Position numbers and translations under genes: made by a program. A stretch of 59,101 bases of DNA from Akkermansia sp. (GTDB taxonomy: Bacteria; Verrucomicrobiota; Verrucomicrobiia; Limisphaerales; SIBH01). Within the stretch, counting starts at the first letter, position 1; each line of letters opens with the position of its first letter. Positions 1 to 59,101 of the stretch are shown here, in pieces. The notes below the pieces were generated by a model. It made no database searches. It was given only the letters and a program-made list of their open reading frames with translations, and was not told the DNA's origin. The stretch covers positions 1-59,101 of the forward strand of contig JAYVQC010000168.1 in assembly GCA_043757045.1 (NCBI GenBank), read 5' to 3'.

Positions 1-1277
1 CCCCCCGCGCTCCGGACCGCCTGCGCCGGGCCACGCGCTGGATGGCGCGCGGTGTGGTGAAGGGATTGCCCTTCGGCAAATTGGAATTCCAAAACATCAC
101 GCCGGAAACATTTTCTCCGTCGTGCATTGTCATCAGCAACCACCAGTCCGCCGTGGACGTGATGCTGATGGTGAGCCTGCCTGCCGATGTGCGGCAGACG
201 GCGAAGAAGCGCGTCTTCGAGTCGCCGCTGCTCGGCATCGGCTGTCAGTTGCTCGGGCATGTGATGGTCGAGCCGAACGACCCGGCGAAGACGCTGGAGC
301 GCTGTCGCGCGCGACTGGCCGAGGGCGCGAGCGTGCATTTTTATCCCGAGGGCACGCGGTCGAAGGACGGCTTCATTGATCGTTTTCATCGCGGCGCGTT
401 TGAGCTGGCCATCGAGTTGCGGCAGGAGATTTTGCCCGTGGTCATCTGCGACTCGAACACCGCCATGCCGCGCGACGCCTACTGGTTCGAGCCGTATCAC
501 GCCACAGTGCGCGCGTGGCCGCGCATCACGCCGCAGAATTTCGATTACTCGCAAGGCGTCGTGCCGCTGATGAAACACTGCGAAGCCGTGGTGCGCGAGG
601 CGTTGCAGCAGCAACTCGACGCCATCAACACGCCGCGTGTCGTGCGCCGCAAGGTCAACCGCCTCTACCGCTACCAGGGAAAATTCATCGAGCAGTTCGT
701 GTTCTGGAAGATGAAGACGGACCCGGTCTTCAGCGCGCTGGATTCCGTGGTGCCGCGCCGTGGGTTCATCCTCGATCTCGGTTGCGGCTACGGCCTGGCC
801 ACGCACTGGCTCTCGTGCTTCACCGACACGCGCACGTTGCTCGGCGTGGACTACGACGAGGAGAAAATCCGCACCGCCCGTCGCACCGCGCCGGAACATC
901 CGCGCCTTCGATTCGAGGAAGGCGACGTGCTGAACTTTGATTATCCCGCGTGCGACGCCGTGCTGCTGCTCGACGTGCTGCACTATTGGGTGCCGGAGAA
1001 GCAGCAGTTGATTCTGGAGAAGGCGCGGCGTGCGTTGCGTCCCGGTGGCGTGCTCATCCTGCGCGACGGCGCGCGCGCCGAGAACGCCGCCCACCGCCGC
1101 GTGCATTTCTTTGAAAAGCTCGCCACCCGCGTCGGCCACAATCGCACGCAGGAAGGATTGCACTTCCAAACCCTCGCCGAACTGGAAGCCATGCTGAAAC
1201 GCGCGGGCTTCACCACTTGGGAACTCAAGCGCGAGGCGGGACGTGACTCAAACGTGATGCTGGTGGCGCGAACCTAA
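1..1277 (+). CDS. PlsC-type lysophospholipid acyltransferase domain fused to a class I SAM-dependent methyltransferase domain; 5' end probably lies left of the window
   Basis: ORF 42..1277 (411 aa), but the frame stays open back to nt 3. Acyltransferase block I NHQSAVD and block III PEGTRS lie in the first ~110 residues. The second half has SAM motif I ILDLGCGYG, then VLLLDVLHYW and GGVLILRD. The TAA stop at 1275-1277 directly abuts the stop of the convergent gene (1278-1280). Confidence 0.8.
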   Translation, partial: PRAPDRLRRATRWMARGVVKGLPFGKLEFQNITPETFSPSCIVISNHQSAVDVMLMVSLPADVRQTAKKRVFESPLLGIGCQLLGHVMVEPNDPAKTLERCRARLAEGASVHFYPEGTRSKDGFIDRFHRGAFELAIELRQEILPVVICDSNTAMPRDAYWFEPYHATVRAWPRITPQNFDYSQGVVPLMKHCEAVVREALQQQLDAINTPRVVRRKVNRLYRYQGKFIEQFVFWKMKTDPVFSALDSVVPRRGFILDLGCGYGLATHWLSCFTDTRTLLGVDYDEEKIRTARRTAPEHPRLRFEEGDVLNFDYPACDAVLLLDVLHYWVPEKQQLILEKARRALRPGGVLILRDGARAENAAHRRVHFFEKLATRVGHNRTQEGLHFQTLAELEAMLKRAGFTTWELKREAGRDSNVMLVART

Positions 1278-2951
1278 TCAGGAGGCAGTGATGATGCCCA
1301 AGGCCAGGGCCTCGTCGCGAATCTTCCCGCCCACGGCTTTCTTGATTTCCTCGACGCGCGCGAATCGTTCCTTCTCCAAGCCGGCCTCCACGAGGCATTT
1401 TTTCACCTGCCACCAGCCGACATCCCAATGCTCGGCTTTGAACTTCGAGGTGGGCAGGTCTTTGAAATTCTTGAAGAAGGCCAGGTAGATTTTGCGACCG
1501 GTCTCCAGAAGTTCCTCGCAGGCGGCGTCCAGCTTTTGGCCGGCCAGCCAGTTGGCGACGAAGCGATCACCGGCATCTTGTTGAAGCGTGCGCGTGATGT
1601 CGGAGTCGGAAATCTCCCACTTCTTCACCACCGAAATCTTGAACGGGAAAAAATGGTTCACGATTTGAAACACCTTTCCGTCGTAAGCCACGTTGCGCAG
1701 CGAGGCGGTCTGGTTGGAGTCGGCGAAGAGGCTCCAGACGGCGCAGCGACGGACGAAACTCACGCCGGGCTTTTCCACCGGCTGGAGAAACTGATCACGG
1801 TCGTTGATCCAACTCTTGCGGACGTTCTTGCGCACGGCGTGGACGATCATCGCCTGGTCGAAGTTCTCCGGTACGACGGACAGCGCGCCTGCACTGACAT
1901 ACGGGCCGGAGAGCAGCGCCACGTTATTGTAGTTCTGCACGTCGTTGCCCTTGCACATCAACGAGGCGAGAAAACCCTTCGCCACGCGGTCGCGAACATC
2001 TCCGTTGTCGCCTTTGACGGTGATGGCCCCGCCGAGCGGCGGAAAGATTTCCGTGGCCGGCACGCGGTCAATCCACTTGCTCAGGAAACGGTCGCGATGT
2101 TCGGAGACGATCAGCTTGCGGCCAATCTTGCTGGTGTCGTCGTCCAGCACGGTCACTTCCATCTTCTGCGCTTCGAGTTTCTTGTGCTTCGCCAAATCCC
2201 AGACGAGGAAGCCGACGGGAAACGGATTCGCCGCCTGCGTGCCGGAGAAGTTTGCCGACGAGAACACGAAGCCATCCTTGAAGGTGAACTGGAACACTTG
2301 GTCGCGGAACTTCTGGTCGTTGTTCGAGTTGACGTACTTCAGCGTGGAGAAAAGCCCGAGGTGCGCCTGCTTGCCCGCGAATTCATGGCGGATGCGAAAC
2401 AGGAACTGCGCAAATAACTCGCGCGAGACTTCGCCGAGTCCCTGTGCGTGCATGAGCGGGCGAATCTTCGTGTCGCTCACGCTTTTCTTGCTCTCGCCGG
2501 AGTAGCCCGCCTTCTGCGCCGTGGCGAACGGCGGATTGATGAAGATGATCCACTTGATGTCCGGGTCGGCCAAATCCCGGGCCAGATTCCTTGGCAGTTT
2601 CAACAGCGGCGCAGAGAACGATGGTCGGTCCGTGATCTGTTCAACGTCGTCGTTCAGGTAGTCGTATTGAAAGACCGTGGCCTTCGGAAACAACTGCCGG
2701 CAATACCGCGCGTCTGCTTGATGAAGCGTTGAAAGATAGATGCTCGGAAAGGCTTCAATCGGCAGCGACGAGATCAGATTGCCAGTGCCAGCCGCCATGT
2801 CCCAGAGCCGGTAGTTTCTTGTCCACCACTTCGGCCCGATGACGCCCGCCAAGCACTCGTGAGCTTTTTGGACAAAGGTCAGCGGCGTGTAGAAAGCGCC
2901 CTCAAACTTGCGGGCTTGCTCCTTCGTCGGCGCATGGCTGGTCGCCTTCAC
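1278..2951 (-). CDS. Gamma-class N6-adenine DNA methyltransferase plus C-terminal TRD-like region; nuclease-less paralog of the gene immediately upstream
   Basis: 557-aa ORF with its first possible start at GTG 2951. Carries motif X FYTP, motif I WDMAAGTGNL and motif IV IFINPPFA. About 190 consecutive residues after NPPF differ from the 819-aa neighbour at only 3 positions by eye. It lacks that protein's first ~265 residues. Confidence 0.75.
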   Translation of the reverse strand: MKATSHAPTKEQARKFEGAFYTPLTFVQKAHECLAGVIGPKWWTRNYRLWDMAAGTGNLISSLPIEAFPSIYLSTLHQADARYCRQLFPKATVFQYDYLNDDVEQITDRPSFSAPLLKLPRNLARDLADPDIKWIIFINPPFATAQKAGYSGESKKSVSDTKIRPLMHAQGLGEVSRELFAQFLFRIRHEFAGKQAHLGLFSTLKYVNSNNDQKFRDQVFQFTFKDGFVFSSANFSGTQAANPFPVGFLVWDLAKHKKLEAQKMEVTVLDDDTSKIGRKLIVSEHRDRFLSKWIDRVPATEIFPPLGGAITVKGDNGDVRDRVAKGFLASLMCKGNDVQNYNNVALLSGPYVSAGALSVVPENFDQAMIVHAVRKNVRKSWINDRDQFLQPVEKPGVSFVRRCAVWSLFADSNQTASLRNVAYDGKVFQIVNHFFPFKISVVKKWEISDSDITRTLQQDAGDRFVANWLAGQKLDAACEELLETGRKIYLAFFKNFKDLPTSKFKAEHWDVGWWQVKKCLVEAGLEKERFARVEEIKKAVGGKIRDEALALGIITAS

Positions 2952-4600
2952 GATTCAAGTCGCCGAGACGATGCCCAACTCCATCGCCTCGCCGCTGATC
3001 TTCGCGCCGATCTTCTTTTTCAGCGCCTCAACCTGCTTGAACCGCTCGCCCTCCAGTCCCGCCTCGACGAGGCACTTCTTAACCTGCCACCAGCCGGCGT
3101 CCCAATGCTCCACCTTGAATCTTGAAGTGGGCAGGTCTTTGAAATCCCGGTAGAACGCTTGGTAAATTTCACGACCAGCCCCCAAAAGTTCCTCGCACTC
3201 GGCATCCAGCTTTTGTTCCGCCAGCCAGTTCGACACAAAACGGTCGGCGGCGTCGCGAGCCAGTGAACCAGCGATTTCTGAATCGGATATTTTCCACTTT
3301 TTCACGACGGAGACTTTGAACGGGAAGAAGTGGTTGATGATCTGAAACACTTTTCCTTTGTAGCTCACATTCCGCAGCGACGCGGTCTGGTTGGAGTCGG
3401 CGAACAGACTCCAGACGGCGCAGCGGCGGACGAAACTCACGCCGGGCTTGGCCTCCGGTTGGAGAAACTGATCACGGTCATTGATCCAACTCTTGCGGAC
3501 GTTCTTGCGGACGGCGTGGACGATCATCGCCTGGTCGAAGTTCTCCGGCACCACTGACAGCGCGCCCGCGCTGACATACGGGCCGGAAAGCAGCGCAACG
3601 TTGTTGTGGTGCTGCACGTCATTCCCGTTGCACATGAGCGAGGCTAGAAATCCTTCAGCGATTCGGTCTCGAACATCTGTGTTCCCGCCTTTGACCGTGA
3701 TCGCCCCGCCGAGCGGCGGAAAGATTTCTGTGGCCGGCACGCGATCAATCCACTTGCTCAGAAAGCGGTCACGGTGTTCGGAGACGATCAGCTTGCGGCC
3801 GATCTTGCTCGTGTCGTCGTCCAGCACGGTCACTTCCATCTTCTGGGTTTCGAGTTTCTTGTGCTTCGCCAAATCCCAGACGAGGAAGCCGACGGGAAAC
3901 GGGTTCGCCGCCTGCGTCCCGGAGAAATTTGCGGACGAGAACACGAAGCCATCCTTGAACGTGAACTGGAACACCTGATCGCGGAACTTCTGGTCGTTGT
4001 TCGAGTTGACGTATTTCAGCGTGGAGAAAAGTCCAAGGTGCGCCTGCTTGCCCGCGAACTCCTGGCGGATGCGAAACAGGAACTGCGCGAACAATTCGCG
4101 TGAGACTTCACCGAGTCCCTGCGCGTGCATGAGCGGGCGAATCTTCGTGTCGCTCACGCTCTTCTTGCTCTCGCCGGAGTAGCCCGCCTTCTGCGACGTG
4201 GCGAACGGCGGATTGATGAAGATGATCCACTTGATGTCCGGGTTCAGCAGGTCGCGCAGGAGATTGTCCGGGCGCTTGCGTTGGCGGTCGAAGAGGGATT
4301 CGTCATCAAACACGCTCTCCACGTCATCGTTCAAATAGTCGTATTGGAAAACGGTCGCGCCAGGAAACACGCGCTGGCAGTGCTGCACATCTTCGTGATG
4401 AAGCGTCGAGAGGTAGATGCTTTTGTAGGCGTCCGCAGGGAGGAACCATTCGAGATTGCCTGTGCCGGCGGACATGTCCCAGAGGCGATAATTTTTCGTC
4501 CACCACTTCGGCCCGACCACGCGCTCCAGGTAGCTGTGCGCTTTGCGCGCGAAGGCGACGGGCGTAAAAAATTCCCCCGTGAACCGACGGATGGGATCGT
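1278..4600 (-). repeat. Tandem direct duplication of a ~1.65-kb methylase+TRD gene segment (copy 1 at 1278-2951, copy 2 at 2955-~4600)
   Basis: Nucleotide stretches such as 2030-2290 vs 3710-3970 align base for base with only scattered mismatches. The 3' parts (1278-1700 vs 2955-3380) are visibly more diverged. Confidence 0.85.
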
Positions 4601-5414
4601 CCGTCAGCCGGTCCACCTTCGCGAGGATGTTCCGCACCGTGCCGGGGTCCGTGACTTTTTCGTAGTTCGACCAGAACCACTCGTACTCCTTGGGCAGAAT
4701 TTTCTTCGCGCGCCTTTCCTCCGGGCCGATGAGGAAGACCACCTTGTTCTCCTGCCGGTCGTAGAGCGAGCGGCCCTGCTGGATGTCGCACAGGAAGTAG
4801 CGTGAAGACTTGGTGCCGTTGCGCACGGATTCGCCGAAGCACTGGTTCCAGTAAGCGAAAACTTCCTCGAAGTTCTCTTCGGTGATCAGCTTTTTGATCC
4901 GAAAATCAAACTCGGTCTGGGTGGCACGATGATGCGTGAGACTCTGGGTGAACAACTCGTATTCGGCTTCATCAAGCACGTCGAAAACTTTGATGGCTTC
5001 TGTTTCGGCAAACGCGGCGACATCCCCCACCAGTTTTTCGTCCGGCTGGCTGGGGGCCAGTTCCCAGTCGTACTTGCTGTCGTTGTTGAAAAACTTCTGC
5101 CACTTCCTCGTCTCCGTGAAAAAAGCCTGCCGTGAATCCGCCACGCAAATCATGGGCGGAACCACCTTGTCCGCGTAGCCGAGACGGAGCCGCCGAACGT
5201 AGTAAATCACCTGGGCCAGCACCGCCGCGCGCGTGTCCCGCTTCTGGAGGCTACGGGCGAATTTGAACTCGAAGAAAACTTCCGGCGAATACAGGTCGTG
5301 ATGAAACTCCGTGTCGTAGTCCAATCCGAAGTGCCCGGCGTAGGCGTGCTTGACATCCTCTTCGGTCTTCGCCTTGAGAAGCAATTTGCTGAAGCTGGAA
5401 AAGTTTTTCGCCAT
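2955..5414 (-). CDS. Type IIG/IIL (MmeI-like) fused restriction endonuclease-methyltransferase candidate
   Basis: 819-aa ORF with ATG at 5414. The N-terminus has D-x8-E-x-K (HHDLYSPEVFFEFKF) followed by PPMICVAD. From memory, this matches the layout of the MmeI PD-ExK domain (FVDLFWPGILLIEMK ... YVLVCD). Then come FFTP, WDMSAGTGNL, IFINPPFA and a ~380-aa C-terminal region. Confidence 0.7.
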   Translation of the reverse strand: MAKNFSSFSKLLLKAKTEEDVKHAYAGHFGLDYDTEFHHDLYSPEVFFEFKFARSLQKRDTRAAVLAQVIYYVRRLRLGYADKVVPPMICVADSRQAFFTETRKWQKFFNNDSKYDWELAPSQPDEKLVGDVAAFAETEAIKVFDVLDEAEYELFTQSLTHHRATQTEFDFRIKKLITEENFEEVFAYWNQCFGESVRNGTKSSRYFLCDIQQGRSLYDRQENKVVFLIGPEERRAKKILPKEYEWFWSNYEKVTDPGTVRNILAKVDRLTDDPIRRFTGEFFTPVAFARKAHSYLERVVGPKWWTKNYRLWDMSAGTGNLEWFLPADAYKSIYLSTLHHEDVQHCQRVFPGATVFQYDYLNDDVESVFDDESLFDRQRKRPDNLLRDLLNPDIKWIIFINPPFATSQKAGYSGESKKSVSDTKIRPLMHAQGLGEVSRELFAQFLFRIRQEFAGKQAHLGLFSTLKYVNSNNDQKFRDQVFQFTFKDGFVFSSANFSGTQAANPFPVGFLVWDLAKHKKLETQKMEVTVLDDDTSKIGRKLIVSEHRDRFLSKWIDRVPATEIFPPLGGAITVKGGNTDVRDRIAEGFLASLMCNGNDVQHHNNVALLSGPYVSAGALSVVPENFDQAMIVHAVRKNVRKSWINDRDQFLQPEAKPGVSFVRRCAVWSLFADSNQTASLRNVSYKGKVFQIINHFFPFKVSVVKKWKISDSEIAGSLARDAADRFVSNWLAEQKLDAECEELLGAGREIYQAFYRDFKDLPTSRFKVEHWDAGWWQVKKCLVEAGLEGERFKQVEALKKKIGAKISGEAMELGIVSAT

Positions 5415-5481
5415 GCGAATCGCGGTGGGAATTAACAGCCGACTTGGGAAAGGGCGAGAAGGAAGTCGTTGGGACCAGAGC

Positions 5482-6099
5482 TCAAAGCAGCTTCGCGCGT
5501 GGGCCGGCTTCGCGCACCACGGCGCGGGCGTCCACTTCCACCACGGTCTGCTGGCCGAGGAATTCGAGCAGCACCTTCACGCGCTCCTTCGCGGGCATCA
5601 CTTGCGTGATGACGGCGCTCAACCCGTGCATGACGCCGCCAGAAATTTGCACGCGGTCATCCGGCGCAAAGTTCTCGGCGATGACGTGCAATTCCTCCGC
5701 GCCGAGCCGCGCGCGCAATTCGTTCACCACGTCATCCGGCACGGCGGGCGTTATCTCGCCGAAGTGGACGACGTGACTCACGCCGCTCGCGCTGCGCACG
5801 AGGCGGAGCGACTCGCGCAAGCTGAAGCGGGCGAAAAGATAATTGGGGAACAACGCCTCGGTGACCCACACCGGGCCGCGCACGCTGGCTTTTTTGAAAC
5901 GCAGTCGCGGAAGAAAAACGTCCAGCCCTGCCTCGCGCAGGCGCGCGGCGGCGATGTGTTCGTGCTTGGGTTGAGCGCGCACGCAGAACCATGCGGGCGC
6001 GGTGTCAGTGGCGGAGGCGTTCACGGTTTCTTCGGAGCGACAGAGTCCGTCCCGGTCCGGAGCGGGGTCTGGTTCTGGGCCGCGCTTGGCTCGACCCAC
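5482..6099 (-). CDS. Specialised NusG paralog (RfaH/UpxY/LoaP-like transcription antiterminator)
   Basis: NGN domain WFCVRAQPKHEHIAAARL...VTEALFPNYLFARF and KOW-like DDRVQISGGVMHGLSAVITQV. The 205-aa ORF overlaps the upstream gene by 79 nt. An in-frame GTG at 6024 would give 181 aa and a GTGA start/stop overlap with that gene. Confidence 0.8.
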   Translation of the reverse strand: MGRAKRGPEPDPAPDRDGLCRSEETVNASATDTAPAWFCVRAQPKHEHIAAARLREAGLDVFLPRLRFKKASVRGPVWVTEALFPNYLFARFSLRESLRLVRSASGVSHVVHFGEITPAVPDDVVNELRARLGAEELHVIAENFAPDDRVQISGGVMHGLSAVITQVMPAKERVKVLLEFLGQQTVVEVDARAVVREAGPRAKLL

Positions 6100-7001
6100 G
6101 AGCGCGGCACGGGACGCGGGCCGGGCGTCTGGCTGCGGAGTTGCGGCACGAGCCAGTCGAAGCCCGCGAGGTTATCGCGCAGGCGGGCCTCGGCGTCTTC
6201 GTCGGTGTGATTCAACAGGCCGAGCGGCCCATGCCAGCCGCTGTCGCGAATGGTTTTCAGCAGCGACAAATCTAAACTGCCCTGGCCGAGCGGGAGGATT
6301 TTGCGCCCGGTCGTTTCGCCGTCGCGCACCATGCCGTTCAAGTTCAGTGCCACGAGATGCGGTTTCATTTTCTGGAGCAGGGCAGGGAAGCGCGCGAGGT
6401 GCGCGTGACCGTGATGAAGGTTGTACACGATGCCGACGTTGGTGACGCCCGAGGTGCGCAGTTGCTCGACGATGGCGATTTGATTCTCCGGTTCGCCGAA
6501 CCATGCGCCGTGATTGTAGAGCGCAACGGTGCAGCCGATTTTCGCCGCCGCTTCGGCGATGGGTTGGAGACGTTTCGCTTCGGACGCGACGCGGGCCTGT
6601 TGTTCTGCGTCGGTCTTCGTGGGAGCGCCGCTGCCCATGACCCAGAGTTGCGCGTGGATTTGGTTTCGCTCCAGCATGCCGAGAATCTTGCGCGCCTCCT
6701 CATTCAGCGTGGTGGGGAACCACCAGGCGGTGAGTTGCACTCCGTGTTTCTTTAACGCCTCCACTTCCGCGTCCCAGGTCGGGATGTGTTCGGCGCGGTA
6801 GTCATAGGCGAACATCTTGAAGCCGAGCTGCTCCAGCATGGCGGCGCGCTCCTCCGGCCCGCGCTTCTTCGCGTCGAAAGGTACGAGGCACCACGCCAGG
6901 AGATTGGTGTGGGCGAAGAGGTCGTAGTCCGCCGCGCGCGCGGGAAGTGCGACGGCCAGCAGCGCGAACAACGCGAGGAGGCGGCGTGGTGAATGCGACA
7001 T
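6021..7001 (-). CDS. Secreted xylose-isomerase-like TIM-barrel protein (sugar phosphate isomerase/epimerase family)
   Basis: Part of the 590-aa ORF 6021..7793. The internal ATG at 7001 gives MSHSPRRLLALFALLAVALPARA, a clean signal peptide. The body has TIM-barrel family features (VALYNHGAWFGEP, VGIVYNLHHGHAH). The upstream 264 codons are Arg/Gly/His-rich junk. Confidence 0.75.
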   Translation of the reverse strand: MSHSPRRLLALFALLAVALPARAADYDLFAHTNLLAWCLVPFDAKKRGPEERAAMLEQLGFKMFAYDYRAEHIPTWDAEVEALKKHGVQLTAWWFPTTLNEEARKILGMLERNQIHAQLWVMGSGAPTKTDAEQQARVASEAKRLQPIAEAAAKIGCTVALYNHGAWFGEPENQIAIVEQLRTSGVTNVGIVYNLHHGHAHLARFPALLQKMKPHLVALNLNGMVRDGETTGRKILPLGQGSLDLSLLKTIRDSGWHGPLGLLNHTDEDAEARLRDNLAGFDWLVPQLRSQTPGPRPVPRSWVEPSAAQNQTPLRTGTDSVAPKKP

Positions 7002-7066
7002 GCGCGTATGGATAGTCGAGACGACGCGCGCGGACAAGCCCGGGCGCGCTCGGACTGCGGGCGAAG

Positions 7067-7095
7067 TTGACACGGTCGCGCGCGTCGCAAACATT
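7067..7095 (+). promoter_or_regulatory. Weak sigma70-like promoter candidate that would give a near-leaderless transcript for the 7104 gene
   Basis: TTGACA at 7067-7072, a 17-nt spacer, then AACATT at 7090-7095. The ATG follows at 7104. The -10 matches only 3 of 6 positions. Confidence 0.2.
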
Positions 7096-7103
7096 CCGCG
7101 CCC

Positions 7104-7529
7104 ATGAGCGAACAAATTATTTTCCCACGCAGCCCGCGCGAAACCATGTGCGGCTGGGTGCACCTGCCCCGTTACCTCGACAAGATTCGGCTGCAGCTCG
7201 CGGGCAAGTTGCACGCGGACTATCAGCCGAATTTGGGCAAGGGCTTCGACGGTCGCTGGCTGCAAACAGCGGGCGTCACGCACGAGCAGATGATGGAGGT
7301 GGTGAAGAATTCCACCACGGACGGCGAGGTCTGCGACTGGGTGCGCCTGAACGTGAAAAAGACGGACGCCGAGAAACGCGCCCACGCGGAGAGCATGTTG
7401 AATTATCCCAAAGCCGATGACGCGGCGATGCAGGAGCGGCTCCAACAGCGCAAGCAATCCGCCGGTCTCGCGCACCGCGACGACTTGAAAAACTTCGTGG
7501 ACTTCATTGACGCGGACGAGAAGCGGTAA
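7104..7529 (+). CDS. DUF5069-like protein
   Basis: 141-aa ORF. The N-terminal PRSPRETMCGWVHLPRYLDKIRL matches my recollection of the DUF5069 signature. No signal peptide. Confidence 0.6.
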   Translation: MSEQIIFPRSPRETMCGWVHLPRYLDKIRLQLAGKLHADYQPNLGKGFDGRWLQTAGVTHEQMMEVVKNSTTDGEVCDWVRLNVKKTDAEKRAHAESMLNYPKADDAAMQERLQQRKQSAGLAHRDDLKNFVDFIDADEKR

Positions 7530-7558
7530 GCCGGAACCATGCAGTGGGAATCCACCCG

Positions 7559-7703
7559 GCCTCACGCCAAGGCCGCGACGAACGCAAAGGAATGGGGTTG
7601 CTCGTGGTGCGAAGTCCTCGCATTGAAAAGTGTTCTTCCGCCACCGGCCAGTCCCTCCAAGTGCGTCTTGATCTTCGCGGCCTTCGCGGCCTTGGCGTGA
7701 GGC
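7559..7703. repeat. 19-bp perfect inverted repeat (7559-7577 / 7685-7703) enclosing ~107 nt; MITE-like element or long structured RNA
   Basis: gcctcacgccaaggccgcg and its exact reverse complement cgcggccttggcgtgaggc. One further A-T pair is possible on the inner side. A short tandem cttcgcggc x2 lies next to the right arm. The element is in the intergenic spacer 7530-7787. Confidence 0.6.
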
Positions 7704-7787
7704 TTCCACGGCATGGCGCGGGTAAGATGGAAACCTCCCGCGTGATTTCCATTGGCGGCAAGACGTGTGGTGAGTCATCAACGGACC

Positions 7788-8708
7788 ATGCAAAGAAGAA
7801 TTCTCGGAACGGTTTGGATGACGATTTGCGCGGGCCTCTTGTTCGCGGCATCGGCCCGCGCGGTCGGGCCGGAGGTGCGGGACAGCGCCGGGCTGTTCTC
7901 ACCCGCCGCCGTGCAGCAGGTGGATGCGGCGATCCAGAAAATCCAGAAGGAGCTGGGCAAGGAACTGCTCATCGAAACGTTCGCGGGCGTGCCCGAGAAC
8001 CGGAAGGCGGATTACACCCGCAGCCGTGAGGAGTTCTTCACGAGCTTTGTGCGCGAGCGGGCGCAGGCCGCGCGGCTGAACGGCATTTACCTGTTGGTGA
8101 TGAAGGAGGAGCCACCGCATCGGATGCGCATCCAGGTGGGTCTCGGCGAGGTCACACGGCAACGGGCGTTTCTCGCGAGCGACCGTGATCAACTCGTGCG
8201 CATCCTGCAAGCGAGCTTTCGCGAGAACAAGTATGACGAGGGTTTAACTTCGGCGGTGGCGTTCGTGGAGCGCACGGTGCGGGGCCACTTGAGTAGCGGA
8301 ACGCCGAGTGGTGTCACGCGCTCCGCGCCGCCGGTTGCGGCGACTGGGCCTTCTTCTGGGCAGCCGAACTTGATCAAGTGGGCCTTCATCATCGGCGGCG
8401 TGCTGGTGGCGGTGTTCCTCGTGCGGATGTTGAGCGGTGGAATGGGTGGCGGCGGTGGCGGGTTAGGAGGCGCGGGCGGATTCGGTGGTGGTGGTGGCGG
8501 TGGATTTTTCTCCAGCCTGCTCGGCGGCATCGGCGGCGCGATGGCGGGGAGCTGGCTCTACGACCGTTTCACCGGCGACAACGCGCGCTCGCACGATTCC
8601 AGCTCCAGCGTGAACGATACGCCTTCCGACGTGGGCGGTGACTACAGCAGTTCCGGTGGCGGCGATGTCGGCGGCGGAGACTTCGGCGGTGGCGGCGGGG
8701 ATGTTTGA
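7788..8708 (+). CDS. TPM-domain (TLP18.3/Psb32/MOLO-1 family) protein with a TM helix and a Gly-rich tail
   Basis: ORF 7752..8708 starts at TTG. ATG 7788 gives MQRRILGTVWMTICAGLLFAASARA (signal peptide). TPM-like core: VRDSAGLFSPAAVQQVDAAIQKIQKELGKELLIETF ... IYLLVMKE ... RIQVGLGEV. TM helix WAFIIGGVLVAVFLV, then poly-Gly. Confidence 0.7.
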   Translation: MQRRILGTVWMTICAGLLFAASARAVGPEVRDSAGLFSPAAVQQVDAAIQKIQKELGKELLIETFAGVPENRKADYTRSREEFFTSFVRERAQAARLNGIYLLVMKEEPPHRMRIQVGLGEVTRQRAFLASDRDQLVRILQASFRENKYDEGLTSAVAFVERTVRGHLSSGTPSGVTRSAPPVAATGPSSGQPNLIKWAFIIGGVLVAVFLVRMLSGGMGGGGGGLGGAGGFGGGGGGGFFSSLLGGIGGAMAGSWLYDRFTGDNARSHDSSSSVNDTPSDVGGDYSSSGGGDVGGGDFGGGGGDV

Positions 8709-8719
8709 AAACGCGGGCG

Positions 8720-9064
8720 TCAGGGATTCTGGCGAAGACGGGTGTTCTTGATGCTCTCGCGTGACTTCTCGGCCGACGGCGGAAACGGCTTGCCGCAAAT
8801 AACGTCTCGACCGAGCGGCGCGTAATCCCACAAGTCCGGTTCCGCCCCGAGGTAGTAATGCCGCGTGCGCGCCGCGTCCGGAATTTTGCCGAAGAACTTC
8901 CCGCCTACATCGCCCATCTTCGCCGTCACCGTGGCGGTGATTTGCGCGGGCGGGCCGTCGTTGAGATCCGCCCGGCCCGTCGTCGCCGCGAGCAGCCACG
9001 CCACCGCCCCGACCGCAGCGGAAGCCAGCGGCCCGGCGAAGTTCATTTTGTCACGGCTGAACAT
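8720..9064 (-). CDS. Small exported protein resembling only the first ~60 residues of a multicopper-oxidase-type cupredoxin domain; possible gene remnant
   Basis: ATG at 9064 (MFSRDKMNFAGPLASAAVGAVAWLLAA) or 9046. TRHYYLGAEPDLWDYAPLGRDVICGKPFP resembles the yYi.AeE..WdYaP opening of ceruloplasmin-like multicopper oxidases. The ORF stops ~25 residues later. Confidence 0.4.
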   Translation of the reverse strand: MFSRDKMNFAGPLASAAVGAVAWLLAATTGRADLNDGPPAQITATVTAKMGDVGGKFFGKIPDAARTRHYYLGAEPDLWDYAPLGRDVICGKPFPPSAEKSRESIKNTRLRQNP

Positions 9065-9331
9065 GAGTTTTCGTGGATGGAAAAATGTGGCTGGGTCTGA
9101 CGGCAGGGACGAGCAAATGTTCAGTGGAGAAGAGTTGGTGTGGCGACTTAGCACATCAATTTTGCAAGGCAGGATTTGGAAATTCCTGCTCGACACCGTG
9201 CAACCACTGGTCATTGATTCTCCCGTCCGCTGAAACTCGGTATGCAATAACAAATCTAATCACAAACCATTTGCGGCTTCGGCTGCTGTCCAACACGAAA
9301 CTGGTAATTTCCACTCAAGGACACGCAACGA

Positions 9332-9414
9332 GGCACGCCCACATCGGGCGTGCCCCAAAGCGTTCCTTGAGGGCATACCAGTGCCTGTGTTGGGGCGTGA
9401 GTAGGTCACGCCCC
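9332..9414 (+). promoter_or_regulatory. Two related GC-rich hairpins in the 5' leader of the 9454 gene
   Basis: Hairpin 1: ggcacgccc/acatc/gggcgtgcc (9332-9354). Hairpin 2: ggggcgtga/gtagg/tcacgcccc (9392-9414). Each has a 9-bp stem and a 5-nt loop. The arms share cacgccc/gggcgtg, so cross-pairing between the hairpins is possible. Confidence 0.35.
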
Positions 9415-9453
9415 TGCCGTTTCTGGAACCGCAAAGCAAACACCAAGGAAAAC

Positions 9454-10971
9454 ATGAAAACAAAGTTCATTACCATCGCCGCAAGTCTGCTGTTCGCCGT
9501 TCAAGCACTGGCCGTTCACGTCACTATTTCAGTCCAAGGGAGCAACATCGTGTTGCGATGGCCCAGCCGGACCAACGAAGTTTTTGTCATTGGCTATCGC
9601 ACCGCGCTGGATCCGACGCACCCGTGGACATTGTTGAGCACAAATTATCTGGCAAGCATGGGCGGCCAAACCACGTACGTCGTCACGAATGTAGTGCCGT
9701 TGCAAAGTTTCAGTGGCGGTGGCAGCGGCGGGGCCGGTGGCCCGCCCGGCTTCAACTCTGCCGCAAGCAGCGGTGGGGGCACGACCGCTAGAAGTTCCGA
9801 CATGGCCGCACGCGCGGCGGCGGCGCAAGAACGCATGGAGAAAGATTTGAAAATCATCATGCCGCCGCCGATGCAAGCGACCAAAAGCCGTGATTTCCAA
9901 CGGAGGGGGGCCAACGCGGCGAGCAGTGTGGCTTTGACTGATGGTCAAACAACAAGTCAACCGTCCAGTTCTGTCACCGCCAGTTCTGTCACCCAAGGGT
10001 TCTTCATGGTGAGTGAGTTGGGGGAAGACGCGGATGCTGATGGATTGCCCACCGATCTCGAACTGGCAATGGCCCTGAGTCCGTTCACCTTCGACGCAAA
10101 TGGAAATGGCGTGGACGATGGACACGAAGATTACGATGGAGACGGAATAGCCAACGCAGACGAACTCGTTGCGGGTTCTGATCCGTTGGTGGCCGATAAT
10201 TTCGTGGCGCATTTGTATCTGACCTCGGGTTACGCAATTCGAGATGAATTCACGGCCCCCGGCCCGATCACGCCGCCGGGTTTTGCTTCCTTAGCTCCGC
10301 CAGTTAGCGCGCAATTAGCGGCTTATGGTAACGACGACGACGGAATTGCTGGCATGTTTGCCCGTGTCCAAGCAGCGGACGGCACCATTCAAATGTATTT
10401 CTACTCCGTTTTCGTCGAAGGCAGCTTTTTTCTGAACGGTGGCCCTGTTGCTGCGAATGAGAGCGGGCTTTTCGGTCTCACCCCCAGTGAATTGCAGCAA
10501 CTTGGCCCGGGCTACGGTCCCGGCACACGTTCACGGAACGGCTTCTACAGCACGCCCAACCTAAGCAAACTTCAGCAGGTCCCGACACAGACGTTGCAAA
10601 AGGCTGAACAATTGCACGCTTACCGGGCGAAACAATTTTGGATTCAAGCCAACAGCCCGAACATCAGTGCCGTAACCAGACGCATCAAGATTGATCAGGT
10701 AGATACACAAGTGAGCCGCCTAAACGCGGTGCGGCGCGCGCAGGGGCGCGCTGGTCAGGCGCTTCTTCCGCTTTCCATCATCGGTGGCGTCATGGTCGCC
10801 GTGGACATCTATGGTTCACAACAGCAGTTGATCGATGCGGCCAGGGCTTATCACTCGGCGGCGGCGAGTGGAGATGACGTTTGCGACCCGGCACTGGACG
10901 TTGCGATTTGGGGGCAGACGGTTGCTCCGCCCTCTGGAAACTGGATGTACGCCTACCTATGCCCGAACTGA
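9454..10971 (+). CDS. Secreted protein with thrombospondin-type-3-like Asp-rich Ca-binding repeats and a C-terminal TM segment; function unknown
   Basis: ORF 9073..10971. ATG 9454 gives MKTKFITIAASLLFAVQALA (signal peptide). Contains a Gly-rich linker, DADADGLPTDLE ... DANGNGVDDGHEDYDGDGIANADELVAGSDP, and a hydrophobic segment ALLPLSIIGGVMVAVDIYG near the C-terminus. GC content is visibly lower than in the flanks. Confidence 0.6.
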   Translation: MKTKFITIAASLLFAVQALAVHVTISVQGSNIVLRWPSRTNEVFVIGYRTALDPTHPWTLLSTNYLASMGGQTTYVVTNVVPLQSFSGGGSGGAGGPPGFNSAASSGGGTTARSSDMAARAAAAQERMEKDLKIIMPPPMQATKSRDFQRRGANAASSVALTDGQTTSQPSSSVTASSVTQGFFMVSELGEDADADGLPTDLELAMALSPFTFDANGNGVDDGHEDYDGDGIANADELVAGSDPLVADNFVAHLYLTSGYAIRDEFTAPGPITPPGFASLAPPVSAQLAAYGNDDDGIAGMFARVQAADGTIQMYFYSVFVEGSFFLNGGPVAANESGLFGLTPSELQQLGPGYGPGTRSRNGFYSTPNLSKLQQVPTQTLQKAEQLHAYRAKQFWIQANSPNISAVTRRIKIDQVDTQVSRLNAVRRAQGRAGQALLPLSIIGGVMVAVDIYGSQQQLIDAARAYHSAAASGDDVCDPALDVAIWGQTVAPPSGNWMYAYLCPN

Positions 10972-11435
10972 AAGAATACTTTGTACTGTTTCGGAGCGAG
11001 GGGGTGATCCGGGCTGCGATCATCCCTTCGCTTCCGAGTGCTTTTACTTTCGGGGGCCAGCGGTTCAATCCCTCGGAGCGATCCTTTCTTCACTTCAACT
11101 GTTTGGTTCGAGCAGATCGAACTTTGGTCGGCTTTCAATTTCCCTCTGCGGATGAGGTGGGCGATCCGTTCCTCGTCAGCCGGTTTGCCAACGAATCAGC
11201 CAACGTCAAATTGCGGGGAGCGCATCAATCTGATTACACGTTTGCCGAACTGGATATTTGGCTGGGCGAGGAGAAGGGCGCGGACAGCGACGGCTGCTTG
11301 TGCCTCGGCACTTTCATGTTCGAGTCTGCCGACCACGACTACATCATCGTTGTTCCTTGCAATTGCCAATACTGGTGGTCGGAACTTGGTTTCAAGCCAA
11401 CCATTGTCACTCAAACTCCACAAGCCATTGCCTGA
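10959..11435 (+). CDS. Small cytoplasmic hypothetical protein, translationally coupled to the upstream secreted protein
   Basis: ATG 10959 (MPELKEYFVLF...) overlaps the last 13 nt of the upstream CDS. 158 aa, with no signal peptide or TM helix and no recognisable motif. Confidence 0.5.
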   Translation: MPELKEYFVLFRSEGVIRAAIIPSLPSAFTFGGQRFNPSERSFLHFNCLVRADRTLVGFQFPSADEVGDPFLVSRFANESANVKLRGAHQSDYTFAELDIWLGEEKGADSDGCLCLGTFMFESADHDYIIVVPCNCQYWWSELGFKPTIVTQTPQAIA

Positions 11436-11571
11436 TGAGCCATCGCACTGCGGTGTCGCTTTGTGGTGTTGCCCATTTTACGCGCGGGCAAGAGTAGAAA
11501 TTGGAGAAAACTAGCGCCCGCCGAGTTGTCTGCTTGTCAGCCCTAGGTCGGCTCCTACACTCCGCGCGCTC

Positions 11572-13602
11572 ATGGTCAATCTCAGCTCGTTAAACCCGCA
11601 GCAGCGCGTCGCCGCCGAGACGGTGCGCGGGCCGGTGCTCATCCTGGCCGGCGCGGGCACGGGCAAGACGCGGGTGATTACTTTCCGCATCGCGCACATG
11701 GTGGATCGCGGGATCAAGCCGGGGAACATTCTCGCGGTCACGTTCACGAACAAGGCGGCGCGCGAGATGAAGGAGCGCGTGACCAAGCTGCTGCCGCGCA
11801 CGCGCAAAGATGACGAGGGCGAGGCGGACAAGCCGACCATTTCCACGTTTCACTCGCTCTGCATGAGGATTCTGCGCCAGCACATCGAGGTGCTCGGCTA
11901 CAAAAAGAGTTTCGTCATCTACGACGAGGCGGAGCAGCTCGGGGCGATCAAGAAAATCCTCAGCCACATTTCCGCGAAGGGCGAGAAGACGGACCCGAAG
12001 GTGATTCACTCGCTGATCAGCCGTTACAAGAACGGCGGCTTGAACCCGAAGATGGTGGACGAAAGTGCCATCGCCATGGCGCAGCATATCTCGCGGCGTT
12101 ACGACAGCGCGCTCAAGGCCTGCAACGCGGTGGACTTTGATGACCTGCTGTTGCTCACGCTGAAACTATTTCGCGAACATCCCGCCGTGCTCGAAGCCTG
12201 TCGCGCGAAGTATCGTTACGTGATGGTGGACGAGTATCAGGACACGAACGCCGCGCAGTTCGAGCTGGTGAACACGCTGTGCAAGGAGCATCGCAACCTC
12301 TGCGTGGTGGGCGATGACGACCAAAGCATCTACGGCTGGCGCGGCGCGGAGATCGCCAACCTGCTCGACCTCGAAAAGCATTTCCCCGAGGTGAAGGTCG
12401 TGAAGCTGGAGCAGAACTATCGCTCCACGAACATCATTCTCAACGCGGCCAACGCCGTGATCAAAAACAACGTGCAGCGGCGCGGCAAACAACTGTGGTC
12501 GGCGAAGGGCGACGGGAATCGCATCACGCTGAACACCTTCGAGACGGACGAGGACGAGGCGCGCACGGTGGTGGAGGAGATTGAATTCCTGCGCATGGCC
12601 AAGCGCGTGCCGTGGAAGGAGTGCGCGATTCTCTTCCGCACGAACATTCAATCCACGCCGCTGGAAATTGCGCTGCGCAAGGCGGGCGTGCGCTACAACC
12701 TGATCGGCGGGCAGAGCATTTTCGACCGGCGCGAAATTCGCGACACGTTGGCCTACCTGAAGACGTTCGTGAATCCGCACGACGACATCAGCCTGCTGCG
12801 CATCGCGAACGTGCCCGCGCGCGGCCTGAGCGACGTGACGATGGAGCGGTTGCTCGGCGCGAGCCAGGAGCGGAACTGCTCGGTCTTCAGCGCCATGCGG
12901 CACACGGACGTGCAGGCGATGTTCACGACGAAGACGCGGGAAGCGATTGGCGAGTTTGTGATGTTCATCGAGGAGACGCGCGCGCCGATTGACGGCACGG
13001 ACGCGACGGTGCGCCCCGCGTCACTCACGCAATGGGCGGAGAAGTTTCTCGCGGGCACGGGTTACATTGATGACCTGCGGCGCGGCGAGAAGAACATCGA
13101 GACGGCGGACAATCGCGTGCGAAACATCAAGGATCTGCTGGCGCGGCTCGATCAAACCGGCAGCGGGCCGTGCGGTGAGCGCATCAGCGACTTCCTCGAA
13201 GAGTTGACGCTGGACGCGGATCGCAAAGAGGAGCGCGAAGCGGAGCAGGACGCGGTGACGCTGATCACGATGCACAGTTGCAAGGGGCTGGAGTTCCCGA
13301 ACGTCTTCATCGTGGGACTTGAAGATGGTTTGCTGCCGCACTCGCGCTCGAAGGTGGAAGGCACGCTGGACGAGGAGCGCCGCCTGTTCTACGTGGCCAT
13401 CACGCGCGCGATGTTGACGCTCACGATGAGCCATTGCCAGACGCGCAAGAAATACGGGCAGGCCATGCCGTGTCATCCGTCGGGATTCTTGCAGGAGATT
13501 CCCGAGGAGTTCATCGAGCGCGGGGATGAGAAGGCGAAGGCACCGGTGGCGGCGGCGGAGGGCAAAAGTATTTTCGCGGCGCTGCGGGAGTCGTTGGGGT
13601 AG
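11572..13602 (+). CDS. uvrD: UvrD/PcrA/Rep-family ATP-dependent DNA helicase
   Basis: 676 aa. Motif I LAGAGTGKT, motif II MVDEYQDTN, motif V/VI TMHSCKGLEF and ERRLFYVAITRA. Typical N-terminus LNPQQRVAAE. Confidence 0.92.
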   Translation: MVNLSSLNPQQRVAAETVRGPVLILAGAGTGKTRVITFRIAHMVDRGIKPGNILAVTFTNKAAREMKERVTKLLPRTRKDDEGEADKPTISTFHSLCMRILRQHIEVLGYKKSFVIYDEAEQLGAIKKILSHISAKGEKTDPKVIHSLISRYKNGGLNPKMVDESAIAMAQHISRRYDSALKACNAVDFDDLLLLTLKLFREHPAVLEACRAKYRYVMVDEYQDTNAAQFELVNTLCKEHRNLCVVGDDDQSIYGWRGAEIANLLDLEKHFPEVKVVKLEQNYRSTNIILNAANAVIKNNVQRRGKQLWSAKGDGNRITLNTFETDEDEARTVVEEIEFLRMAKRVPWKECAILFRTNIQSTPLEIALRKAGVRYNLIGGQSIFDRREIRDTLAYLKTFVNPHDDISLLRIANVPARGLSDVTMERLLGASQERNCSVFSAMRHTDVQAMFTTKTREAIGEFVMFIEETRAPIDGTDATVRPASLTQWAEKFLAGTGYIDDLRRGEKNIETADNRVRNIKDLLARLDQTGSGPCGERISDFLEELTLDADRKEEREAEQDAVTLITMHSCKGLEFPNVFIVGLEDGLLPHSRSKVEGTLDEERRLFYVAITRAMLTLTMSHCQTRKKYGQAMPCHPSGFLQEIPEEFIERGDEKAKAPVAAAEGKSIFAALRESLG

Positions 13603-13605
13603 GAG

Positions 13606-13965
13606 TCAGTTTTCTGGAAGCCTTCGCAAGCGAACGGCGAAATCCTCCACCACGCTGAAATGGCCCGCCCAATCGTCCCGCGAGGCCAGCACGGCGGTGA
13701 CGCGTTCCGCCACGACGGCCGCAGACGGCTGCGAGATGCGAAACAAGATCACGCCTAGCGATGCCTTGGCCCCGCGCCGGAAGACCAGTTCGCCAAAATC
13801 CTTGTCGAACGTGATGAGCAGACGGCTTTGGGAGGCGGCCCGGACGAGCACCTCGTGGTCCGGACTGCCCGGGGCGGCTTCACGAATCCACAAGACATCA
13901 TGGCCGTTTTGCCGCAGGCGGAGAACGCATTCTTGCGGGATGTTTTCGTTGGCGCAGAACCGCAT
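13606..13965 (-). CDS. DUF5615-family PIN-like putative toxin
   Basis: 119 aa. MRFCANENIPQECVLRLRQNGHDVLWIRE ... LLITFDKDFGELVF matches the DUF5615 pattern. Lies 9 nt downstream of a DUF433 gene. Confidence 0.75.
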   Translation of the reverse strand: MRFCANENIPQECVLRLRQNGHDVLWIREAAPGSPDHEVLVRAASQSRLLITFDKDFGELVFRRGAKASLGVILFRISQPSAAVVAERVTAVLASRDDWAGHFSVVEDFAVRLRRLPEN

Positions 13966-13974
13966 GGCGATGTT

Positions 13975-14202
13975 TCAGCCGGCCACGGTGAAAACTTTTT
14001 CCTCGCTCATGCGCTCTTGGGCGCAGGCGGCGCAGGCGCGAATCTGTTCGCTGGTCAGCAGGTAGTTGCGCGCGATTTCCTGCTCCGACCAGCCCTGTGC
14101 GATGAGGCCAAGGATAAATTCCACGGCCAGCCGCGTGCCGCGCACGACGGGCTTGCCCACGAGGACGGCGGGGTCGGCGGTGATGTGCTCTTGCCAGTTC
14201 AT
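13975..14202 (-). CDS. DUF433-family putative antitoxin
   Basis: 75 aa. DPAVLVGKPVVRGTRLAVEFILGLIAQGWSEQEIARNY matches the DUF433 pattern. Confidence 0.75.
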   Translation of the reverse strand: MNWQEHITADPAVLVGKPVVRGTRLAVEFILGLIAQGWSEQEIARNYLLTSEQIRACAACAQERMSEEKVFTVAG

Positions 14203-14293
14203 ACTGGCTGCGAAGCTACCCTTCTGCCGACGGATTGTCCCCAGCTTTTTGCAGTGACGTGTCCACCACGAACATTTCTACTCGGCGCACCAC

Positions 14294-15511
14294 ATGAGCC
14301 AGACCATCGAATATCTGCAATCGGACTCCGCCGAAGCCGGCATTGAAATCGGGTTACTCGTCAACTACCTCCTCTACGATTCCATCAAGGCCGGCGCGAG
14401 CGACATCCACATTGAGCCGTGGGAGAGCACGCTGGTGGTCCGCATCCGCCTGAGCGGCGTGCTCACGGAGTTGGTTCATCTTCCGCTGGAGCTGATGGAG
14501 AAAATTTCCGGGCGCTTCAAAGTGATGGCTGACCTCGTGAGCTATGAGAAAGGTCTGCCGCAGGAAGGCCACGCCTCCGCCGGGCCGGAACTCGGCGGCG
14601 TCGAGCTGCGCATCTCCGTCTTCCCCACCGTGCGCGGAGAGAAGATCGTGGTGCGCCTCTTCGACCCGAGCAATCGCAGTTTCGATCTCGCGGCGCTCGG
14701 TTTCGATGAGGAGACGCAGCGCACGTTTCTCAAACTGCTTTCGCGTCCGAGCGGTTTGATTCTGCTCACCGGCCCGACGGGTTCCGGCAAGACCACGGCG
14801 ATTTATTCCGCGCTTTATCACATCGTGCAGCGCTCGGGCGTGACCATGAGCATCGCCACCGTGGAAGACCCGGTGGAATTCAACCTGCCGATGATCAGCC
14901 AGGCGCAGATCAACACGTCGCAGGAGTTCACGTATCCGAAGGCGTTGCGCTCGCTCATGCGGCAAGACCCGCAGGTGATCATGGTCGGCGAAATCCGCGA
15001 TCCCGAGACGGCGAACATCGCGGTGCAGGCGGGACTCACCGGGCATCTGGTCATCAGCACCATTCACAGCGGCATCGCGGTGGGCGTGTTCGCGCGGCTC
15101 ATCAACATGGACATCGAGCCGTTTCTGCTCGCGTCGAGTCTCATCGGCGTGCTGGGCATCCGGCTCCTGCGCAAGAACTGCACCTACTGCGCGCAGCCGT
15201 ACGAGCCGGAGGCAGGCCTGCTGAAACTGGTGCCGCCCGAGGCGCTGGACACGGCGCAATTCCGCAAAGGCACCGGCTGCAAGGAATGCCTCGACACGGG
15301 CTATCACGGACGCACGGCGATCACGGAACTGCTGGTGGTGGATGAAGTCTTCCGCGACGCCGTGTTGCAAAAATTGCCCACGCGCCAGCTTCAACAAGTC
15401 GCCACGCAACAAGGCATGTTGACCATGTGGCAGAACGGCTTGAACCGCGCGCTCTCGGGGCAGACGACGCTGGAGGAAGTGCTGCGCGTGGTGGCGGTGG
15501 AGCAGGTATAA
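14294..15511 (+). CDS. GspE/PilB-family type II secretion / type IV pilus assembly ATPase (short form without N1/N2 domains)
   Basis: 405 aa. ASDIHIEP, Walker A LLTGPTGSGKTT, Asp box/Walker B MRQDPQVIMVGEIRD, His box GHLVISTIHS, tetracysteine CTYC...CKEC. Confidence 0.9.
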   Translation: MSQTIEYLQSDSAEAGIEIGLLVNYLLYDSIKAGASDIHIEPWESTLVVRIRLSGVLTELVHLPLELMEKISGRFKVMADLVSYEKGLPQEGHASAGPELGGVELRISVFPTVRGEKIVVRLFDPSNRSFDLAALGFDEETQRTFLKLLSRPSGLILLTGPTGSGKTTAIYSALYHIVQRSGVTMSIATVEDPVEFNLPMISQAQINTSQEFTYPKALRSLMRQDPQVIMVGEIRDPETANIAVQAGLTGHLVISTIHSGIAVGVFARLINMDIEPFLLASSLIGVLGIRLLRKNCTYCAQPYEPEAGLLKLVPPEALDTAQFRKGTGCKECLDTGYHGRTAITELLVVDEVFRDAVLQKLPTRQLQQVATQQGMLTMWQNGLNRALSGQTTLEEVLRVVAVEQV

Positions 15512-15553
15512 ATTTGCGGTCAAAGCACGGAACACTTGTTGAACCTTTGGCGT

Positions 15554-15982
15554 ATGGAAAATCCCACACCATCTTCTTTCTTAATCAGTGCGATCGATGC
15601 CGCTTGCCACGCGGCTATCCAAATGAAACGCACTAAGAAAGAACCTTTCACCTGTCTGATTCTTCGCGTTGAACGTGACAAGAAGGACTACGACATCGTA
15701 CCGGTATTTTCCACAAGCTACGAGTTGTCCGTCGAGGCAGCATGCCAGCAGGTTGCCGATTGGTATGACACACTCATGGTTTACGTGATTGTATCGGACG
15801 GCAACGTAACGATGGATGGCGTGTCGTCCGACGCCATTGTGGTCGAGGCGTGCGAAATTGGCCAAGGTGTAAGGTTCCGCCTTGTTCGCCGTTACGACCC
15901 GCCGGGCCTTTTCTCCAAGGCTCGAATGGCTGGGCAGCTTACTTTAGCTGGAGTTGAGCCAGATAAGAATCGCGCGCCCTAA
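15554..15982 (+). CDS. Hypothetical protein
   Basis: ORF 15536..15982 (TTG start), with ATG options at 15554 and 15623. No motif recognised. Lower GC than the neighbours. Begins 24-42 nt after the ATPase gene. Confidence 0.4.
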   Translation: MENPTPSSFLISAIDAACHAAIQMKRTKKEPFTCLILRVERDKKDYDIVPVFSTSYELSVEAACQQVADWYDTLMVYVIVSDGNVTMDGVSSDAIVVEACEIGQGVRFRLVRRYDPPGLFSKARMAGQLTLAGVEPDKNRAP

Positions 15983-16071
15983 CCATGCGACACATCAAAC
16001 GGATGAACTTCTTTTTAATTTTCCTCTCCCTGTGTTGGCACACCGTTGGGTTGAGTGAACGCGCGAGCCGC

Positions 16072-16172
16072 AGGTAGGGCGCGCTTTCCTCAGCGCGACG
16101 GGGGAGGCGAGAGACTGTCTCAGCCGTCACTCCCATTCCGGCGCGACGCGGTGAGGACACCGCGCCCTACCT
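16072..16172. repeat. 12-bp inverted repeat (aggtagggcgcg 16072-16083 / cgcgccctacct 16161-16172) enclosing 77 nt; REP/MITE-like intergenic element
   Basis: Exact reverse-complement arms read directly from the sequence. Located in the 375-nt spacer 15983-16356. Confidence 0.45.
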
Positions 16173-16356
16173 TGGCGTCGCCGTAGTTCGAGATGATCAG
16201 GAACTGTTTCTGGCTCATGCTGCGACGGTAGAAATGGATGTGACTGCGGTGCGAAAGGTGGCGCGCTGCGGAGAACAGCGCGAGCCGTCACGTTTTGGAG
16301 AGGACGAACTTGCGCGGGGGATTGCCTCGCACGGTTGGGCGCGGCAGACTGCGGTT

Positions 16357-17238
16357 ATGCGTTCACCCCATTTGAATCGTCGTTCGTTTGTGAAGTCCGC
16401 GGTTGTCGGTGTGGCGGCGGCCTCGGTTGTTTCATCCGCGCGCGCGGCGGAGGCGCTTTACACCGTGCAGCACGGGCGCGTGCGGCAGTCGGTGGTGCCG
16501 TGGTGCTTCAATCCCATGAAACCTGTCGAGGTCGTGGAACTGGCCGCGCGGCTCAAGCTCCCCTCGGTGGAACTCATCAGCCCGGAGCATTGGCCGCTGC
16601 TGAAACAAAAGGGGATGACGTGCGCGCTGGCCAGCAGCCACGGCTTCGCGAAAGGCTTCGCGCATGTCGAGGAACATGAGGAGTGCCTGGCCACGCTGCG
16701 CAAAAACATTGCACTCGCCGCGGACGCGGGCGTGCCGGCCATCATTACGTTCTCGGGTTTCCGTCGCGGGCTGGCCACGGCGGAAGGCACCAAGAACATG
16801 GTTGAGGGTTTGAAAAAAATCGCCGCCTTCGCCGAGGAGAAAAAAGTGACGGTGTGCCTGGAGATGCTGAACTCGCGCGTGAACGTGAGCATGAAGGGCC
16901 ACCCGGATTATTTTTGCGACGACATCGATCGGAGTGTGGACATCTGCAAGCAAGTGAGCAGCGAGCGCGTGAAAGTGTTGTTCGATATTTATCATGTGCA
17001 AATCATGCACGGCGATGTGATCACGCGGCTGAAGCAGCACGCGAAATGGATCGGGCATTACCACACGGCGGGCGTGCCCGGCCGGAACGAAATTGATGAC
17101 ACGCAGGAGATTCAGTACGCGCCGATCCTGAAAGCGATTGTCGCCACGGGCTACCAGGGATTCGTCGGGCAAGAATTTATTCCGCTGCGCGACAAAGCCG
17201 CGTCGCTCGCCGAGGCGGTGAAGATTTGCGACGTGTGA
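16357..17238 (+). CDS. Hydroxypyruvate-isomerase-like TIM-barrel protein with a twin-arginine signal
   Basis: ORF 16234..17238. ATG 16357 gives MRSPHLNRRSFVKSAVVGVAAASVVSSARA (Tat-like RRSF). Core features: RQSVVPWCF, TVCLEMLNS, FDIYHVQIMHGD, GHYHTAGVPGRNEID, GFVGQEFIP. Confidence 0.8.
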   Translation: MRSPHLNRRSFVKSAVVGVAAASVVSSARAAEALYTVQHGRVRQSVVPWCFNPMKPVEVVELAARLKLPSVELISPEHWPLLKQKGMTCALASSHGFAKGFAHVEEHEECLATLRKNIALAADAGVPAIITFSGFRRGLATAEGTKNMVEGLKKIAAFAEEKKVTVCLEMLNSRVNVSMKGHPDYFCDDIDRSVDICKQVSSERVKVLFDIYHVQIMHGDVITRLKQHAKWIGHYHTAGVPGRNEIDDTQEIQYAPILKAIVATGYQGFVGQEFIPLRDKAASLAEAVKICDV

Positions 17239-17379
17239 TCGGCGCTTGCGCCGCAGGTTAAAGTGTTCCTGAAAAAAGTTTTTCTTGTTTGACCCTTGAG
17301 CTTCGATTGAAGTACGCAACGTGACTCCGCACATCCAGTTGGCGCAACCAGGGCGCAAACTTGCGTGCGGAAGCGTGCG

Positions 17380-19176
17380 ATGCTGAATGTAAAATCATTT
17401 CTAGCCGCGGACTTTGGTGCCGCGACTTTGAAAGTGGCCGAGTTCGAACCGAACGAGGCGGGCGGACTGCGACTCAAGCAGTACGGCTTCCGCCCGCTTG
17501 GTCAGGAAGGCTTGCAGGAAAGTTCCCGCGAGGCGGCTTTGCAGAAGGCGTTGCAGGAGTTGCTCGCCACGGGCGGGTTTCAATCCAAGGCTATCAACGT
17601 CTGCGCGCCGGGGTTCCACGTTTTCTCCAAGTTCGTCAAGCTGCCGCCCGTTGATACTTCCAAGGTCACGCAGATCATCCAATACGAGGCGCAACAAAAC
17701 GTGCCGTTCCCGCTCGAAGAAGTGGTGTGGGATTATCAGATTCTCGGCGCGGCTCCCACGGGCGAATTGGAAGTGCTGCTCGTCGCCATCAAGTCGGACA
17801 TTGTCGAAGGCCTGTTCCGCACCAGCGAGAAGGCGAGCACGAAGCTGGCGCTGGTGGATGTGTCGCCGGCGGCGCTGGCGAACGCGTTCCGCTACAATTA
17901 CGGCGACCTCGAAGGCTGCTCGATGCTCCTCGATATTGGCGCGAAGACGAGCAACCTGCTGTTTTTCGACAAGGAAGCCATTTACTCGCGCGGCATTAAC
18001 ATTGGCGCGAACTCGATCACGGCGGACTTCGCCAAGGAATCCAAGCTCGGCTACGACGAGGCGGAGTCCACGAAGATCGCGCAAGGTTTCGTGAGCCTCG
18101 GCGGCGCATACGAAGAGCCGGAGGATCCGCAGCAGCAGGCCATTTCCAAGATCGCGCGGCAGGTGATGACGCGGCTGCACATCCAGGTCAACCAGACCAT
18201 CCAGTTTTATCGCGGCCAGCAGGGCGGGGCGGCGCCGGTGCGGTTGTTTCTGAGCGGCGGCGCGTCCACGATGCCGTACACGGCGCAGTTTTTTGCCGAG
18301 AAGCTGAACATGCCGGTGGATTACTTCAATCCGCTGCGCAACGTGCAGATTGATCCCGGGGTCAACATCGAGGAACTCGCGAAGATCGGCCATCAGATGG
18401 GCGAACTCGTGGGGCTTGGCCTGCGGAATCTCGCGCATTGCCCCATTGAGTTGAACCTGATGCCCAAGAGCGCGCTCAAGGGTCAGGAGTTCGGCGCGAA
18501 GAAACCTTATCTCATCGCCACGATGGCGAGTCTGGTCGCGATTTTGTTCGCGTTCGGGTTCTTCAATGACCGCATTGCGGAGAGCAAGCGTGGGTCATTG
18601 CTCGGGAGGCCGGAAGAGAATAGAGAGGGTCTTCAACAGCAATTACAAAAGTTGCAGTCGCTGGACAACCAAATCGAGGCCGAGGAGCGCAAACTGCGCG
18701 TCGCGCGCCTCGAGTCCGAGCAACTCGCGGGCTGGTTGGAGCATCGTCCGTATTGGGGGAATCTATTCATGGAACTGCGCCAGGTGATGCTGAAGACCGA
18801 GCGCGAGGGGAAGGCGAAATTCAACACCGAGACCGGCATCTGGATTGAGCGGCTGTTCGTGGACTGCCCGGCCCCGGGTTCCGCCCCAGCGGAAGGAATC
18901 ACCAACGCGCCCACTCTTCGCCGTCGTCGTGGAGGAGCCGCCTCCGACGCTGCGCGTGGAGATTGCAATACCATTGCCCTTGTCTGCCGTGCGGCCGACC
19001 TTTCGCACATCGCGCCGGACGCGAACGACAAATTTGCCTACGCCTTGAGTGATCAGTTGAAGGCCAGTTCGTTGCTTTCCACCAATTCCGGCGTGGTCGG
19101 GAGCATTTCTCCGCCGGAGCGGGACACCGTGACCTTGCCGGCGGTGATTTTCCCCAAGCAACCGCTTAAGCTCTGA
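17380..19176 (+). CDS. pilM: PilM-like actin-fold ATPase fused to a PilN-like membrane segment (type IV pilus/T2SS alignment complex)
   Basis: ORF 17365 (GTG)..19176, with ATG at 17380. N-terminal FLAADFGAATLKVAEFE and ~340 aa of PilM/FtsA-like sequence. Then ELNLMPKSAL + TM helix YLIATMASLVAILFAFGFF + coiled coil, typical of PilN (INLLP motif). Confidence 0.75.
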   Translation: MLNVKSFLAADFGAATLKVAEFEPNEAGGLRLKQYGFRPLGQEGLQESSREAALQKALQELLATGGFQSKAINVCAPGFHVFSKFVKLPPVDTSKVTQIIQYEAQQNVPFPLEEVVWDYQILGAAPTGELEVLLVAIKSDIVEGLFRTSEKASTKLALVDVSPAALANAFRYNYGDLEGCSMLLDIGAKTSNLLFFDKEAIYSRGINIGANSITADFAKESKLGYDEAESTKIAQGFVSLGGAYEEPEDPQQQAISKIARQVMTRLHIQVNQTIQFYRGQQGGAAPVRLFLSGGASTMPYTAQFFAEKLNMPVDYFNPLRNVQIDPGVNIEELAKIGHQMGELVGLGLRNLAHCPIELNLMPKSALKGQEFGAKKPYLIATMASLVAILFAFGFFNDRIAESKRGSLLGRPEENREGLQQQLQKLQSLDNQIEAEERKLRVARLESEQLAGWLEHRPYWGNLFMELRQVMLKTEREGKAKFNTETGIWIERLFVDCPAPGSAPAEGITNAPTLRRRRGGAASDAARGDCNTIALVCRAADLSHIAPDANDKFAYALSDQLKASSLLSTNSGVVGSISPPERDTVTLPAVIFPKQPLKL

Positions 19177-19177
19177 T

Positions 19178-20242
19178 ATGGCCTGGATCAAACGCAATCT
19201 CATCCTGGTCGTCAGCGGCGTAATGACGCTCCTGCTCCTTGGTCTGGGCGGCTATTACCTCTGGTCGGCCATCCAGAAGAACGCGCAAATTGACAACGAC
19301 ATCAACACCACCAAGGAGGAGATCAAGCGCATCCTCGAAAAGCCCGTCACGCCCACGGCGGAAAATCTCAAGCTGGCCAAGGCCGAGGGATTGAAGCTGA
19401 ACTCGTTTGTCGCGGACGCGAAAAAGCTGTTCCCAGGCACGCCGCCGCCGACCGAGGCGCTTAATTCGCCCAGCTTCAAATCGCTGCTGGCCAACACCAT
19501 TACCGAGTTGCACCGGCAGGCGTCGCTCGTCCCCACGCGGCTCGATTCGAACGGGCCGTTGTTCTATTACTTCACCTTCGAGGCGCAGCGGCTGGCGTTG
19601 AATCTGCCGCCGGAAAGTTTGCGCCCGCTCTACGAGCGGCTGAACGAGGTGCAGTTCATCTCCGAAGTGTTGTTCAAGTCGCGCATCAACCGGCTCGTGG
19701 GCCTGCGGCGCGCGGCGGTGCTGGGCGAGCGTCCGGTCGGCGGCGCGCAGGCACCCGGCGGTGGCAATGACTACCTTCCCGCTTCCATGCGTATTGATCA
19801 GGAGACGGGCATGGCGCTGTGGCCGTATGAAATTTCCTTCGACTGCTTCACGACGGAACTCGCGGCGGCGCTCGAAGGTTTGCAGAGCGGAAAATACGGC
19901 GTGCTGATCAAATCCGTGGCGGTGAATCCTGCGGATGAAACGCCGAACGCGCCCGGCGTGCGCCAGCCCTTTCAGCCGGCGGCTCCCGGCCAGCCGCCGC
20001 GCCGCCTGCCGCCGGGACGTAATCCCGCCAATGCTCCGGCGGCTGCCGCCCCTGCTGGCGCTCCCACCGCACCGATGATCACCATCATTAACGAGCGTTT
20101 GATCCGCGTGACTTTGCAGCTCGAAATCATCAAGCCCGACACCTCCGGCGGCGGTGGTCCCGGCGGTCCCGGTGGGCCGCGTCGTGGTCCGGGCGGTAAT
20201 CGTCCGCCGGGCGGTCCCGGTGGTCCTGGAGGTCCGCAATGA
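19178..20242 (+). CDS. Amuc_1100-like (PilO-position) membrane-anchored protein with Pro/Ala-rich linker and Gly/Pro tail
   Basis: 354 aa, starting 1 nt after the upstream stop. N-terminal TM helix LILVVSGVMTLLLLGLGGYYLW, coiled coil (TKEEIKRILEKPVTPTAENL), core WPYEISFDCFTTELAAALEGLQ...LIKSVAV, PA-rich linker, LIRVTLQLEIIKPD, then GGGGPGGPGGPRRGPGG. This layout parallels what I remember of Akkermansia Amuc_1100. Confidence 0.6.
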   Translation: MAWIKRNLILVVSGVMTLLLLGLGGYYLWSAIQKNAQIDNDINTTKEEIKRILEKPVTPTAENLKLAKAEGLKLNSFVADAKKLFPGTPPPTEALNSPSFKSLLANTITELHRQASLVPTRLDSNGPLFYYFTFEAQRLALNLPPESLRPLYERLNEVQFISEVLFKSRINRLVGLRRAAVLGERPVGGAQAPGGGNDYLPASMRIDQETGMALWPYEISFDCFTTELAAALEGLQSGKYGVLIKSVAVNPADETPNAPGVRQPFQPAAPGQPPRRLPPGRNPANAPAAAAPAGAPTAPMITIINERLIRVTLQLEIIKPDTSGGGGPGGPGGPRRGPGGNRPPGGPGGPGGPQ

Positions 20243-21063
20243 AAGGTTTGGGCAACATCGTCGGCCTCGTGAAACGGCATTGGGAAAAAGCGCTGCTCGC
20301 GCTTGCGCTCGTCGGTCTCATCGGCGCGGTCATTTATCTCAACGAGATGAAGTCCGAGGAGAACGCCAAGATTGACGAGTACGAAAAGGGCGTGCTGCGC
20401 CCGAAGGTGAAGCCTTATCCGACGCTCGACGTGAACATGCTGACCAGCGCGATGCGTCAGGCCACGAATCACGCCAGCCTTCAGTTCTCGCCGCCGCATA
20501 ATTTGTTCAACCCCGTGAAGTGGCAGAAGCGCACCGCGACCGGCGAGCGCATCAAAGCCGAGACGGGCCGTGAGTTGGGCATCAACGCCGTGCAGATCGC
20601 GAAGACCACGCCGCTCGCCACCACCATCACGCTCGATGCTCCGAGTGGTTCTGGCGCCAACATGAGCGTGACGATGGAAGGAAATTCCACGAACTATTAC
20701 CGCCAGCGTTTGCGCGCGTTTGTTTCCACGAACACCACGGACCGCGTGCATCGCACCTCGCGTCTGTTCTCGCTCCGCGATTTCCGCACCACCGCTGATG
20801 GCAATGCCGAGGCCGACATTGAACTGACCGACGGCACGCGTGCGACCGTCACCGCCGCGAAGCCTTTCAATCGCGTCGAGGCTTACAAGGCCGATTTGTT
20901 TTATCCCCCTGAGAATCTGTCGTTCAAGGATCGCCGCGCGGGCGACACGCTCACCGTGGCCGGTGAGGACTACATAATCGTTGCCATCAGCGCGAACGAA
21001 GTTGTAGTGTCCGCGCGCTCAAACGACAGACGAACAACGATTCGGAACAATACTGGTCAGTAG
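20239..21063 (+). CDS. Membrane-anchored hypothetical protein of the pilus-like cluster (Amuc_1099 position)
   Basis: 274 aa. ATGA start/stop overlap with the upstream gene. N-terminal TM helix ALLALALVGLIGAVIYL. No other motif recognised. Confidence 0.55.
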   Translation: MKGLGNIVGLVKRHWEKALLALALVGLIGAVIYLNEMKSEENAKIDEYEKGVLRPKVKPYPTLDVNMLTSAMRQATNHASLQFSPPHNLFNPVKWQKRTATGERIKAETGRELGINAVQIAKTTPLATTITLDAPSGSGANMSVTMEGNSTNYYRQRLRAFVSTNTTDRVHRTSRLFSLRDFRTTADGNAEADIELTDGTRATVTAAKPFNRVEAYKADLFYPPENLSFKDRRAGDTLTVAGEDYIIVAISANEVVVSARSNDRRTTIRNNTGQ

Positions 21064-21083
21064 CGTTTTGAAATAGCTTGAAA

Positions 21084-23843
21084 ATGACGACTCACGCCGC
21101 CCTCTCGTCTCTATGCCTGTCGGCCCTGCTGACGATTTCCCTTGTTCCCGCCCGTGCTCAGGACGCGCCCGCCGTGGCCGCTGATGTCGCCGTGCGGATG
21201 CAGGAGAAAGTGATCCAGGCCCGCAACCGTCTCGCCGAGGCCAAGCTCTATGAGACGCGCAAGGAAACGCTCGCCGCCTCGCAGCAATACAACAAGGCCC
21301 TTGAACTCGTGCAGGGCATCGGCACCAGCGCCGACGCCGAGCGCAACGAGGCGATCGCCGGACTTTCCCGCACCACCCTTCAACTTGCCGACCAGTCCAT
21401 GAAGCGCGGCGAGTTCGATCAGGCGAAACTACAGATTGACCGCGTGCTCAAAGTGGACCCGGGCAACAAGCTCGCCCGCGACATGCGGGCCGAGAATGAA
21501 AGGCTCACCCTCGAAAATCGCGGTCTTGTTCCGCACAAGGAGGCGCTCGACACCATTGCCACCACTGAGACCAACCGCATCGAAGCCGCCAAGCTCGTGC
21601 AGGACGGAAAACTGTATTACGAGACGGGCCGCATGAAGGAAGCCGACGAAGCTTTGCGCCGCGCGCTGCGCATCCAGCCGGACAACCAGGGTGCTCACTA
21701 CTATCTCGATCTCGTCAATGCCCGCACCTTCGCCACCGAGGCCCGCCTCCGTGAAATCAACAGCAAGAAACTGCTCATGGAAGTCGAGCAGGCCTGGTCT
21801 GACCCGGTGAAGCGCGCCTCGCTCGACAGTCCCAATGGTTACGCCCGCACCAACTTTGTCCACACCAGCGACAAGCGGCAGGCCATCTACCAGAAGCTCC
21901 GCACCATCCGCCTCGCGGAATGGGGGCCGATTGATAATCTTCCGCTCAGCGAAGTCATCCGTGCAGTCAGTGATGAGACGCGCCGTCGCGACATCGCCAC
22001 GCCGGGCCGCACCCCGGGCATCAATTTCATCGTCAGTGGCAACGCGGACGCGGCCGCGGCCGCGGCGGGCGGCGTGGATCCGAACGGTCTGCCCATCGCG
22101 CCCGACCCCGCAGGTTCTGATTTGAACGCCGTTCCGTTGCGCCTCGGCACCAAGCTCGCCGACCTCACGCTGGAAGAAGTGCTGAACATCATGGAGAAAG
22201 TTGCGGAGCGTCGCATCAAGTACTCCGTGGAAGACTGGGGCATTTTGATTTCTCCGAAAGCGCCAGAGCCGACGCCCTTGCACACCCGTTTTTTCCATGT
22301 TGACCCGAACACCTTCCAGCAAGGTCTCGCGAATGTGACCGCGTTCTCGTTCGGCGAAAGTCAGAACAGCAGCGGCGGTGGCGGTGGCGGTGGCGGTGGT
22401 GGTCGTGGCGGTGGTGGTGGCGGTCGCGGCGGTGGTGGCGGTGGCGGTAATCGCGGCGGTGGCGGTGGCAACCAGGGCGGCAACAACCAGGGCGGCCAGG
22501 GCGGCTCGGGTGGCGGCGCGACTTATGCCAGCGTTTCCATTGCGCCCGGCGGCGCGCAGGGTGGCAATCGTCAGGGCGGTGCGGCGGGCGGTGCCGGCGG
22601 TGCGGCCGGAGCGGCGCAGGGCGCGGGCGGCATTCAGTTTCTCACCGAAGTGACGCCCTCGTCGGTGGTCACTCCGGTGGTCCAGAATTTCTTCCTCACA
22701 GCGGGTGTGACGCTGAATGAGCCGGGCAAAGCGGTTTTCTACAATGACAAGCTCGGCATGTTGATGGTGCGCGCCACGCTCAACGACCTCGACATGATCG
22801 AGAAGGCGATGCAAATCCTGAACATGACTCCTCCGCAGCTCACCATCCGCGCCAAGTTCATGGAAGTGAACCAGGACGACAACCGCGCGCTGGGCTTCGA
22901 CTGGCATCTTGGCAACATCTCGATGGGCGGCGGCAGGATCGGCGCGCAAGGCGGCACGGCTCCCACGTTGTCGGGCAATGGTGTCCCCGGCACTCGGGGT
23001 GGTCCGTTCCCGAATGCGGCGGTGCCGACTCTTCCCGCAGCCACGGATCAGCTCGTGACCGGCGGACTGCGCAACTCCGCCCCGGCGCTTGGTACTCTGA
23101 CCGGCATTCTGACGGATCCGCAGTTCCGCGTGGTCGTGCGGGCGCTGGAACAGCGCGGCGCTTCCGACCTCTTGAGCGCGCCGGAAATCACCACCCTGAG
23201 CGGACGTCAGGCGCAGATCAAAGTGGTTGACATCCAATACATCGTCACGGAACTCGATCAAAGTCAGACGGCGGCGGGTGGTGGCGGCAATAACAACAAC
23301 AACAACGCGACCGGCGGGGGCATTGGTTCGAGCGTCCTGCCCATTGCCGAACCGTTTGAACTCGGGCCGGTGCTGGATGTGGTTCCATACGTCAACGCGG
23401 ACGGCTACACGATCACCATGACCATCTTGCCGACTTTGAAAGAATTTCTCGGCTACGATGATCCCGGGCTTTTCGTGGCGCAAATTCAGGGTGCTGCGGC
23501 CGGAGGAAACAGTCCCAATCCAATCCTGACCCCGACCCCGCTGCCCAAGTTCCGCCTCCGCCAGGTCGCCACGACCGCGATGGTCTGGGACGGCCAGACC
23601 GTGGTGCTCGGCGGATTGATTTCGGAGAAGGTTCAGAAGCAGAAGGACAAAGTGCCGATCCTGGGTGATCTCCCCTTGCTCGGCCGTTTCTTCCGCAGCG
23701 AATCAAGCTCTTCGAGCAAGAAGAACCTCGTCATATTTGTCACCCCCAGGCTGATTGACCCGGCAGGCAACCCGCTGCACTCGGAGGAGGAGATGCCGTT
23801 CGCGCAGCACTCCGTTCCGTCGCAGCGTGTGGTCAGCCAGTAA
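21084..23843 (+). CDS. Secretin (GspD/PilQ family) with N-terminal TPR region and internal Gly-rich low-complexity inserts
   Basis: ORF 21078 (TTG)..23843, with ATG at 21084. Signal peptide MTTHAALSSLCLSALLTISLVPARA and TPR-like helices. Secretin core: ITTLSGRQAQIKVVD, VVLGGLISEK, VPILGDLPLLGRFFR, NLVIFVTPRLIDP. Confidence 0.9.
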   Translation: MTTHAALSSLCLSALLTISLVPARAQDAPAVAADVAVRMQEKVIQARNRLAEAKLYETRKETLAASQQYNKALELVQGIGTSADAERNEAIAGLSRTTLQLADQSMKRGEFDQAKLQIDRVLKVDPGNKLARDMRAENERLTLENRGLVPHKEALDTIATTETNRIEAAKLVQDGKLYYETGRMKEADEALRRALRIQPDNQGAHYYLDLVNARTFATEARLREINSKKLLMEVEQAWSDPVKRASLDSPNGYARTNFVHTSDKRQAIYQKLRTIRLAEWGPIDNLPLSEVIRAVSDETRRRDIATPGRTPGINFIVSGNADAAAAAAGGVDPNGLPIAPDPAGSDLNAVPLRLGTKLADLTLEEVLNIMEKVAERRIKYSVEDWGILISPKAPEPTPLHTRFFHVDPNTFQQGLANVTAFSFGESQNSSGGGGGGGGGGRGGGGGGRGGGGGGGNRGGGGGNQGGNNQGGQGGSGGGATYASVSIAPGGAQGGNRQGGAAGGAGGAAGAAQGAGGIQFLTEVTPSSVVTPVVQNFFLTAGVTLNEPGKAVFYNDKLGMLMVRATLNDLDMIEKAMQILNMTPPQLTIRAKFMEVNQDDNRALGFDWHLGNISMGGGRIGAQGGTAPTLSGNGVPGTRGGPFPNAAVPTLPAATDQLVTGGLRNSAPALGTLTGILTDPQFRVVVRALEQRGASDLLSAPEITTLSGRQAQIKVVDIQYIVTELDQSQTAAGGGGNNNNNNATGGGIGSSVLPIAEPFELGPVLDVVPYVNADGYTITMTILPTLKEFLGYDDPGLFVAQIQGAAAGGNSPNPILTPTPLPKFRLRQVATTAMVWDGQTVVLGGLISEKVQKQKDKVPILGDLPLLGRFFRSESSSSSKKNLVIFVTPRLIDPAGNPLHSEEEMPFAQHSVPSQRVVSQ
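22368..22630 (+). repeat. (GGC/GGT)n-rich microsatellite-like tract encoding a poly-Gly/RGG/NQG low-complexity segment inside the secretin
   Basis: Encodes SSGGGGGGGGGRGGGGGGRGGGGGGNRGGGGGNQGGNNQGGQGGSGGG, then GGAQGGNRQGGAAGGAGGAAGAAQGAGG. A second short tract, GGGNNNNNATGGG, lies near 23275-23315. Confidence 0.9.
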
Positions 23844-23879
23844 GCGGCCCACTCGTTTTTCGAGCGAGCCGCGTTTGCC

Positions 23880-24785
23880 ATGCAAACCACGCCACAGCCC
23901 AAATCGGCCCGGCTGCTGATTGTTGATGGACACGCCTACGCCTACCGCGCGTTCCACGCCATCCGCGCGCTGAACGCGCCCGACGGCTCACCCACCAACG
24001 CCATCTACGGCTTCATCAAGATGCTCGCCAAGATGCACCCGGCCGTCCACCCCACTCACCAGTGCGTGGTCTGGGACGGCGGGCTGAGCGCCGAGCGCAT
24101 GACCGCGCTGCCCGAATACAAAAGCCAGCGCCCGCCGATGCCGGATGATTTGTCGAAACAACTCTCCGAGATCGAAACGTATCTGGAGGCCGCGCAGATT
24201 CCCTCCTTCGTGAACGACGGCGTGGAGGCCGACGACTGGATCGCCAGCCAGGCCGCGTGCGCTGCGTCGTATGGCGTCGAAGTGGTGATTGCCAGTGCGG
24301 ACAAGGATTTCCTCCAACTCATCTCGCCGCGCATCGGCATGTTGAATCCGAACGACAAGACGGAAACCATCTGGGGTGCGGAACAGGTGCGGACGAAAAC
24401 CGGCGTCGAACCGGAGCAGGTCGTGGACTGGCTGAGTTTGATCGGCGACGCGGTGGACAACATCGCGGGCGTCCCCGGCGTGGGTTCGAAGACCGCGACG
24501 GATTTGCTGAAACAGTTCGGCGACATAGACCAGCTTTACGCGCGTCTCGGCGAAGTAAAGTCCGAGCGCATCCGCGCCAGCCTGCTCGCGGCGGCGGCGG
24601 ACGTGCGGCGGAACCAGCAGCTCATCCGCCTCCCGACCGATCTGCCGTGCGCTTTTGATTTGGACAGGCTGGCGGTGCGCCCCGGCGACCCGCAGAAGCT
24701 CGCGCCGCTCTTCGAGCGGTGGGGTTTCAAAACCATGCTGGCGCAACTGGAGTCCGCGCACGCTTTGCAAAAGGAATTGCTGTGA
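23880..24785 (+). CDS. Stand-alone 5'-3' exonuclease (Pol I N-terminal / FEN-like domain)
   Basis: 301 aa. LLIVDGHAYAYRAFHAI, PTNAIYGFIKML, ASADKDFLQL, and the H3TH motif DNIAGVPGVGSKTATDLLKQFG. Confidence 0.88.
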   Translation: MQTTPQPKSARLLIVDGHAYAYRAFHAIRALNAPDGSPTNAIYGFIKMLAKMHPAVHPTHQCVVWDGGLSAERMTALPEYKSQRPPMPDDLSKQLSEIETYLEAAQIPSFVNDGVEADDWIASQAACAASYGVEVVIASADKDFLQLISPRIGMLNPNDKTETIWGAEQVRTKTGVEPEQVVDWLSLIGDAVDNIAGVPGVGSKTATDLLKQFGDIDQLYARLGEVKSERIRASLLAAAADVRRNQQLIRLPTDLPCAFDLDRLAVRPGDPQKLAPLFERWGFKTMLAQLESAHALQKELL

Positions 24786-24901
24786 ACAAGTTCGGCCCAA
24801 CACTCAGCGCGGCGTGGACCGCGATTTTCCACCGCGCCAGCGGCCCGGAAACGAACAATTCGTGGACAAAGAAACCTCGCGTGGTAAAAAGTCCGCCACC
24901 T

Positions 24902-26323
24902 ATGTCACCAGCGTTACGCGTGCGAAAGTGCTTTGTCCTTGCGGGACTTCTGTGGGCATTTCCTGCGTTGATTTTCGGCCAGCCTCTCGTTCCTCAAGGT
25001 GGTGAGTTTCCTGTCTTGGGAGAAGTCATCGGCGATCAAACCTCACCCAGCGTGGCGATTAGTAGTGCCGGAGGCTGGGTGGCATGGCAGGCGAACGGCA
25101 TTGACCGAAAGGGACTCGGCATCGGTGTCCGCCGTCTTGATGGCAACTTGAATCCCTCGGGTGCCATGCTCCCCGCCAACCGGTTAATCGTTGGCGATCA
25201 GGAAAAACCTGCAGTGGCTTTGCTGAATGATGGCGGTGCTGTCATCACGTGGCAGGGAGGCGTGCACGGTTTTCAAAATATCTACGCCCGATTTTTGCGG
25301 GCTGACGGGACGTTTACCACCGATGATGTGTTAGTCAGTCAGCCCAACATTGCCACCGTCTCCCGCACCACCACGAACCTCTTGGTTTATCGGAGCAACA
25401 GTCTTCGCCTGCGAAAATTGCGGCTGAAGGAGAAAATAAACATTAAGCACGAACGCACGGCGAATTCTTCGGTCACCAAACTGAGCGATGGTACCGTGGT
25501 CGTCGCCTACACGAGTTCGCGCAAAGTTTCCAAGAGCACCCCGGTCGTGGTCGTTACGGTGAAAGATAGGCCCGGTCATGTTTCCCTAACTAACTCGGTG
25601 ATTAATTACGTCCCGTTCGATTCCGATTCTTGGCAGGATATTTACTTCCAACGGTTCTCCCCCACCGGCCAGAAAATAGGCGTTGAGGTGATGGCCAACC
25701 AGTTCGTGAATTTCAACCAGCGCGGTGCCTCTGTCTCCGCCTTGACGGACGGCGGCTTTGTGATCGTGTGGATTTCCGAGGAACAGCGCGCGGAAGCCAG
25801 TGTGGACTTGATGGCCCGCCGTTTCGGCAGCGACGGCTCTCCGTTAGGCGATGAGTTTCGCGTGAGCACTTCGGACTTGCCTGGCAATGCGGCGGCTGTG
25901 ACAGGCACGCCCGATGGCGGTTTTACCGTGGTGTGGGCGCAGAAGGATGTGGTGCGAACCAACAGCTTGGACATTCATGCCCGCGCCTTCAATGCGGCTG
26001 GTACTCCCTTAGCCGCTCCTTTCTTGGTCAACGCCCATCAATACGGGGATCAATACGCGCCCCGGATTGCGTCCGGCCCGGGCGGGCAACTGGTCGTCTG
26101 GACGAGTCTCGCGCAGGATGGTTCGCGTGACGGAGTGTATGGCCGCTGGTTGAATGCCGGAGCGGTGGTCGGCGACGAGTTCCGCGTCAACACGACGACG
26201 CACTTGCGGCAGTTCACGCCGGCCGTTGCCACGGACCGCGGTAACCGTGCTCTGGTTATCTGGTCGAGCTACCAGACTACGGCTGGCTTCGACTTGTTTG
26301 GACAGCGCTACGCCGCGCCATGA
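24902..26323 (+). CDS. Secreted repeat protein (about 8 beta-propeller-like repeats of the DGGFVVVW type)
   Basis: ORF 24719..26323. ATG 24902 gives MSPALRVRKCFVLAGLLWAFPALIFG (signal peptide). Repeated blocks include LNDGGAVITWQG, LSDGTVVVAYTS, LTDGGFVIVWISEEQ, TPDGGFTVVWAQKD, GPGGQLVVWTSLAQDGS and DRGNRALVIWSSYQ. Confidence 0.65.
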   Translation: MSPALRVRKCFVLAGLLWAFPALIFGQPLVPQGGEFPVLGEVIGDQTSPSVAISSAGGWVAWQANGIDRKGLGIGVRRLDGNLNPSGAMLPANRLIVGDQEKPAVALLNDGGAVITWQGGVHGFQNIYARFLRADGTFTTDDVLVSQPNIATVSRTTTNLLVYRSNSLRLRKLRLKEKINIKHERTANSSVTKLSDGTVVVAYTSSRKVSKSTPVVVVTVKDRPGHVSLTNSVINYVPFDSDSWQDIYFQRFSPTGQKIGVEVMANQFVNFNQRGASVSALTDGGFVIVWISEEQRAEASVDLMARRFGSDGSPLGDEFRVSTSDLPGNAAAVTGTPDGGFTVVWAQKDVVRTNSLDIHARAFNAAGTPLAAPFLVNAHQYGDQYAPRIASGPGGQLVVWTSLAQDGSRDGVYGRWLNAGAVVGDEFRVNTTTHLRQFTPAVATDRGNRALVIWSSYQTTAGFDLFGQRYAAP

Positions 26324-27804
26324 AAGCACAATTTATGAAATTCCACCTTTTGCGTCTTAACGCACTGCTTGTGGTGTTGGTGGCTGGTATTACACCCAGC
26401 GTGTCTGCGTTTTCGCTGCTCGGGCCATATGCAGCCTGGCAGGTGAATGCGCTCGCCTACCAATGGCCTGGTGCGGACATTGGCGGCCCTATGAATCTTG
26501 GTGAAGGCTTTCGCTGGAACGTGCCAGTCATCACCTACGCTTGTGACAGTTCGTTCATAAACTATTTTGGCCCGGAGGGTGTGCGCGCCATTGACGAAGC
26601 GATGCAAGTTTTTAACGATCTCGCAGCACCTTCCAAAATCAGCACTGACCTCTCGGAGTATTCGGTGGATACACAGGCTCCGAACTACGATGCCGCTGAA
26701 CTCGGGATCATCGATCTTAAAAGCACTGCGATGCACATCGTCATGGAGGAATTGGGTTTCGCCGACCCTATCCGCTATACCTTTACTTTGCGGGGCCGGC
26801 AGGTGACCGGCACCCCGGCCGTCACAAATTACACCACAGTTCTACGCAACTACGACCCACAGACCCTCTCCCCAAGCCGTTACGTGAATGGAGTTCTTTA
26901 CACCTACTCCATTCAGGAATTCGCGCAGCCGTTCCAGCACTCGGATGCCGTAGAAGCCCCGCGATCGGATCTTTACACCCCTTTCCTTGAAAATATCCCG
27001 GTTGCTACTGGCTATGGCAGAGGTGGTAGCACCGGGCCAAATGCCGCGCTTGGAGCCGGTTTGTATCGTACGGGTCTTACTCGCGATGATGTGGGCGCAA
27101 TTCGTTATCTGTACCACCCGCGAAACTATGCGGTGGATTCTTTGTTGCCAGGGGTAATTCCCGGAGGTTCTATTTCACCTTATGCGCCCTTCCTTGGTAC
27201 CAATGTGCTGGGGGTGACTAACATCATTGTCGGGGGCACGGGGACCAATCTCACTACCACGGGCCTGCGTGGTGGCCGGAATAAAGTAAAATTCCGCAAG
27301 GCCTTTTACGATCCAATTCTAAGCACCTTTTTTACCTCTAGAAACAGTGCTTTTACAGATGTCGTTGTGAGCACCAACCGGAACCTGGTGGTTCAGCCTG
27401 TGATTCGGGTAATTACCCAGCCCGACCTTGTTTTCAGCGTGGGAGATTTGGGGCTAGTCAACGGAATTGACCCGGTCATTTTCGACCGGACGGTTACGAG
27501 TGGCTGGATTAACAATGACGCGTTGAATGGCGTCGATCCGACGGCCAACGATCTGGGACCGGGCGTGATTCCTCCCCAAGTGCAAATCAGGTTCTCCTCG
27601 CAACTTCCGAACTTTTTTAATTCGAACAGTGGTGCTTTCCTTGACGATGGTTTTCCAACGGAAGACACGGCCTTCTTGTTTAATCTTAATGTTTGGGGAT
27701 CGTTCGATGGCTCGATTAATCCTCCCATCATTTATCCCAAGGCACGCAACATCAGCATTAACCAGCTTCGGAGTGCCGTGCTCAATGGAACGCCACTGCC
27801 CTGA
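26320..27804 (+). CDS. Secreted hypothetical protein
   Basis: 494 aa. ATGA overlap with the upstream stop. Signal peptide ...LLVVLVAGITPSVSA, then FSLLGPYAAW. No catalytic motif recognised. Confidence 0.65.
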   Translation: MKAQFMKFHLLRLNALLVVLVAGITPSVSAFSLLGPYAAWQVNALAYQWPGADIGGPMNLGEGFRWNVPVITYACDSSFINYFGPEGVRAIDEAMQVFNDLAAPSKISTDLSEYSVDTQAPNYDAAELGIIDLKSTAMHIVMEELGFADPIRYTFTLRGRQVTGTPAVTNYTTVLRNYDPQTLSPSRYVNGVLYTYSIQEFAQPFQHSDAVEAPRSDLYTPFLENIPVATGYGRGGSTGPNAALGAGLYRTGLTRDDVGAIRYLYHPRNYAVDSLLPGVIPGGSISPYAPFLGTNVLGVTNIIVGGTGTNLTTTGLRGGRNKVKFRKAFYDPILSTFFTSRNSAFTDVVVSTNRNLVVQPVIRVITQPDLVFSVGDLGLVNGIDPVIFDRTVTSGWINNDALNGVDPTANDLGPGVIPPQVQIRFSSQLPNFFNSNSGAFLDDGFPTEDTAFLFNLNVWGSFDGSINPPIIYPKARNISINQLRSAVLNGTPLP

Positions 27805-30800
27805 TGAACTCCGACGCCATTATGAAGAAGTTTTTCGCCGGATTGTTGCTGCTCGCACTCGGCGCCGCGACGGGACTTTCCGCCCCTGCCACCAGTCCGG
27901 CGGACATCTACGTCAACAATTCGCCCTTGACCACTCCGCCGCAAGTGGATGCAACCATTTTCCTGAACCGCAGCAGTTTTGACATCTCCACCACCCTCCC
28001 CTACACGGCTCAGAACGTGCGGTTTTGGACGAACACGGGAAGCATGGCCGGAACTCCGGGCTTTCGTTTTGAGAACAATCGGAGCGGCAATGCGGTCCCC
28101 AAAAAGACGAAGGCGAATTCGAGGAATCTTCAAGTCCCCTCGGCTACTTTCCATAACGATGGCAACGTTTATGGGGAGCAACTGCTCTGGATTAACGCCA
28201 ATTCCATTTTTACTTCTGGTCGTCTGGATGGTGGTGAAGCCGGGCGCATCGTCATTCAGGCAACAAATGGCACCGCAGATTTGAGTCGCAGCGGCATCCG
28301 CGTCGGACCGGTCACCGGGATTAACGTCCCGTGCGGTTTTGAAGCGTTCGGAACGAATTTCACCCCGGATCCAAATATCCGGGAACTTTATTGGGGCGCC
28401 GGACGGAACAATGCATTGGGAACCAATGGACAGCCCTTGAATTTGACGTCACTACCGTTTGCCAATGGCGGTAATTTCACATTGCCCTTTCCGCGCACGC
28501 CCAGTCATGAAGTCATTCAATTGTTTTCGGGTCGTCCGTTCACCAATCTGGTGAATCTGCCGCAAGGCTCGTTCTTCGGTGGGCTTTGCGGGACCAACTA
28601 CGACGCCTACGTCCATACCAACCTTGACTTTGCCGGGACGACTCCGCGAACAGTGGTGACCATTGTGTTCGTTCCCACACAAAGCCTTTTGTCTCCGGAC
28701 AATCTCCAGACGGAGGTTCGATTTGTCCCCGACTTCGGCCCTGGGGGCAGCACCTTTTCGCCGGTGGTGGAGTTTCACAACACTGCTTTTGATATTGTCG
28801 ATCAAGCGATGGTCACGAATTACGTCACTTTCATCGACACGACCGGGAGCCAGACCAATGTGGTGCTGGCCCGACCCTTCACTACAATTACAGGAACAAC
28901 GCCCAATACGCGGCGGCCTTCGACGCACACCTTTATTCGCGGACGGTATTGCAACTTTGATTTTTTTACGGAGGCGGCTAACGCCGTCTATGACCCGGCA
29001 GTCTTCTTTGCCCAGAACAATGTCACGAACATCGCCAACACTATTTACGCGGCTTCAGCGGCGCAAATCGGACTGACCAATGCTCAGTCATTTACCGCGA
29101 CAAGCCTCTCCCCGAGTGGCTTTTTGACACTGGGCGCCAACCCGGCTGTGACCGATCCAACCAACTTCACCGGCAAGGTAGAGATCACGGCCAAAGACCT
29201 CGACCTGACCCTCACGCGCATCAAGGCCGAGAATTTCATCTCGATCAAAGCCGGCAATTTGCGCAGCAATCTTGTCGCCCAGCTCGACGCGCCGTTCATT
29301 GATCTGAATTTGCAGTCCAGTAATGCCACCCTGATTATCAGCAACCTGGCCCCTTCTTCAGTGAATCGTCTGGCCGGCCAAATCGCCGCTTGGAGCAGCG
29401 CGTGGAATGTCAACGTGACCAACGTTCTCGGGCAGACGAACGCCATGCGCTTTCACGTTCTGCTCGTGGATAATTGTCTGCGCTCGGAGCAACCGGTGAC
29501 CATCAACCGTTTCTCGGTGAAAACCCCGCAACTCGTCCTCAGTGACAATCTTTTTGTGAACGCAGGTGCATTGGTGAATGCGCCCGCGATCACGGTGGAG
29601 CCAGGTGCTACCCTGGCCTTGCCGCTGCGCTCTGATTGGGCCTTCACCAACTTTCAAAACCTGCTCAACTTCACCAACAATGGCACCGTGAGCATTCAGG
29701 GCGGCGGCTACTTCGGAGCTTTTGATGTCGGACATATCACGATACCAAAAAAGAAAAGGGGGAAGAAACGCCCCGCTCCCGTGGTGCCGTTTCCGCTGAA
29801 CAACTTCGTTAACCGCGGTTCGCTTTCAGCCTCCGCGTTCTATGTTCGTGCCACCAACGCCGAAATTGCCGGGTCCGCTTTCACCCGCGCCCTGCTAAAC
29901 GGGAATAACGGAGTCATCGCTGTGACTGCCTCCGTGCTGTCGTTAAGCAATGCGGCGATTTCCGCAGGTTCTGATGCTGAGTTTCATGCCAATGACCTGC
30001 TCCTGACCCGCACGGTCCTTTCCACAGGCCGGACCAATCCCATCTTCGGCAATGTGATACCCGGTGCCTTGATCCTTGACGCAACGAATTCACTGACTGA
30101 TGGCGGCCTGAACGCGAGCAACCTCTGGAGCGTCACGGGCGGTTTCCGCATGGCCCGTCGTCCGGCCATGCCCGGCGATCTGCTGGGCACGCGGATCGAG
30201 TCGCGCTCGGGAAGCTTCGTGCAAAACACGCATCAATGGGCGGGCTTGGATCGCGGGAACACGAACGCGGGATACGTGAACAATCTGGCGCTGGGCCGGC
30301 TGGTGTTGGATGGCGTGCTGCTGAACCGCTTCCGTTTCACAGGGGCGAGCACGAACAACGCGCTGTATGTGGAATATCTGGAGCTGCGGACGAACGGGGT
30401 GCCCAGCAATTTCTCTGGAGACTTCATCGGCTCGTTCGCCATTGACCCCGGCTTCACGATCTATTTTGCGGACTCGAACATGGATCCCATTGTTCTGGCG
30501 GGGTTGGGTGGCGGACGGATCAAGTGGGTGAGCAGTTATGCCGGGGAGGAGGGTAGCCAGAGCGGCACGAACCTGCTTTATCCGAATGGCATCACCTACC
30601 GCTTCAACGCCGCCTTGGTGCGGAGCATGGAATTCGACACGGACGGCGACAACGTCCTGAACGGGCTGGATTGCACGCCCATTCCGGTGGCTGGTTTCGA
30701 CACCACCGGCCAGCAATGCCCTGCGCCTGCTCCGGCGGCTGCCGGTTTGGCGAAGGCGCTCGCCGCGTCAGACCTCCATTTGACCATCGCTCTCGCGGCC

Positions 30801-31004
30801 GAAGGCGGCGCGGTGGTGCTGGACTGGGATGCCCCCGCGAACTCCGCGAACACCGTCGAGTTCTCCGAGTCGCTTTCGGGCGGCGCGTGGCAGAGCCTGA
30901 CGAATTTTATCAACGGCCCGACAGGCACGCGAGTGACGGTGCGGGACGCGGCGGCAGCTCCGACCCGCGTTTATCGCGTCCGTGTGGACGCGGCCAAACT
31001 GTGA
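27804..31004 (+). CDS. Secreted beta-helix-like large protein (adhesin/passenger-like) with a C-terminal FYR-type domain
   Basis: 1066 aa. TGATG overlap with the upstream stop, with an alternative ATG at 27822 (MKKFFAGLLLLALGAATGLSA). Long Asn/Thr/Leu-rich irregular repeats such as LDLTLTRIKAENFISIKAGNL and LVLSDNLFVNAGALVNAPAITV. C-terminus: ...VVLDWDAPANSANTVEFSESLSGGAWQSL...TRVYRVRVDAAKL. Confidence 0.7.
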   Translation: MNSDAIMKKFFAGLLLLALGAATGLSAPATSPADIYVNNSPLTTPPQVDATIFLNRSSFDISTTLPYTAQNVRFWTNTGSMAGTPGFRFENNRSGNAVPKKTKANSRNLQVPSATFHNDGNVYGEQLLWINANSIFTSGRLDGGEAGRIVIQATNGTADLSRSGIRVGPVTGINVPCGFEAFGTNFTPDPNIRELYWGAGRNNALGTNGQPLNLTSLPFANGGNFTLPFPRTPSHEVIQLFSGRPFTNLVNLPQGSFFGGLCGTNYDAYVHTNLDFAGTTPRTVVTIVFVPTQSLLSPDNLQTEVRFVPDFGPGGSTFSPVVEFHNTAFDIVDQAMVTNYVTFIDTTGSQTNVVLARPFTTITGTTPNTRRPSTHTFIRGRYCNFDFFTEAANAVYDPAVFFAQNNVTNIANTIYAASAAQIGLTNAQSFTATSLSPSGFLTLGANPAVTDPTNFTGKVEITAKDLDLTLTRIKAENFISIKAGNLRSNLVAQLDAPFIDLNLQSSNATLIISNLAPSSVNRLAGQIAAWSSAWNVNVTNVLGQTNAMRFHVLLVDNCLRSEQPVTINRFSVKTPQLVLSDNLFVNAGALVNAPAITVEPGATLALPLRSDWAFTNFQNLLNFTNNGTVSIQGGGYFGAFDVGHITIPKKKRGKKRPAPVVPFPLNNFVNRGSLSASAFYVRATNAEIAGSAFTRALLNGNNGVIAVTASVLSLSNAAISAGSDAEFHANDLLLTRTVLSTGRTNPIFGNVIPGALILDATNSLTDGGLNASNLWSVTGGFRMARRPAMPGDLLGTRIESRSGSFVQNTHQWAGLDRGNTNAGYVNNLALGRLVLDGVLLNRFRFTGASTNNALYVEYLELRTNGVPSNFSGDFIGSFAIDPGFTIYFADSNMDPIVLAGLGGGRIKWVSSYAGEEGSQSGTNLLYPNGITYRFNAALVRSMEFDTDGDNVLNGLDCTPIPVAGFDTTGQQCPAPAPAAAGLAKALAASDLHLTIALAAEGGAVVLDWDAPANSANTVEFSESLSGGAWQSLTNFINGPTGTRVTVRDAAAAPTRVYRVRVDAAKL

Positions 31005-31126
31005 GGCCTGCTCCGGCCGCCCGCAGATCGTGCCCTGGCTGTTGAACCCAAACCGCGAAGACGGACGCTGAGGCGAATGATCACTCGCCCCGGTTCCACC
31101 TTCGCAAACTGGACGAACGCATTCAC

Positions 31127-34100
31127 ATGAAACTGTTTCGTTGGCTCACGGCGGGAGTGCTGGTGATTCTTTTGGCCGCGCTGGTTCTTTCGAGGACCGG
31201 TCGAGTCCGTCCGTCCTCATCGCCTTCATCGCCCGCCGTGGCCCCGGTCGCCGGGGAGGTGGCGCGAACTGCCGCGCCCGCGTCTGCGGGCGCACCCGTC
31301 ACCGCCCCCTTGGTTTCCAACCCGTCCGTGGGCGTGCCGGTTTCCAGCGCGTTTGAAAATTGGGCGCGCACCTTCGTGAAGGGCGATGCGTCACAGCGCG
31401 CGGCGTTGTTGGAAAAGGTCGCCGAAGTCGCAACCACGCGGCGTCAGGAGATGGCGGCCTTGATTCGCGCGAATCCTGAAGCGGCGTTGCGCCGCGCGCT
31501 GCCTTGGTCACTCCGTCAGCAGTTGCCCACGGAAGTGCTTTTGCAAATCGAACAGCCGGTGAGCGCGCGCGGCCTGTTCCGTCCCGTCTGCTACAAGCCG
31601 TTCCACACCGGCCAGGATGAGGCGCATGATCTCGGCTACGAAGTCATCATCAACGGCACGCGCTACGAGACCTACACGTACGGCGCGCGCCTCCAGCAGC
31701 CGACCCACGACAGCGCCTATCTCCACGGCGTCTCGGTCAAGGAAGATTTGTCGCAAGGGCCGGAACTGCTCGCGTTAAGCGATGAGGTGACGCGGCTGAT
31801 CAGCGACGCGTCGGAGAAGCAGGCACTCGTGGACGCGAAGCAAGTGCGGGGCGACGCGGGCTGCGATGTGGCGGGCCGAACCATCGTGCAGTTCGGCGAC
31901 CAGTATTACGGCTACTGCGATCCCTCGCAGGCCGAGCAAATGGCGCAGATGCTCCAGGCCGCGCACGGGATGCTCTGGGGTTCGGGCGCGAAGAATCACG
32001 CGACCGAGACTCTGCCCATCGAAGGTTTCAGCGGCACCCAGGGCATCAAGAAGCTGCTCTACATCCGCGTGCTGTTTGCGGACGACCCGGTGCCGCCGCA
32101 GTCCGACAACGGCGCGCAGGCCACGGCCCAGGCGAACAACCGTTATTTTTACGAAGGCTCCTACGGCACGGTCTGGTGGGAATCCACCATTACCCCGTTG
32201 GTGCGGCTGCCGCAGCGGAAGAATTTTTACGGCGAGAATCCCGGACGGCTGCTCAGTGACGCGGCGGCGGGCGCGGCGTTGCTCGGCTATTTCACGAGCG
32301 ACTACTTCTCTCCGCATTACGTGCTGCACAATACGCTGGTGCAGTACTCGTTTGGCGGCCTGTCCAGCGGCATCCTGAACGCCTCGCCCGGCGCGCTCAC
32401 CCACGAGCTGGGGCATAACTTCGGATTGCCGCACGCGAACTTGTGGACCGCCGAGGGCACGCTGCCCGGCCCGGTCCAGCCGCAGAACGCCCCGCCGTGG
32501 CCCATCGATCCTGACAGCCTGATCGGCCATTACGATCTCAACGCGCCGGCCATTCCCGGTTTGAACACCCAGCAGCCCGTGTTGTCATACGGCAACCAGC
32601 ACGACGTGATGGGCAGCGGCGGCGGACACTTCAGCGCCATGTTCAAGAACGCGATGGACTGGCTGCCCGATCCGTTCATCAAGCGCATCACCGGCAGCAC
32701 CACCAACCGCATCTACGCCTTCGACACGCCGCGCATCGACACCGGACGGCTCTATGCCATGCGGATGCGCAAGGACGTCCGCCGCGAATACTGGTTCACC
32801 TTCCGCCAGGCTTTCCCGGACAATCCGTGGTTCTCGAACGGTCTCGAAGTGGACTGGAACATCGGGCCGGAGAATCCCGGTTACAGCGTCGCGCTCGGGA
32901 ACAACGTGCTGATCGACACCACGCCCGACACGACCTACGGCAAGGAGGACGCCGCGCTCATCGTGGGACGCACGCTCCACGATCCGCAGGCCAGCCTGCA
33001 CGTCACGCCCATCGCCGTCGGCGGCGGGCCGGACGCCTCGGACAAATGGATCGACGTGGTCGTGCAGATTGGCCCCTTCCCCGATAACCAGATTCCCACG
33101 CTCGCCCTCGCGGCCAGTTCGCTCACCGTCGCCACCGGCGCGGTGATCAACTTCACCGCCACCGCGCAGGACGCGGACGGCGACGCGCTGGCTTATAACT
33201 GGGATTTCGGCGACTGGACCTTCGGCCCCAATGCGCCGCTGGCCAGCAAGCAGTTCAACGCGCCCGGCCAGTTCGTGGTGCGTTGCGAGATTTCCGACAT
33301 GAAGGGCGGCGTGGCCAGCCGGCACCTGGTCATCACCGTCGGCAATCCCGGCACCTACACCATCAGCGGGCGCGTGCTCGACACGGATGGCAATCCCCTG
33401 CAAGGCGTGCGCGTGCATAACAGCGGCGTGAAGCCGGCCGATGCGCCGCCCGTGCCCGAGGGCACCTCGACGAACGCCTTCATCACCGACGTGGGCACCT
33501 ATCGCTACGGCTACACGGACACCGACGGCTACTACGTGATCGGGAACAATCCGCCGGATGATTACGTGGTGCGCGCGTTCCTCTTCGGCTACAGCACCGT
33601 GCCGCTGAATTTCACCGACCCGGTCAATGTCAGCAACGGCAACGCCAGCGGCATTGATTTCACCGCCACGAAGATCGCGCGCGTGCGGGTCGCGCGGACG
33701 CTCGATGCGTTTGAACTCGGCGGGGAGGGCAATGACGGCGTGTTCACCATTTCGCGCGAGGGCGGCGATTTCGCGCAGGATCTGCCGGTGCGTTTCGGCT
33801 TGAGCGGATCGGCGAGATACCTGGTGAATTACACCGTTACCGGCGCGGACACGTCGCAGACCAACTGCACGTTCACGACCAACGGCAACGTTATCACCAC
33901 CAACTGCGTCAGCACCAATGTCGCCCTCGGCCAGGTCATCATCCCGGCCTTCCAGTCCTCCATCGATGTCCATGTCGTGCCCGTTGATAACGCCGTGGGG
34001 GATGGCGACAAGACCGTGGTGATGACGCTGGCGCTCCAGACGAATTTTTTCCGCATCCGCACTGAGGTCACAAATTTCTTCATCACCAATGGCACGGCCA

Positions 34101-37100
34101 TCACCACCAACTCCGTGATCACCAACCGCGTCGATCAGTTCCGCGTGCCCGGCTGGGAACTGCGGCTCTCGGGCGTGGACTCGACGCCGACGTGGTTCCA
34201 GACCGATCCGACCTACGTGCTGGATCAGGCCGAGGCCACGGTGCGGATCGAGGATGATGACGCGCCGGCCACGCCGTCGGTGTTCGCTGGTTCGCTGGAC
34301 ACGGACGCGCTCGAATCGCGCGGCGATCTGGCCACGGTGATCTTCTTCCGGCAGGGCGCGCCGCTCGATGCGGACTTGACGGTTTATTACACCACGTTCG
34401 GCGAGGCGGAGAACGGCGTGGACTTTGACGAACTGCCCGGAGTCATCACCATTCCGGCGGGCCAGGCGTTCGTGCTCCTGCCGATCCGCGCAATCAATGA
34501 TCTGTTCGTCGAGGGCAATGAGGAAGTGTTCATCCAAGTGCTGCCGGCGCCGGATGATTCATACACGACCGATCTCGGCTTCGGCGCGTTCGCGATCATC
34601 GTTGATGACGACCTGCCGCTCGTGAACGTCTTTGCCGCTGCCAACACCGTCCCGCGCAACGGCGGTTCCGCGCGCGTCACCGTCTCCCGCGCCGGCAGCA
34701 CGGACGAGGCGCTCACGGTCAACTACCTCGTGACCGGCACGGCGGTGAGCGGCGTGGACTTCAACACGCTGGCCGGCTCGGTGGTGATTCCGGCGGGGCA
34801 GTTGAGCGCGGACATTCTCATCTCGCCCATCGCCGCCAGCGTCAACCCGCTGCCGCGCACCGTGACCATCCAGTTGTCCGATGCCACGACCTACAACATC
34901 TACCAGCAGAACTCCGCGACCATCACCATCTTCGACAACACGCTTCCCACTGTCACGCTCGCGCGCTCGGCGGCCAGCCTCACGGAGAACGGCGGCACCG
35001 CCGCCTTCATCGTCACGCGCACCGGTCCGACCAACGCCAGCCTGAACGTCTTTTTCGACGTGGGCGGCTCGGCATGGGAAGGCAGCGACTACGCGAACAT
35101 CGGCACAAACATCGTCATCCCCGCCGGCTCGCTCACCGCCAGCATCAATGTCACCGGCATCAACGATCCCGCGCGCGAGACGCCGGATGTCACCGGGCAG
35201 GACACGGTCATCGTGCGACTGCGCGCACACTCGGCCTACAACCTCGGCGGCACCGTGAACCAGACCATGACCATCACGGACGACGAGGGCGACACGGCCC
35301 TGCCCTCCGTCGGATTCATGCTCTCCAGTTCGGCCGTGCGGGAGGACGTGGGGCAAGCCATGCTCTATCTGAAGGTCACCGCCAATCCCGCCACCAATCG
35401 CCCGATCCAGATCGAGTACCGCGTGACCAGCGCCACGGCGGTGCCGAACGTGAATTACGTGAACCAGTTTCCGGCCGGAACGAATTTTGCGTCCTTCTCC
35501 ACCACGGGCTTCGTGGACATCACGCACTATTTTCCCCCGCGTCCGCCACCAATGTTCTTTAGTTTTGAGAACGGCATTTACGCGATCCCGGTCCAGATTT
35601 TGGATGACGGCGTGGCGGCGGGCGACAAGACGCTGACCATCACGCTGTTCGACCCGTCGCGTTTCCAGACCAACACGTCGCTCGCGACGAACACGTCCGT
35701 GATGCCGCCGCGGGTTTACACGAATTTCCTGATCACACGCATCCCGACGAACGCCTTCCTCGGGCCGGCCCGTTCGCACACTCTGACCATCCAGGATTTG
35801 CGGACCAGCACGGTGTCCGTGACGGCGCTCGAGGCGCAGGCCTACGAGGCGGGTCCGATTCCGGCGCGGTTTCTGGTTTCGCGCACCGGCTCCACGAACA
35901 CGCCGCTGACCGTGGCGTTTGCCGTCGAGGGGACCGCGGCCATCGGCAGCGACTACGCGCTCCTCGGCACCGGTCCGACGAACGGAACGGTGACGATTCC
36001 CGCAGGCACCAACGCCGTGATTGTTACCGTCATGCCCATTGATGATCCCACGGAGGAAGTGGCCGAATCCATTGTCTTCACGATCCTGGAGCGTGTCGGC
36101 TACCATTTGGATTTCGCGAACAGCGCCTCGGTGATCCTGGTCTCCGATGACGGAACCATCCAGTTCAGTTCCGAGAGCTATCGCGTGAGCGAGGATGCGA
36201 GCAACGCCGTCCTCACCGTCGTCCGCACCGGCGGCACGAACCTCACGACCACGGTGGACTATCTGTTCACCGGCGGCAGCGCGCTCAACGGCACGGACTA
36301 TCTCGGCACGAACGGCACGCTCACCTTCCTGCCCGGCCAGACGCTCCAGTTCATCACCGTGCCGCTCATCAATGATCTCCTCGTCGAGCCAGATGAAACC
36401 GTGACGCTGGTGCTGTCCAATGCCACGGGCGGCGTGCCGCTCGGCGGACAGAACGCCGCGACGCTGTTCATCGTGAACGACGACACGGCCTTCGAGTTTG
36501 CGGCGGCCAGTTTCCGGGGCAACGAAAACGGCGTCTTTGGCGCGGTGGACATCCGACGCAGCGGCGTGGTGACCAACACCCACACCGTCACCTTCACCAC
36601 GACTAACGGCACGGCGGGCGCGGCCGATTTCTTCGCCTTCACGGCTCCCGTCACGTTTCTGCCCGGCGAGACGAACCAGACCATCAACGTGTTCCTCCAG
36701 GACGACGAACTGTTCGAGGGCGACGAAACCGTGAGCCTCGCGCTGAGTGTTCCGGCGGCGGGCACCACCATCGGCGCGTTGAGCAACGCCGTGCTGGTCA
36801 TCGTCGATGACGAATGCCAGCTCGAGTTCGAGGTCGCGGGCTACTCGATCATTGAATACTCGAACTTTGTCACGCTCGTCATTCGGCGCGTCGGCGGCAC
36901 CGTGAATCCGGTTTCCGTCCACTACGCGACCAGCGACGGCACGGCGACGAACGGAGCGGATTACTTGGCCGTCAACTCCACGGTCACCTTCACCGGCGAT
37001 CATTTCGAGACGGACACGAATGGTTCCGGGGCGGTCTTCTTCGTGCCCGGCGAAGCGTCGCGCATCGTGACCGTGCCGATCCTCGACGACGTGCTCGGCG

Positions 37101-40100
37101 AGGGCAGCGAGACTTTCACCGTGACCTTGAGCGGCGTGCAGACGCTGACCAACACCGCGCTACCCGGTGCCACGCTCCTCGGCACGAACGTCTTCGCCAC
37201 GGTCACGATTCTCGACAACGAACTGCCGGGCAGCGTGGATTACGAGTTCAATCCCGGCGGCGGCGCGAACGCCACGGTGCGCGCGGTGGCCCAGTCGCCG
37301 CGCGGCGGGCTGGTCGAGTTCCTCGACCGCGTGGTCATCGGCGGTGACTTCACCACGGTGGACAATTTCGTGTTCAATCGCGTCGCGCGGCTGCTGCCCG
37401 ACGGCTCGCTCGATTCCTCGTTCAACCCCGGCGCGGGCGCGAATAGCAACGTGCTCGCGGTGGCGGTGCAGGCGGATGGACGGGTGCTGGCGGGCGGTGA
37501 GTTCACGACCGTGAACAACACGAACCGCGCCCGGCTCGCCCGGCTGAACGGCGACGGCAAGCTCGACCTCAGTTTCGACGTGGGGGCGGGCGGGGTGAAC
37601 GGCACCGTGCGCGCCATCGCGGTGCAGCCGGACGGCCGCGTGATCATCGGCGGTGATTTCTCGCAGGTCGGCGGCGTGGCGCGCGGCTTCCTCGCGCGGC
37701 TCGGTACGAACGGCGCGCTCGACACCAATTTCTTTGCCAGCCTGAACGGCAGCGTCCGCGCGGTGGCCGTGCAGGCGGACGGGAAAATTGTCGTGGGCGG
37801 CACGTTCACGCTGGCCGGCGGCGCGGCGCGCGCCTCTCTGGCGCGGCTGCATACGAACGGCGCGCTCGACACCGCCTTCGCGATCGGCGCCGGTTTCAAC
37901 GGACCTGTTCACGCCCTGCTCGCGCTGGACGACGGGCGCATCGTGGCGGGCGGCTCGTTCTCCAATTTCAACGCCATGAATGTCACCAACCTCGTGCGCC
38001 TGAACGCGACCGGCCTGCTGGACAGTTCGTTCCAGACCGGCAGCGGGCCGGATGGCGCGGTCTTCGCGTTGGCGCAGGCGGGCGGCGGGCGGCTGGCGCT
38101 CGGTGGCGCGTTCTTGAATTACGCCGGCACGGCGCGCGCCGGTTTCACCCGGATTCTTGCCAACGGCAATTTGGACACGAATTTCAACCCCGGCACCGGG
38201 GCCAACGCGGCGGTGCGCGCCGTGGCTGCGCAGGAAAACAGCGCGCTGATCATCGGCGGCGATTTCACGGTCGTGAACGGTCTGCCGCGCAACCGCATCG
38301 CCCGCGTGCATGGCGACGAGTTCCTCGACCTCGTGGGCGTGGAGTTTGCGCTCGGCGAATTCTCCGTGTCCGAGGCGGGCGGGGCCTTGGCCACCATCAC
38401 AGTGCGGCGCACGGGCAGCACGAACCGCGCGTTCAATGTCCAGTATTACACCGCGAACGGCACGGCGACCGCGCCGGTGGATTATCTTTCCGCCACCGGC
38501 TCCTTGTCGTTCGCCGTCGGCCAGTTGACGAAGACTTTCACCATCACGGTTTTCGATGACGCGCTGGTTGAAGGCACGGAAACCGTGGGCCTGTTCCTGA
38601 CCAACGCCTCGGCCCTCGTGCAACTGGGCGGCAACAGCCGCGCCACCCTGATCATCCTCGACAGCGCGCGGTCGGTGTCGTTCGAGAACGCCGCCTACAC
38701 CGTGGGCGAGGGGGCGACGAACGCCGTGATCACGCTGGTGCGTTCCGGCTCTCTGGCTGGCGACGTGACGATCACCTTGAGCAGCAGCAATGGCACGGCG
38801 GCAGCGGGCTATGACTACGTGGGCTTTACGAACCTGATCACCTTCACGAACGGCGAGTCCGCCAAAACGCTGGCGCTGCCGCTCATCAGCGACGACGGCG
38901 ACGCGGAGTTCACGGAGACCATCGTGCTCCGGTTGGGCGCGCCGGGGACGATTGGTGCGCCCGCTCCGGGCACAGTCCTGGTCAGCATCCTCGACAACGA
39001 TCCGGGTCCGGGGGACGCCGACCTTCGTTTCAATCCGGGCGCAGGCGCGGGCCGCGTGGTGCGGGCGCTGGCCTTGCAGCCGGACGGACGACTGCTCGTG
39101 GGCGGCGCTTTCACCAATTTTGCGAACTCGAATCTGAACTTCATTGCGCGTCTCGAGACGAACGGCCTCGTGGATGTGAGCTTCGCGCCCGGCACGGGTC
39201 CGAACGCCGTGGTCTCGGCCATCGGCCTCTCGCCGGACGGCCAGATCGCGCTGGGTGGCGCGTTCACGAATTACAACGGTGCCAGTTTCAACCGCCTCGT
39301 GCGGCTGAACACCAACGGCGGCGTGGCGGCGGGCTTCTCCGGCTCGGTGTCGTTCGATGCTGCGTTGCAAGCCCTGGCCGTGCAGCCGGACGGGCGGATG
39401 GTGGTGGGCGGTGCGTTCAAATCTCCGGCGGCCGGCGTGGCGCGGGTGCGTCCGAACTCCTCCCTCGACTTCCAGTTTGATCCAGGTCTCGGCGCGGACG
39501 GCGCGGTCAACGCCGTGGTCTTGCAGCCGGATGGCAAGGTGCTGATCGGTGGCGCGTTCACGAACGTGGCCGGTAATCCGCGGGCGCGGCTGGCGCGGCT
39601 CGGGCCGGACGGCAACTTCGACGCAGTGTTCGTTTCTACCGGCATCACCAACGGCAGCATCTTCTCCGTGGCGCTCGCGCCGGACGGAAAGATTTTGATC
39701 GGCGGCAGCTTCCGTTACGTGCATGGCCAGCCCCGCAGCGGCGTGGCGCGGCTCTTGGCGGACGGCTCGCTGGATGCCTCCTTCAATCCCGGCGTGGGCG
39801 TGACCGGCACGGTCTATACCGTGAGCGTGCTGACCAACGGCGCGGTCTTCATCGGCGGCGATTTCCTGAGCGTGGGCGGGCTGCCGCGCGCGCGGCTGGC
39901 GCTGCTTTCCTCGGGCGGCACGGTGGACCCGGTGTTCGGAGCGTCGGGCGGTGCCGACAACACGATTTACGCCTCGGTCATCGCGCCGGATCAGAGAATT
40001 TATGTCGGCGGAGATTTCACCAGCATCGCCGGGCAGACGCGGCGCGGGGTGGCGAAGCTGAACATTGGCGGACTGGACACGCTGCGCTTCACGCGCATCG

Positions 40101-40297
40101 CGGTCACCGGCGGCGCAGCCGTGCCCCGGCTCACTTCCGAGCCGGGCCGTGCGTATATTCTTGAAGGCAGTGACACTCTTGGCGTTTGGTTCCCGGTCAG
40201 CACGAACCTGGCGTCCGGCGTATCGCTGGATTTCAGCGATCCGGGCGCGCTGACGCGCACCAATCGTTTTTACCGGGCGCGGCGGTTTGGGCCGTGA
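31127..40297 (+). CDS. Giant secreted protein (3056 aa): metzincin-motif head, PKD-like and carboxypeptidase-regulatory-like domains, ~11 Calx-beta units, two 7-repeat delta-60 arrays, C-terminal FYR-type domain
   Basis: Hydrophobic N-terminus MKLFRWLTAGVLVILLAALVL. HELGHNFGLPH at nt 32402-32434. FTATAQDADGDALAYNWDFGD (PKD-like). ISGRVLDTDGNPLQGVRVHN. Repeated units of the form DY..(x)..G.(L/V)TF.PG....(V/I).(I/V).DD...E..E.F...L. Delta-60 blocks F(N/D)PG.GAN..V.A.A.Q.DG. Confidence 0.85.
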   Translation: MKLFRWLTAGVLVILLAALVLSRTGRVRPSSSPSSPAVAPVAGEVARTAAPASAGAPVTAPLVSNPSVGVPVSSAFENWARTFVKGDASQRAALLEKVAEVATTRRQEMAALIRANPEAALRRALPWSLRQQLPTEVLLQIEQPVSARGLFRPVCYKPFHTGQDEAHDLGYEVIINGTRYETYTYGARLQQPTHDSAYLHGVSVKEDLSQGPELLALSDEVTRLISDASEKQALVDAKQVRGDAGCDVAGRTIVQFGDQYYGYCDPSQAEQMAQMLQAAHGMLWGSGAKNHATETLPIEGFSGTQGIKKLLYIRVLFADDPVPPQSDNGAQATAQANNRYFYEGSYGTVWWESTITPLVRLPQRKNFYGENPGRLLSDAAAGAALLGYFTSDYFSPHYVLHNTLVQYSFGGLSSGILNASPGALTHELGHNFGLPHANLWTAEGTLPGPVQPQNAPPWPIDPDSLIGHYDLNAPAIPGLNTQQPVLSYGNQHDVMGSGGGHFSAMFKNAMDWLPDPFIKRITGSTTNRIYAFDTPRIDTGRLYAMRMRKDVRREYWFTFRQAFPDNPWFSNGLEVDWNIGPENPGYSVALGNNVLIDTTPDTTYGKEDAALIVGRTLHDPQASLHVTPIAVGGGPDASDKWIDVVVQIGPFPDNQIPTLALAASSLTVATGAVINFTATAQDADGDALAYNWDFGDWTFGPNAPLASKQFNAPGQFVVRCEISDMKGGVASRHLVITVGNPGTYTISGRVLDTDGNPLQGVRVHNSGVKPADAPPVPEGTSTNAFITDVGTYRYGYTDTDGYYVIGNNPPDDYVVRAFLFGYSTVPLNFTDPVNVSNGNASGIDFTATKIARVRVARTLDAFELGGEGNDGVFTISREGGDFAQDLPVRFGLSGSARYLVNYTVTGADTSQTNCTFTTNGNVITTNCVSTNVALGQVIIPAFQSSIDVHVVPVDNAVGDGDKTVVMTLALQTNFFRIRTEVTNFFITNGTAITTNSVITNRVDQFRVPGWELRLSGVDSTPTWFQTDPTYVLDQAEATVRIEDDDAPATPSVFAGSLDTDALESRGDLATVIFFRQGAPLDADLTVYYTTFGEAENGVDFDELPGVITIPAGQAFVLLPIRAINDLFVEGNEEVFIQVLPAPDDSYTTDLGFGAFAIIVDDDLPLVNVFAAANTVPRNGGSARVTVSRAGSTDEALTVNYLVTGTAVSGVDFNTLAGSVVIPAGQLSADILISPIAASVNPLPRTVTIQLSDATTYNIYQQNSATITIFDNTLPTVTLARSAASLTENGGTAAFIVTRTGPTNASLNVFFDVGGSAWEGSDYANIGTNIVIPAGSLTASINVTGINDPARETPDVTGQDTVIVRLRAHSAYNLGGTVNQTMTITDDEGDTALPSVGFMLSSSAVREDVGQAMLYLKVTANPATNRPIQIEYRVTSATAVPNVNYVNQFPAGTNFASFSTTGFVDITHYFPPRPPPMFFSFENGIYAIPVQILDDGVAAGDKTLTITLFDPSRFQTNTSLATNTSVMPPRVYTNFLITRIPTNAFLGPARSHTLTIQDLRTSTVSVTALEAQAYEAGPIPARFLVSRTGSTNTPLTVAFAVEGTAAIGSDYALLGTGPTNGTVTIPAGTNAVIVTVMPIDDPTEEVAESIVFTILERVGYHLDFANSASVILVSDDGTIQFSSESYRVSEDASNAVLTVVRTGGTNLTTTVDYLFTGGSALNGTDYLGTNGTLTFLPGQTLQFITVPLINDLLVEPDETVTLVLSNATGGVPLGGQNAATLFIVNDDTAFEFAAASFRGNENGVFGAVDIRRSGVVTNTHTVTFTTTNGTAGAADFFAFTAPVTFLPGETNQTINVFLQDDELFEGDETVSLALSVPAAGTTIGALSNAVLVIVDDECQLEFEVAGYSIIEYSNFVTLVIRRVGGTVNPVSVHYATSDGTATNGADYLAVNSTVTFTGDHFETDTNGSGAVFFVPGEASRIVTVPILDDVLGEGSETFTVTLSGVQTLTNTALPGATLLGTNVFATVTILDNELPGSVDYEFNPGGGANATVRAVAQSPRGGLVEFLDRVVIGGDFTTVDNFVFNRVARLLPDGSLDSSFNPGAGANSNVLAVAVQADGRVLAGGEFTTVNNTNRARLARLNGDGKLDLSFDVGAGGVNGTVRAIAVQPDGRVIIGGDFSQVGGVARGFLARLGTNGALDTNFFASLNGSVRAVAVQADGKIVVGGTFTLAGGAARASLARLHTNGALDTAFAIGAGFNGPVHALLALDDGRIVAGGSFSNFNAMNVTNLVRLNATGLLDSSFQTGSGPDGAVFALAQAGGGRLALGGAFLNYAGTARAGFTRILANGNLDTNFNPGTGANAAVRAVAAQENSALIIGGDFTVVNGLPRNRIARVHGDEFLDLVGVEFALGEFSVSEAGGALATITVRRTGSTNRAFNVQYYTANGTATAPVDYLSATGSLSFAVGQLTKTFTITVFDDALVEGTETVGLFLTNASALVQLGGNSRATLIILDSARSVSFENAAYTVGEGATNAVITLVRSGSLAGDVTITLSSSNGTAAAGYDYVGFTNLITFTNGESAKTLALPLISDDGDAEFTETIVLRLGAPGTIGAPAPGTVLVSILDNDPGPGDADLRFNPGAGAGRVVRALALQPDGRLLVGGAFTNFANSNLNFIARLETNGLVDVSFAPGTGPNAVVSAIGLSPDGQIALGGAFTNYNGASFNRLVRLNTNGGVAAGFSGSVSFDAALQALAVQPDGRMVVGGAFKSPAAGVARVRPNSSLDFQFDPGLGADGAVNAVVLQPDGKVLIGGAFTNVAGNPRARLARLGPDGNFDAVFVSTGITNGSIFSVALAPDGKILIGGSFRYVHGQPRSGVARLLADGSLDASFNPGVGVTGTVYTVSVLTNGAVFIGGDFLSVGGLPRARLALLSSGGTVDPVFGASGGADNTIYASVIAPDQRIYVGGDFTSIAGQTRRGVAKLNIGGLDTLRFTRIAVTGGAAVPRLTSEPGRAYILEGSDTLGVWFPVSTNLASGVSLDFSDPGALTRTNRFYRARRFGP
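32402..32434 (+). other. HExxHxxGxxH zinc-binding motif (metzincin-type) in the head of the 3056-aa protein
   Basis: cac gag ctg ggg cat aac ttc gga ttg ccg cac = HELGHNFGLPH. Confidence 0.7.
33700..37227 (+). repeat. Array of ~9 Calx-beta-like units; 2 more at 38316-39012
   Basis: By-eye count of ~100-110-aa units. Each has a (T/S)G.A..G.DY motif and ends in (I/V).(D/N)D...E..E.(F/V)...L. Confidence 0.7.
37228..38315 (+). repeat. Delta-60 repeat array, 7 repeats (predicted 7-bladed propeller)
   Basis: Seven successive blocks: FNPGGGANATVRAVAQ, FNPGAGANSNVLAVAVQADG, FDVGAGGVNGTVRAIAVQPDG, FFASLNGSVRAVAVQADG, FAIGAGFNGPVHALLALDDG, FQTGSGPDGAVFALAQAGGG, FNPGTGANAAVRAVAAQENS. Confidence 0.75.
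39013..40070 (+). repeat. Delta-60 repeat array, 7 repeats
   Basis: Blocks: FNPGAGAGRVVRALALQPDG, FAPGTGPNAVVSAIGLSPDG, FSGSVSFDAALQALAVQPDG, FDPGLGADGAVNAVVLQPDG, FVSTGITNGSIFSVALAPDG, FNPGVGVTGTVYTVSVLTNG, FGASGGADNTIYASVIAPDQ. Confidence 0.75.
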
Positions 40298-40330
40298 ACG
40301 GGGCGGACGGAAATTTTTTAGGATTTGAAT

Positions 40331-43300
40331 ATGAGCAGCAATCTTGAACGACGCAGTGATCACCCACGCGCCCGCGCCGGCTGGCGCGGCTGGCTCCGGG
40401 TGGCCCTGCTGGCGGTCGTGGCCGGGCTGGTTCCCGCCGCCGCCCTCGCACAGCCGGCCAACGATAATTTCACCAACGCGTTTGTCCTCGTCGGCACCGC
40501 CGGCACGACCAACGGCACGACCTTGAACGCCACCGTGCAGACGGGTGAGCCGTTCCACTTCTCGTCCTATCGCGCGCGCTCGGTGTGGTTCCGCTGGGTG
40601 GCACCGGACTCCGGCCCGGTGACGTTCGATCTGATCGGCAGCACCTTTGACACGATCATGGCGGCCTACCGGGGCAGCGCCTTGGGCGGTCTCACGCAAC
40701 TGGCCAGTGATGATGACAGCGCGACCGTGTCGCCCTATCCCTTCGACAGCCAAATCACGTTCACGGCTTTGGCCGGGACGGAATACCGGATCGCAGTAGA
40801 TGGTTTTGCGGCGGCGAGCGGATCGTATGTTTTGAACTGGAGCCAGGTCGTCTGCACGAACGTGCCGCCTGGGCCGACGGAGATTCAATTCTCCTGCGTG
40901 GACTACGCGGTCAGCGAATCCTCGCCCGGCTTCGCCACGGTGAAGGTGGTGGCGGGCGGTGCCTTTCCGGGCACCGTGACGGTGGATTACTTCACGACCG
41001 ACGGCACGGCGTTGGTGCCGGGAGATTACCTTTCCGTCTCGAACACTCTGACTTTCGCGCCCGGCGAAACGAACAAGACCTTCACCATCATCATCAACGA
41101 CAACACCTTCCAGAACCCGAACAAGACGGTGAACCTGACGCTGGCCAACCCGACCGGCGGGGCCACACTCGGCCTGAGCAGCAACGCGGTGCTGACCATC
41201 GTGGACGATGAGTCCACGCCGGTGGTGAGCATGGCGGGCCAGTTCAACTTCTCGATGCCGGTTTATAACGTGACGGAGAACGAGACGGTGCGCGCACCAT
41301 TTGCCAACGCGCCGCCCTCGAACAACGGCCCGAACCGCAGTCCGTTTGGTGCGGTGGTGATGGTCACGCGCACCGGCGGGGCCGTGGGGCGCGTGATGGT
41401 GGATGTGAACGTCCTCTCCACGAACCGGTTTGGTACGAATGTCACCACGAACACCCTCACCCAGACTCTCGTCTTCGATGATTACCAGATGAGCGCGACC
41501 TTCCTGGTGTCTATTCCGCAGGTCGGCAATTCCATCATCAATCTGGTGCTGACGAACGCGCGGCCCGACGTGCTCGAAGACCCGGCCATCATCATCCCGA
41601 CCATCGGCACGGCCCGGTCTTCCATCTCCGTGCTCGGCGTGAACGTGGGATCCATTTACAGCATCGAGCGCAAGACCTACCGCATTGACGAATACGATCC
41701 GGCCGACCCGTTTAACACGCTGGGATTGCCGGGGCAGAACAACTCGATCCAGTTCGATGTGCTCAACCCGAGCGGTCAATCCGGCAACGTCACCATCTCG
41801 ACGCGGGCCAATCTGTACGGCTACTTCATCTTGGATAGCTCTGACTATCCCGAATCGCAAACCCGTTTGCTCCCCGAAACGCCCTACACGGACGGCTTCC
41901 CCGGCATTACCAACTTGGTGGACTACATAACTTTCAGCCAGACGTTAAACTTCGGCCAGGGTGTGACCCGCATTCCTGTCACCTTGGTTGTCACCAACGA
42001 TCCCACGGTGGAGTTCAACGAGGACATTCAGTTGCAACTGACCAATCCGGACAACAACCACACCATCGGCAACGCACTCGCCAACGTCACCATCATGTAT
42101 GACGACCAGCCGGCCGGTCAGGCGGATCGTGAGTGGAATCCTGAACTCATCTCGACCACGCAGCCGCCGTTCAACAACACTCCGGGCGCGAACAACACCG
42201 TCTCCGCCGTCGCCGTGCAGGTGGACGGCAGAACCATTCTCGTCGGCGACTTCACGGCGGTGAACAGCGTCTCCCGCTTCCGCATCGCGCGCATGAACTC
42301 GGATGGCTCGCTCGACCTCACTTTTAACCCCGGCTCGGGCGCGGACGGCTTCGTCGAGGCGCTGGCCTTGTATCCGGCCAGTGCGGCGGTCGGGACGAAC
42401 GCGGGCAAAATCCTGGTCGCCGGCGGCTTCAGTTCGATCAACAACGTGAGCCGGAACGGTCTCGCGCGTTTGAATCCGAACGGCTCGCTGGACAACTCCT
42501 TTTTCGTGGGCAACGGCGCGGATGGTTTTGTCCACACGCTCACGCTCCAGTCGGACGGCAAGGTTTTGGTCTCCGGCGATTTCACCCACTGGAACGACAT
42601 GCCGGTCGCGGGCCTGATGCGCCTGAACCAGGACGGCTCGCTCGACACGACGTTCAGCGCCGGTCTCGGACCGGACAGCACCATCTGGAGCGTGGCCGTG
42701 CGTGACGCGGCGGGGACAATCTTCGCGCCGCGCACTGCGGCCGGCACGGACTTCGAGGACGTGAACGTGATTGAGACGGGATCAGAGCAGGGGACTTTGG
42801 TGGTGAACTACGACTTCTTGAACATCCCGGACAACATCCGCGTGTTTTATGAAGGCATTCAGATTTTTAACCTCACGACCAACGGGGCGGGGCAGTTGAC
42901 CATTCCGTACGGCCCCGGGTTGGCCACGGACATCACCATCATCATGAACCAGGGCATCGGCCTGCCCGGCACGGTCTGGTTCTACACCGCGCGGGTCACG
43001 CCGGTGGTCACGGGCCGCACGATTTTCATTGGCGGCGATTTTACCTCGTATGACGGCTCGGTGCGGCCGGGTGTGGCGCGCTTGCTGGACAACGGCTCGA
43101 TTGACAATGGATTCAACCCCGGCCTGGGCGTGGACGGCAGCGGCAGCGTTTTCGCGGTGGCGATCCAGCCGGACAACAAGCTGCTCGTGGGCGGCGCCTT
43201 CACGCGCTTCCATACCAGCGCGCGCAACTCGATTGTGCGCCTCCTCAAGGACGGCTCGATTGATCCGAACCATCACGTCGGCACCGGTTTCAACGACTCG

Positions 43301-46300
43301 GTTTATTGCATTACACTCGCGCCGGACAACAAGCCGCTGCTCGGCGGCATCTTCCAGGAATACAACAGCACGCGGCGCATGGGACTGGCGCGGCTCCTCA
43401 CGAGCGGCTCGCTCGATACGAGCTTCATGGACACGGCGTACAACCAGTTCTCCGGTCTGACCAAGACCTACAGCTTCGACCCGCCGCGCTACGTGAACTC
43501 CATCGCCTTGCAGTCGGACGGCAACCTGATGATCGGCGGCTCGTTCACGAACGTGGGTGGCAACTTTTCGGTGCGCCACGGGTTGCGGAACAACTACACC
43601 GTCTTCACCCGCGCGGACAAAACCACACGCTACAACATCACCCGCCTCATCGGCGGTTACACGCCCGGCCCCGGCAACATGGAGTTCGCGCCCTCGGCAT
43701 TCCCGTTCACGATTGATGAGGGCGCGGGCATCTTCTACGCGACGATGCGCCGCGTGGATGGACGCCTCGGCACGGCCCAGATCATCGCCACGAATTCTTC
43801 TGTCACCGCCAGCACGCCGGACGACTTCATCAACGAGGGACTGCTGCAGACGTGGCCGGAGTTTGCCTATGTCGCGCCGCGCAGCGTCGGTTATGTGGGC
43901 TTCAATTACTTTGCCATCCCGATCACCGAGGATGTGTTGCAGGAGGGTGATGAGACCTTCAGCGTCGGGGCCGTGAATCCCACCGGCAGCATCACGCTCG
44001 GTGGTGAGTTCATCCCGCTCGGCGGTGCGCGCGGCTTTTACGACGGCTCGACCGTGACCGTGGCGGACAATGATTTCTCGCACGGCGTGTTCAACTTCCA
44101 TCTCTCGGCCTACATCACGAACGAGAACGCGGGCTTCGCCATCATCACCGTCATCCGCACCAACGGCAGCTCGGGCGCGGTCTCGGTGGATTACCTGACG
44201 CGCCCCGGCACACCGTCGCCGGCCACGACGAACCTCGATTTCACGCCCGTGCGCGGCACGCTCAGCTTCTCGCCGGGGCAGACGGTGCGGACCTTCCAGG
44301 TGCCGATTGTCAACGACGCCCTCGTCGAGTTCGACGAGAACGTGGCGCTGATCCTGACCAACGCCACCGGCGGCGCGAAGCTGCCCGGCGGCACGCCCAC
44401 GTCCATCGCCACGGCCACGCTCACAATTATTGACAACGACTTCCTCCAAGGTCGGTTGAACTTCTCCGCCAGCAGCTTCACGAACAACGAGAACGAAACC
44501 TTCGCCACCATCACCGTCAGCCGCACCGGCGGCAACGTCGGGGCCATGACCGTGCAGGTCCGCACCGCCAACGGCACCGCCTTCGCTCCCGCCGACTACA
44601 CCGCGACCACGAACACGCTTTTTTGGAATGATGGCGACAGCGCGGCCAAAAGTTTCATCATCCCGCTCGTCAGCGACGGCTTGGTCGAGGGTTCGGAGAT
44701 CGTGAACCTGATCCTCTACAACCCCGCCATCAACGGCGCGCTCGGCGGGCGCACCAACGCCACGCTGGTCATTGTGGACGGCGATAACTTCGGCGCGCTC
44801 ACCCTGAGCCAGTCGCTCTACGAGGTGGATGAAAACGGCACGGCTCCGGTCATCACCGTGAACCGCGTGGGCGGCATCGCGGGAACCGTCTCGGTCAGCT
44901 TCGCCACCTCGCCGCTCCCGGCCACTCCGAGCACGGACTATCTGAACAACAGCGGGACCCTCACTTTCTTCCCTGGCGAGACCAGCCACACCTTCGTGGT
45001 CACGAACCTGGATGACTTGGTTCCGGGCGGTGACCAGATTGTAATCATCACCCTGAGCAACCCGGTCAACGGCACACTGGGCGCGATCTCGAACGCGACG
45101 CTGACCTTCGTGGACAATGAACTCATCAACCTGCCCGCCGGTTCCGTGGACACCACGTTCAGCGGACTCGCGGCGGCCAACGAGGCCGTCTATGCGCTCG
45201 CGTTGCAGCCGGACGGCGGCATCCTGATGGCTGGCGACTTCACGATTGTGAACAGCGTGCCGCGCAACCGCATCGCCCGCCTGCTCGGCACCGGCTTGCT
45301 GGATGAAACTTTCAACATCGGCCCCGGCGCGAACGGCTCCATCCGCGCGCTGGCCCTGCAAAACAACGGGCGTCTCGTGGTCGGCGGTCTCTTCACCACC
45401 ATCAATTCGACCAACCGCAACCACATCGCGCGGCTCGGCACGGACGGCTCGCTCGACGCCTTCTTCAATCCCGGCGCGGGCGCGGACAACCCGGTTTATG
45501 CCCTCGCCATCCAGGGCGATGACAAGATTCTGGCGGGCGGCTCCTTCTCGACCTTCAACGGCATCACCCGGCCCGGCGTGGTGCGGCTGAACACGAACGG
45601 CGCGGTGGACTTGAACTTCAATCCCGGCGCGGGCGTGGACGGCACCGTGTATGCCCTGGCCGTGCAGGCGGACGGGAAAATTCTCCTCGGCGGCGAGTTC
45701 ACCTCCTTCAACGGCGTGGCTCGCACGAACCTGCTCCGCCTCAACGCCAACGGCACGCTCGACGGCACGTTCAACCCCGGCTTCTCGATTGATGCGGGCG
45801 TGCGCTCCATCGTGGTTCAGCCCGACACGCGGCTGCTCATCGGCGGCTCGTTCACCAACGTCAATGGCGTGACCCGCCGTGGCCTGGCCCGGTTGCTCGC
45901 CAGCGGCGCGCTCGACGCCACGTTCCTGAACGGCCTCGGCGGCGCGGACAGCACGGTGCTGGCGGTGAAGTTGCAGATTGATGGCAAGATTTTGGTGGCC
46001 GGTGATTTCCGCCGGTTCAACAACGTGACCCGCTCCGGCCTCACGCGCCTGCGCGCCGACGGCACCACGGACCCGGCGATCAATTTCGGCGACGGCGCGA
46101 ACGCCTTCGTGGCCGCGCTGCTGGTCCAGCCTGACCGCCGCATCATCATCGGTGGCGGCTTCACCGAATACGACGGGCAGCCGCGCGCGCATCTGGCGCG
46201 CATTTATGGCGGCTCGATTGATGGCTCGGGCAGCCTCGAATACAGCGCGCAGCTTTTCACCGTGGGCGAGTCGGCAGGCAGCGCGATTGTCACCGTGCGC

Positions 46301-49300
46301 CGCCGCTTCGGCACGGCGGGCGAGGCGCGCGTGGACGCCTACACCTTGGGCGGCACGGCGTTGCCCGGTGTGGATTACACGGGCGTGACCAATCAGTTGA
46401 TTTTCCTCGAGGGCGAAACGCGCCGGAGCCTGACCATTCCAATTTTGCCGAACACCACGCCGAACGACGACAAGACCGTGGGCCTGTATCTCGCGAACTT
46501 CATCAACGCCCAGCAAGGCCCGCAGCCGTTGTCCACGCTGATCATCGTGGATGATGATCCGACGATTGCTTTCAGCTCGGCGAATTATTCCGAGAACGAA
46601 AACACCGTCAGCGGCAACGCCACCATCACGCTCACCCGCGCGGGCGGCACCAACGCCACGCTCACCGTGGACATCGCCACCATCGCCGGCGGCACGGCCA
46701 CGGCAGGGCTGGATTATCTCGTGACGAACGCCACGCTCACCTTTGGGCCCGGCGTGACCAGCCGCCTGTTCAATGTCCGGCTCGTCAATGACCTCCTCCT
46801 CGAAGGCAACGAGACCGTGCTGCTCGCGCTCTCCAACCCCGGCGGCGGCGCGACACTCGGCCTGGCGAACGCCTCCTTGAACATCGTGGACGACGAGGTG
46901 CCGAACGGCCAGTTCGCCTTCGCGACGAACAATTTCCTGGTGGACGAATCCGTCGGCGTGGTCGGCGTGAAAATCATTCGCACCAACGGTTCCGTCGGCA
47001 TCGTCTCGGTCAGGCTCACGACCAGCAACATCACCGCGTTGGCCGGTTCTGATTACACCCCGACGAACCGCGTCGTGACCTTCGCCGACGGCGAGACGAA
47101 CAAGACCGTCTTCATCAGCATCATCAACGACGGCGTGGCCGAGCCGGACGAGACCGTGCTGCTCACGCTCTCCGCCCCCACGGGCGGCGCGACCATCTCG
47201 CAGACGAACGCGATCATCACCATCGCCGACGACGAGGTCGTGCCGAGCTACGTGCTCTTCGCGACGAATAATTTCTACTTCAGCGAAGACGGCGGCGTGG
47301 CGGTCATCACCGTTGTCCGCACGAACAGCCGGCGCGGTTTCCTGACCGTGGACTTCTCCGTGAGCAATGGCACCGCGCTGAACGGCGTGGATTACTTCGG
47401 GACCAACGGCACGCTCACCTTCGTGGATGGCGTCAACGAACAGACCTTCACCATCCCCGTCGTGAACGACACGGAAGGCGAGGGCGATGAGACCGTGCGC
47501 CTCAGCCTGACCAACTTGCAGGGGACCAACAGTTCGCTCGTCGGCCCGACCTCGACGCTGACCATCGTGGATGACGACACGGCCTTCCGTTTCTCCTCAG
47601 CCACTTACTCGGTGGCGGAGAACGCGGGCAATGCGGTCATCACCGTGCAACGCGTGGGCCGCACGAACACGGCGGTGTCCGTCAGTTACGCCACCGCACT
47701 GGGTGGGACGGCGCTCGGTGGCGTGGATTATATCCCGGTGTCGGGCGTTCTGAACTGGGCGGCGGGCGACGGCGCGCCGCAAACCTTCAGCGTGCCGGTG
47801 ATCGACAACAACATCCTCAACGCTGCGAAGACGGTGCAGTTGGTTCTGAGCAATCCGACGGGCGTGGCGACTTATCTTGGCGGTGCGTCGAACGCGGTGC
47901 TGACCATCACGGATGACGAGACGGTGGCCCCGCTGGCCGGGCCGGTGGACCCGCTCTTCAATGACAACTTTGGCGCGAAAGGTTCCGTGCGCGCGGTGGC
48001 CTTCGATTCTTTGCAACGCCTCTATGTGGGCGGCGACTTCACCCAGTTCCACGGGCTGGCCGTGAACCGCATCACCCGCCTGACCGCCAATGGCGCGGTG
48101 GACTTCAGCTTCCAGGTGGGCGCGGGCGCGAACGGCGCGGTGCAGGCCATCGCCCCGGTCACGAATGGCGTGCTCATCGCCGGCGCGTTCACGAACGTGA
48201 ACGGCGTGGCGCGCGGGCGCGTGGCCCGGCTGTTGTTGGACGGTTCGGTGGACGCCACGTTTGCCCCGCTCCTCGGTGCGAACAATGTGATCCGCGCGCT
48301 GGCGGCGATGACGAACGGACAGATTCTCATCGGCGGCGACTTTACGAGTTACGCTGGAATCGCCGCCCCGCGCCTCGCGCGCTTGAACGCCGATGGCACG
48401 CGGGACCTGGCCTTCATCCTCGGCTCGGGTCCGAACGCGCTGGTGCGCGCGGTGGGCGTGCAGACGAACGGGCAGATTTTGATCGCCGGTGATTTCACCA
48501 GCTACAACGGATTCCTCGTCACGCGGCTCGCGCGGTTGAACGCCGACGGCTCGCTGGACACCACCTTCAACACCGGACTCGGCGCGGATGGCGCGGTCCA
48601 CAGCATCGCCGTCGGACCCGATGGGAAGATCATCATCGGCGGCGAGTTCCTCACCATCAACGGCTCGCCTCGCGATCATGTCGCCCGTCTGCACGCGGAC
48701 GGTTCCGTGGACACCGGCTTTGACATCGGGCTGGGCACGCTGGCCCCCGTCCGCGCCGTGGCGGTGGAACGTGACGGGCACGTCCTCGTGGTGGGCGACT
48801 TCGGGACCTTTAATGGCAATCCGTCGTCTGGGGTCGCGCGTTTGAATCCTGACGGTTCCTTGGACGCCGGTTTCAACGTGGGCAGCGGGGCCGATGCGCC
48901 GGTTCATGCCATCAGTCTCGTGACCCGCTGCGTGCCGCCGCCGGTGGCCGTGATGACGTTTGACCCGTTGTCGGCCAATTTCGCGGCTCAGACGGATTAC
49001 GCGGAGAACTGCCTGACCCTGCGCGGCCTGACTGGCGGCCATTTCCATCCCACCCCCAACGGAGCGGGGACGGGGGCGGAAATTTTCGGCGTGGATGGCA
49101 CGCCGCAGGAACTCAGCCTGAACGGCTTCGCCTTCACGCTGCAAAGTGTCACTGTGACCAATCTCTCCGGGGTCGTGACGGCGACCTCCTCAAGCGGCGG
49201 CACCGTGCAACTGACGAACGGCGTGACCACTTTCGGCGCGGGCTTTGTGGACGTGGTCTGGGTCCGTTTTGACCTGGACGCGGGCGCAGTAGTGATCCTC

Positions 49301-52300
49301 GATGATGTGACGGTGATTCCTGGAATTGACGCGCTCGTGCCGCAGACCTTTGCCATTGGCGGCGACTTCGAGAAGTTCAACCAAGTCCAGCGCGGCGGTG
49401 TGGTCGTGCTGGCCAGCAGCGGGCTGGCCTCCGTGCAGTTTGATCCTCGGAACATCGCCACGCGCGCCGTTTATACGTCGGCCATCTTCACGAATGCGGC
49501 CTTGCCCGCCTACACCGGGAAGCTGGCGGTCGGCGGCGACTTCACCGCCATCGTCGGCGTGGAAGGCGTGAACCATCTCGCCCGGCTGAACATTGACGGC
49601 ACGCTCGACACGACGTTCAACAGCGGCCTCGGCCCGAACGGCACGGTGCGCGCGGTCGCGGCGCAGCCGGACGGCAAGATTGTCTTCGGCGGTCTGTTCA
49701 CCTCGTATGATTTCATCGCCCGCGCCTACCTCGGTCGCGCGAATGCGGACGGCACGCTCGACAACACCTTCAACTTCGGCGCGGGCCTCGACAACGGCGT
49801 GCTCGCGCTGGCCCTGCAACCCGACGGGCGCATCGTCATCGGCGGTCTCTTCTCGACGGTCTATGGCGTATCGCGCAACGGCGTGGCGCGGATGAACACG
49901 AACGGTACGGTGGACGTGAGCTTCACGGTCGGCTCCGGCGCGAACGGCCCGGTGCGCGCCGTGGCGTTGCAGCCGGACGGCAAGATTCTTATCGGCGGCG
50001 ACTTCACCACCTACAACGGCGCGCCGCGCGCCCGCATCGCCCGGTTGAACAACAACGGTTCGCTCGATACTTCGTTCAACCCCGGGACCGGGGCGGACGG
50101 CACGGTGAACGCCATTGCGCTCACGAGCGGCGGGCAGGTGCTCATCGGCGGCTTCAATGGCGCGCCGGCTCCTCGCATCGCGCGGCTGACCGCTGCGGGC
50201 GCGGTGGACGGCACGTTCACTCCCGGCACGGGCGCGAACGATTACGTGAGTTCCATCGCGGTGCAGACGGACGGGCAGGTCGTGGTGGGCGGCAACTTCA
50301 CCACCTTCAACGGCCAGGTGCGCCAGCGGCTCGTCCGCCTGAACGCGAACGGTACGCTGGACCCGACGATCAACTTCGGCGGGGGCGCGAATGATTTCAT
50401 CAGCACGATCACGCTGCAACATTACGACGGCAAGATCGTGGTCGGCGGCGGCTTCACGGAATTCGACGGCCAGACGCGCGTGGCCATCGCCCGGCTCATG
50501 GTCGGCACAAACAGCGGCGCGGGCACGTTCCGTTTCAGCTCGCCGGTCTTCTCGGTCAACGAGCGCGGCAGCAACGCCGTGCTCACCGTGGTGCGCTCCG
50601 GCGGCACCACGGGCGCGGCCTCGGTGAATTACCAGACGGTCAACGGCACGGCCCTGGCCCCGGCGGATTACACCGCGACCAGCGGCACGCTGAACTTCGC
50701 CAACGCGGAGAGCATGAAACAAATCCTCGTGCCGGTGAATGACAATACCGTCGCCAGCTTTGACCGCCTCTTCATCGTGTCGCTCTCCGGCGCGACCGGC
50801 GGCGCGACGATTGGCGCTCCGAGCAACGCGGTGGTCACGATTCTGGAAAATGAGAGCACGTTCAACTTCGGCGCGGTGAACTACCAGGTGGCTGAAAACG
50901 GCGTGGTCGCACGCATCACGGTCACGCGCACGGGCGGGTTGCTCGACATGGCCACGGTGGATTTTGTCACGGACACGAACGGCACGGCCACGGCCGGACT
51001 CGACTTCACGGCCCGCGCCGGGACGCTCACCTTCCTGCCCGGCGTCAGTTCGCGCTCCTTCGATGTCACGATTTTCGATGACACGGTCAACGAATTCAAC
51101 GAGACGGTGCCGCTGCGGCTCACGCTGCCGGTGGGCGCGTCGCTCGGGCTGTCGAACGCCACGCTCACGATTGTGGAGAACGACTTCGGCGCGGGCGTGA
51201 TCACCTTCCGCGCGGCGGCTTACACGGGCAGCGAGGACGGCGGCGGCATCGTCGTCGAACTGTTGCGCACGAACGGCTACAGCGGCGGTGTGACCGTCGG
51301 CTACCGGACGCTGACCGGCTCGGCCACGGCGAACGTGGATTACCTGGCGACGAACGGCCTCGTGTCGTTTGTGGACGGCCAGACCAACGCCTTCATCACG
51401 ATTTACCCGCTGGATGATGTGCTGACCGAGGGCAACGAGACCGTGCCGGTGCAGCTCTTCAACCCGAGCGCCGGGGCCACGCTCGGACTTGCGAACGCCA
51501 CGGTGACCATTGTGGATAATGATTCGCCCGGCCAGTTCGTCTTCAGTTCGCCGACCTACACGGTGAGTGAAGTCGGCGGCAGCGCGACCATCACCGTGCT
51601 ACGCACCAACGGCAATCTCGGCGCGGTCAGCGTGACGGCCCAAACCAGCGGCGGCAGCGCGACGCCTTCGGCGGATTACCAGAGTGTGTCCACGGTGCTG
51701 AACTTCGCGGCGGGCCAGTCGCTCCGCACTTTCACGGTCCCGATCTTTGATGACGTGGCGCCGGAAGGTGTTGAGACCGTCGGCCTCTTGCTCTCGAATC
51801 CGACGGGCGGCACGTCGATCGGCGCGCTCGGCTCGGCGGTGCTTTCCATCGTGGATAACGAGGCGTCGGTCGGTCTGGCGTCGGCGGCGTTGAGCGTGCT
51901 GGAAGGCGCGACGAATTTCCCGGTCACCCTGGTGCGCCTCGGCGATCCGAACGTGAGCTTCTCCGTGACCTTGAACACGAGCGACGGCTCGGCCACGGCG
52001 GGCTCGGATTACCAGGCCACCCGCACGACGGTGACGTTTGCCGCCGGTGAGACCAATCGCGTCGTCTCCGTCGCCATTTTGGATGACGCGCTCGCAGAAG
52101 GTAATGAGACGGTGAACCTCACGCTCTCCAGTCCGTCGGCCGGTGTGGGCCTCGGGCCGATCCTCTCTGGCACGTTGACGATTCTCGACAACGACACGGG
52201 CTTCAGTTTCAGCTCGGCGACGTACGCGACGAACGAAGGCACGCTGGATTTGATCATCACCGTGCGCCGGCTCGGCTCGGTCGCGGGGGTGGCCTCGGTG

Positions 52301-54655
52301 GATTACCTGACCACGGACGGCACGGCCACAGCGGGTCTGGATTATCTCACGAGCACGGGACGGCTGGCCTTCGCCGCGGGGCAGACCAGCGGCCTGTTCA
52401 ATGTCCGCATCCTGGACGACGTGCTCGTGGAGAACAACGAGACCATTCTGCTCGCGCTGGCCAATCCTTCGGCGGGGACGTTCCTGGGCGCGCAGCCCAC
52501 AGCGGTCATCTCCATTCTCGACAACGACACCAGCGTGGGCCTCTCGCCGACGGCGTACGCGGTGAACGAGAAGGTGACGAACGCTGTCATCACGCTCGTG
52601 CGCAACGGTGCTCCGGGGCAGGCCGTCACGGTCGGTTTCCGCACGCAGAACGGCACGGCCACGGCGGGCGTTGATTACACCTTCACCACGCAGACGGTGG
52701 CGTGGGCCGCCAACGACATCGCGCCGAAGACAGTCTTGATTCCGATCACAGACGACGGGCTGGCCGAAGGCACGGAGACGGTGACGTTGATTCTCTCCGG
52801 CGCGCTGGGCGCGACGATTGATCCGGCGGCGGCCTCCGGTGTGTTGAGCATCATTGACGACGCGGGCGTGATTGCCTTCGCGGCGGCGAACTCCAGCGCG
52901 GTGGAAAGCTCGGGCGACGCGGTCATCAACCTCGTCCGCACCGGCGGATCGAGCGGAGTTGTCAGTGTGCAATGGAACGCCACGGGCGGCAGCGCCACGG
53001 CGGGCGCGGATTACTCCAGCACTTCTGGCTTCGTGGTCTTCGCCAACAACGAAACGGTGAAGCCCATTCTCTTCCCGATTGTGGACGACGCCTCGGTGGA
53101 AGGCATCGAGACGGTCAACCTCACGCTCTCGAACCCGACCGGCGGCGCGCGCGTGGGCAGTCCGGCCTCGGCGGTGCTTTCGATTCTCGACAACGACAGC
53201 GGCGTCATCGTCGGCGCAGGAGCCTCGCTCATCGCGGAAAGTTTCGCGCCCACGAACAACATCATTGATCCGAACGAGACGGTGACGCTGCTCTTCGGAT
53301 TGCGGAACAGCGGCACGGTCAACGCGGCGAACGTCACGGCCGGACTGGTCTATGCAAACGGCGTGACGAACAGCGCTCCGCAGACGCAGAGCTACGGCCT
53401 GCTCAGCGCGGGCGGCAGCACCGTCTCGCGTCCGTTCACCTTCACCGCGCTCGGCTCGAACGGCACGCGCATCACGGCCACGTTGCTCGTCACGAACGAC
53501 GGTGTGTTCTTCGGCCCGGTGTCCTTCGACTTCGTGCTCGGCATCCAGAGCGTGGCGTTTGCGAACGCCGGGGCCATCACCATTCCGGCCTTCGGACAGG
53601 CCGCACCGTATCCGGCGCCCATCACGGTTTCCGGTGTGTCCGGCCCCATCACCAAAATCACGGTCAGCCTGAACAACATTCATCACACGCAGCCGGGCCA
53701 GATGGACATCCTCCTGGTCGGACCCAACGGCACGGCGGTGATGCTGATGTCGGACGCGGGTACCAACATCCTGATGAATGGCGTGAGCATCACCTTTGAC
53801 GACGCGGCGGCGGCGGTCCTCCCGCAATTCAGCGGGATCACGTCCGGCACCTACCGTTGCACCAACTACCCGCCGGTGGCCGATTCCTTCAATCCGCCTT
53901 TCGCGGTGGGCAGCGCCTTCTGGACGAACACGCCGGCCTTGAGCGCCTTCAATGGCACGGACGCCAACGGCGTCTGGTCGCTCTACGTGGTGGATGACAG
54001 CGTGGGCGACAACGGCGACATCGCCGGCGGCTGGTCGTTGAACATCGGCACGGCGAACATCGTGGCGCCGGGCGCGGACCTTGCGGTGCTGGTCACCGAT
54101 TCGCCGGACCCGGTGCAGACCAACAGCACCTTCACCTACACCATTGGCGTGACGAACTTCGGCCCGGCCACGGCCACGGCGATCACGCTCACCAACGTGC
54201 TGCCCTCGGCCGCCAGCTTTGTCAGCGTGGCCGGACCCGGCGTTTACACCCTCAACGGCAACGAGGTGCGCGGCACCCTCGGCGATCTGGCCGCCGGTGC
54301 GGGCACCGTGGTGAACATCACCATGACGGCCCAAAACATGACCGGCCAGTTGACCTTCACCACGACCGTCGCCTCCGGCACCGCCGACCCGAATGCGCTG
54401 AACAACCTGGCCTCGATCAAGACCACGGTGGTTGACAGCGTGCCGCTGCCGCTGCTCTTCGCCGCGCGCAAGAACGGCCAGCTCGTGCTGAGCTGGCAAA
54501 GCACCACGCCGAACGTGGCGCTTGAAGCCGTGACTTTGCTCGGCGGCAGCTGGGCGAACGCGCCGGTGACGCCGGTGGTGAGCAACGGCGTGAGTACCGT
54601 GACCCTGCCGATGGACAGCGGCGGGAAATTTTACCGGCTCAAACGGACGCCGTGA
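40331..54655 (+). CDS. Giant secreted protein (~4774 aa): N-terminal ANDNF-type beta-sandwich, ~20 Calx-beta units, four 7-repeat delta-60 arrays, C-terminal CARDB-like + P-domain + DUF11-like + FYR-type domain
   Basis: ORF 40325 (TTG)..54655, with ATG at 40331. Signal-like RGWLRVALLAVVAGLVPAAALA, then QPANDNFTNAFVL...TVQTGEP...SVWFRWVAP. P-domain-like ...GTDANGVWSLYVVDDSVGDNGDIAGGWSLNI. DUF11-like ADLAVLVTDSPDPVQTNSTFTYTIGVTNFGPATATAITLTNVLP. The protein ends ...GGKFYRLKRTP. Confidence 0.85.
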   Translation: MSSNLERRSDHPRARAGWRGWLRVALLAVVAGLVPAAALAQPANDNFTNAFVLVGTAGTTNGTTLNATVQTGEPFHFSSYRARSVWFRWVAPDSGPVTFDLIGSTFDTIMAAYRGSALGGLTQLASDDDSATVSPYPFDSQITFTALAGTEYRIAVDGFAAASGSYVLNWSQVVCTNVPPGPTEIQFSCVDYAVSESSPGFATVKVVAGGAFPGTVTVDYFTTDGTALVPGDYLSVSNTLTFAPGETNKTFTIIINDNTFQNPNKTVNLTLANPTGGATLGLSSNAVLTIVDDESTPVVSMAGQFNFSMPVYNVTENETVRAPFANAPPSNNGPNRSPFGAVVMVTRTGGAVGRVMVDVNVLSTNRFGTNVTTNTLTQTLVFDDYQMSATFLVSIPQVGNSIINLVLTNARPDVLEDPAIIIPTIGTARSSISVLGVNVGSIYSIERKTYRIDEYDPADPFNTLGLPGQNNSIQFDVLNPSGQSGNVTISTRANLYGYFILDSSDYPESQTRLLPETPYTDGFPGITNLVDYITFSQTLNFGQGVTRIPVTLVVTNDPTVEFNEDIQLQLTNPDNNHTIGNALANVTIMYDDQPAGQADREWNPELISTTQPPFNNTPGANNTVSAVAVQVDGRTILVGDFTAVNSVSRFRIARMNSDGSLDLTFNPGSGADGFVEALALYPASAAVGTNAGKILVAGGFSSINNVSRNGLARLNPNGSLDNSFFVGNGADGFVHTLTLQSDGKVLVSGDFTHWNDMPVAGLMRLNQDGSLDTTFSAGLGPDSTIWSVAVRDAAGTIFAPRTAAGTDFEDVNVIETGSEQGTLVVNYDFLNIPDNIRVFYEGIQIFNLTTNGAGQLTIPYGPGLATDITIIMNQGIGLPGTVWFYTARVTPVVTGRTIFIGGDFTSYDGSVRPGVARLLDNGSIDNGFNPGLGVDGSGSVFAVAIQPDNKLLVGGAFTRFHTSARNSIVRLLKDGSIDPNHHVGTGFNDSVYCITLAPDNKPLLGGIFQEYNSTRRMGLARLLTSGSLDTSFMDTAYNQFSGLTKTYSFDPPRYVNSIALQSDGNLMIGGSFTNVGGNFSVRHGLRNNYTVFTRADKTTRYNITRLIGGYTPGPGNMEFAPSAFPFTIDEGAGIFYATMRRVDGRLGTAQIIATNSSVTASTPDDFINEGLLQTWPEFAYVAPRSVGYVGFNYFAIPITEDVLQEGDETFSVGAVNPTGSITLGGEFIPLGGARGFYDGSTVTVADNDFSHGVFNFHLSAYITNENAGFAIITVIRTNGSSGAVSVDYLTRPGTPSPATTNLDFTPVRGTLSFSPGQTVRTFQVPIVNDALVEFDENVALILTNATGGAKLPGGTPTSIATATLTIIDNDFLQGRLNFSASSFTNNENETFATITVSRTGGNVGAMTVQVRTANGTAFAPADYTATTNTLFWNDGDSAAKSFIIPLVSDGLVEGSEIVNLILYNPAINGALGGRTNATLVIVDGDNFGALTLSQSLYEVDENGTAPVITVNRVGGIAGTVSVSFATSPLPATPSTDYLNNSGTLTFFPGETSHTFVVTNLDDLVPGGDQIVIITLSNPVNGTLGAISNATLTFVDNELINLPAGSVDTTFSGLAAANEAVYALALQPDGGILMAGDFTIVNSVPRNRIARLLGTGLLDETFNIGPGANGSIRALALQNNGRLVVGGLFTTINSTNRNHIARLGTDGSLDAFFNPGAGADNPVYALAIQGDDKILAGGSFSTFNGITRPGVVRLNTNGAVDLNFNPGAGVDGTVYALAVQADGKILLGGEFTSFNGVARTNLLRLNANGTLDGTFNPGFSIDAGVRSIVVQPDTRLLIGGSFTNVNGVTRRGLARLLASGALDATFLNGLGGADSTVLAVKLQIDGKILVAGDFRRFNNVTRSGLTRLRADGTTDPAINFGDGANAFVAALLVQPDRRIIIGGGFTEYDGQPRAHLARIYGGSIDGSGSLEYSAQLFTVGESAGSAIVTVRRRFGTAGEARVDAYTLGGTALPGVDYTGVTNQLIFLEGETRRSLTIPILPNTTPNDDKTVGLYLANFINAQQGPQPLSTLIIVDDDPTIAFSSANYSENENTVSGNATITLTRAGGTNATLTVDIATIAGGTATAGLDYLVTNATLTFGPGVTSRLFNVRLVNDLLLEGNETVLLALSNPGGGATLGLANASLNIVDDEVPNGQFAFATNNFLVDESVGVVGVKIIRTNGSVGIVSVRLTTSNITALAGSDYTPTNRVVTFADGETNKTVFISIINDGVAEPDETVLLTLSAPTGGATISQTNAIITIADDEVVPSYVLFATNNFYFSEDGGVAVITVVRTNSRRGFLTVDFSVSNGTALNGVDYFGTNGTLTFVDGVNEQTFTIPVVNDTEGEGDETVRLSLTNLQGTNSSLVGPTSTLTIVDDDTAFRFSSATYSVAENAGNAVITVQRVGRTNTAVSVSYATALGGTALGGVDYIPVSGVLNWAAGDGAPQTFSVPVIDNNILNAAKTVQLVLSNPTGVATYLGGASNAVLTITDDETVAPLAGPVDPLFNDNFGAKGSVRAVAFDSLQRLYVGGDFTQFHGLAVNRITRLTANGAVDFSFQVGAGANGAVQAIAPVTNGVLIAGAFTNVNGVARGRVARLLLDGSVDATFAPLLGANNVIRALAAMTNGQILIGGDFTSYAGIAAPRLARLNADGTRDLAFILGSGPNALVRAVGVQTNGQILIAGDFTSYNGFLVTRLARLNADGSLDTTFNTGLGADGAVHSIAVGPDGKIIIGGEFLTINGSPRDHVARLHADGSVDTGFDIGLGTLAPVRAVAVERDGHVLVVGDFGTFNGNPSSGVARLNPDGSLDAGFNVGSGADAPVHAISLVTRCVPPPVAVMTFDPLSANFAAQTDYAENCLTLRGLTGGHFHPTPNGAGTGAEIFGVDGTPQELSLNGFAFTLQSVTVTNLSGVVTATSSSGGTVQLTNGVTTFGAGFVDVVWVRFDLDAGAVVILDDVTVIPGIDALVPQTFAIGGDFEKFNQVQRGGVVVLASSGLASVQFDPRNIATRAVYTSAIFTNAALPAYTGKLAVGGDFTAIVGVEGVNHLARLNIDGTLDTTFNSGLGPNGTVRAVAAQPDGKIVFGGLFTSYDFIARAYLGRANADGTLDNTFNFGAGLDNGVLALALQPDGRIVIGGLFSTVYGVSRNGVARMNTNGTVDVSFTVGSGANGPVRAVALQPDGKILIGGDFTTYNGAPRARIARLNNNGSLDTSFNPGTGADGTVNAIALTSGGQVLIGGFNGAPAPRIARLTAAGAVDGTFTPGTGANDYVSSIAVQTDGQVVVGGNFTTFNGQVRQRLVRLNANGTLDPTINFGGGANDFISTITLQHYDGKIVVGGGFTEFDGQTRVAIARLMVGTNSGAGTFRFSSPVFSVNERGSNAVLTVVRSGGTTGAASVNYQTVNGTALAPADYTATSGTLNFANAESMKQILVPVNDNTVASFDRLFIVSLSGATGGATIGAPSNAVVTILENESTFNFGAVNYQVAENGVVARITVTRTGGLLDMATVDFVTDTNGTATAGLDFTARAGTLTFLPGVSSRSFDVTIFDDTVNEFNETVPLRLTLPVGASLGLSNATLTIVENDFGAGVITFRAAAYTGSEDGGGIVVELLRTNGYSGGVTVGYRTLTGSATANVDYLATNGLVSFVDGQTNAFITIYPLDDVLTEGNETVPVQLFNPSAGATLGLANATVTIVDNDSPGQFVFSSPTYTVSEVGGSATITVLRTNGNLGAVSVTAQTSGGSATPSADYQSVSTVLNFAAGQSLRTFTVPIFDDVAPEGVETVGLLLSNPTGGTSIGALGSAVLSIVDNEASVGLASAALSVLEGATNFPVTLVRLGDPNVSFSVTLNTSDGSATAGSDYQATRTTVTFAAGETNRVVSVAILDDALAEGNETVNLTLSSPSAGVGLGPILSGTLTILDNDTGFSFSSATYATNEGTLDLIITVRRLGSVAGVASVDYLTTDGTATAGLDYLTSTGRLAFAAGQTSGLFNVRILDDVLVENNETILLALANPSAGTFLGAQPTAVISILDNDTSVGLSPTAYAVNEKVTNAVITLVRNGAPGQAVTVGFRTQNGTATAGVDYTFTTQTVAWAANDIAPKTVLIPITDDGLAEGTETVTLILSGALGATIDPAAASGVLSIIDDAGVIAFAAANSSAVESSGDAVINLVRTGGSSGVVSVQWNATGGSATAGADYSSTSGFVVFANNETVKPILFPIVDDASVEGIETVNLTLSNPTGGARVGSPASAVLSILDNDSGVIVGAGASLIAESFAPTNNIIDPNETVTLLFGLRNSGTVNAANVTAGLVYANGVTNSAPQTQSYGLLSAGGSTVSRPFTFTALGSNGTRITATLLVTNDGVFFGPVSFDFVLGIQSVAFANAGAITIPAFGQAAPYPAPITVSGVSGPITKITVSLNNIHHTQPGQMDILLVGPNGTAVMLMSDAGTNILMNGVSITFDDAAAAVLPQFSGITSGTYRCTNYPPVADSFNPPFAVGSAFWTNTPALSAFNGTDANGVWSLYVVDDSVGDNGDIAGGWSLNIGTANIVAPGADLAVLVTDSPDPVQTNSTFTYTIGVTNFGPATATAITLTNVLPSAASFVSVAGPGVYTLNGNEVRGTLGDLAAGAGTVVNITMTAQNMTGQLTFTTTVASGTADPNALNNLASIKTTVVDSVPLPLLFAARKNGQLVLSWQSTTPNVALEAVTLLGGSWANAPVTPVVSNGVSTVTLPMDSGGKFYRLKRTP
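42122..43655 (+). repeat. Delta-60 array, 7 repeats, with a ~100-aa insertion (about 42715-43015) inside repeat 4
   Basis: Blocks with VSAVAVQVDG, FVEALALYPAS, FVHTLTLQSDG, TIWSVAVRDAAG [insert], VFAVAIQPDN, VYCITLAPDN, VNSIALQSDG. Confidence 0.7.
45137..46215 (+). repeat. Delta-60 array, 7 repeats
   Basis: Blocks with VYALALQPDG, IRALALQNNG, VYALAIQGDD, VYALAVQADG, VRSIVVQPDT, VLAVKLQIDG, VAALLVQPDR. Confidence 0.75.
47938..50505 (+). repeat. Two consecutive 7-repeat delta-60 arrays, separated or interrupted by a ~138-aa non-repeat insertion at 48923-49338
   Basis: Array 3 blocks: VRAVAFDSLQ, VQAIAPVTNG, IRALAAMTNG, VRAVGVQTNG, VHSIAVGPDG, VRAVAVERDG, VHAISLV. Array 4 blocks: VYTSAIFTNA, VRAVAAQPDG, VLALALQPDG, VRAVALQPDG, VNAIALTSGG, VSSIAVQTDG, ISTITLQHYDG. 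Confidence 0.7.
50506..53195 (+). repeat. Array of 8 well-conserved Calx-beta units; other sets at ~40880-42120 (3, two degenerate), 43680-45136 (4) and 46216-47937 (5)
   Basis: By-eye count of units of the form F(S/A)...Y.V.E......(I/L)TV.R.GG..G...V.Y.T..G(T/S)A.AG.DY....G.L.F..G......(V/I)P(I/V).DD...E..E.(V/F).L.L(S/T). Confidence 0.7.
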
Positions 54656-54685
54656 GTCCGGCCGAAGACAGTTTGAAAAAATCTC

Positions 54686-54722
54686 GCGGGGCGCGGGCGG
54701 AAGAACTCCACCGCGCTCCCGC
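54686..54722 (+). terminator. GC-rich intergenic hairpin between the 4774-aa gene and the M36 gene; no U-tract, so at best a weak terminator or processing signal
   Basis: gcggggcgcgg (54686-54696) pairs with ccgcgc(t)cccgc (54711-54722). The stem is 11 bp with one bulged T and a 14-nt loop. Confidence 0.2.
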
Positions 54723-54738
54723 ATTCAGATGAAGTGAT

Positions 54739-57700
54739 ATGAAACGCACTCTTGTAGCCCTCACCGCGCTGATCGCTGTATTCGTCGGCGCCGTTCAACC
54801 TCCAGCCCTGGCTCCGTTGCCGAACTTTGATCGACGGACGGATCATGCGCCGACCGCCCTGGCGCCGCAGTTTGCCGAAGCCGCCGCCGCGCTGGAGGCC
54901 CGGGTCCCGCAACTCCAGATCACGAGCAGCAAAGTGCTTAATGGCCCCAATTTTTTTTCCTCGCGCGACGGGTTCCTGACGGGTCCGAATGCGGAGGGCG
55001 GAGCGGTGCAGGCGAATACTGCGCGCGCCTTTTCCAACGACGATCCGCACCGGGCGGTGAAAGCATTTCTCAAGGAGCACGCCGGATTGATCGGGTATGG
55101 CGCGGACGCGTTGAGCAGTGCCGAGGTGCGCCGTGATTATGTGACCGCACACAACGGCCTGCGCACGGTGATCTGGCAGCAGAAGCTGGAGAATATCCCC
55201 GTCTTCGATGCGCTGACCATGGGGCACATCACGAAGCACGGCGAACTCGTGAATCTTTATACGGAATTTGTGGCGGATCCGAACCTGGCGGCGGCCCGCG
55301 GATTGAAGGGGCGCACGGTGGCCGCAGCGGCTGGCTCCACTCGTCTGTCAGCGGTGGACGCCCTGATCCTTGCCGCACAAAGCATCGGAGATGAAGTGAC
55401 CTCCGCCGCCCTGACCAGCCAGGGAGCGGCGCAGGGCCCGGCCCGCAAGGAAGTGTTTGCGGGTTCCGGAGTGTTGAAAGGCGACCAGTATGCGGAACTC
55501 GTCTGGCTGCCGCTCAACGCCAATACCCTGCGGCTTTGCTGGCAGGCCATTGTGGTCAGCAAAACGCGCGGCGAAGGATTCCTGTGCGTGGTGGATGCCG
55601 AGACTGGAGAAGTGGTGTTGCGCCGCGGTCTGACTCACTACATTTCGCCCGCGACCTACAATGTTTACGTCAGTGACAGTCCTTCCCCGTTTTCGCCGGG
55701 CCATTTGAATCCTTCCACCGTGCAGCCGCCGCTGGTGAACCGGCAGCTCGTCGTCACGCCTGCGTTGAACACCAATGCTTCGCCCAACGGCTGGATTAAC
55801 GATGGGGTGAACGAAACCCTGGGCAACAACGTGGATGCGCATACGGATCGGAACGGTGACGACCTGCCTGATTTGCCCCGGCCACAGGGGAATCCCAACC
55901 GCGTGTTCGATTTTCCGCTCGATTTGACGATGGCTCCGACGGCTTACAGTGCGGCGGCGACCGTCCAGCTCTTCTACTGGAACAATTTTATCCATGACAA
56001 ACTATGGGAACTGGGATTCACCGAAGCGGCGGGAAATTTTCAGGTGAACAATTTTGGACGGGGCGGTCTCGGCAATGATGCCGTCAGCGCGGATGCCCAA
56101 GATGGAGGCGGTTTCAACAATGCCAACATGCTGACGCTTCCAGACGGCACCCCGCCGCGCATGCAAATGTACCTATTCAACGGCCCGGCTGTTGATCGCG
56201 ATGGTGACTACGATGCTGACTTTATTTTGCATGAGTACACACACGGTTTGAGCAATCGCCGCGTGGGCGGGGGCGTTGGGATCTTCCAATTACAAAGCGC
56301 TGGAATGGGCGAAGGATGGTCCGACTTTTACGCCCTGTCTTTGCTCGCCGAACCCACGGATGCGATTGATGGAAACTGGCCTTGGGGAGCTTATGTTGGA
56401 TTTGAAATAGGCGGAAGTCAGTTTCACGATAATTACTATTTTGGTGTTCGTCGCTATCCCTACTCCACAAATCTTTTGAAGAACCCATTGACTTTTAAGG
56501 ATATCGATCCCACGCAGGCCAGTCCGCACATCGGTATTCCAGCCAATACTATCTTTGGAGCATTCAGGCTTTCCGACGCTCCTGAAGTTCACAACCAGGG
56601 CGAAGTCTGGTGCGTGATGCTGTGGGAAGTGCGCGCCAACTTGATTGCCAAGCATGGCTGGACCAATGGCAACCAACTCGCCATGCAACTGGTCACTGAC
56701 GCCATGTCGCTTTGTCCGGTGAATCCCAATTTTGTCCAATCTCGCGACGCCATTCTGCTGGCGGATCGCGTCAACAACAACAACGCCAACTACAACGAGC
56801 TCTGGCGCGCGTTCGTCAAGCGCGGTCTGGGTGCGGGCGCTACTTCGCCAGACAGTTCCACGACGCAAGGGGTGCGGGAATCGTATGACTTCCCCGGGCT
56901 TTCGTTGGTCTCGGCGTTTGCGGTGGATGGTTCCACTGGCAATGGTAACGGGGTCATTGACCCGAACGAGTGCGTGGAAATCTTCGTCAATCTGCGCAAC
57001 AACTCCGTCAGCACTGCCTTTTCCGTCACGGGCGTGCTGAGTTCCACGACTCCGGGTGTCACGGTCGTGCAGCCCAACTCGGCGTATCCAAACTTGGCGG
57101 TGAACGCCGTGGGGCAGAACATCACACCTTTCCGCATCTACACCTCCCCGAGCTTCGTTTGCGGCACCCGCATCCAATTAACCCTCGTGGCGACCGGGTC
57201 CGGTCAGCAAGCGACGACCAACGCGTTTGTCCTGCGCAGTGGTTTTGTGAGCCTGAACCCCGTGCTGCTCAACAACAACACGCCGGTCAGCATCCCCGAT
57301 GCGAACACGAACGGCGTGCAGTCCACCATCAATGTTTCAGGGATGAGCGGCGCGCTGGGTAAGCTGACCGTCTCACTTCACATCCTCCACCCGGCGGTCG
57401 GGGATCTGGTCATCGAACTCATCGGCCCCGACGGCACGAGGATCGCGCTGGCCAAGAACCAAGGGGCCGCGGGGGACAATTACGGGACCGCGTGCTCGCC
57501 GTTTTCCTCCCGCACGACCTTCGACGACAATGCACAATTCCCGATCAGCGTCGCCAATCCTCCTTACGTGGGCACCTTCCGGCCGGACGAGCCGCTTGAC
57601 GTGTTTGAAGGCAAATTCGCCGCGGCGGTGAACGGCGCATGGCGGTTGCGGGTCATTGATTCCGGCGCTAACGACGTCGGCTCTTTGCAGTGCTGGACGC

Positions 57701-59101
57701 TTGCGCTCTATCCCACCGTCTGCACCGATGGCGGCGGGCCTTGTGCTGCGGACCTCGCGTTGTCCGCCACCGCGACGCCCGCGCCCGCGCTGGTCGCGCA
57801 GGATTTGACCTACACGTTGACCGTGGCGAACTCGCGCCCGATTGACGGCACGGCCGTCACGCTCACGAATGTGCTGCCCGCCAACGTCACGTTCGTCTCG
57901 GCCACTTCACCCAATGGAGCGTGTATCTTATCCGGCGGCACCGTGCGCTGCACCTTCGGCACGCTGACGAACGGTGCCACGGCCACGGCCACCATCATCG
58001 TGCGGCCCACCGCGCTCGGCCTGCTCACGAACGTCTTCTCCGTCGGCGGCTCCACGCCGGACGCGAATCCGGCCAACAACGTGGCGACGGTGATTTCCAC
58101 CGTGAACCTCCCCGCGCCCGTGCTCGTGGCGGACGGCGCGCTCCTCGTCGGCGACGCCAGCGGCGGCATCGAGTCCGGTGAAACGGTGACGTTGAATCTC
58201 GCGCTGCGGAACACCGGCTCGGCGGCCACCACGAACCTCGTGGCCACGCTCCTCGACGGCAACGGCGTGAGCGGCTCCAGCGGCTCGCAGAATTACGGAG
58301 CCATCGCCATCGGCGCGAGCGCCGCGCGTCCCTTCACCTTCACCGCGCCGGGCAACGCGGGCGAAACCGTTTCCGCCGTGCTGCAACTTCAGGATGGCGT
58401 GCAAAACCTCGGCACGGTCACGTTCCACTTCACGCTCGGCGGCGACTTCACGTTTGCCAACGGCGCGGAGATCATCATCAACAACCTCGGTGTGGCGACG
58501 CCGTATCCCGCGACCATTGACGTGAACGGCGTGGCTGGCGTCATCGGCCAGGCGCGGGTCACGTTCACCAAACTCTCGCACACGTTCCCGGACGACATTG
58601 ACGCGCTGCTCGTCGGGCCGCTCGGCCAGAAGCTCGTGCTCATGTCCGACGCGGGCGGCGGCACGCCCATCGTGAACCGCACGCTTACCTTCACGCCCAC
58701 GGCTTCCGGCACGCTGCCGAATGAGAGCGCGATCGCGGCGGGAAATTATCTGCCCTCCGACTTCACCTCCGGCACCGAGCCGGCGGGCGACATCTTCCCC
58801 GCCCCCGCGCCGTCGGGACCGCCGGTCTCATCTCTCTCGTCCTTCAACGGCACCGTCCCGAACGGCACCTGGTCGCTCTTCATCCACGACGACGGCGGCA
58901 ACGACGGCGGCAGCGTCTCCGGCGGTTGGTCGCTCGGCCTCACCATCGTGGTGCCCGTGCTTCCGCTCGCGAATCTTTCCGTCACCGCCAGCGCCGCGCC
59001 CGTCCCGGCCGTCGTGGGCGAGCCGCTCACTTACACCCTCACCGTCGCGAACAGCGGCCCGAGCAATGCCACCGTCGTGGTGCTGACCAATGTGCTTCCG
59101 G
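54739..59101 (+). CDS. Secreted M36 (fungalysin-type) zinc metalloprotease with C-terminal CARDB-like, P-domain (x2) and DUF11-like repeats; 3' end beyond the window
   Basis: Not in the supplied ORF track, because there is no stop codon before nt 59101. ATG 54739 gives MKRTLVALTALIAVFVGAVQPPALA. My reading of this frame found no stop through nt 59101. HEYTHGLSNR at 56230-56259 followed by GMGEGWSDF is the M36 signature. P-domain-like GAWRLRVIDSGANDVGSLQCWTLAL and GTWSLFIHDDGGNDGGSVSGGWSLGL. DUF11-like ADLALSATATPAPALVAQDLTYTLTVANSRP. Confidence 0.85.
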   Translation, partial: MKRTLVALTALIAVFVGAVQPPALAPLPNFDRRTDHAPTALAPQFAEAAAALEARVPQLQITSSKVLNGPNFFSSRDGFLTGPNAEGGAVQANTARAFSNDDPHRAVKAFLKEHAGLIGYGADALSSAEVRRDYVTAHNGLRTVIWQQKLENIPVFDALTMGHITKHGELVNLYTEFVADPNLAAARGLKGRTVAAAAGSTRLSAVDALILAAQSIGDEVTSAALTSQGAAQGPARKEVFAGSGVLKGDQYAELVWLPLNANTLRLCWQAIVVSKTRGEGFLCVVDAETGEVVLRRGLTHYISPATYNVYVSDSPSPFSPGHLNPSTVQPPLVNRQLVVTPALNTNASPNGWINDGVNETLGNNVDAHTDRNGDDLPDLPRPQGNPNRVFDFPLDLTMAPTAYSAAATVQLFYWNNFIHDKLWELGFTEAAGNFQVNNFGRGGLGNDAVSADAQDGGGFNNANMLTLPDGTPPRMQMYLFNGPAVDRDGDYDADFILHEYTHGLSNRRVGGGVGIFQLQSAGMGEGWSDFYALSLLAEPTDAIDGNWPWGAYVGFEIGGSQFHDNYYFGVRRYPYSTNLLKNPLTFKDIDPTQASPHIGIPANTIFGAFRLSDAPEVHNQGEVWCVMLWEVRANLIAKHGWTNGNQLAMQLVTDAMSLCPVNPNFVQSRDAILLADRVNNNNANYNELWRAFVKRGLGAGATSPDSSTTQGVRESYDFPGLSLVSAFAVDGSTGNGNGVIDPNECVEIFVNLRNNSVSTAFSVTGVLSSTTPGVTVVQPNSAYPNLAVNAVGQNITPFRIYTSPSFVCGTRIQLTLVATGSGQQATTNAFVLRSGFVSLNPVLLNNNTPVSIPDANTNGVQSTINVSGMSGALGKLTVSLHILHPAVGDLVIELIGPDGTRIALAKNQGAAGDNYGTACSPFSSRTTFDDNAQFPISVANPPYVGTFRPDEPLDVFEGKFAAAVNGAWRLRVIDSGANDVGSLQCWTLALYPTVCTDGGGPCAADLALSATATPAPALVAQDLTYTLTVANSRPIDGTAVTLTNVLPANVTFVSATSPNGACILSGGTVRCTFGTLTNGATATATIIVRPTALGLLTNVFSVGGSTPDANPANNVATVISTVNLPAPVLVADGALLVGDASGGIESGETVTLNLALRNTGSAATTNLVATLLDGNGVSGSSGSQNYGAIAIGASAARPFTFTAPGNAGETVSAVLQLQDGVQNLGTVTFHFTLGGDFTFANGAEIIINNLGVATPYPATIDVNGVAGVIGQARVTFTKLSHTFPDDIDALLVGPLGQKLVLMSDAGGGTPIVNRTLTFTPTASGTLPNESAIAAGNYLPSDFTSGTEPAGDIFPAPAPSGPPVSSLSSFNGTVPNGTWSLFIHDDGGNDGGSVSGGWSLGLTIVVPVLPLANLSVTASAAPVPAVVGEPLTYTLTVANSGPSNATVVVLTNVLP

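Follow-up and report, generated by a model that had tools for sequence, protein, structure and literature searches.

A C-terminal FYR tail domain on exported proteins of Verrucomicrobiota, a candidate sorting or anchoring handle

Three neighbouring genes in the window, the whole stretch of 59,101 nucleotides analysed here, encode large proteins whose ends look alike, raising the question of whether these ends are copies of one domain and what such a domain would do at the end of proteins that otherwise differ. All three carrier genes lie on the + strand. The first (27804..31004) encodes a 1066-aa protein with a Sec signal peptide and no Pfam or NCBIfam domain; the second (31127..40297) a 3056-aa protein with PKD, CarboxypepD_reg, 9 Calx-beta and DUF5122/delta-60 repeats; and the third (40325..54655) a 4776-aa protein with 18 Calx-beta and 25 DUF5122 repeats, a P-domain, and DUF11. 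Signal peptides or signal-peptide-like N-termini were found on all three products. The tails quoted in an earlier note on this DNA are indeed the C-termini of these open reading frames. The domain copies, hereafter FYR tails, occupy 30774..31001 (ending ...TRVYRVRVDAAKL-stop), 40088..40294 (ending ...NRFYRARRFGP-stop), and 54455..54652 (a divergent subtype, ending ...GKFYRLKRTP-stop), all on the + strand, and the distances from the domain end to the stop codon are 6, 4, and 4 residues, respectively (family criterion 2 to 8). The coordinates given earlier for the third copy, 54442-54655, are one base out of frame and should read 54413/54443-54655.

Similarity between pairs of tails was weak in BLASTP (E = 0.002 to 0.09), and the by-eye alignment of the three tails is therefore not significant alone. 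We built an HMM from the three tails and iterated it over all six-frame ORFs of the 4.9-Mb genome, where it converged on 118 domains in 117 ORFs; the reversed-sequence control gave 0 matches at E ≤ 0.1. Among called genes, 113 carry the domain, corresponding to 3.1% of the genes and 10.1% of the proteome residues, and of the 65 proteins with 1500 aa or more, 38 do so. An HMM from which the window had been left out recovered tail 1 (E = 2.2e-7, with the alignment stopping 6 aa short of the stop codon) and tail 2 (E = 6.9e-11). Tail 3 matched the main profile weakly (E = 1.4e-3 with the leave-out model and 0.1 to 0.3 with the converged one), but a profile of its orthologues (A3, 26 tails) aligned with the main family (A1) in hhalign with a probability of 97.5% and E = 4.9e-12. 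Tails 1 and 2 are thus clear members of the family, and tail 3 represents a divergent subtype that its orthologues link to the others. Together, the convergence of the profile, the reversed control, and the leave-out matches bear out the proposal that the tails belong to one domain family, tail 3 being the divergent one of the three.

The domain ends no more than 12 aa from the stop codon in 114 of the 118 copies, compared to 4.0 expected under uniform placement. In a sample of foreign genomes, picked by motif (a DNA pattern for QRFYRVR) and not by position, approximately 50 of the 55 domains in 47 loci were terminal, and 121 of 147 arrays in multi-copy proteins ended at the C-terminus. The position had been called strictly C-terminal, and this needs qualification: the great majority of copies are terminal, but there are tandem arrays of 2 to 22 copies, some of them cargo-less, a few internal copies (C135, C218, and C29), and a few N-terminal ones (the 9454 gene of the window and a CCP_MauG protein). 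Such mixed positions would not be expected of a pure secretion signal. The top-scoring database proteins also hold many internal copies. These internal copies and the weak BLASTP scores would suit a chance likeness, or a generic FN3/Ig repeat whose position carries no meaning. We tested this explanation and rejected it as extremely improbable, given the empty reversed-sequence search, the recovery of tails 1 and 2 by the leave-out profile, the strength of the positional bias, the statistical support for the alignment, and the lack of any match to Pfam fn3.

All 41 homologues of the 1066-aa protein, down to 28% identity, keep the tail at the extreme C-terminus, and no other part of the protein is as well conserved (identity 0.61 in the tail versus 0.49 elsewhere). 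Replacement of the tail by a PEP-CTERM signal was looked for within this family and not seen, every homologue having kept the tail. The earlier note had also pointed to a related segment, lacking the FYR end, in the 9454 gene. This proved to be a genuine relative in shortened form. The segment lies at 9514..9693 (+ strand), immediately behind the signal peptide (9454-9513) in a 505-aa protein with TSP3 repeats, and matched the HMM with E = 1.6e-6 (1.3e-3 with the leave-out model) over profile positions 2-45/51 or 2-52, the RFYR strand being absent. It is kept in 10 of 12 homologues.

The family consensus reads l.W....G..Y.lE.S.dL..W..l......f.D......RFYRv..(x)P-stop. From structure models, the FYR tail is predicted to be an Ig/FN3-like beta-sandwich of 55 to 66 residues and six strands, ending in RFYR-x4-5-P-stop. 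The AlphaFold2 model of copy 2 (window positions 39998-40294) has a pLDDT above 90 over residues 31-99, with six strands, a short helix, and RFYRAR as the last strand; that of copy 3 (mean pLDDT 84) is likewise a beta-sandwich, with KFYRLK as the last strand. Both appear to stop directly after the FYR-bearing strand F, with no G strand. Of 103 tails, 71 have four or five residues behind FYR, and 58 have Pro as the final residue, compared to a background of 10%. Pro also follows the internal copies of tandem arrays, so the terminal Pro may only mark the end of a strand instead of forming part of a recognised free C-terminus. F50, Y51, and R52 reach 3.8 to 4.0 bits each, suggesting that the last strand forms a conserved interface; since successive residues of a strand point to alternate sides, one or more of the three must face outwards. 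The region of the C-C' loop (N/D18, L19, and W24) is also among the best-conserved parts. Pfam and NCBIfam gave no match for the three tails or for 101 family members, and Foldseek searches of both models against the PDB returned generic Ig/FN3 neighbours only, none with E < 0.01. The family is therefore uncatalogued, with no domain-library model and no close solved structure. At the profile level, we obtained a partial match to discoidin/CBM32-type domains (Paenibacillus glucanase, 2rv9/4zxe, residues 56-106; E = 2.4e-5) and a match to the Fn3-like protein 3mpc (E = 0.01), the latter being the only sequence link to FN3.

The proteins that carry the tail are diverse and mostly exported. In the window's genome, the domain caps approximately 115 different exported enzymes and adhesin-like proteins, including a PL7 lyase, GHL10, NAGPA, Kelch-repeat proteins, an alkaline phosphatase, a phosphodiesterase/sulfatase, and the Calx-beta giants; some are small single-domain enzymes of 400 to 800 aa. 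A crude signal-peptide test was positive for 75% of the carriers compared to 37% of other proteins (odds ratio 5, p = 8e-14). The earlier observation of a C-terminal domain on otherwise unrelated architectures is thus supported, for proteins with signal peptides. In the window's own order, 40 of 41 genomes have the tail, in 2 to more than 146 copies (median 59); G318 of that order lacks it, G347 is also among the genomes with none or few copies, and an Akkermansia-like genus is free of tails. Across Verrucomicrobiota it was found in 74 of 201 genomes and in Planctomycetota in 2 of 101, and public data hold approximately 98,000 representative clusters of the family at 50% identity.

Many of these cargoes act on polysaccharides, and this, together with the discoidin/CBM32-type and Fn3-like profile matches, could indicate that the tail is a CBM-like, glycan-binding module tying enzymes and adhesins to a substrate or to an exopolysaccharide matrix made by the cell itself, for which avidity binding by tandem arrays would be well suited. 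We consider it improbable. At E ≤ 1, Pfam recognised neither F5_F8_type_C (PF00754; discoidin, CBM32) nor any CBM model in the 101 members, and the profile match to 2rv9 and 4zxe covers only part of the jelly-roll. The tail is also carried by an alkaline phosphatase, a phosphodiesterase, and a protein without any other recognised domain, and its conserved residues appear to resemble those of a core or strand pair instead of an aromatic binding platform. Moreover, characterised CBMs are not, to our knowledge, restricted to the last residues of a protein.

What other phyla place at the same position was examined with homologues of the C-terminal region of the third carrier protein (giant-3). FYR tails end 59 of these 88 homologues. 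In others, from other phyla, the C-terminal slot holds an LPXTG anchor (TIGR01167 above cut-off), and in one a T9SS type-B domain (TIGR04131, 54 bits; PF13585, 85 bits). These homologues show that the slot of the FYR tail is equivalent to that of known sorting signals. C-terminal slots can hold ordinary binding domains too, and some homologues end instead in a discoidin-like segment (...SYRVTFPTLR...AEVDL.G), judged by eye and without a Pfam match.

Searches around the carriers returned no candidate for a partner. No gene family was enriched beside the 113 carrier genes and no neighbour family recurred across the 47 foreign loci. The analysis yielded no partner, receptor, peptidase, or translocon. 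Upstream of the carriers in the window lies a pilus-type cluster (17365..23843, + strand), identified by Pfam hits. It comprises PilM, a gene of the Amuc_1100 family, an ORF of 274 aa, and a TPR-secretin, and its synteny, including Amuc_1100 (PF28028), is conserved in L121-L123. Co-occurrence of the tail with this secretin cluster had been raised as a possible sign of dedicated machinery; 16 of 20 domain-free genomes possess a secretin with this architecture, and the cluster is accordingly not specific to the domain. A missing partner is what would be expected if the tail carried no address information and served purely to cap long strings of beta domains or to nucleate their folding, possibly being cleaved after export like PPC. 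Its predicted small, stable sandwich fold and its occurrence behind many sorts of beta-rich repeats are compatible with such a role. However, single-domain enzymes of 400 to 800 aa are capped as well and would have no need of it, about 115 unrelated architectures would all have had to retain the same cap, which in one family would have to be better conserved than any other part, and sorting signals fill the same slot in other phyla. We regard a purely structural role as quite improbable, more so than glycan binding.

A GspD-type secretin (TIGR02517, best E ≤ 1e-55) was present in 24 of 24 carrier genomes tested, compared to 8 of 22 in which tails are absent or almost so (Fisher p = 1.3e-6). 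This association, together with cargoes that are typical exoenzymes, would fit a tail that acts as a type II export signal by offering GspC/GspD a conserved loop or edge. PelI and Pel3 provide a precedent: loop 3 of their Fn3 domain, which lies between strands C and C', serves as a signal for the T2SS and touches GspC and GspD (PMC7949064). The corresponding loop region is highly conserved in the FYR tail, and Foldseek paired our model with the Pel3 Fn3 domain (4u49) at a probability of 0.98 and an rmsd of 3.1 over 65 columns, but with E = 0.2. Several observations argue against this explanation. The association with GspD is phylogenetically weak because 10 of the 14 GspD-free genomes belong to one genus, and the 8 genomes that have GspD with no or almost no tails indicate that the GspD pathway does not need the tail. 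Tandem and cargo-less arrays and the strict terminal position would be left unexplained, the Fn3 domain of PelI being N-terminal. Folded proteins of 3000 to 5800 aa exceed the known T2SS cargoes by far, and we know of none near that size. In addition, pilin-like genes do not lie beside carriers (1 of 106 downstream, 1 of 104 upstream, and 3 of 47 foreign loci). Type II export by this route appears about as improbable as glycan binding.

Our favoured reading, to which we give a probability of roughly 0.55, is that the FYR tail serves as a handle for sorting or anchoring. A tailed protein would first be exported by Sec; the folded tail would then be recognised by one common envelope component, and many unrelated cargoes would so be delivered to and kept at the cell surface. 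The data show the family with its fold class, positional bias, cargo diversity, phyletic range, and equivalence of slot, whereas any step of recognition, docking, cleavage, or export is inferred. With regard to how the handle would act, we tentatively prefer that the tail docks non-covalently to, or is retained by, one surface receptor or polymer shared by the cargoes, because tandem and cargo-less arrays exist; a signal for export across the outer membrane, through a GspD-type type II system or another translocon, seems rather unlikely. In its most specific form, which is somewhat doubtful, the proposal would make the tail the cargo tag of an undescribed post-Sec sorting pathway of Verrucomicrobiota, with one envelope receptor or translocon serving up to about 150 different enzymes and giant adhesins per genome that are delivered to the surface and held there, a counterpart of the T9SS CTD with a different fold and machinery. 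The tag would then present a conserved, exposed patch formed by the C-C' loop together with the last strand (E14, F50, and R52), perhaps with an open strand edge, and the pathway might feed into a GspD-type secretin. A literature search for a described Verrucomicrobial C-terminal domain returned nothing relevant, in keeping with the earlier statement that no characterised sorting system is known for the tail, and the searchable literature contained no experimental localisation or processing data for tailed proteins.

The consequences would be broad. Proteins with one unnamed domain make up about a tenth of the proteome by residues, among them most of the largest proteins and many enzymes of nutrient acquisition, and the domain occurs almost throughout a large order of Verrucomicrobiota from soil and freshwater. 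If the tail is a sorting or anchoring tag, it would define the surface proteome of an abundant and poorly studied phylum, indicate an unknown outer-membrane pathway, give annotators a simple marker of exported proteins, and provide a handle for surface display in these bacteria. A curated domain model is deserved even if the role is merely structural.

Among known systems, the earlier note had likened the tail to PEP-CTERM signals and to the T9SS CTD, and had set it against a generic FN3/Ig family. FN3/Ig domains appear to be of the same fold class and are its Foldseek neighbours, and the order of its motifs is FN3-like, with a W on strand B, a Y on strand C, and, on strand F, an aromatic FY resembling a tyrosine corner. 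However, none of the 101 members matches Pfam fn3 (PF00041) at E ≤ 1, the Ig/FN3-like FYR models appear to end after strand F of the seven FN3 strands (A, B, C, C', E, F, and G), and FN3 domains lack a terminal bias. Dockerins, which serve docking, and PPC domains, which are removed after export, are also common C-terminal modules of many different secreted enzymes; the FYR tail has no calcium-loop repeats or detectable cohesin-like partner, in contrast to the former, and no Pfam match to PF04151, in contrast to the latter. LPXTG/sortase and PEP-CTERM/exosortase signals likewise sit at the very end of surface proteins, and homologues of giant-3 of the Actinobacteria type have LPXTG where Verrucomicrobial ones have the FYR tail. 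These signals consist of a short motif, a transmembrane helix, and a basic tail, whereas the FYR tail is predicted to be a folded, soluble domain; its sequences contain no hydrophobic helix and match neither TIGR02595 nor TIGR01167 of NCBIfam, and the genome has its own PEP-CTERM-like set of at least 11 small proteins, none with an FYR tail. The T9SS CTD, which is removed by PorU, with attachment to anionic LPS, comes as type A (Por_Secre_tail, PF18962/TIGR04183) and type B (CHU_C, PF13585/TIGR04131). The three tails and 101 members match neither T9SS model at E ≤ 1, and PF18962 had 0 matches in the whole genome in a search run without a positive control. SprA (TIGR04189; positive controls, 2900 bits in Maribacter and 1676 bits in Rhodothermales) is absent from the window's genome (G000) and four other carrier genomes. 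The FYR tail also differs in its six predicted strands, motif set, and phylum, and it forms tandem arrays, which we do not know of for T9SS domains. In both systems, a small beta-sandwich stands at the extreme C-terminus of unrelated enzymes and adhesins exported by Sec, which number from dozens up to hundreds in a genome and have no conserved neighbouring gene, and in one homologue of giant-3 the type-B domain occupies the very slot of the FYR tail.

The window corresponds to the entire contig C168 of a draft genome that comprises 4.9 Mb at 62% GC. The three largest complete ORFs of this contig, all on the forward strand at 27804-31004 (1066 aa), 31127-40297 (3056 aa), and 40325-54655 (4776 aa), carry at their C-termini tails 1, 2, and 3, respectively. 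An earlier note had aligned these tails by eye; the coordinate pair it assigned to tail 3 (54442-54655) is shifted out of frame by a single base, although the peptide it quotes is the right one. Pairwise BLASTP between the tails was weak (E 0.002-0.09), and the by-eye alignment is therefore not significant alone. A family profile seeded with the three tails was iterated over all six-frame genome ORFs of at least 60 aa; by the fourth round it had converged, with 118 domains in 117 ORFs. No reversed ORF matched at E ≤ 0.1. A profile built without any window sequence recovered tail 2 (E 7e-11) and tail 1 (E 2e-7), and these results together bear out the proposal of a single family. An independent search of the same genome with an alignment of 101 main-family members (A1) gave 121 matches at E ≤ 1e-5. 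For tail 3, the E-value was only 1.4e-3 against the leave-out profile and rose to 0.1-0.3 against the converged one. Its subtype (..KNGQLVLSWQ...NVVLES...W...PVVSNGVSTVTVP..G.KF[FY]RLKRVP) is common to its orthologues, which are 4.5-4.9-kaa Calx-beta/DUF5122 proteins, and many of their tails score 1e-4 to 4e-6. A profile of 26 tails of this subtype matched the main family in hhalign with a probability of 97.5% (E 4.9e-12, 65 columns). A1 includes tail 3 among its 101 rows, which makes this comparison slightly circular. Overall, tail 3 belongs to the family as a divergent member. The giant genes also contain long antisense ORFs (37160-41860, 42782-46516, and 51599-54724, reverse strand; up to 1566 aa), which are probably not genes but shadow frames of repetitive, GC-rich coding sequence. 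Downstream, at 54739-59100, lies a gene for an M36 fungalysin-type metallopeptidase with a P-domain and DUF11 repeats, which leaves the contig at its 3' end.

Across the genome, 114 of the 118 domains finish no more than 12 aa before the stop, compared to 4.0 expected under uniform placement along the carriers, so the C-terminal bias suspected for three proteins holds genome-wide. In a crude call of 3597 genes, 113 (3.1%) bear the domain and make up 10.1% of all residues, and the tail is present on 38/65 proteins of at least 1500 aa. By a crude test, 75% of carriers have a signal peptide, a share that falls to 37% among non-carriers of at least 300 aa (OR 5; p = 8e-14); the earlier note had proposed to test for such an enrichment. 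The passengers are mutually unrelated, as had been noted for the window, and range from the repeats of the giants (PKD, Calx-beta, DUF5122, DUF11) to single enzymes; they include a PL7 alginate lyase with Ig domains, GHL10 with Golvesin_C, NAGPA, Kelch repeats, an alkaline phosphatase, a phosphodiesterase/sulfatase, and the 1066-aa protein, with no known domain. The few non-terminal exceptions are two proteins of contig C135 in which further domains follow the tail, a degenerate tandem pair (C203), weak internal copies (C218 and C29), and two N-terminal copies, on a di-haem peroxidase (C176) and on the 9454 gene of the window. In the former, a cytochrome c peroxidase (CCP_MauG; 335-1729, reverse strand), a weak FYR-type domain (E 8e-4) directly follows the signal peptide and ends KNFYRVFHDP, reversing the usual order. 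The latter (9454-10968) encodes a conserved 505-aa family with a signal peptide, a truncated FYR-like domain lacking the last strand, a Gly/Ser-rich linker, TSP3 calcium repeats, and, towards the C-terminus, a hydrophobic stretch and a conserved Cys pair (...DD.CDPA.DVA.W...YLCP). Its segment had been described as a relative without the FYR end, and it indeed matches profile positions 2-45/51 only, has no RFYR strand, and is kept in 10 of 12 homologues.

The core of the domain spans 53-57 profile positions, or 66 including the first strand. Conservation is highest at W24 (6.2 bits), followed by F50 (4.0), Y51 and R52 (3.8 each), Y11 (3.7), W/F at position 3 (2.6), E/Q at 14 (2.4), L19 (2.3), and G8 (2.2). 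For tail 2, AlphaFold2 predicted six strands and a short helix (pLDDT above 90 throughout the domain), and for tail 3, from its separate alignment, a similar sandwich (mean pLDDT 84); the FYR-bearing strand ends the chain in both models. F50, Y51, and R52 share a single strand and are all highly conserved, so that one or more of them must point outwards, which hints at a candidate conserved interface. Four or five residues follow FYR in 71/103 tails, and Pro is the last residue in 58/103, compared to a 10% background. Because Pro also follows the internal copies of tandem arrays, it probably marks the strand end, the proteins just stopping at the domain boundary. Foldseek against the PDB returned only generic Ig/FN3-like neighbours (Ptr ToxA, Pel3 Fn3, SiiE, the FN3 domains of IL-12Rb1 and IFNAR1, and Tencon), none at E < 0.01, and a profile search of PDB sequences gave a weak match to the Fn3-like protein 3mpc (E 0.01). 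A chance resemblance or generic FN3 repeat was put to the test and rejected, and we hold it to be extremely improbable. No Pfam-A or NCBIfam model matched the family members, which places the tail outside the catalogued FN3/Ig families. The PDB-sequence search also gave a weak match that covers just the central region of discoidin/CBM32 domains (2rv9, E 2.4e-5); that the tail is a glycan- or matrix-binding module appears unlikely to us.

In the family of the 1066-aa protein, the tail is retained at the very C-terminus by all 41 homologues, the most distant of them at 28% identity. No other 66-residue block of the protein is as well conserved (average identity to the window protein 0.61 vs 0.49 elsewhere). 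That the tail is a structural cap or a cleaved pro-domain is an explanation that we consider improbable. The last 377 residues of giant 3, the product of 40325-54655 (P-domain, DUF11, and tail), have 88 homologues in long proteins, of which 59 end in the FYR tail (E ≤ 1e-3) and several more in visibly related variants. Homologues of the Gram-positive type end in LPXTG: P0285 and P0282 score above the TIGR01167 cut-off, and in P0216 and P0266 an LPVSG motif precedes a helix and a basic tail. The last domain of P0284 is a T9SS type-B sorting domain (TIGR04131, 54 bits; PF13585, 85 bits), and a few homologues show, by eye and with no Pfam match, a discoidin-like end. Homologous surface proteins thus end in the sorting signal of their own lineage and those of Verrucomicrobiota in the FYR tail, which is comparative evidence for a candidate sorting or anchoring role and falls short of proof. 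Seven P-domain homologues (P0210, P0211, P0219, P0220, P0222, P0230, and P0241), one P-domain protein with this ending being labelled Verrucomicrobiales, carry a further variant (...TVTW..GG.LE.A.S..GPW..TGNTSG....(Y/F)(Y/F)R(V/I)(R/K)(R/K)-stop) that lies below the profile threshold and looks related.

In protein databases clustered at 50% identity, the profile matched 98,082 representatives at E ≤ 1e-3, of which 7,885 also passed E ≤ 1e-10. The 150 best-scoring are multi-copy proteins, because the score sums over copies; 147 of these were re-detected, with the last copy within 12 aa of the C-terminus in 121, and some are small proteins made almost entirely of repeats. Scanning genome contigs for a QRFYRVR DNA pattern gave 120 loci, 47 with a profile-confirmed domain and about 50 of 55 domains there terminal. 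These 47 are labelled Verrucomicrobiota (Limisphaerales, Pedosphaera, Limisphaera, Prosthecobacter, and others), except for one "uncultured bacterium" and four MAGs labelled Bifidobacterium. The latter (L015, L018, L059, and L097) are "uncultured Bifidobacterium/Bifidobacteriaceae" binchicken TPA assemblies; two checked genome-wide (G206 and G207) measure 5.2 and 7.5 Mb with 95 and at least 148 copies, look Verrucomicrobial, and are almost certainly mislabelled. The domain was found in 40/41 sampled genomes of the window's own order (2 to >146 copies, median 59), 74/201 of the phylum Verrucomicrobiota, 2/101 Planctomycetota (a single match each), and 0/8 from other phyla. Copy number increases with genome size in the order (Spearman 0.52), and one well-sampled small-genome genus of the phylum has zero copies. 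In two small genomes of the order (G318 and G347; 2.6 and 3.0 Mb), the count falls to 0 and 2 tails, compared to dozens in relatives; both retain GspD-like secretins.

The earlier note had proposed testing for co-occurrence with machinery genes such as the secretin cluster, which lies upstream of the carrier genes. This pilus-type cluster (17365-23843) comprises PilM, an Amuc_1100-family gene (19178-20242), a 274-aa ORF, and a 921-aa secretin with N-terminal TPRs, and a PilT-like ATPase is also counted in it; orthologues of the Amuc_1100-like ORF carry PF28028, and the window ORF itself had no match in the Pfam search. Synteny between the cluster and the carrier genes is kept in orthologous metagenome loci; a 5'-3' exonuclease gene and two unknown genes separate the two. 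The same-architecture secretin occurs in 15/15 genomes with the domain and in 16/20 without it (p = 0.12); the cluster is therefore general to the phylum, and we rejected it as dedicated machinery. Between cluster and carriers, 24719-27804 encodes two exported proteins (534 and 494 aa) of no Pfam family, the former with propeller-blade-like "GG(F/A)V(V/I)(V/A)W" repeats; their ORFs overlap each other and the first carrier gene, in what looks like an operon, and lie directly upstream of the carrier genes also in L121-L124. No neighbouring gene family was enriched in the own genome or recurrent over the 47 foreign loci, and no pilin-like genes adjoined the carriers as a pattern in either set. 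All 24 carrier genomes examined encode a secretin of the GspD type (TIGR02517, best E ≤ 1e-55), compared to 8/22 genomes that have hardly any tails or none (Fisher p = 1.3e-6). Since 10 of the 14 GspD-less genomes belong to one genus and GspD also occurs without tails, type II dependence is compatible with these data, not demonstrated. A precedent has been published: in the PelI/Pel3 Fn3 domain, loop 3 (betaC-betaC') is a type II secretion recruitment signal (PMC7949064).

The analysis establishes the domain family, its fold class, C-terminal bias, varied exported cargo, phyletic range, and slot equivalence; the function is inferred. We put at roughly 55% the probability that the FYR tail is a shared sorting or anchoring handle. 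Within this reading we tentatively prefer docking or retention on a common envelope partner, which is possible, since tandem and near cargo-less arrays would suit avidity binding better than a one-per-protein export signal; a role as export signal is doubtful.

No description of the tail was found in the literature searched. The tail belongs to neither the PEP-CTERM nor the LPXTG signal type, and at least 11 small PEP-CTERM-like proteins of this genome carry none. It is FN3-like in fold, but has no fn3 profile match and its models lack the G strand. Functionally it is closest to the T9SS C-terminal domain, but it falls outside that class by profile and by translocon, SprA being absent from this and four other carrier genomes and present in two Bacteroidota/Rhodothermota controls. 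The FYR tail is thus a candidate C-terminal beta-sandwich sorting or anchoring domain in a new phylum.
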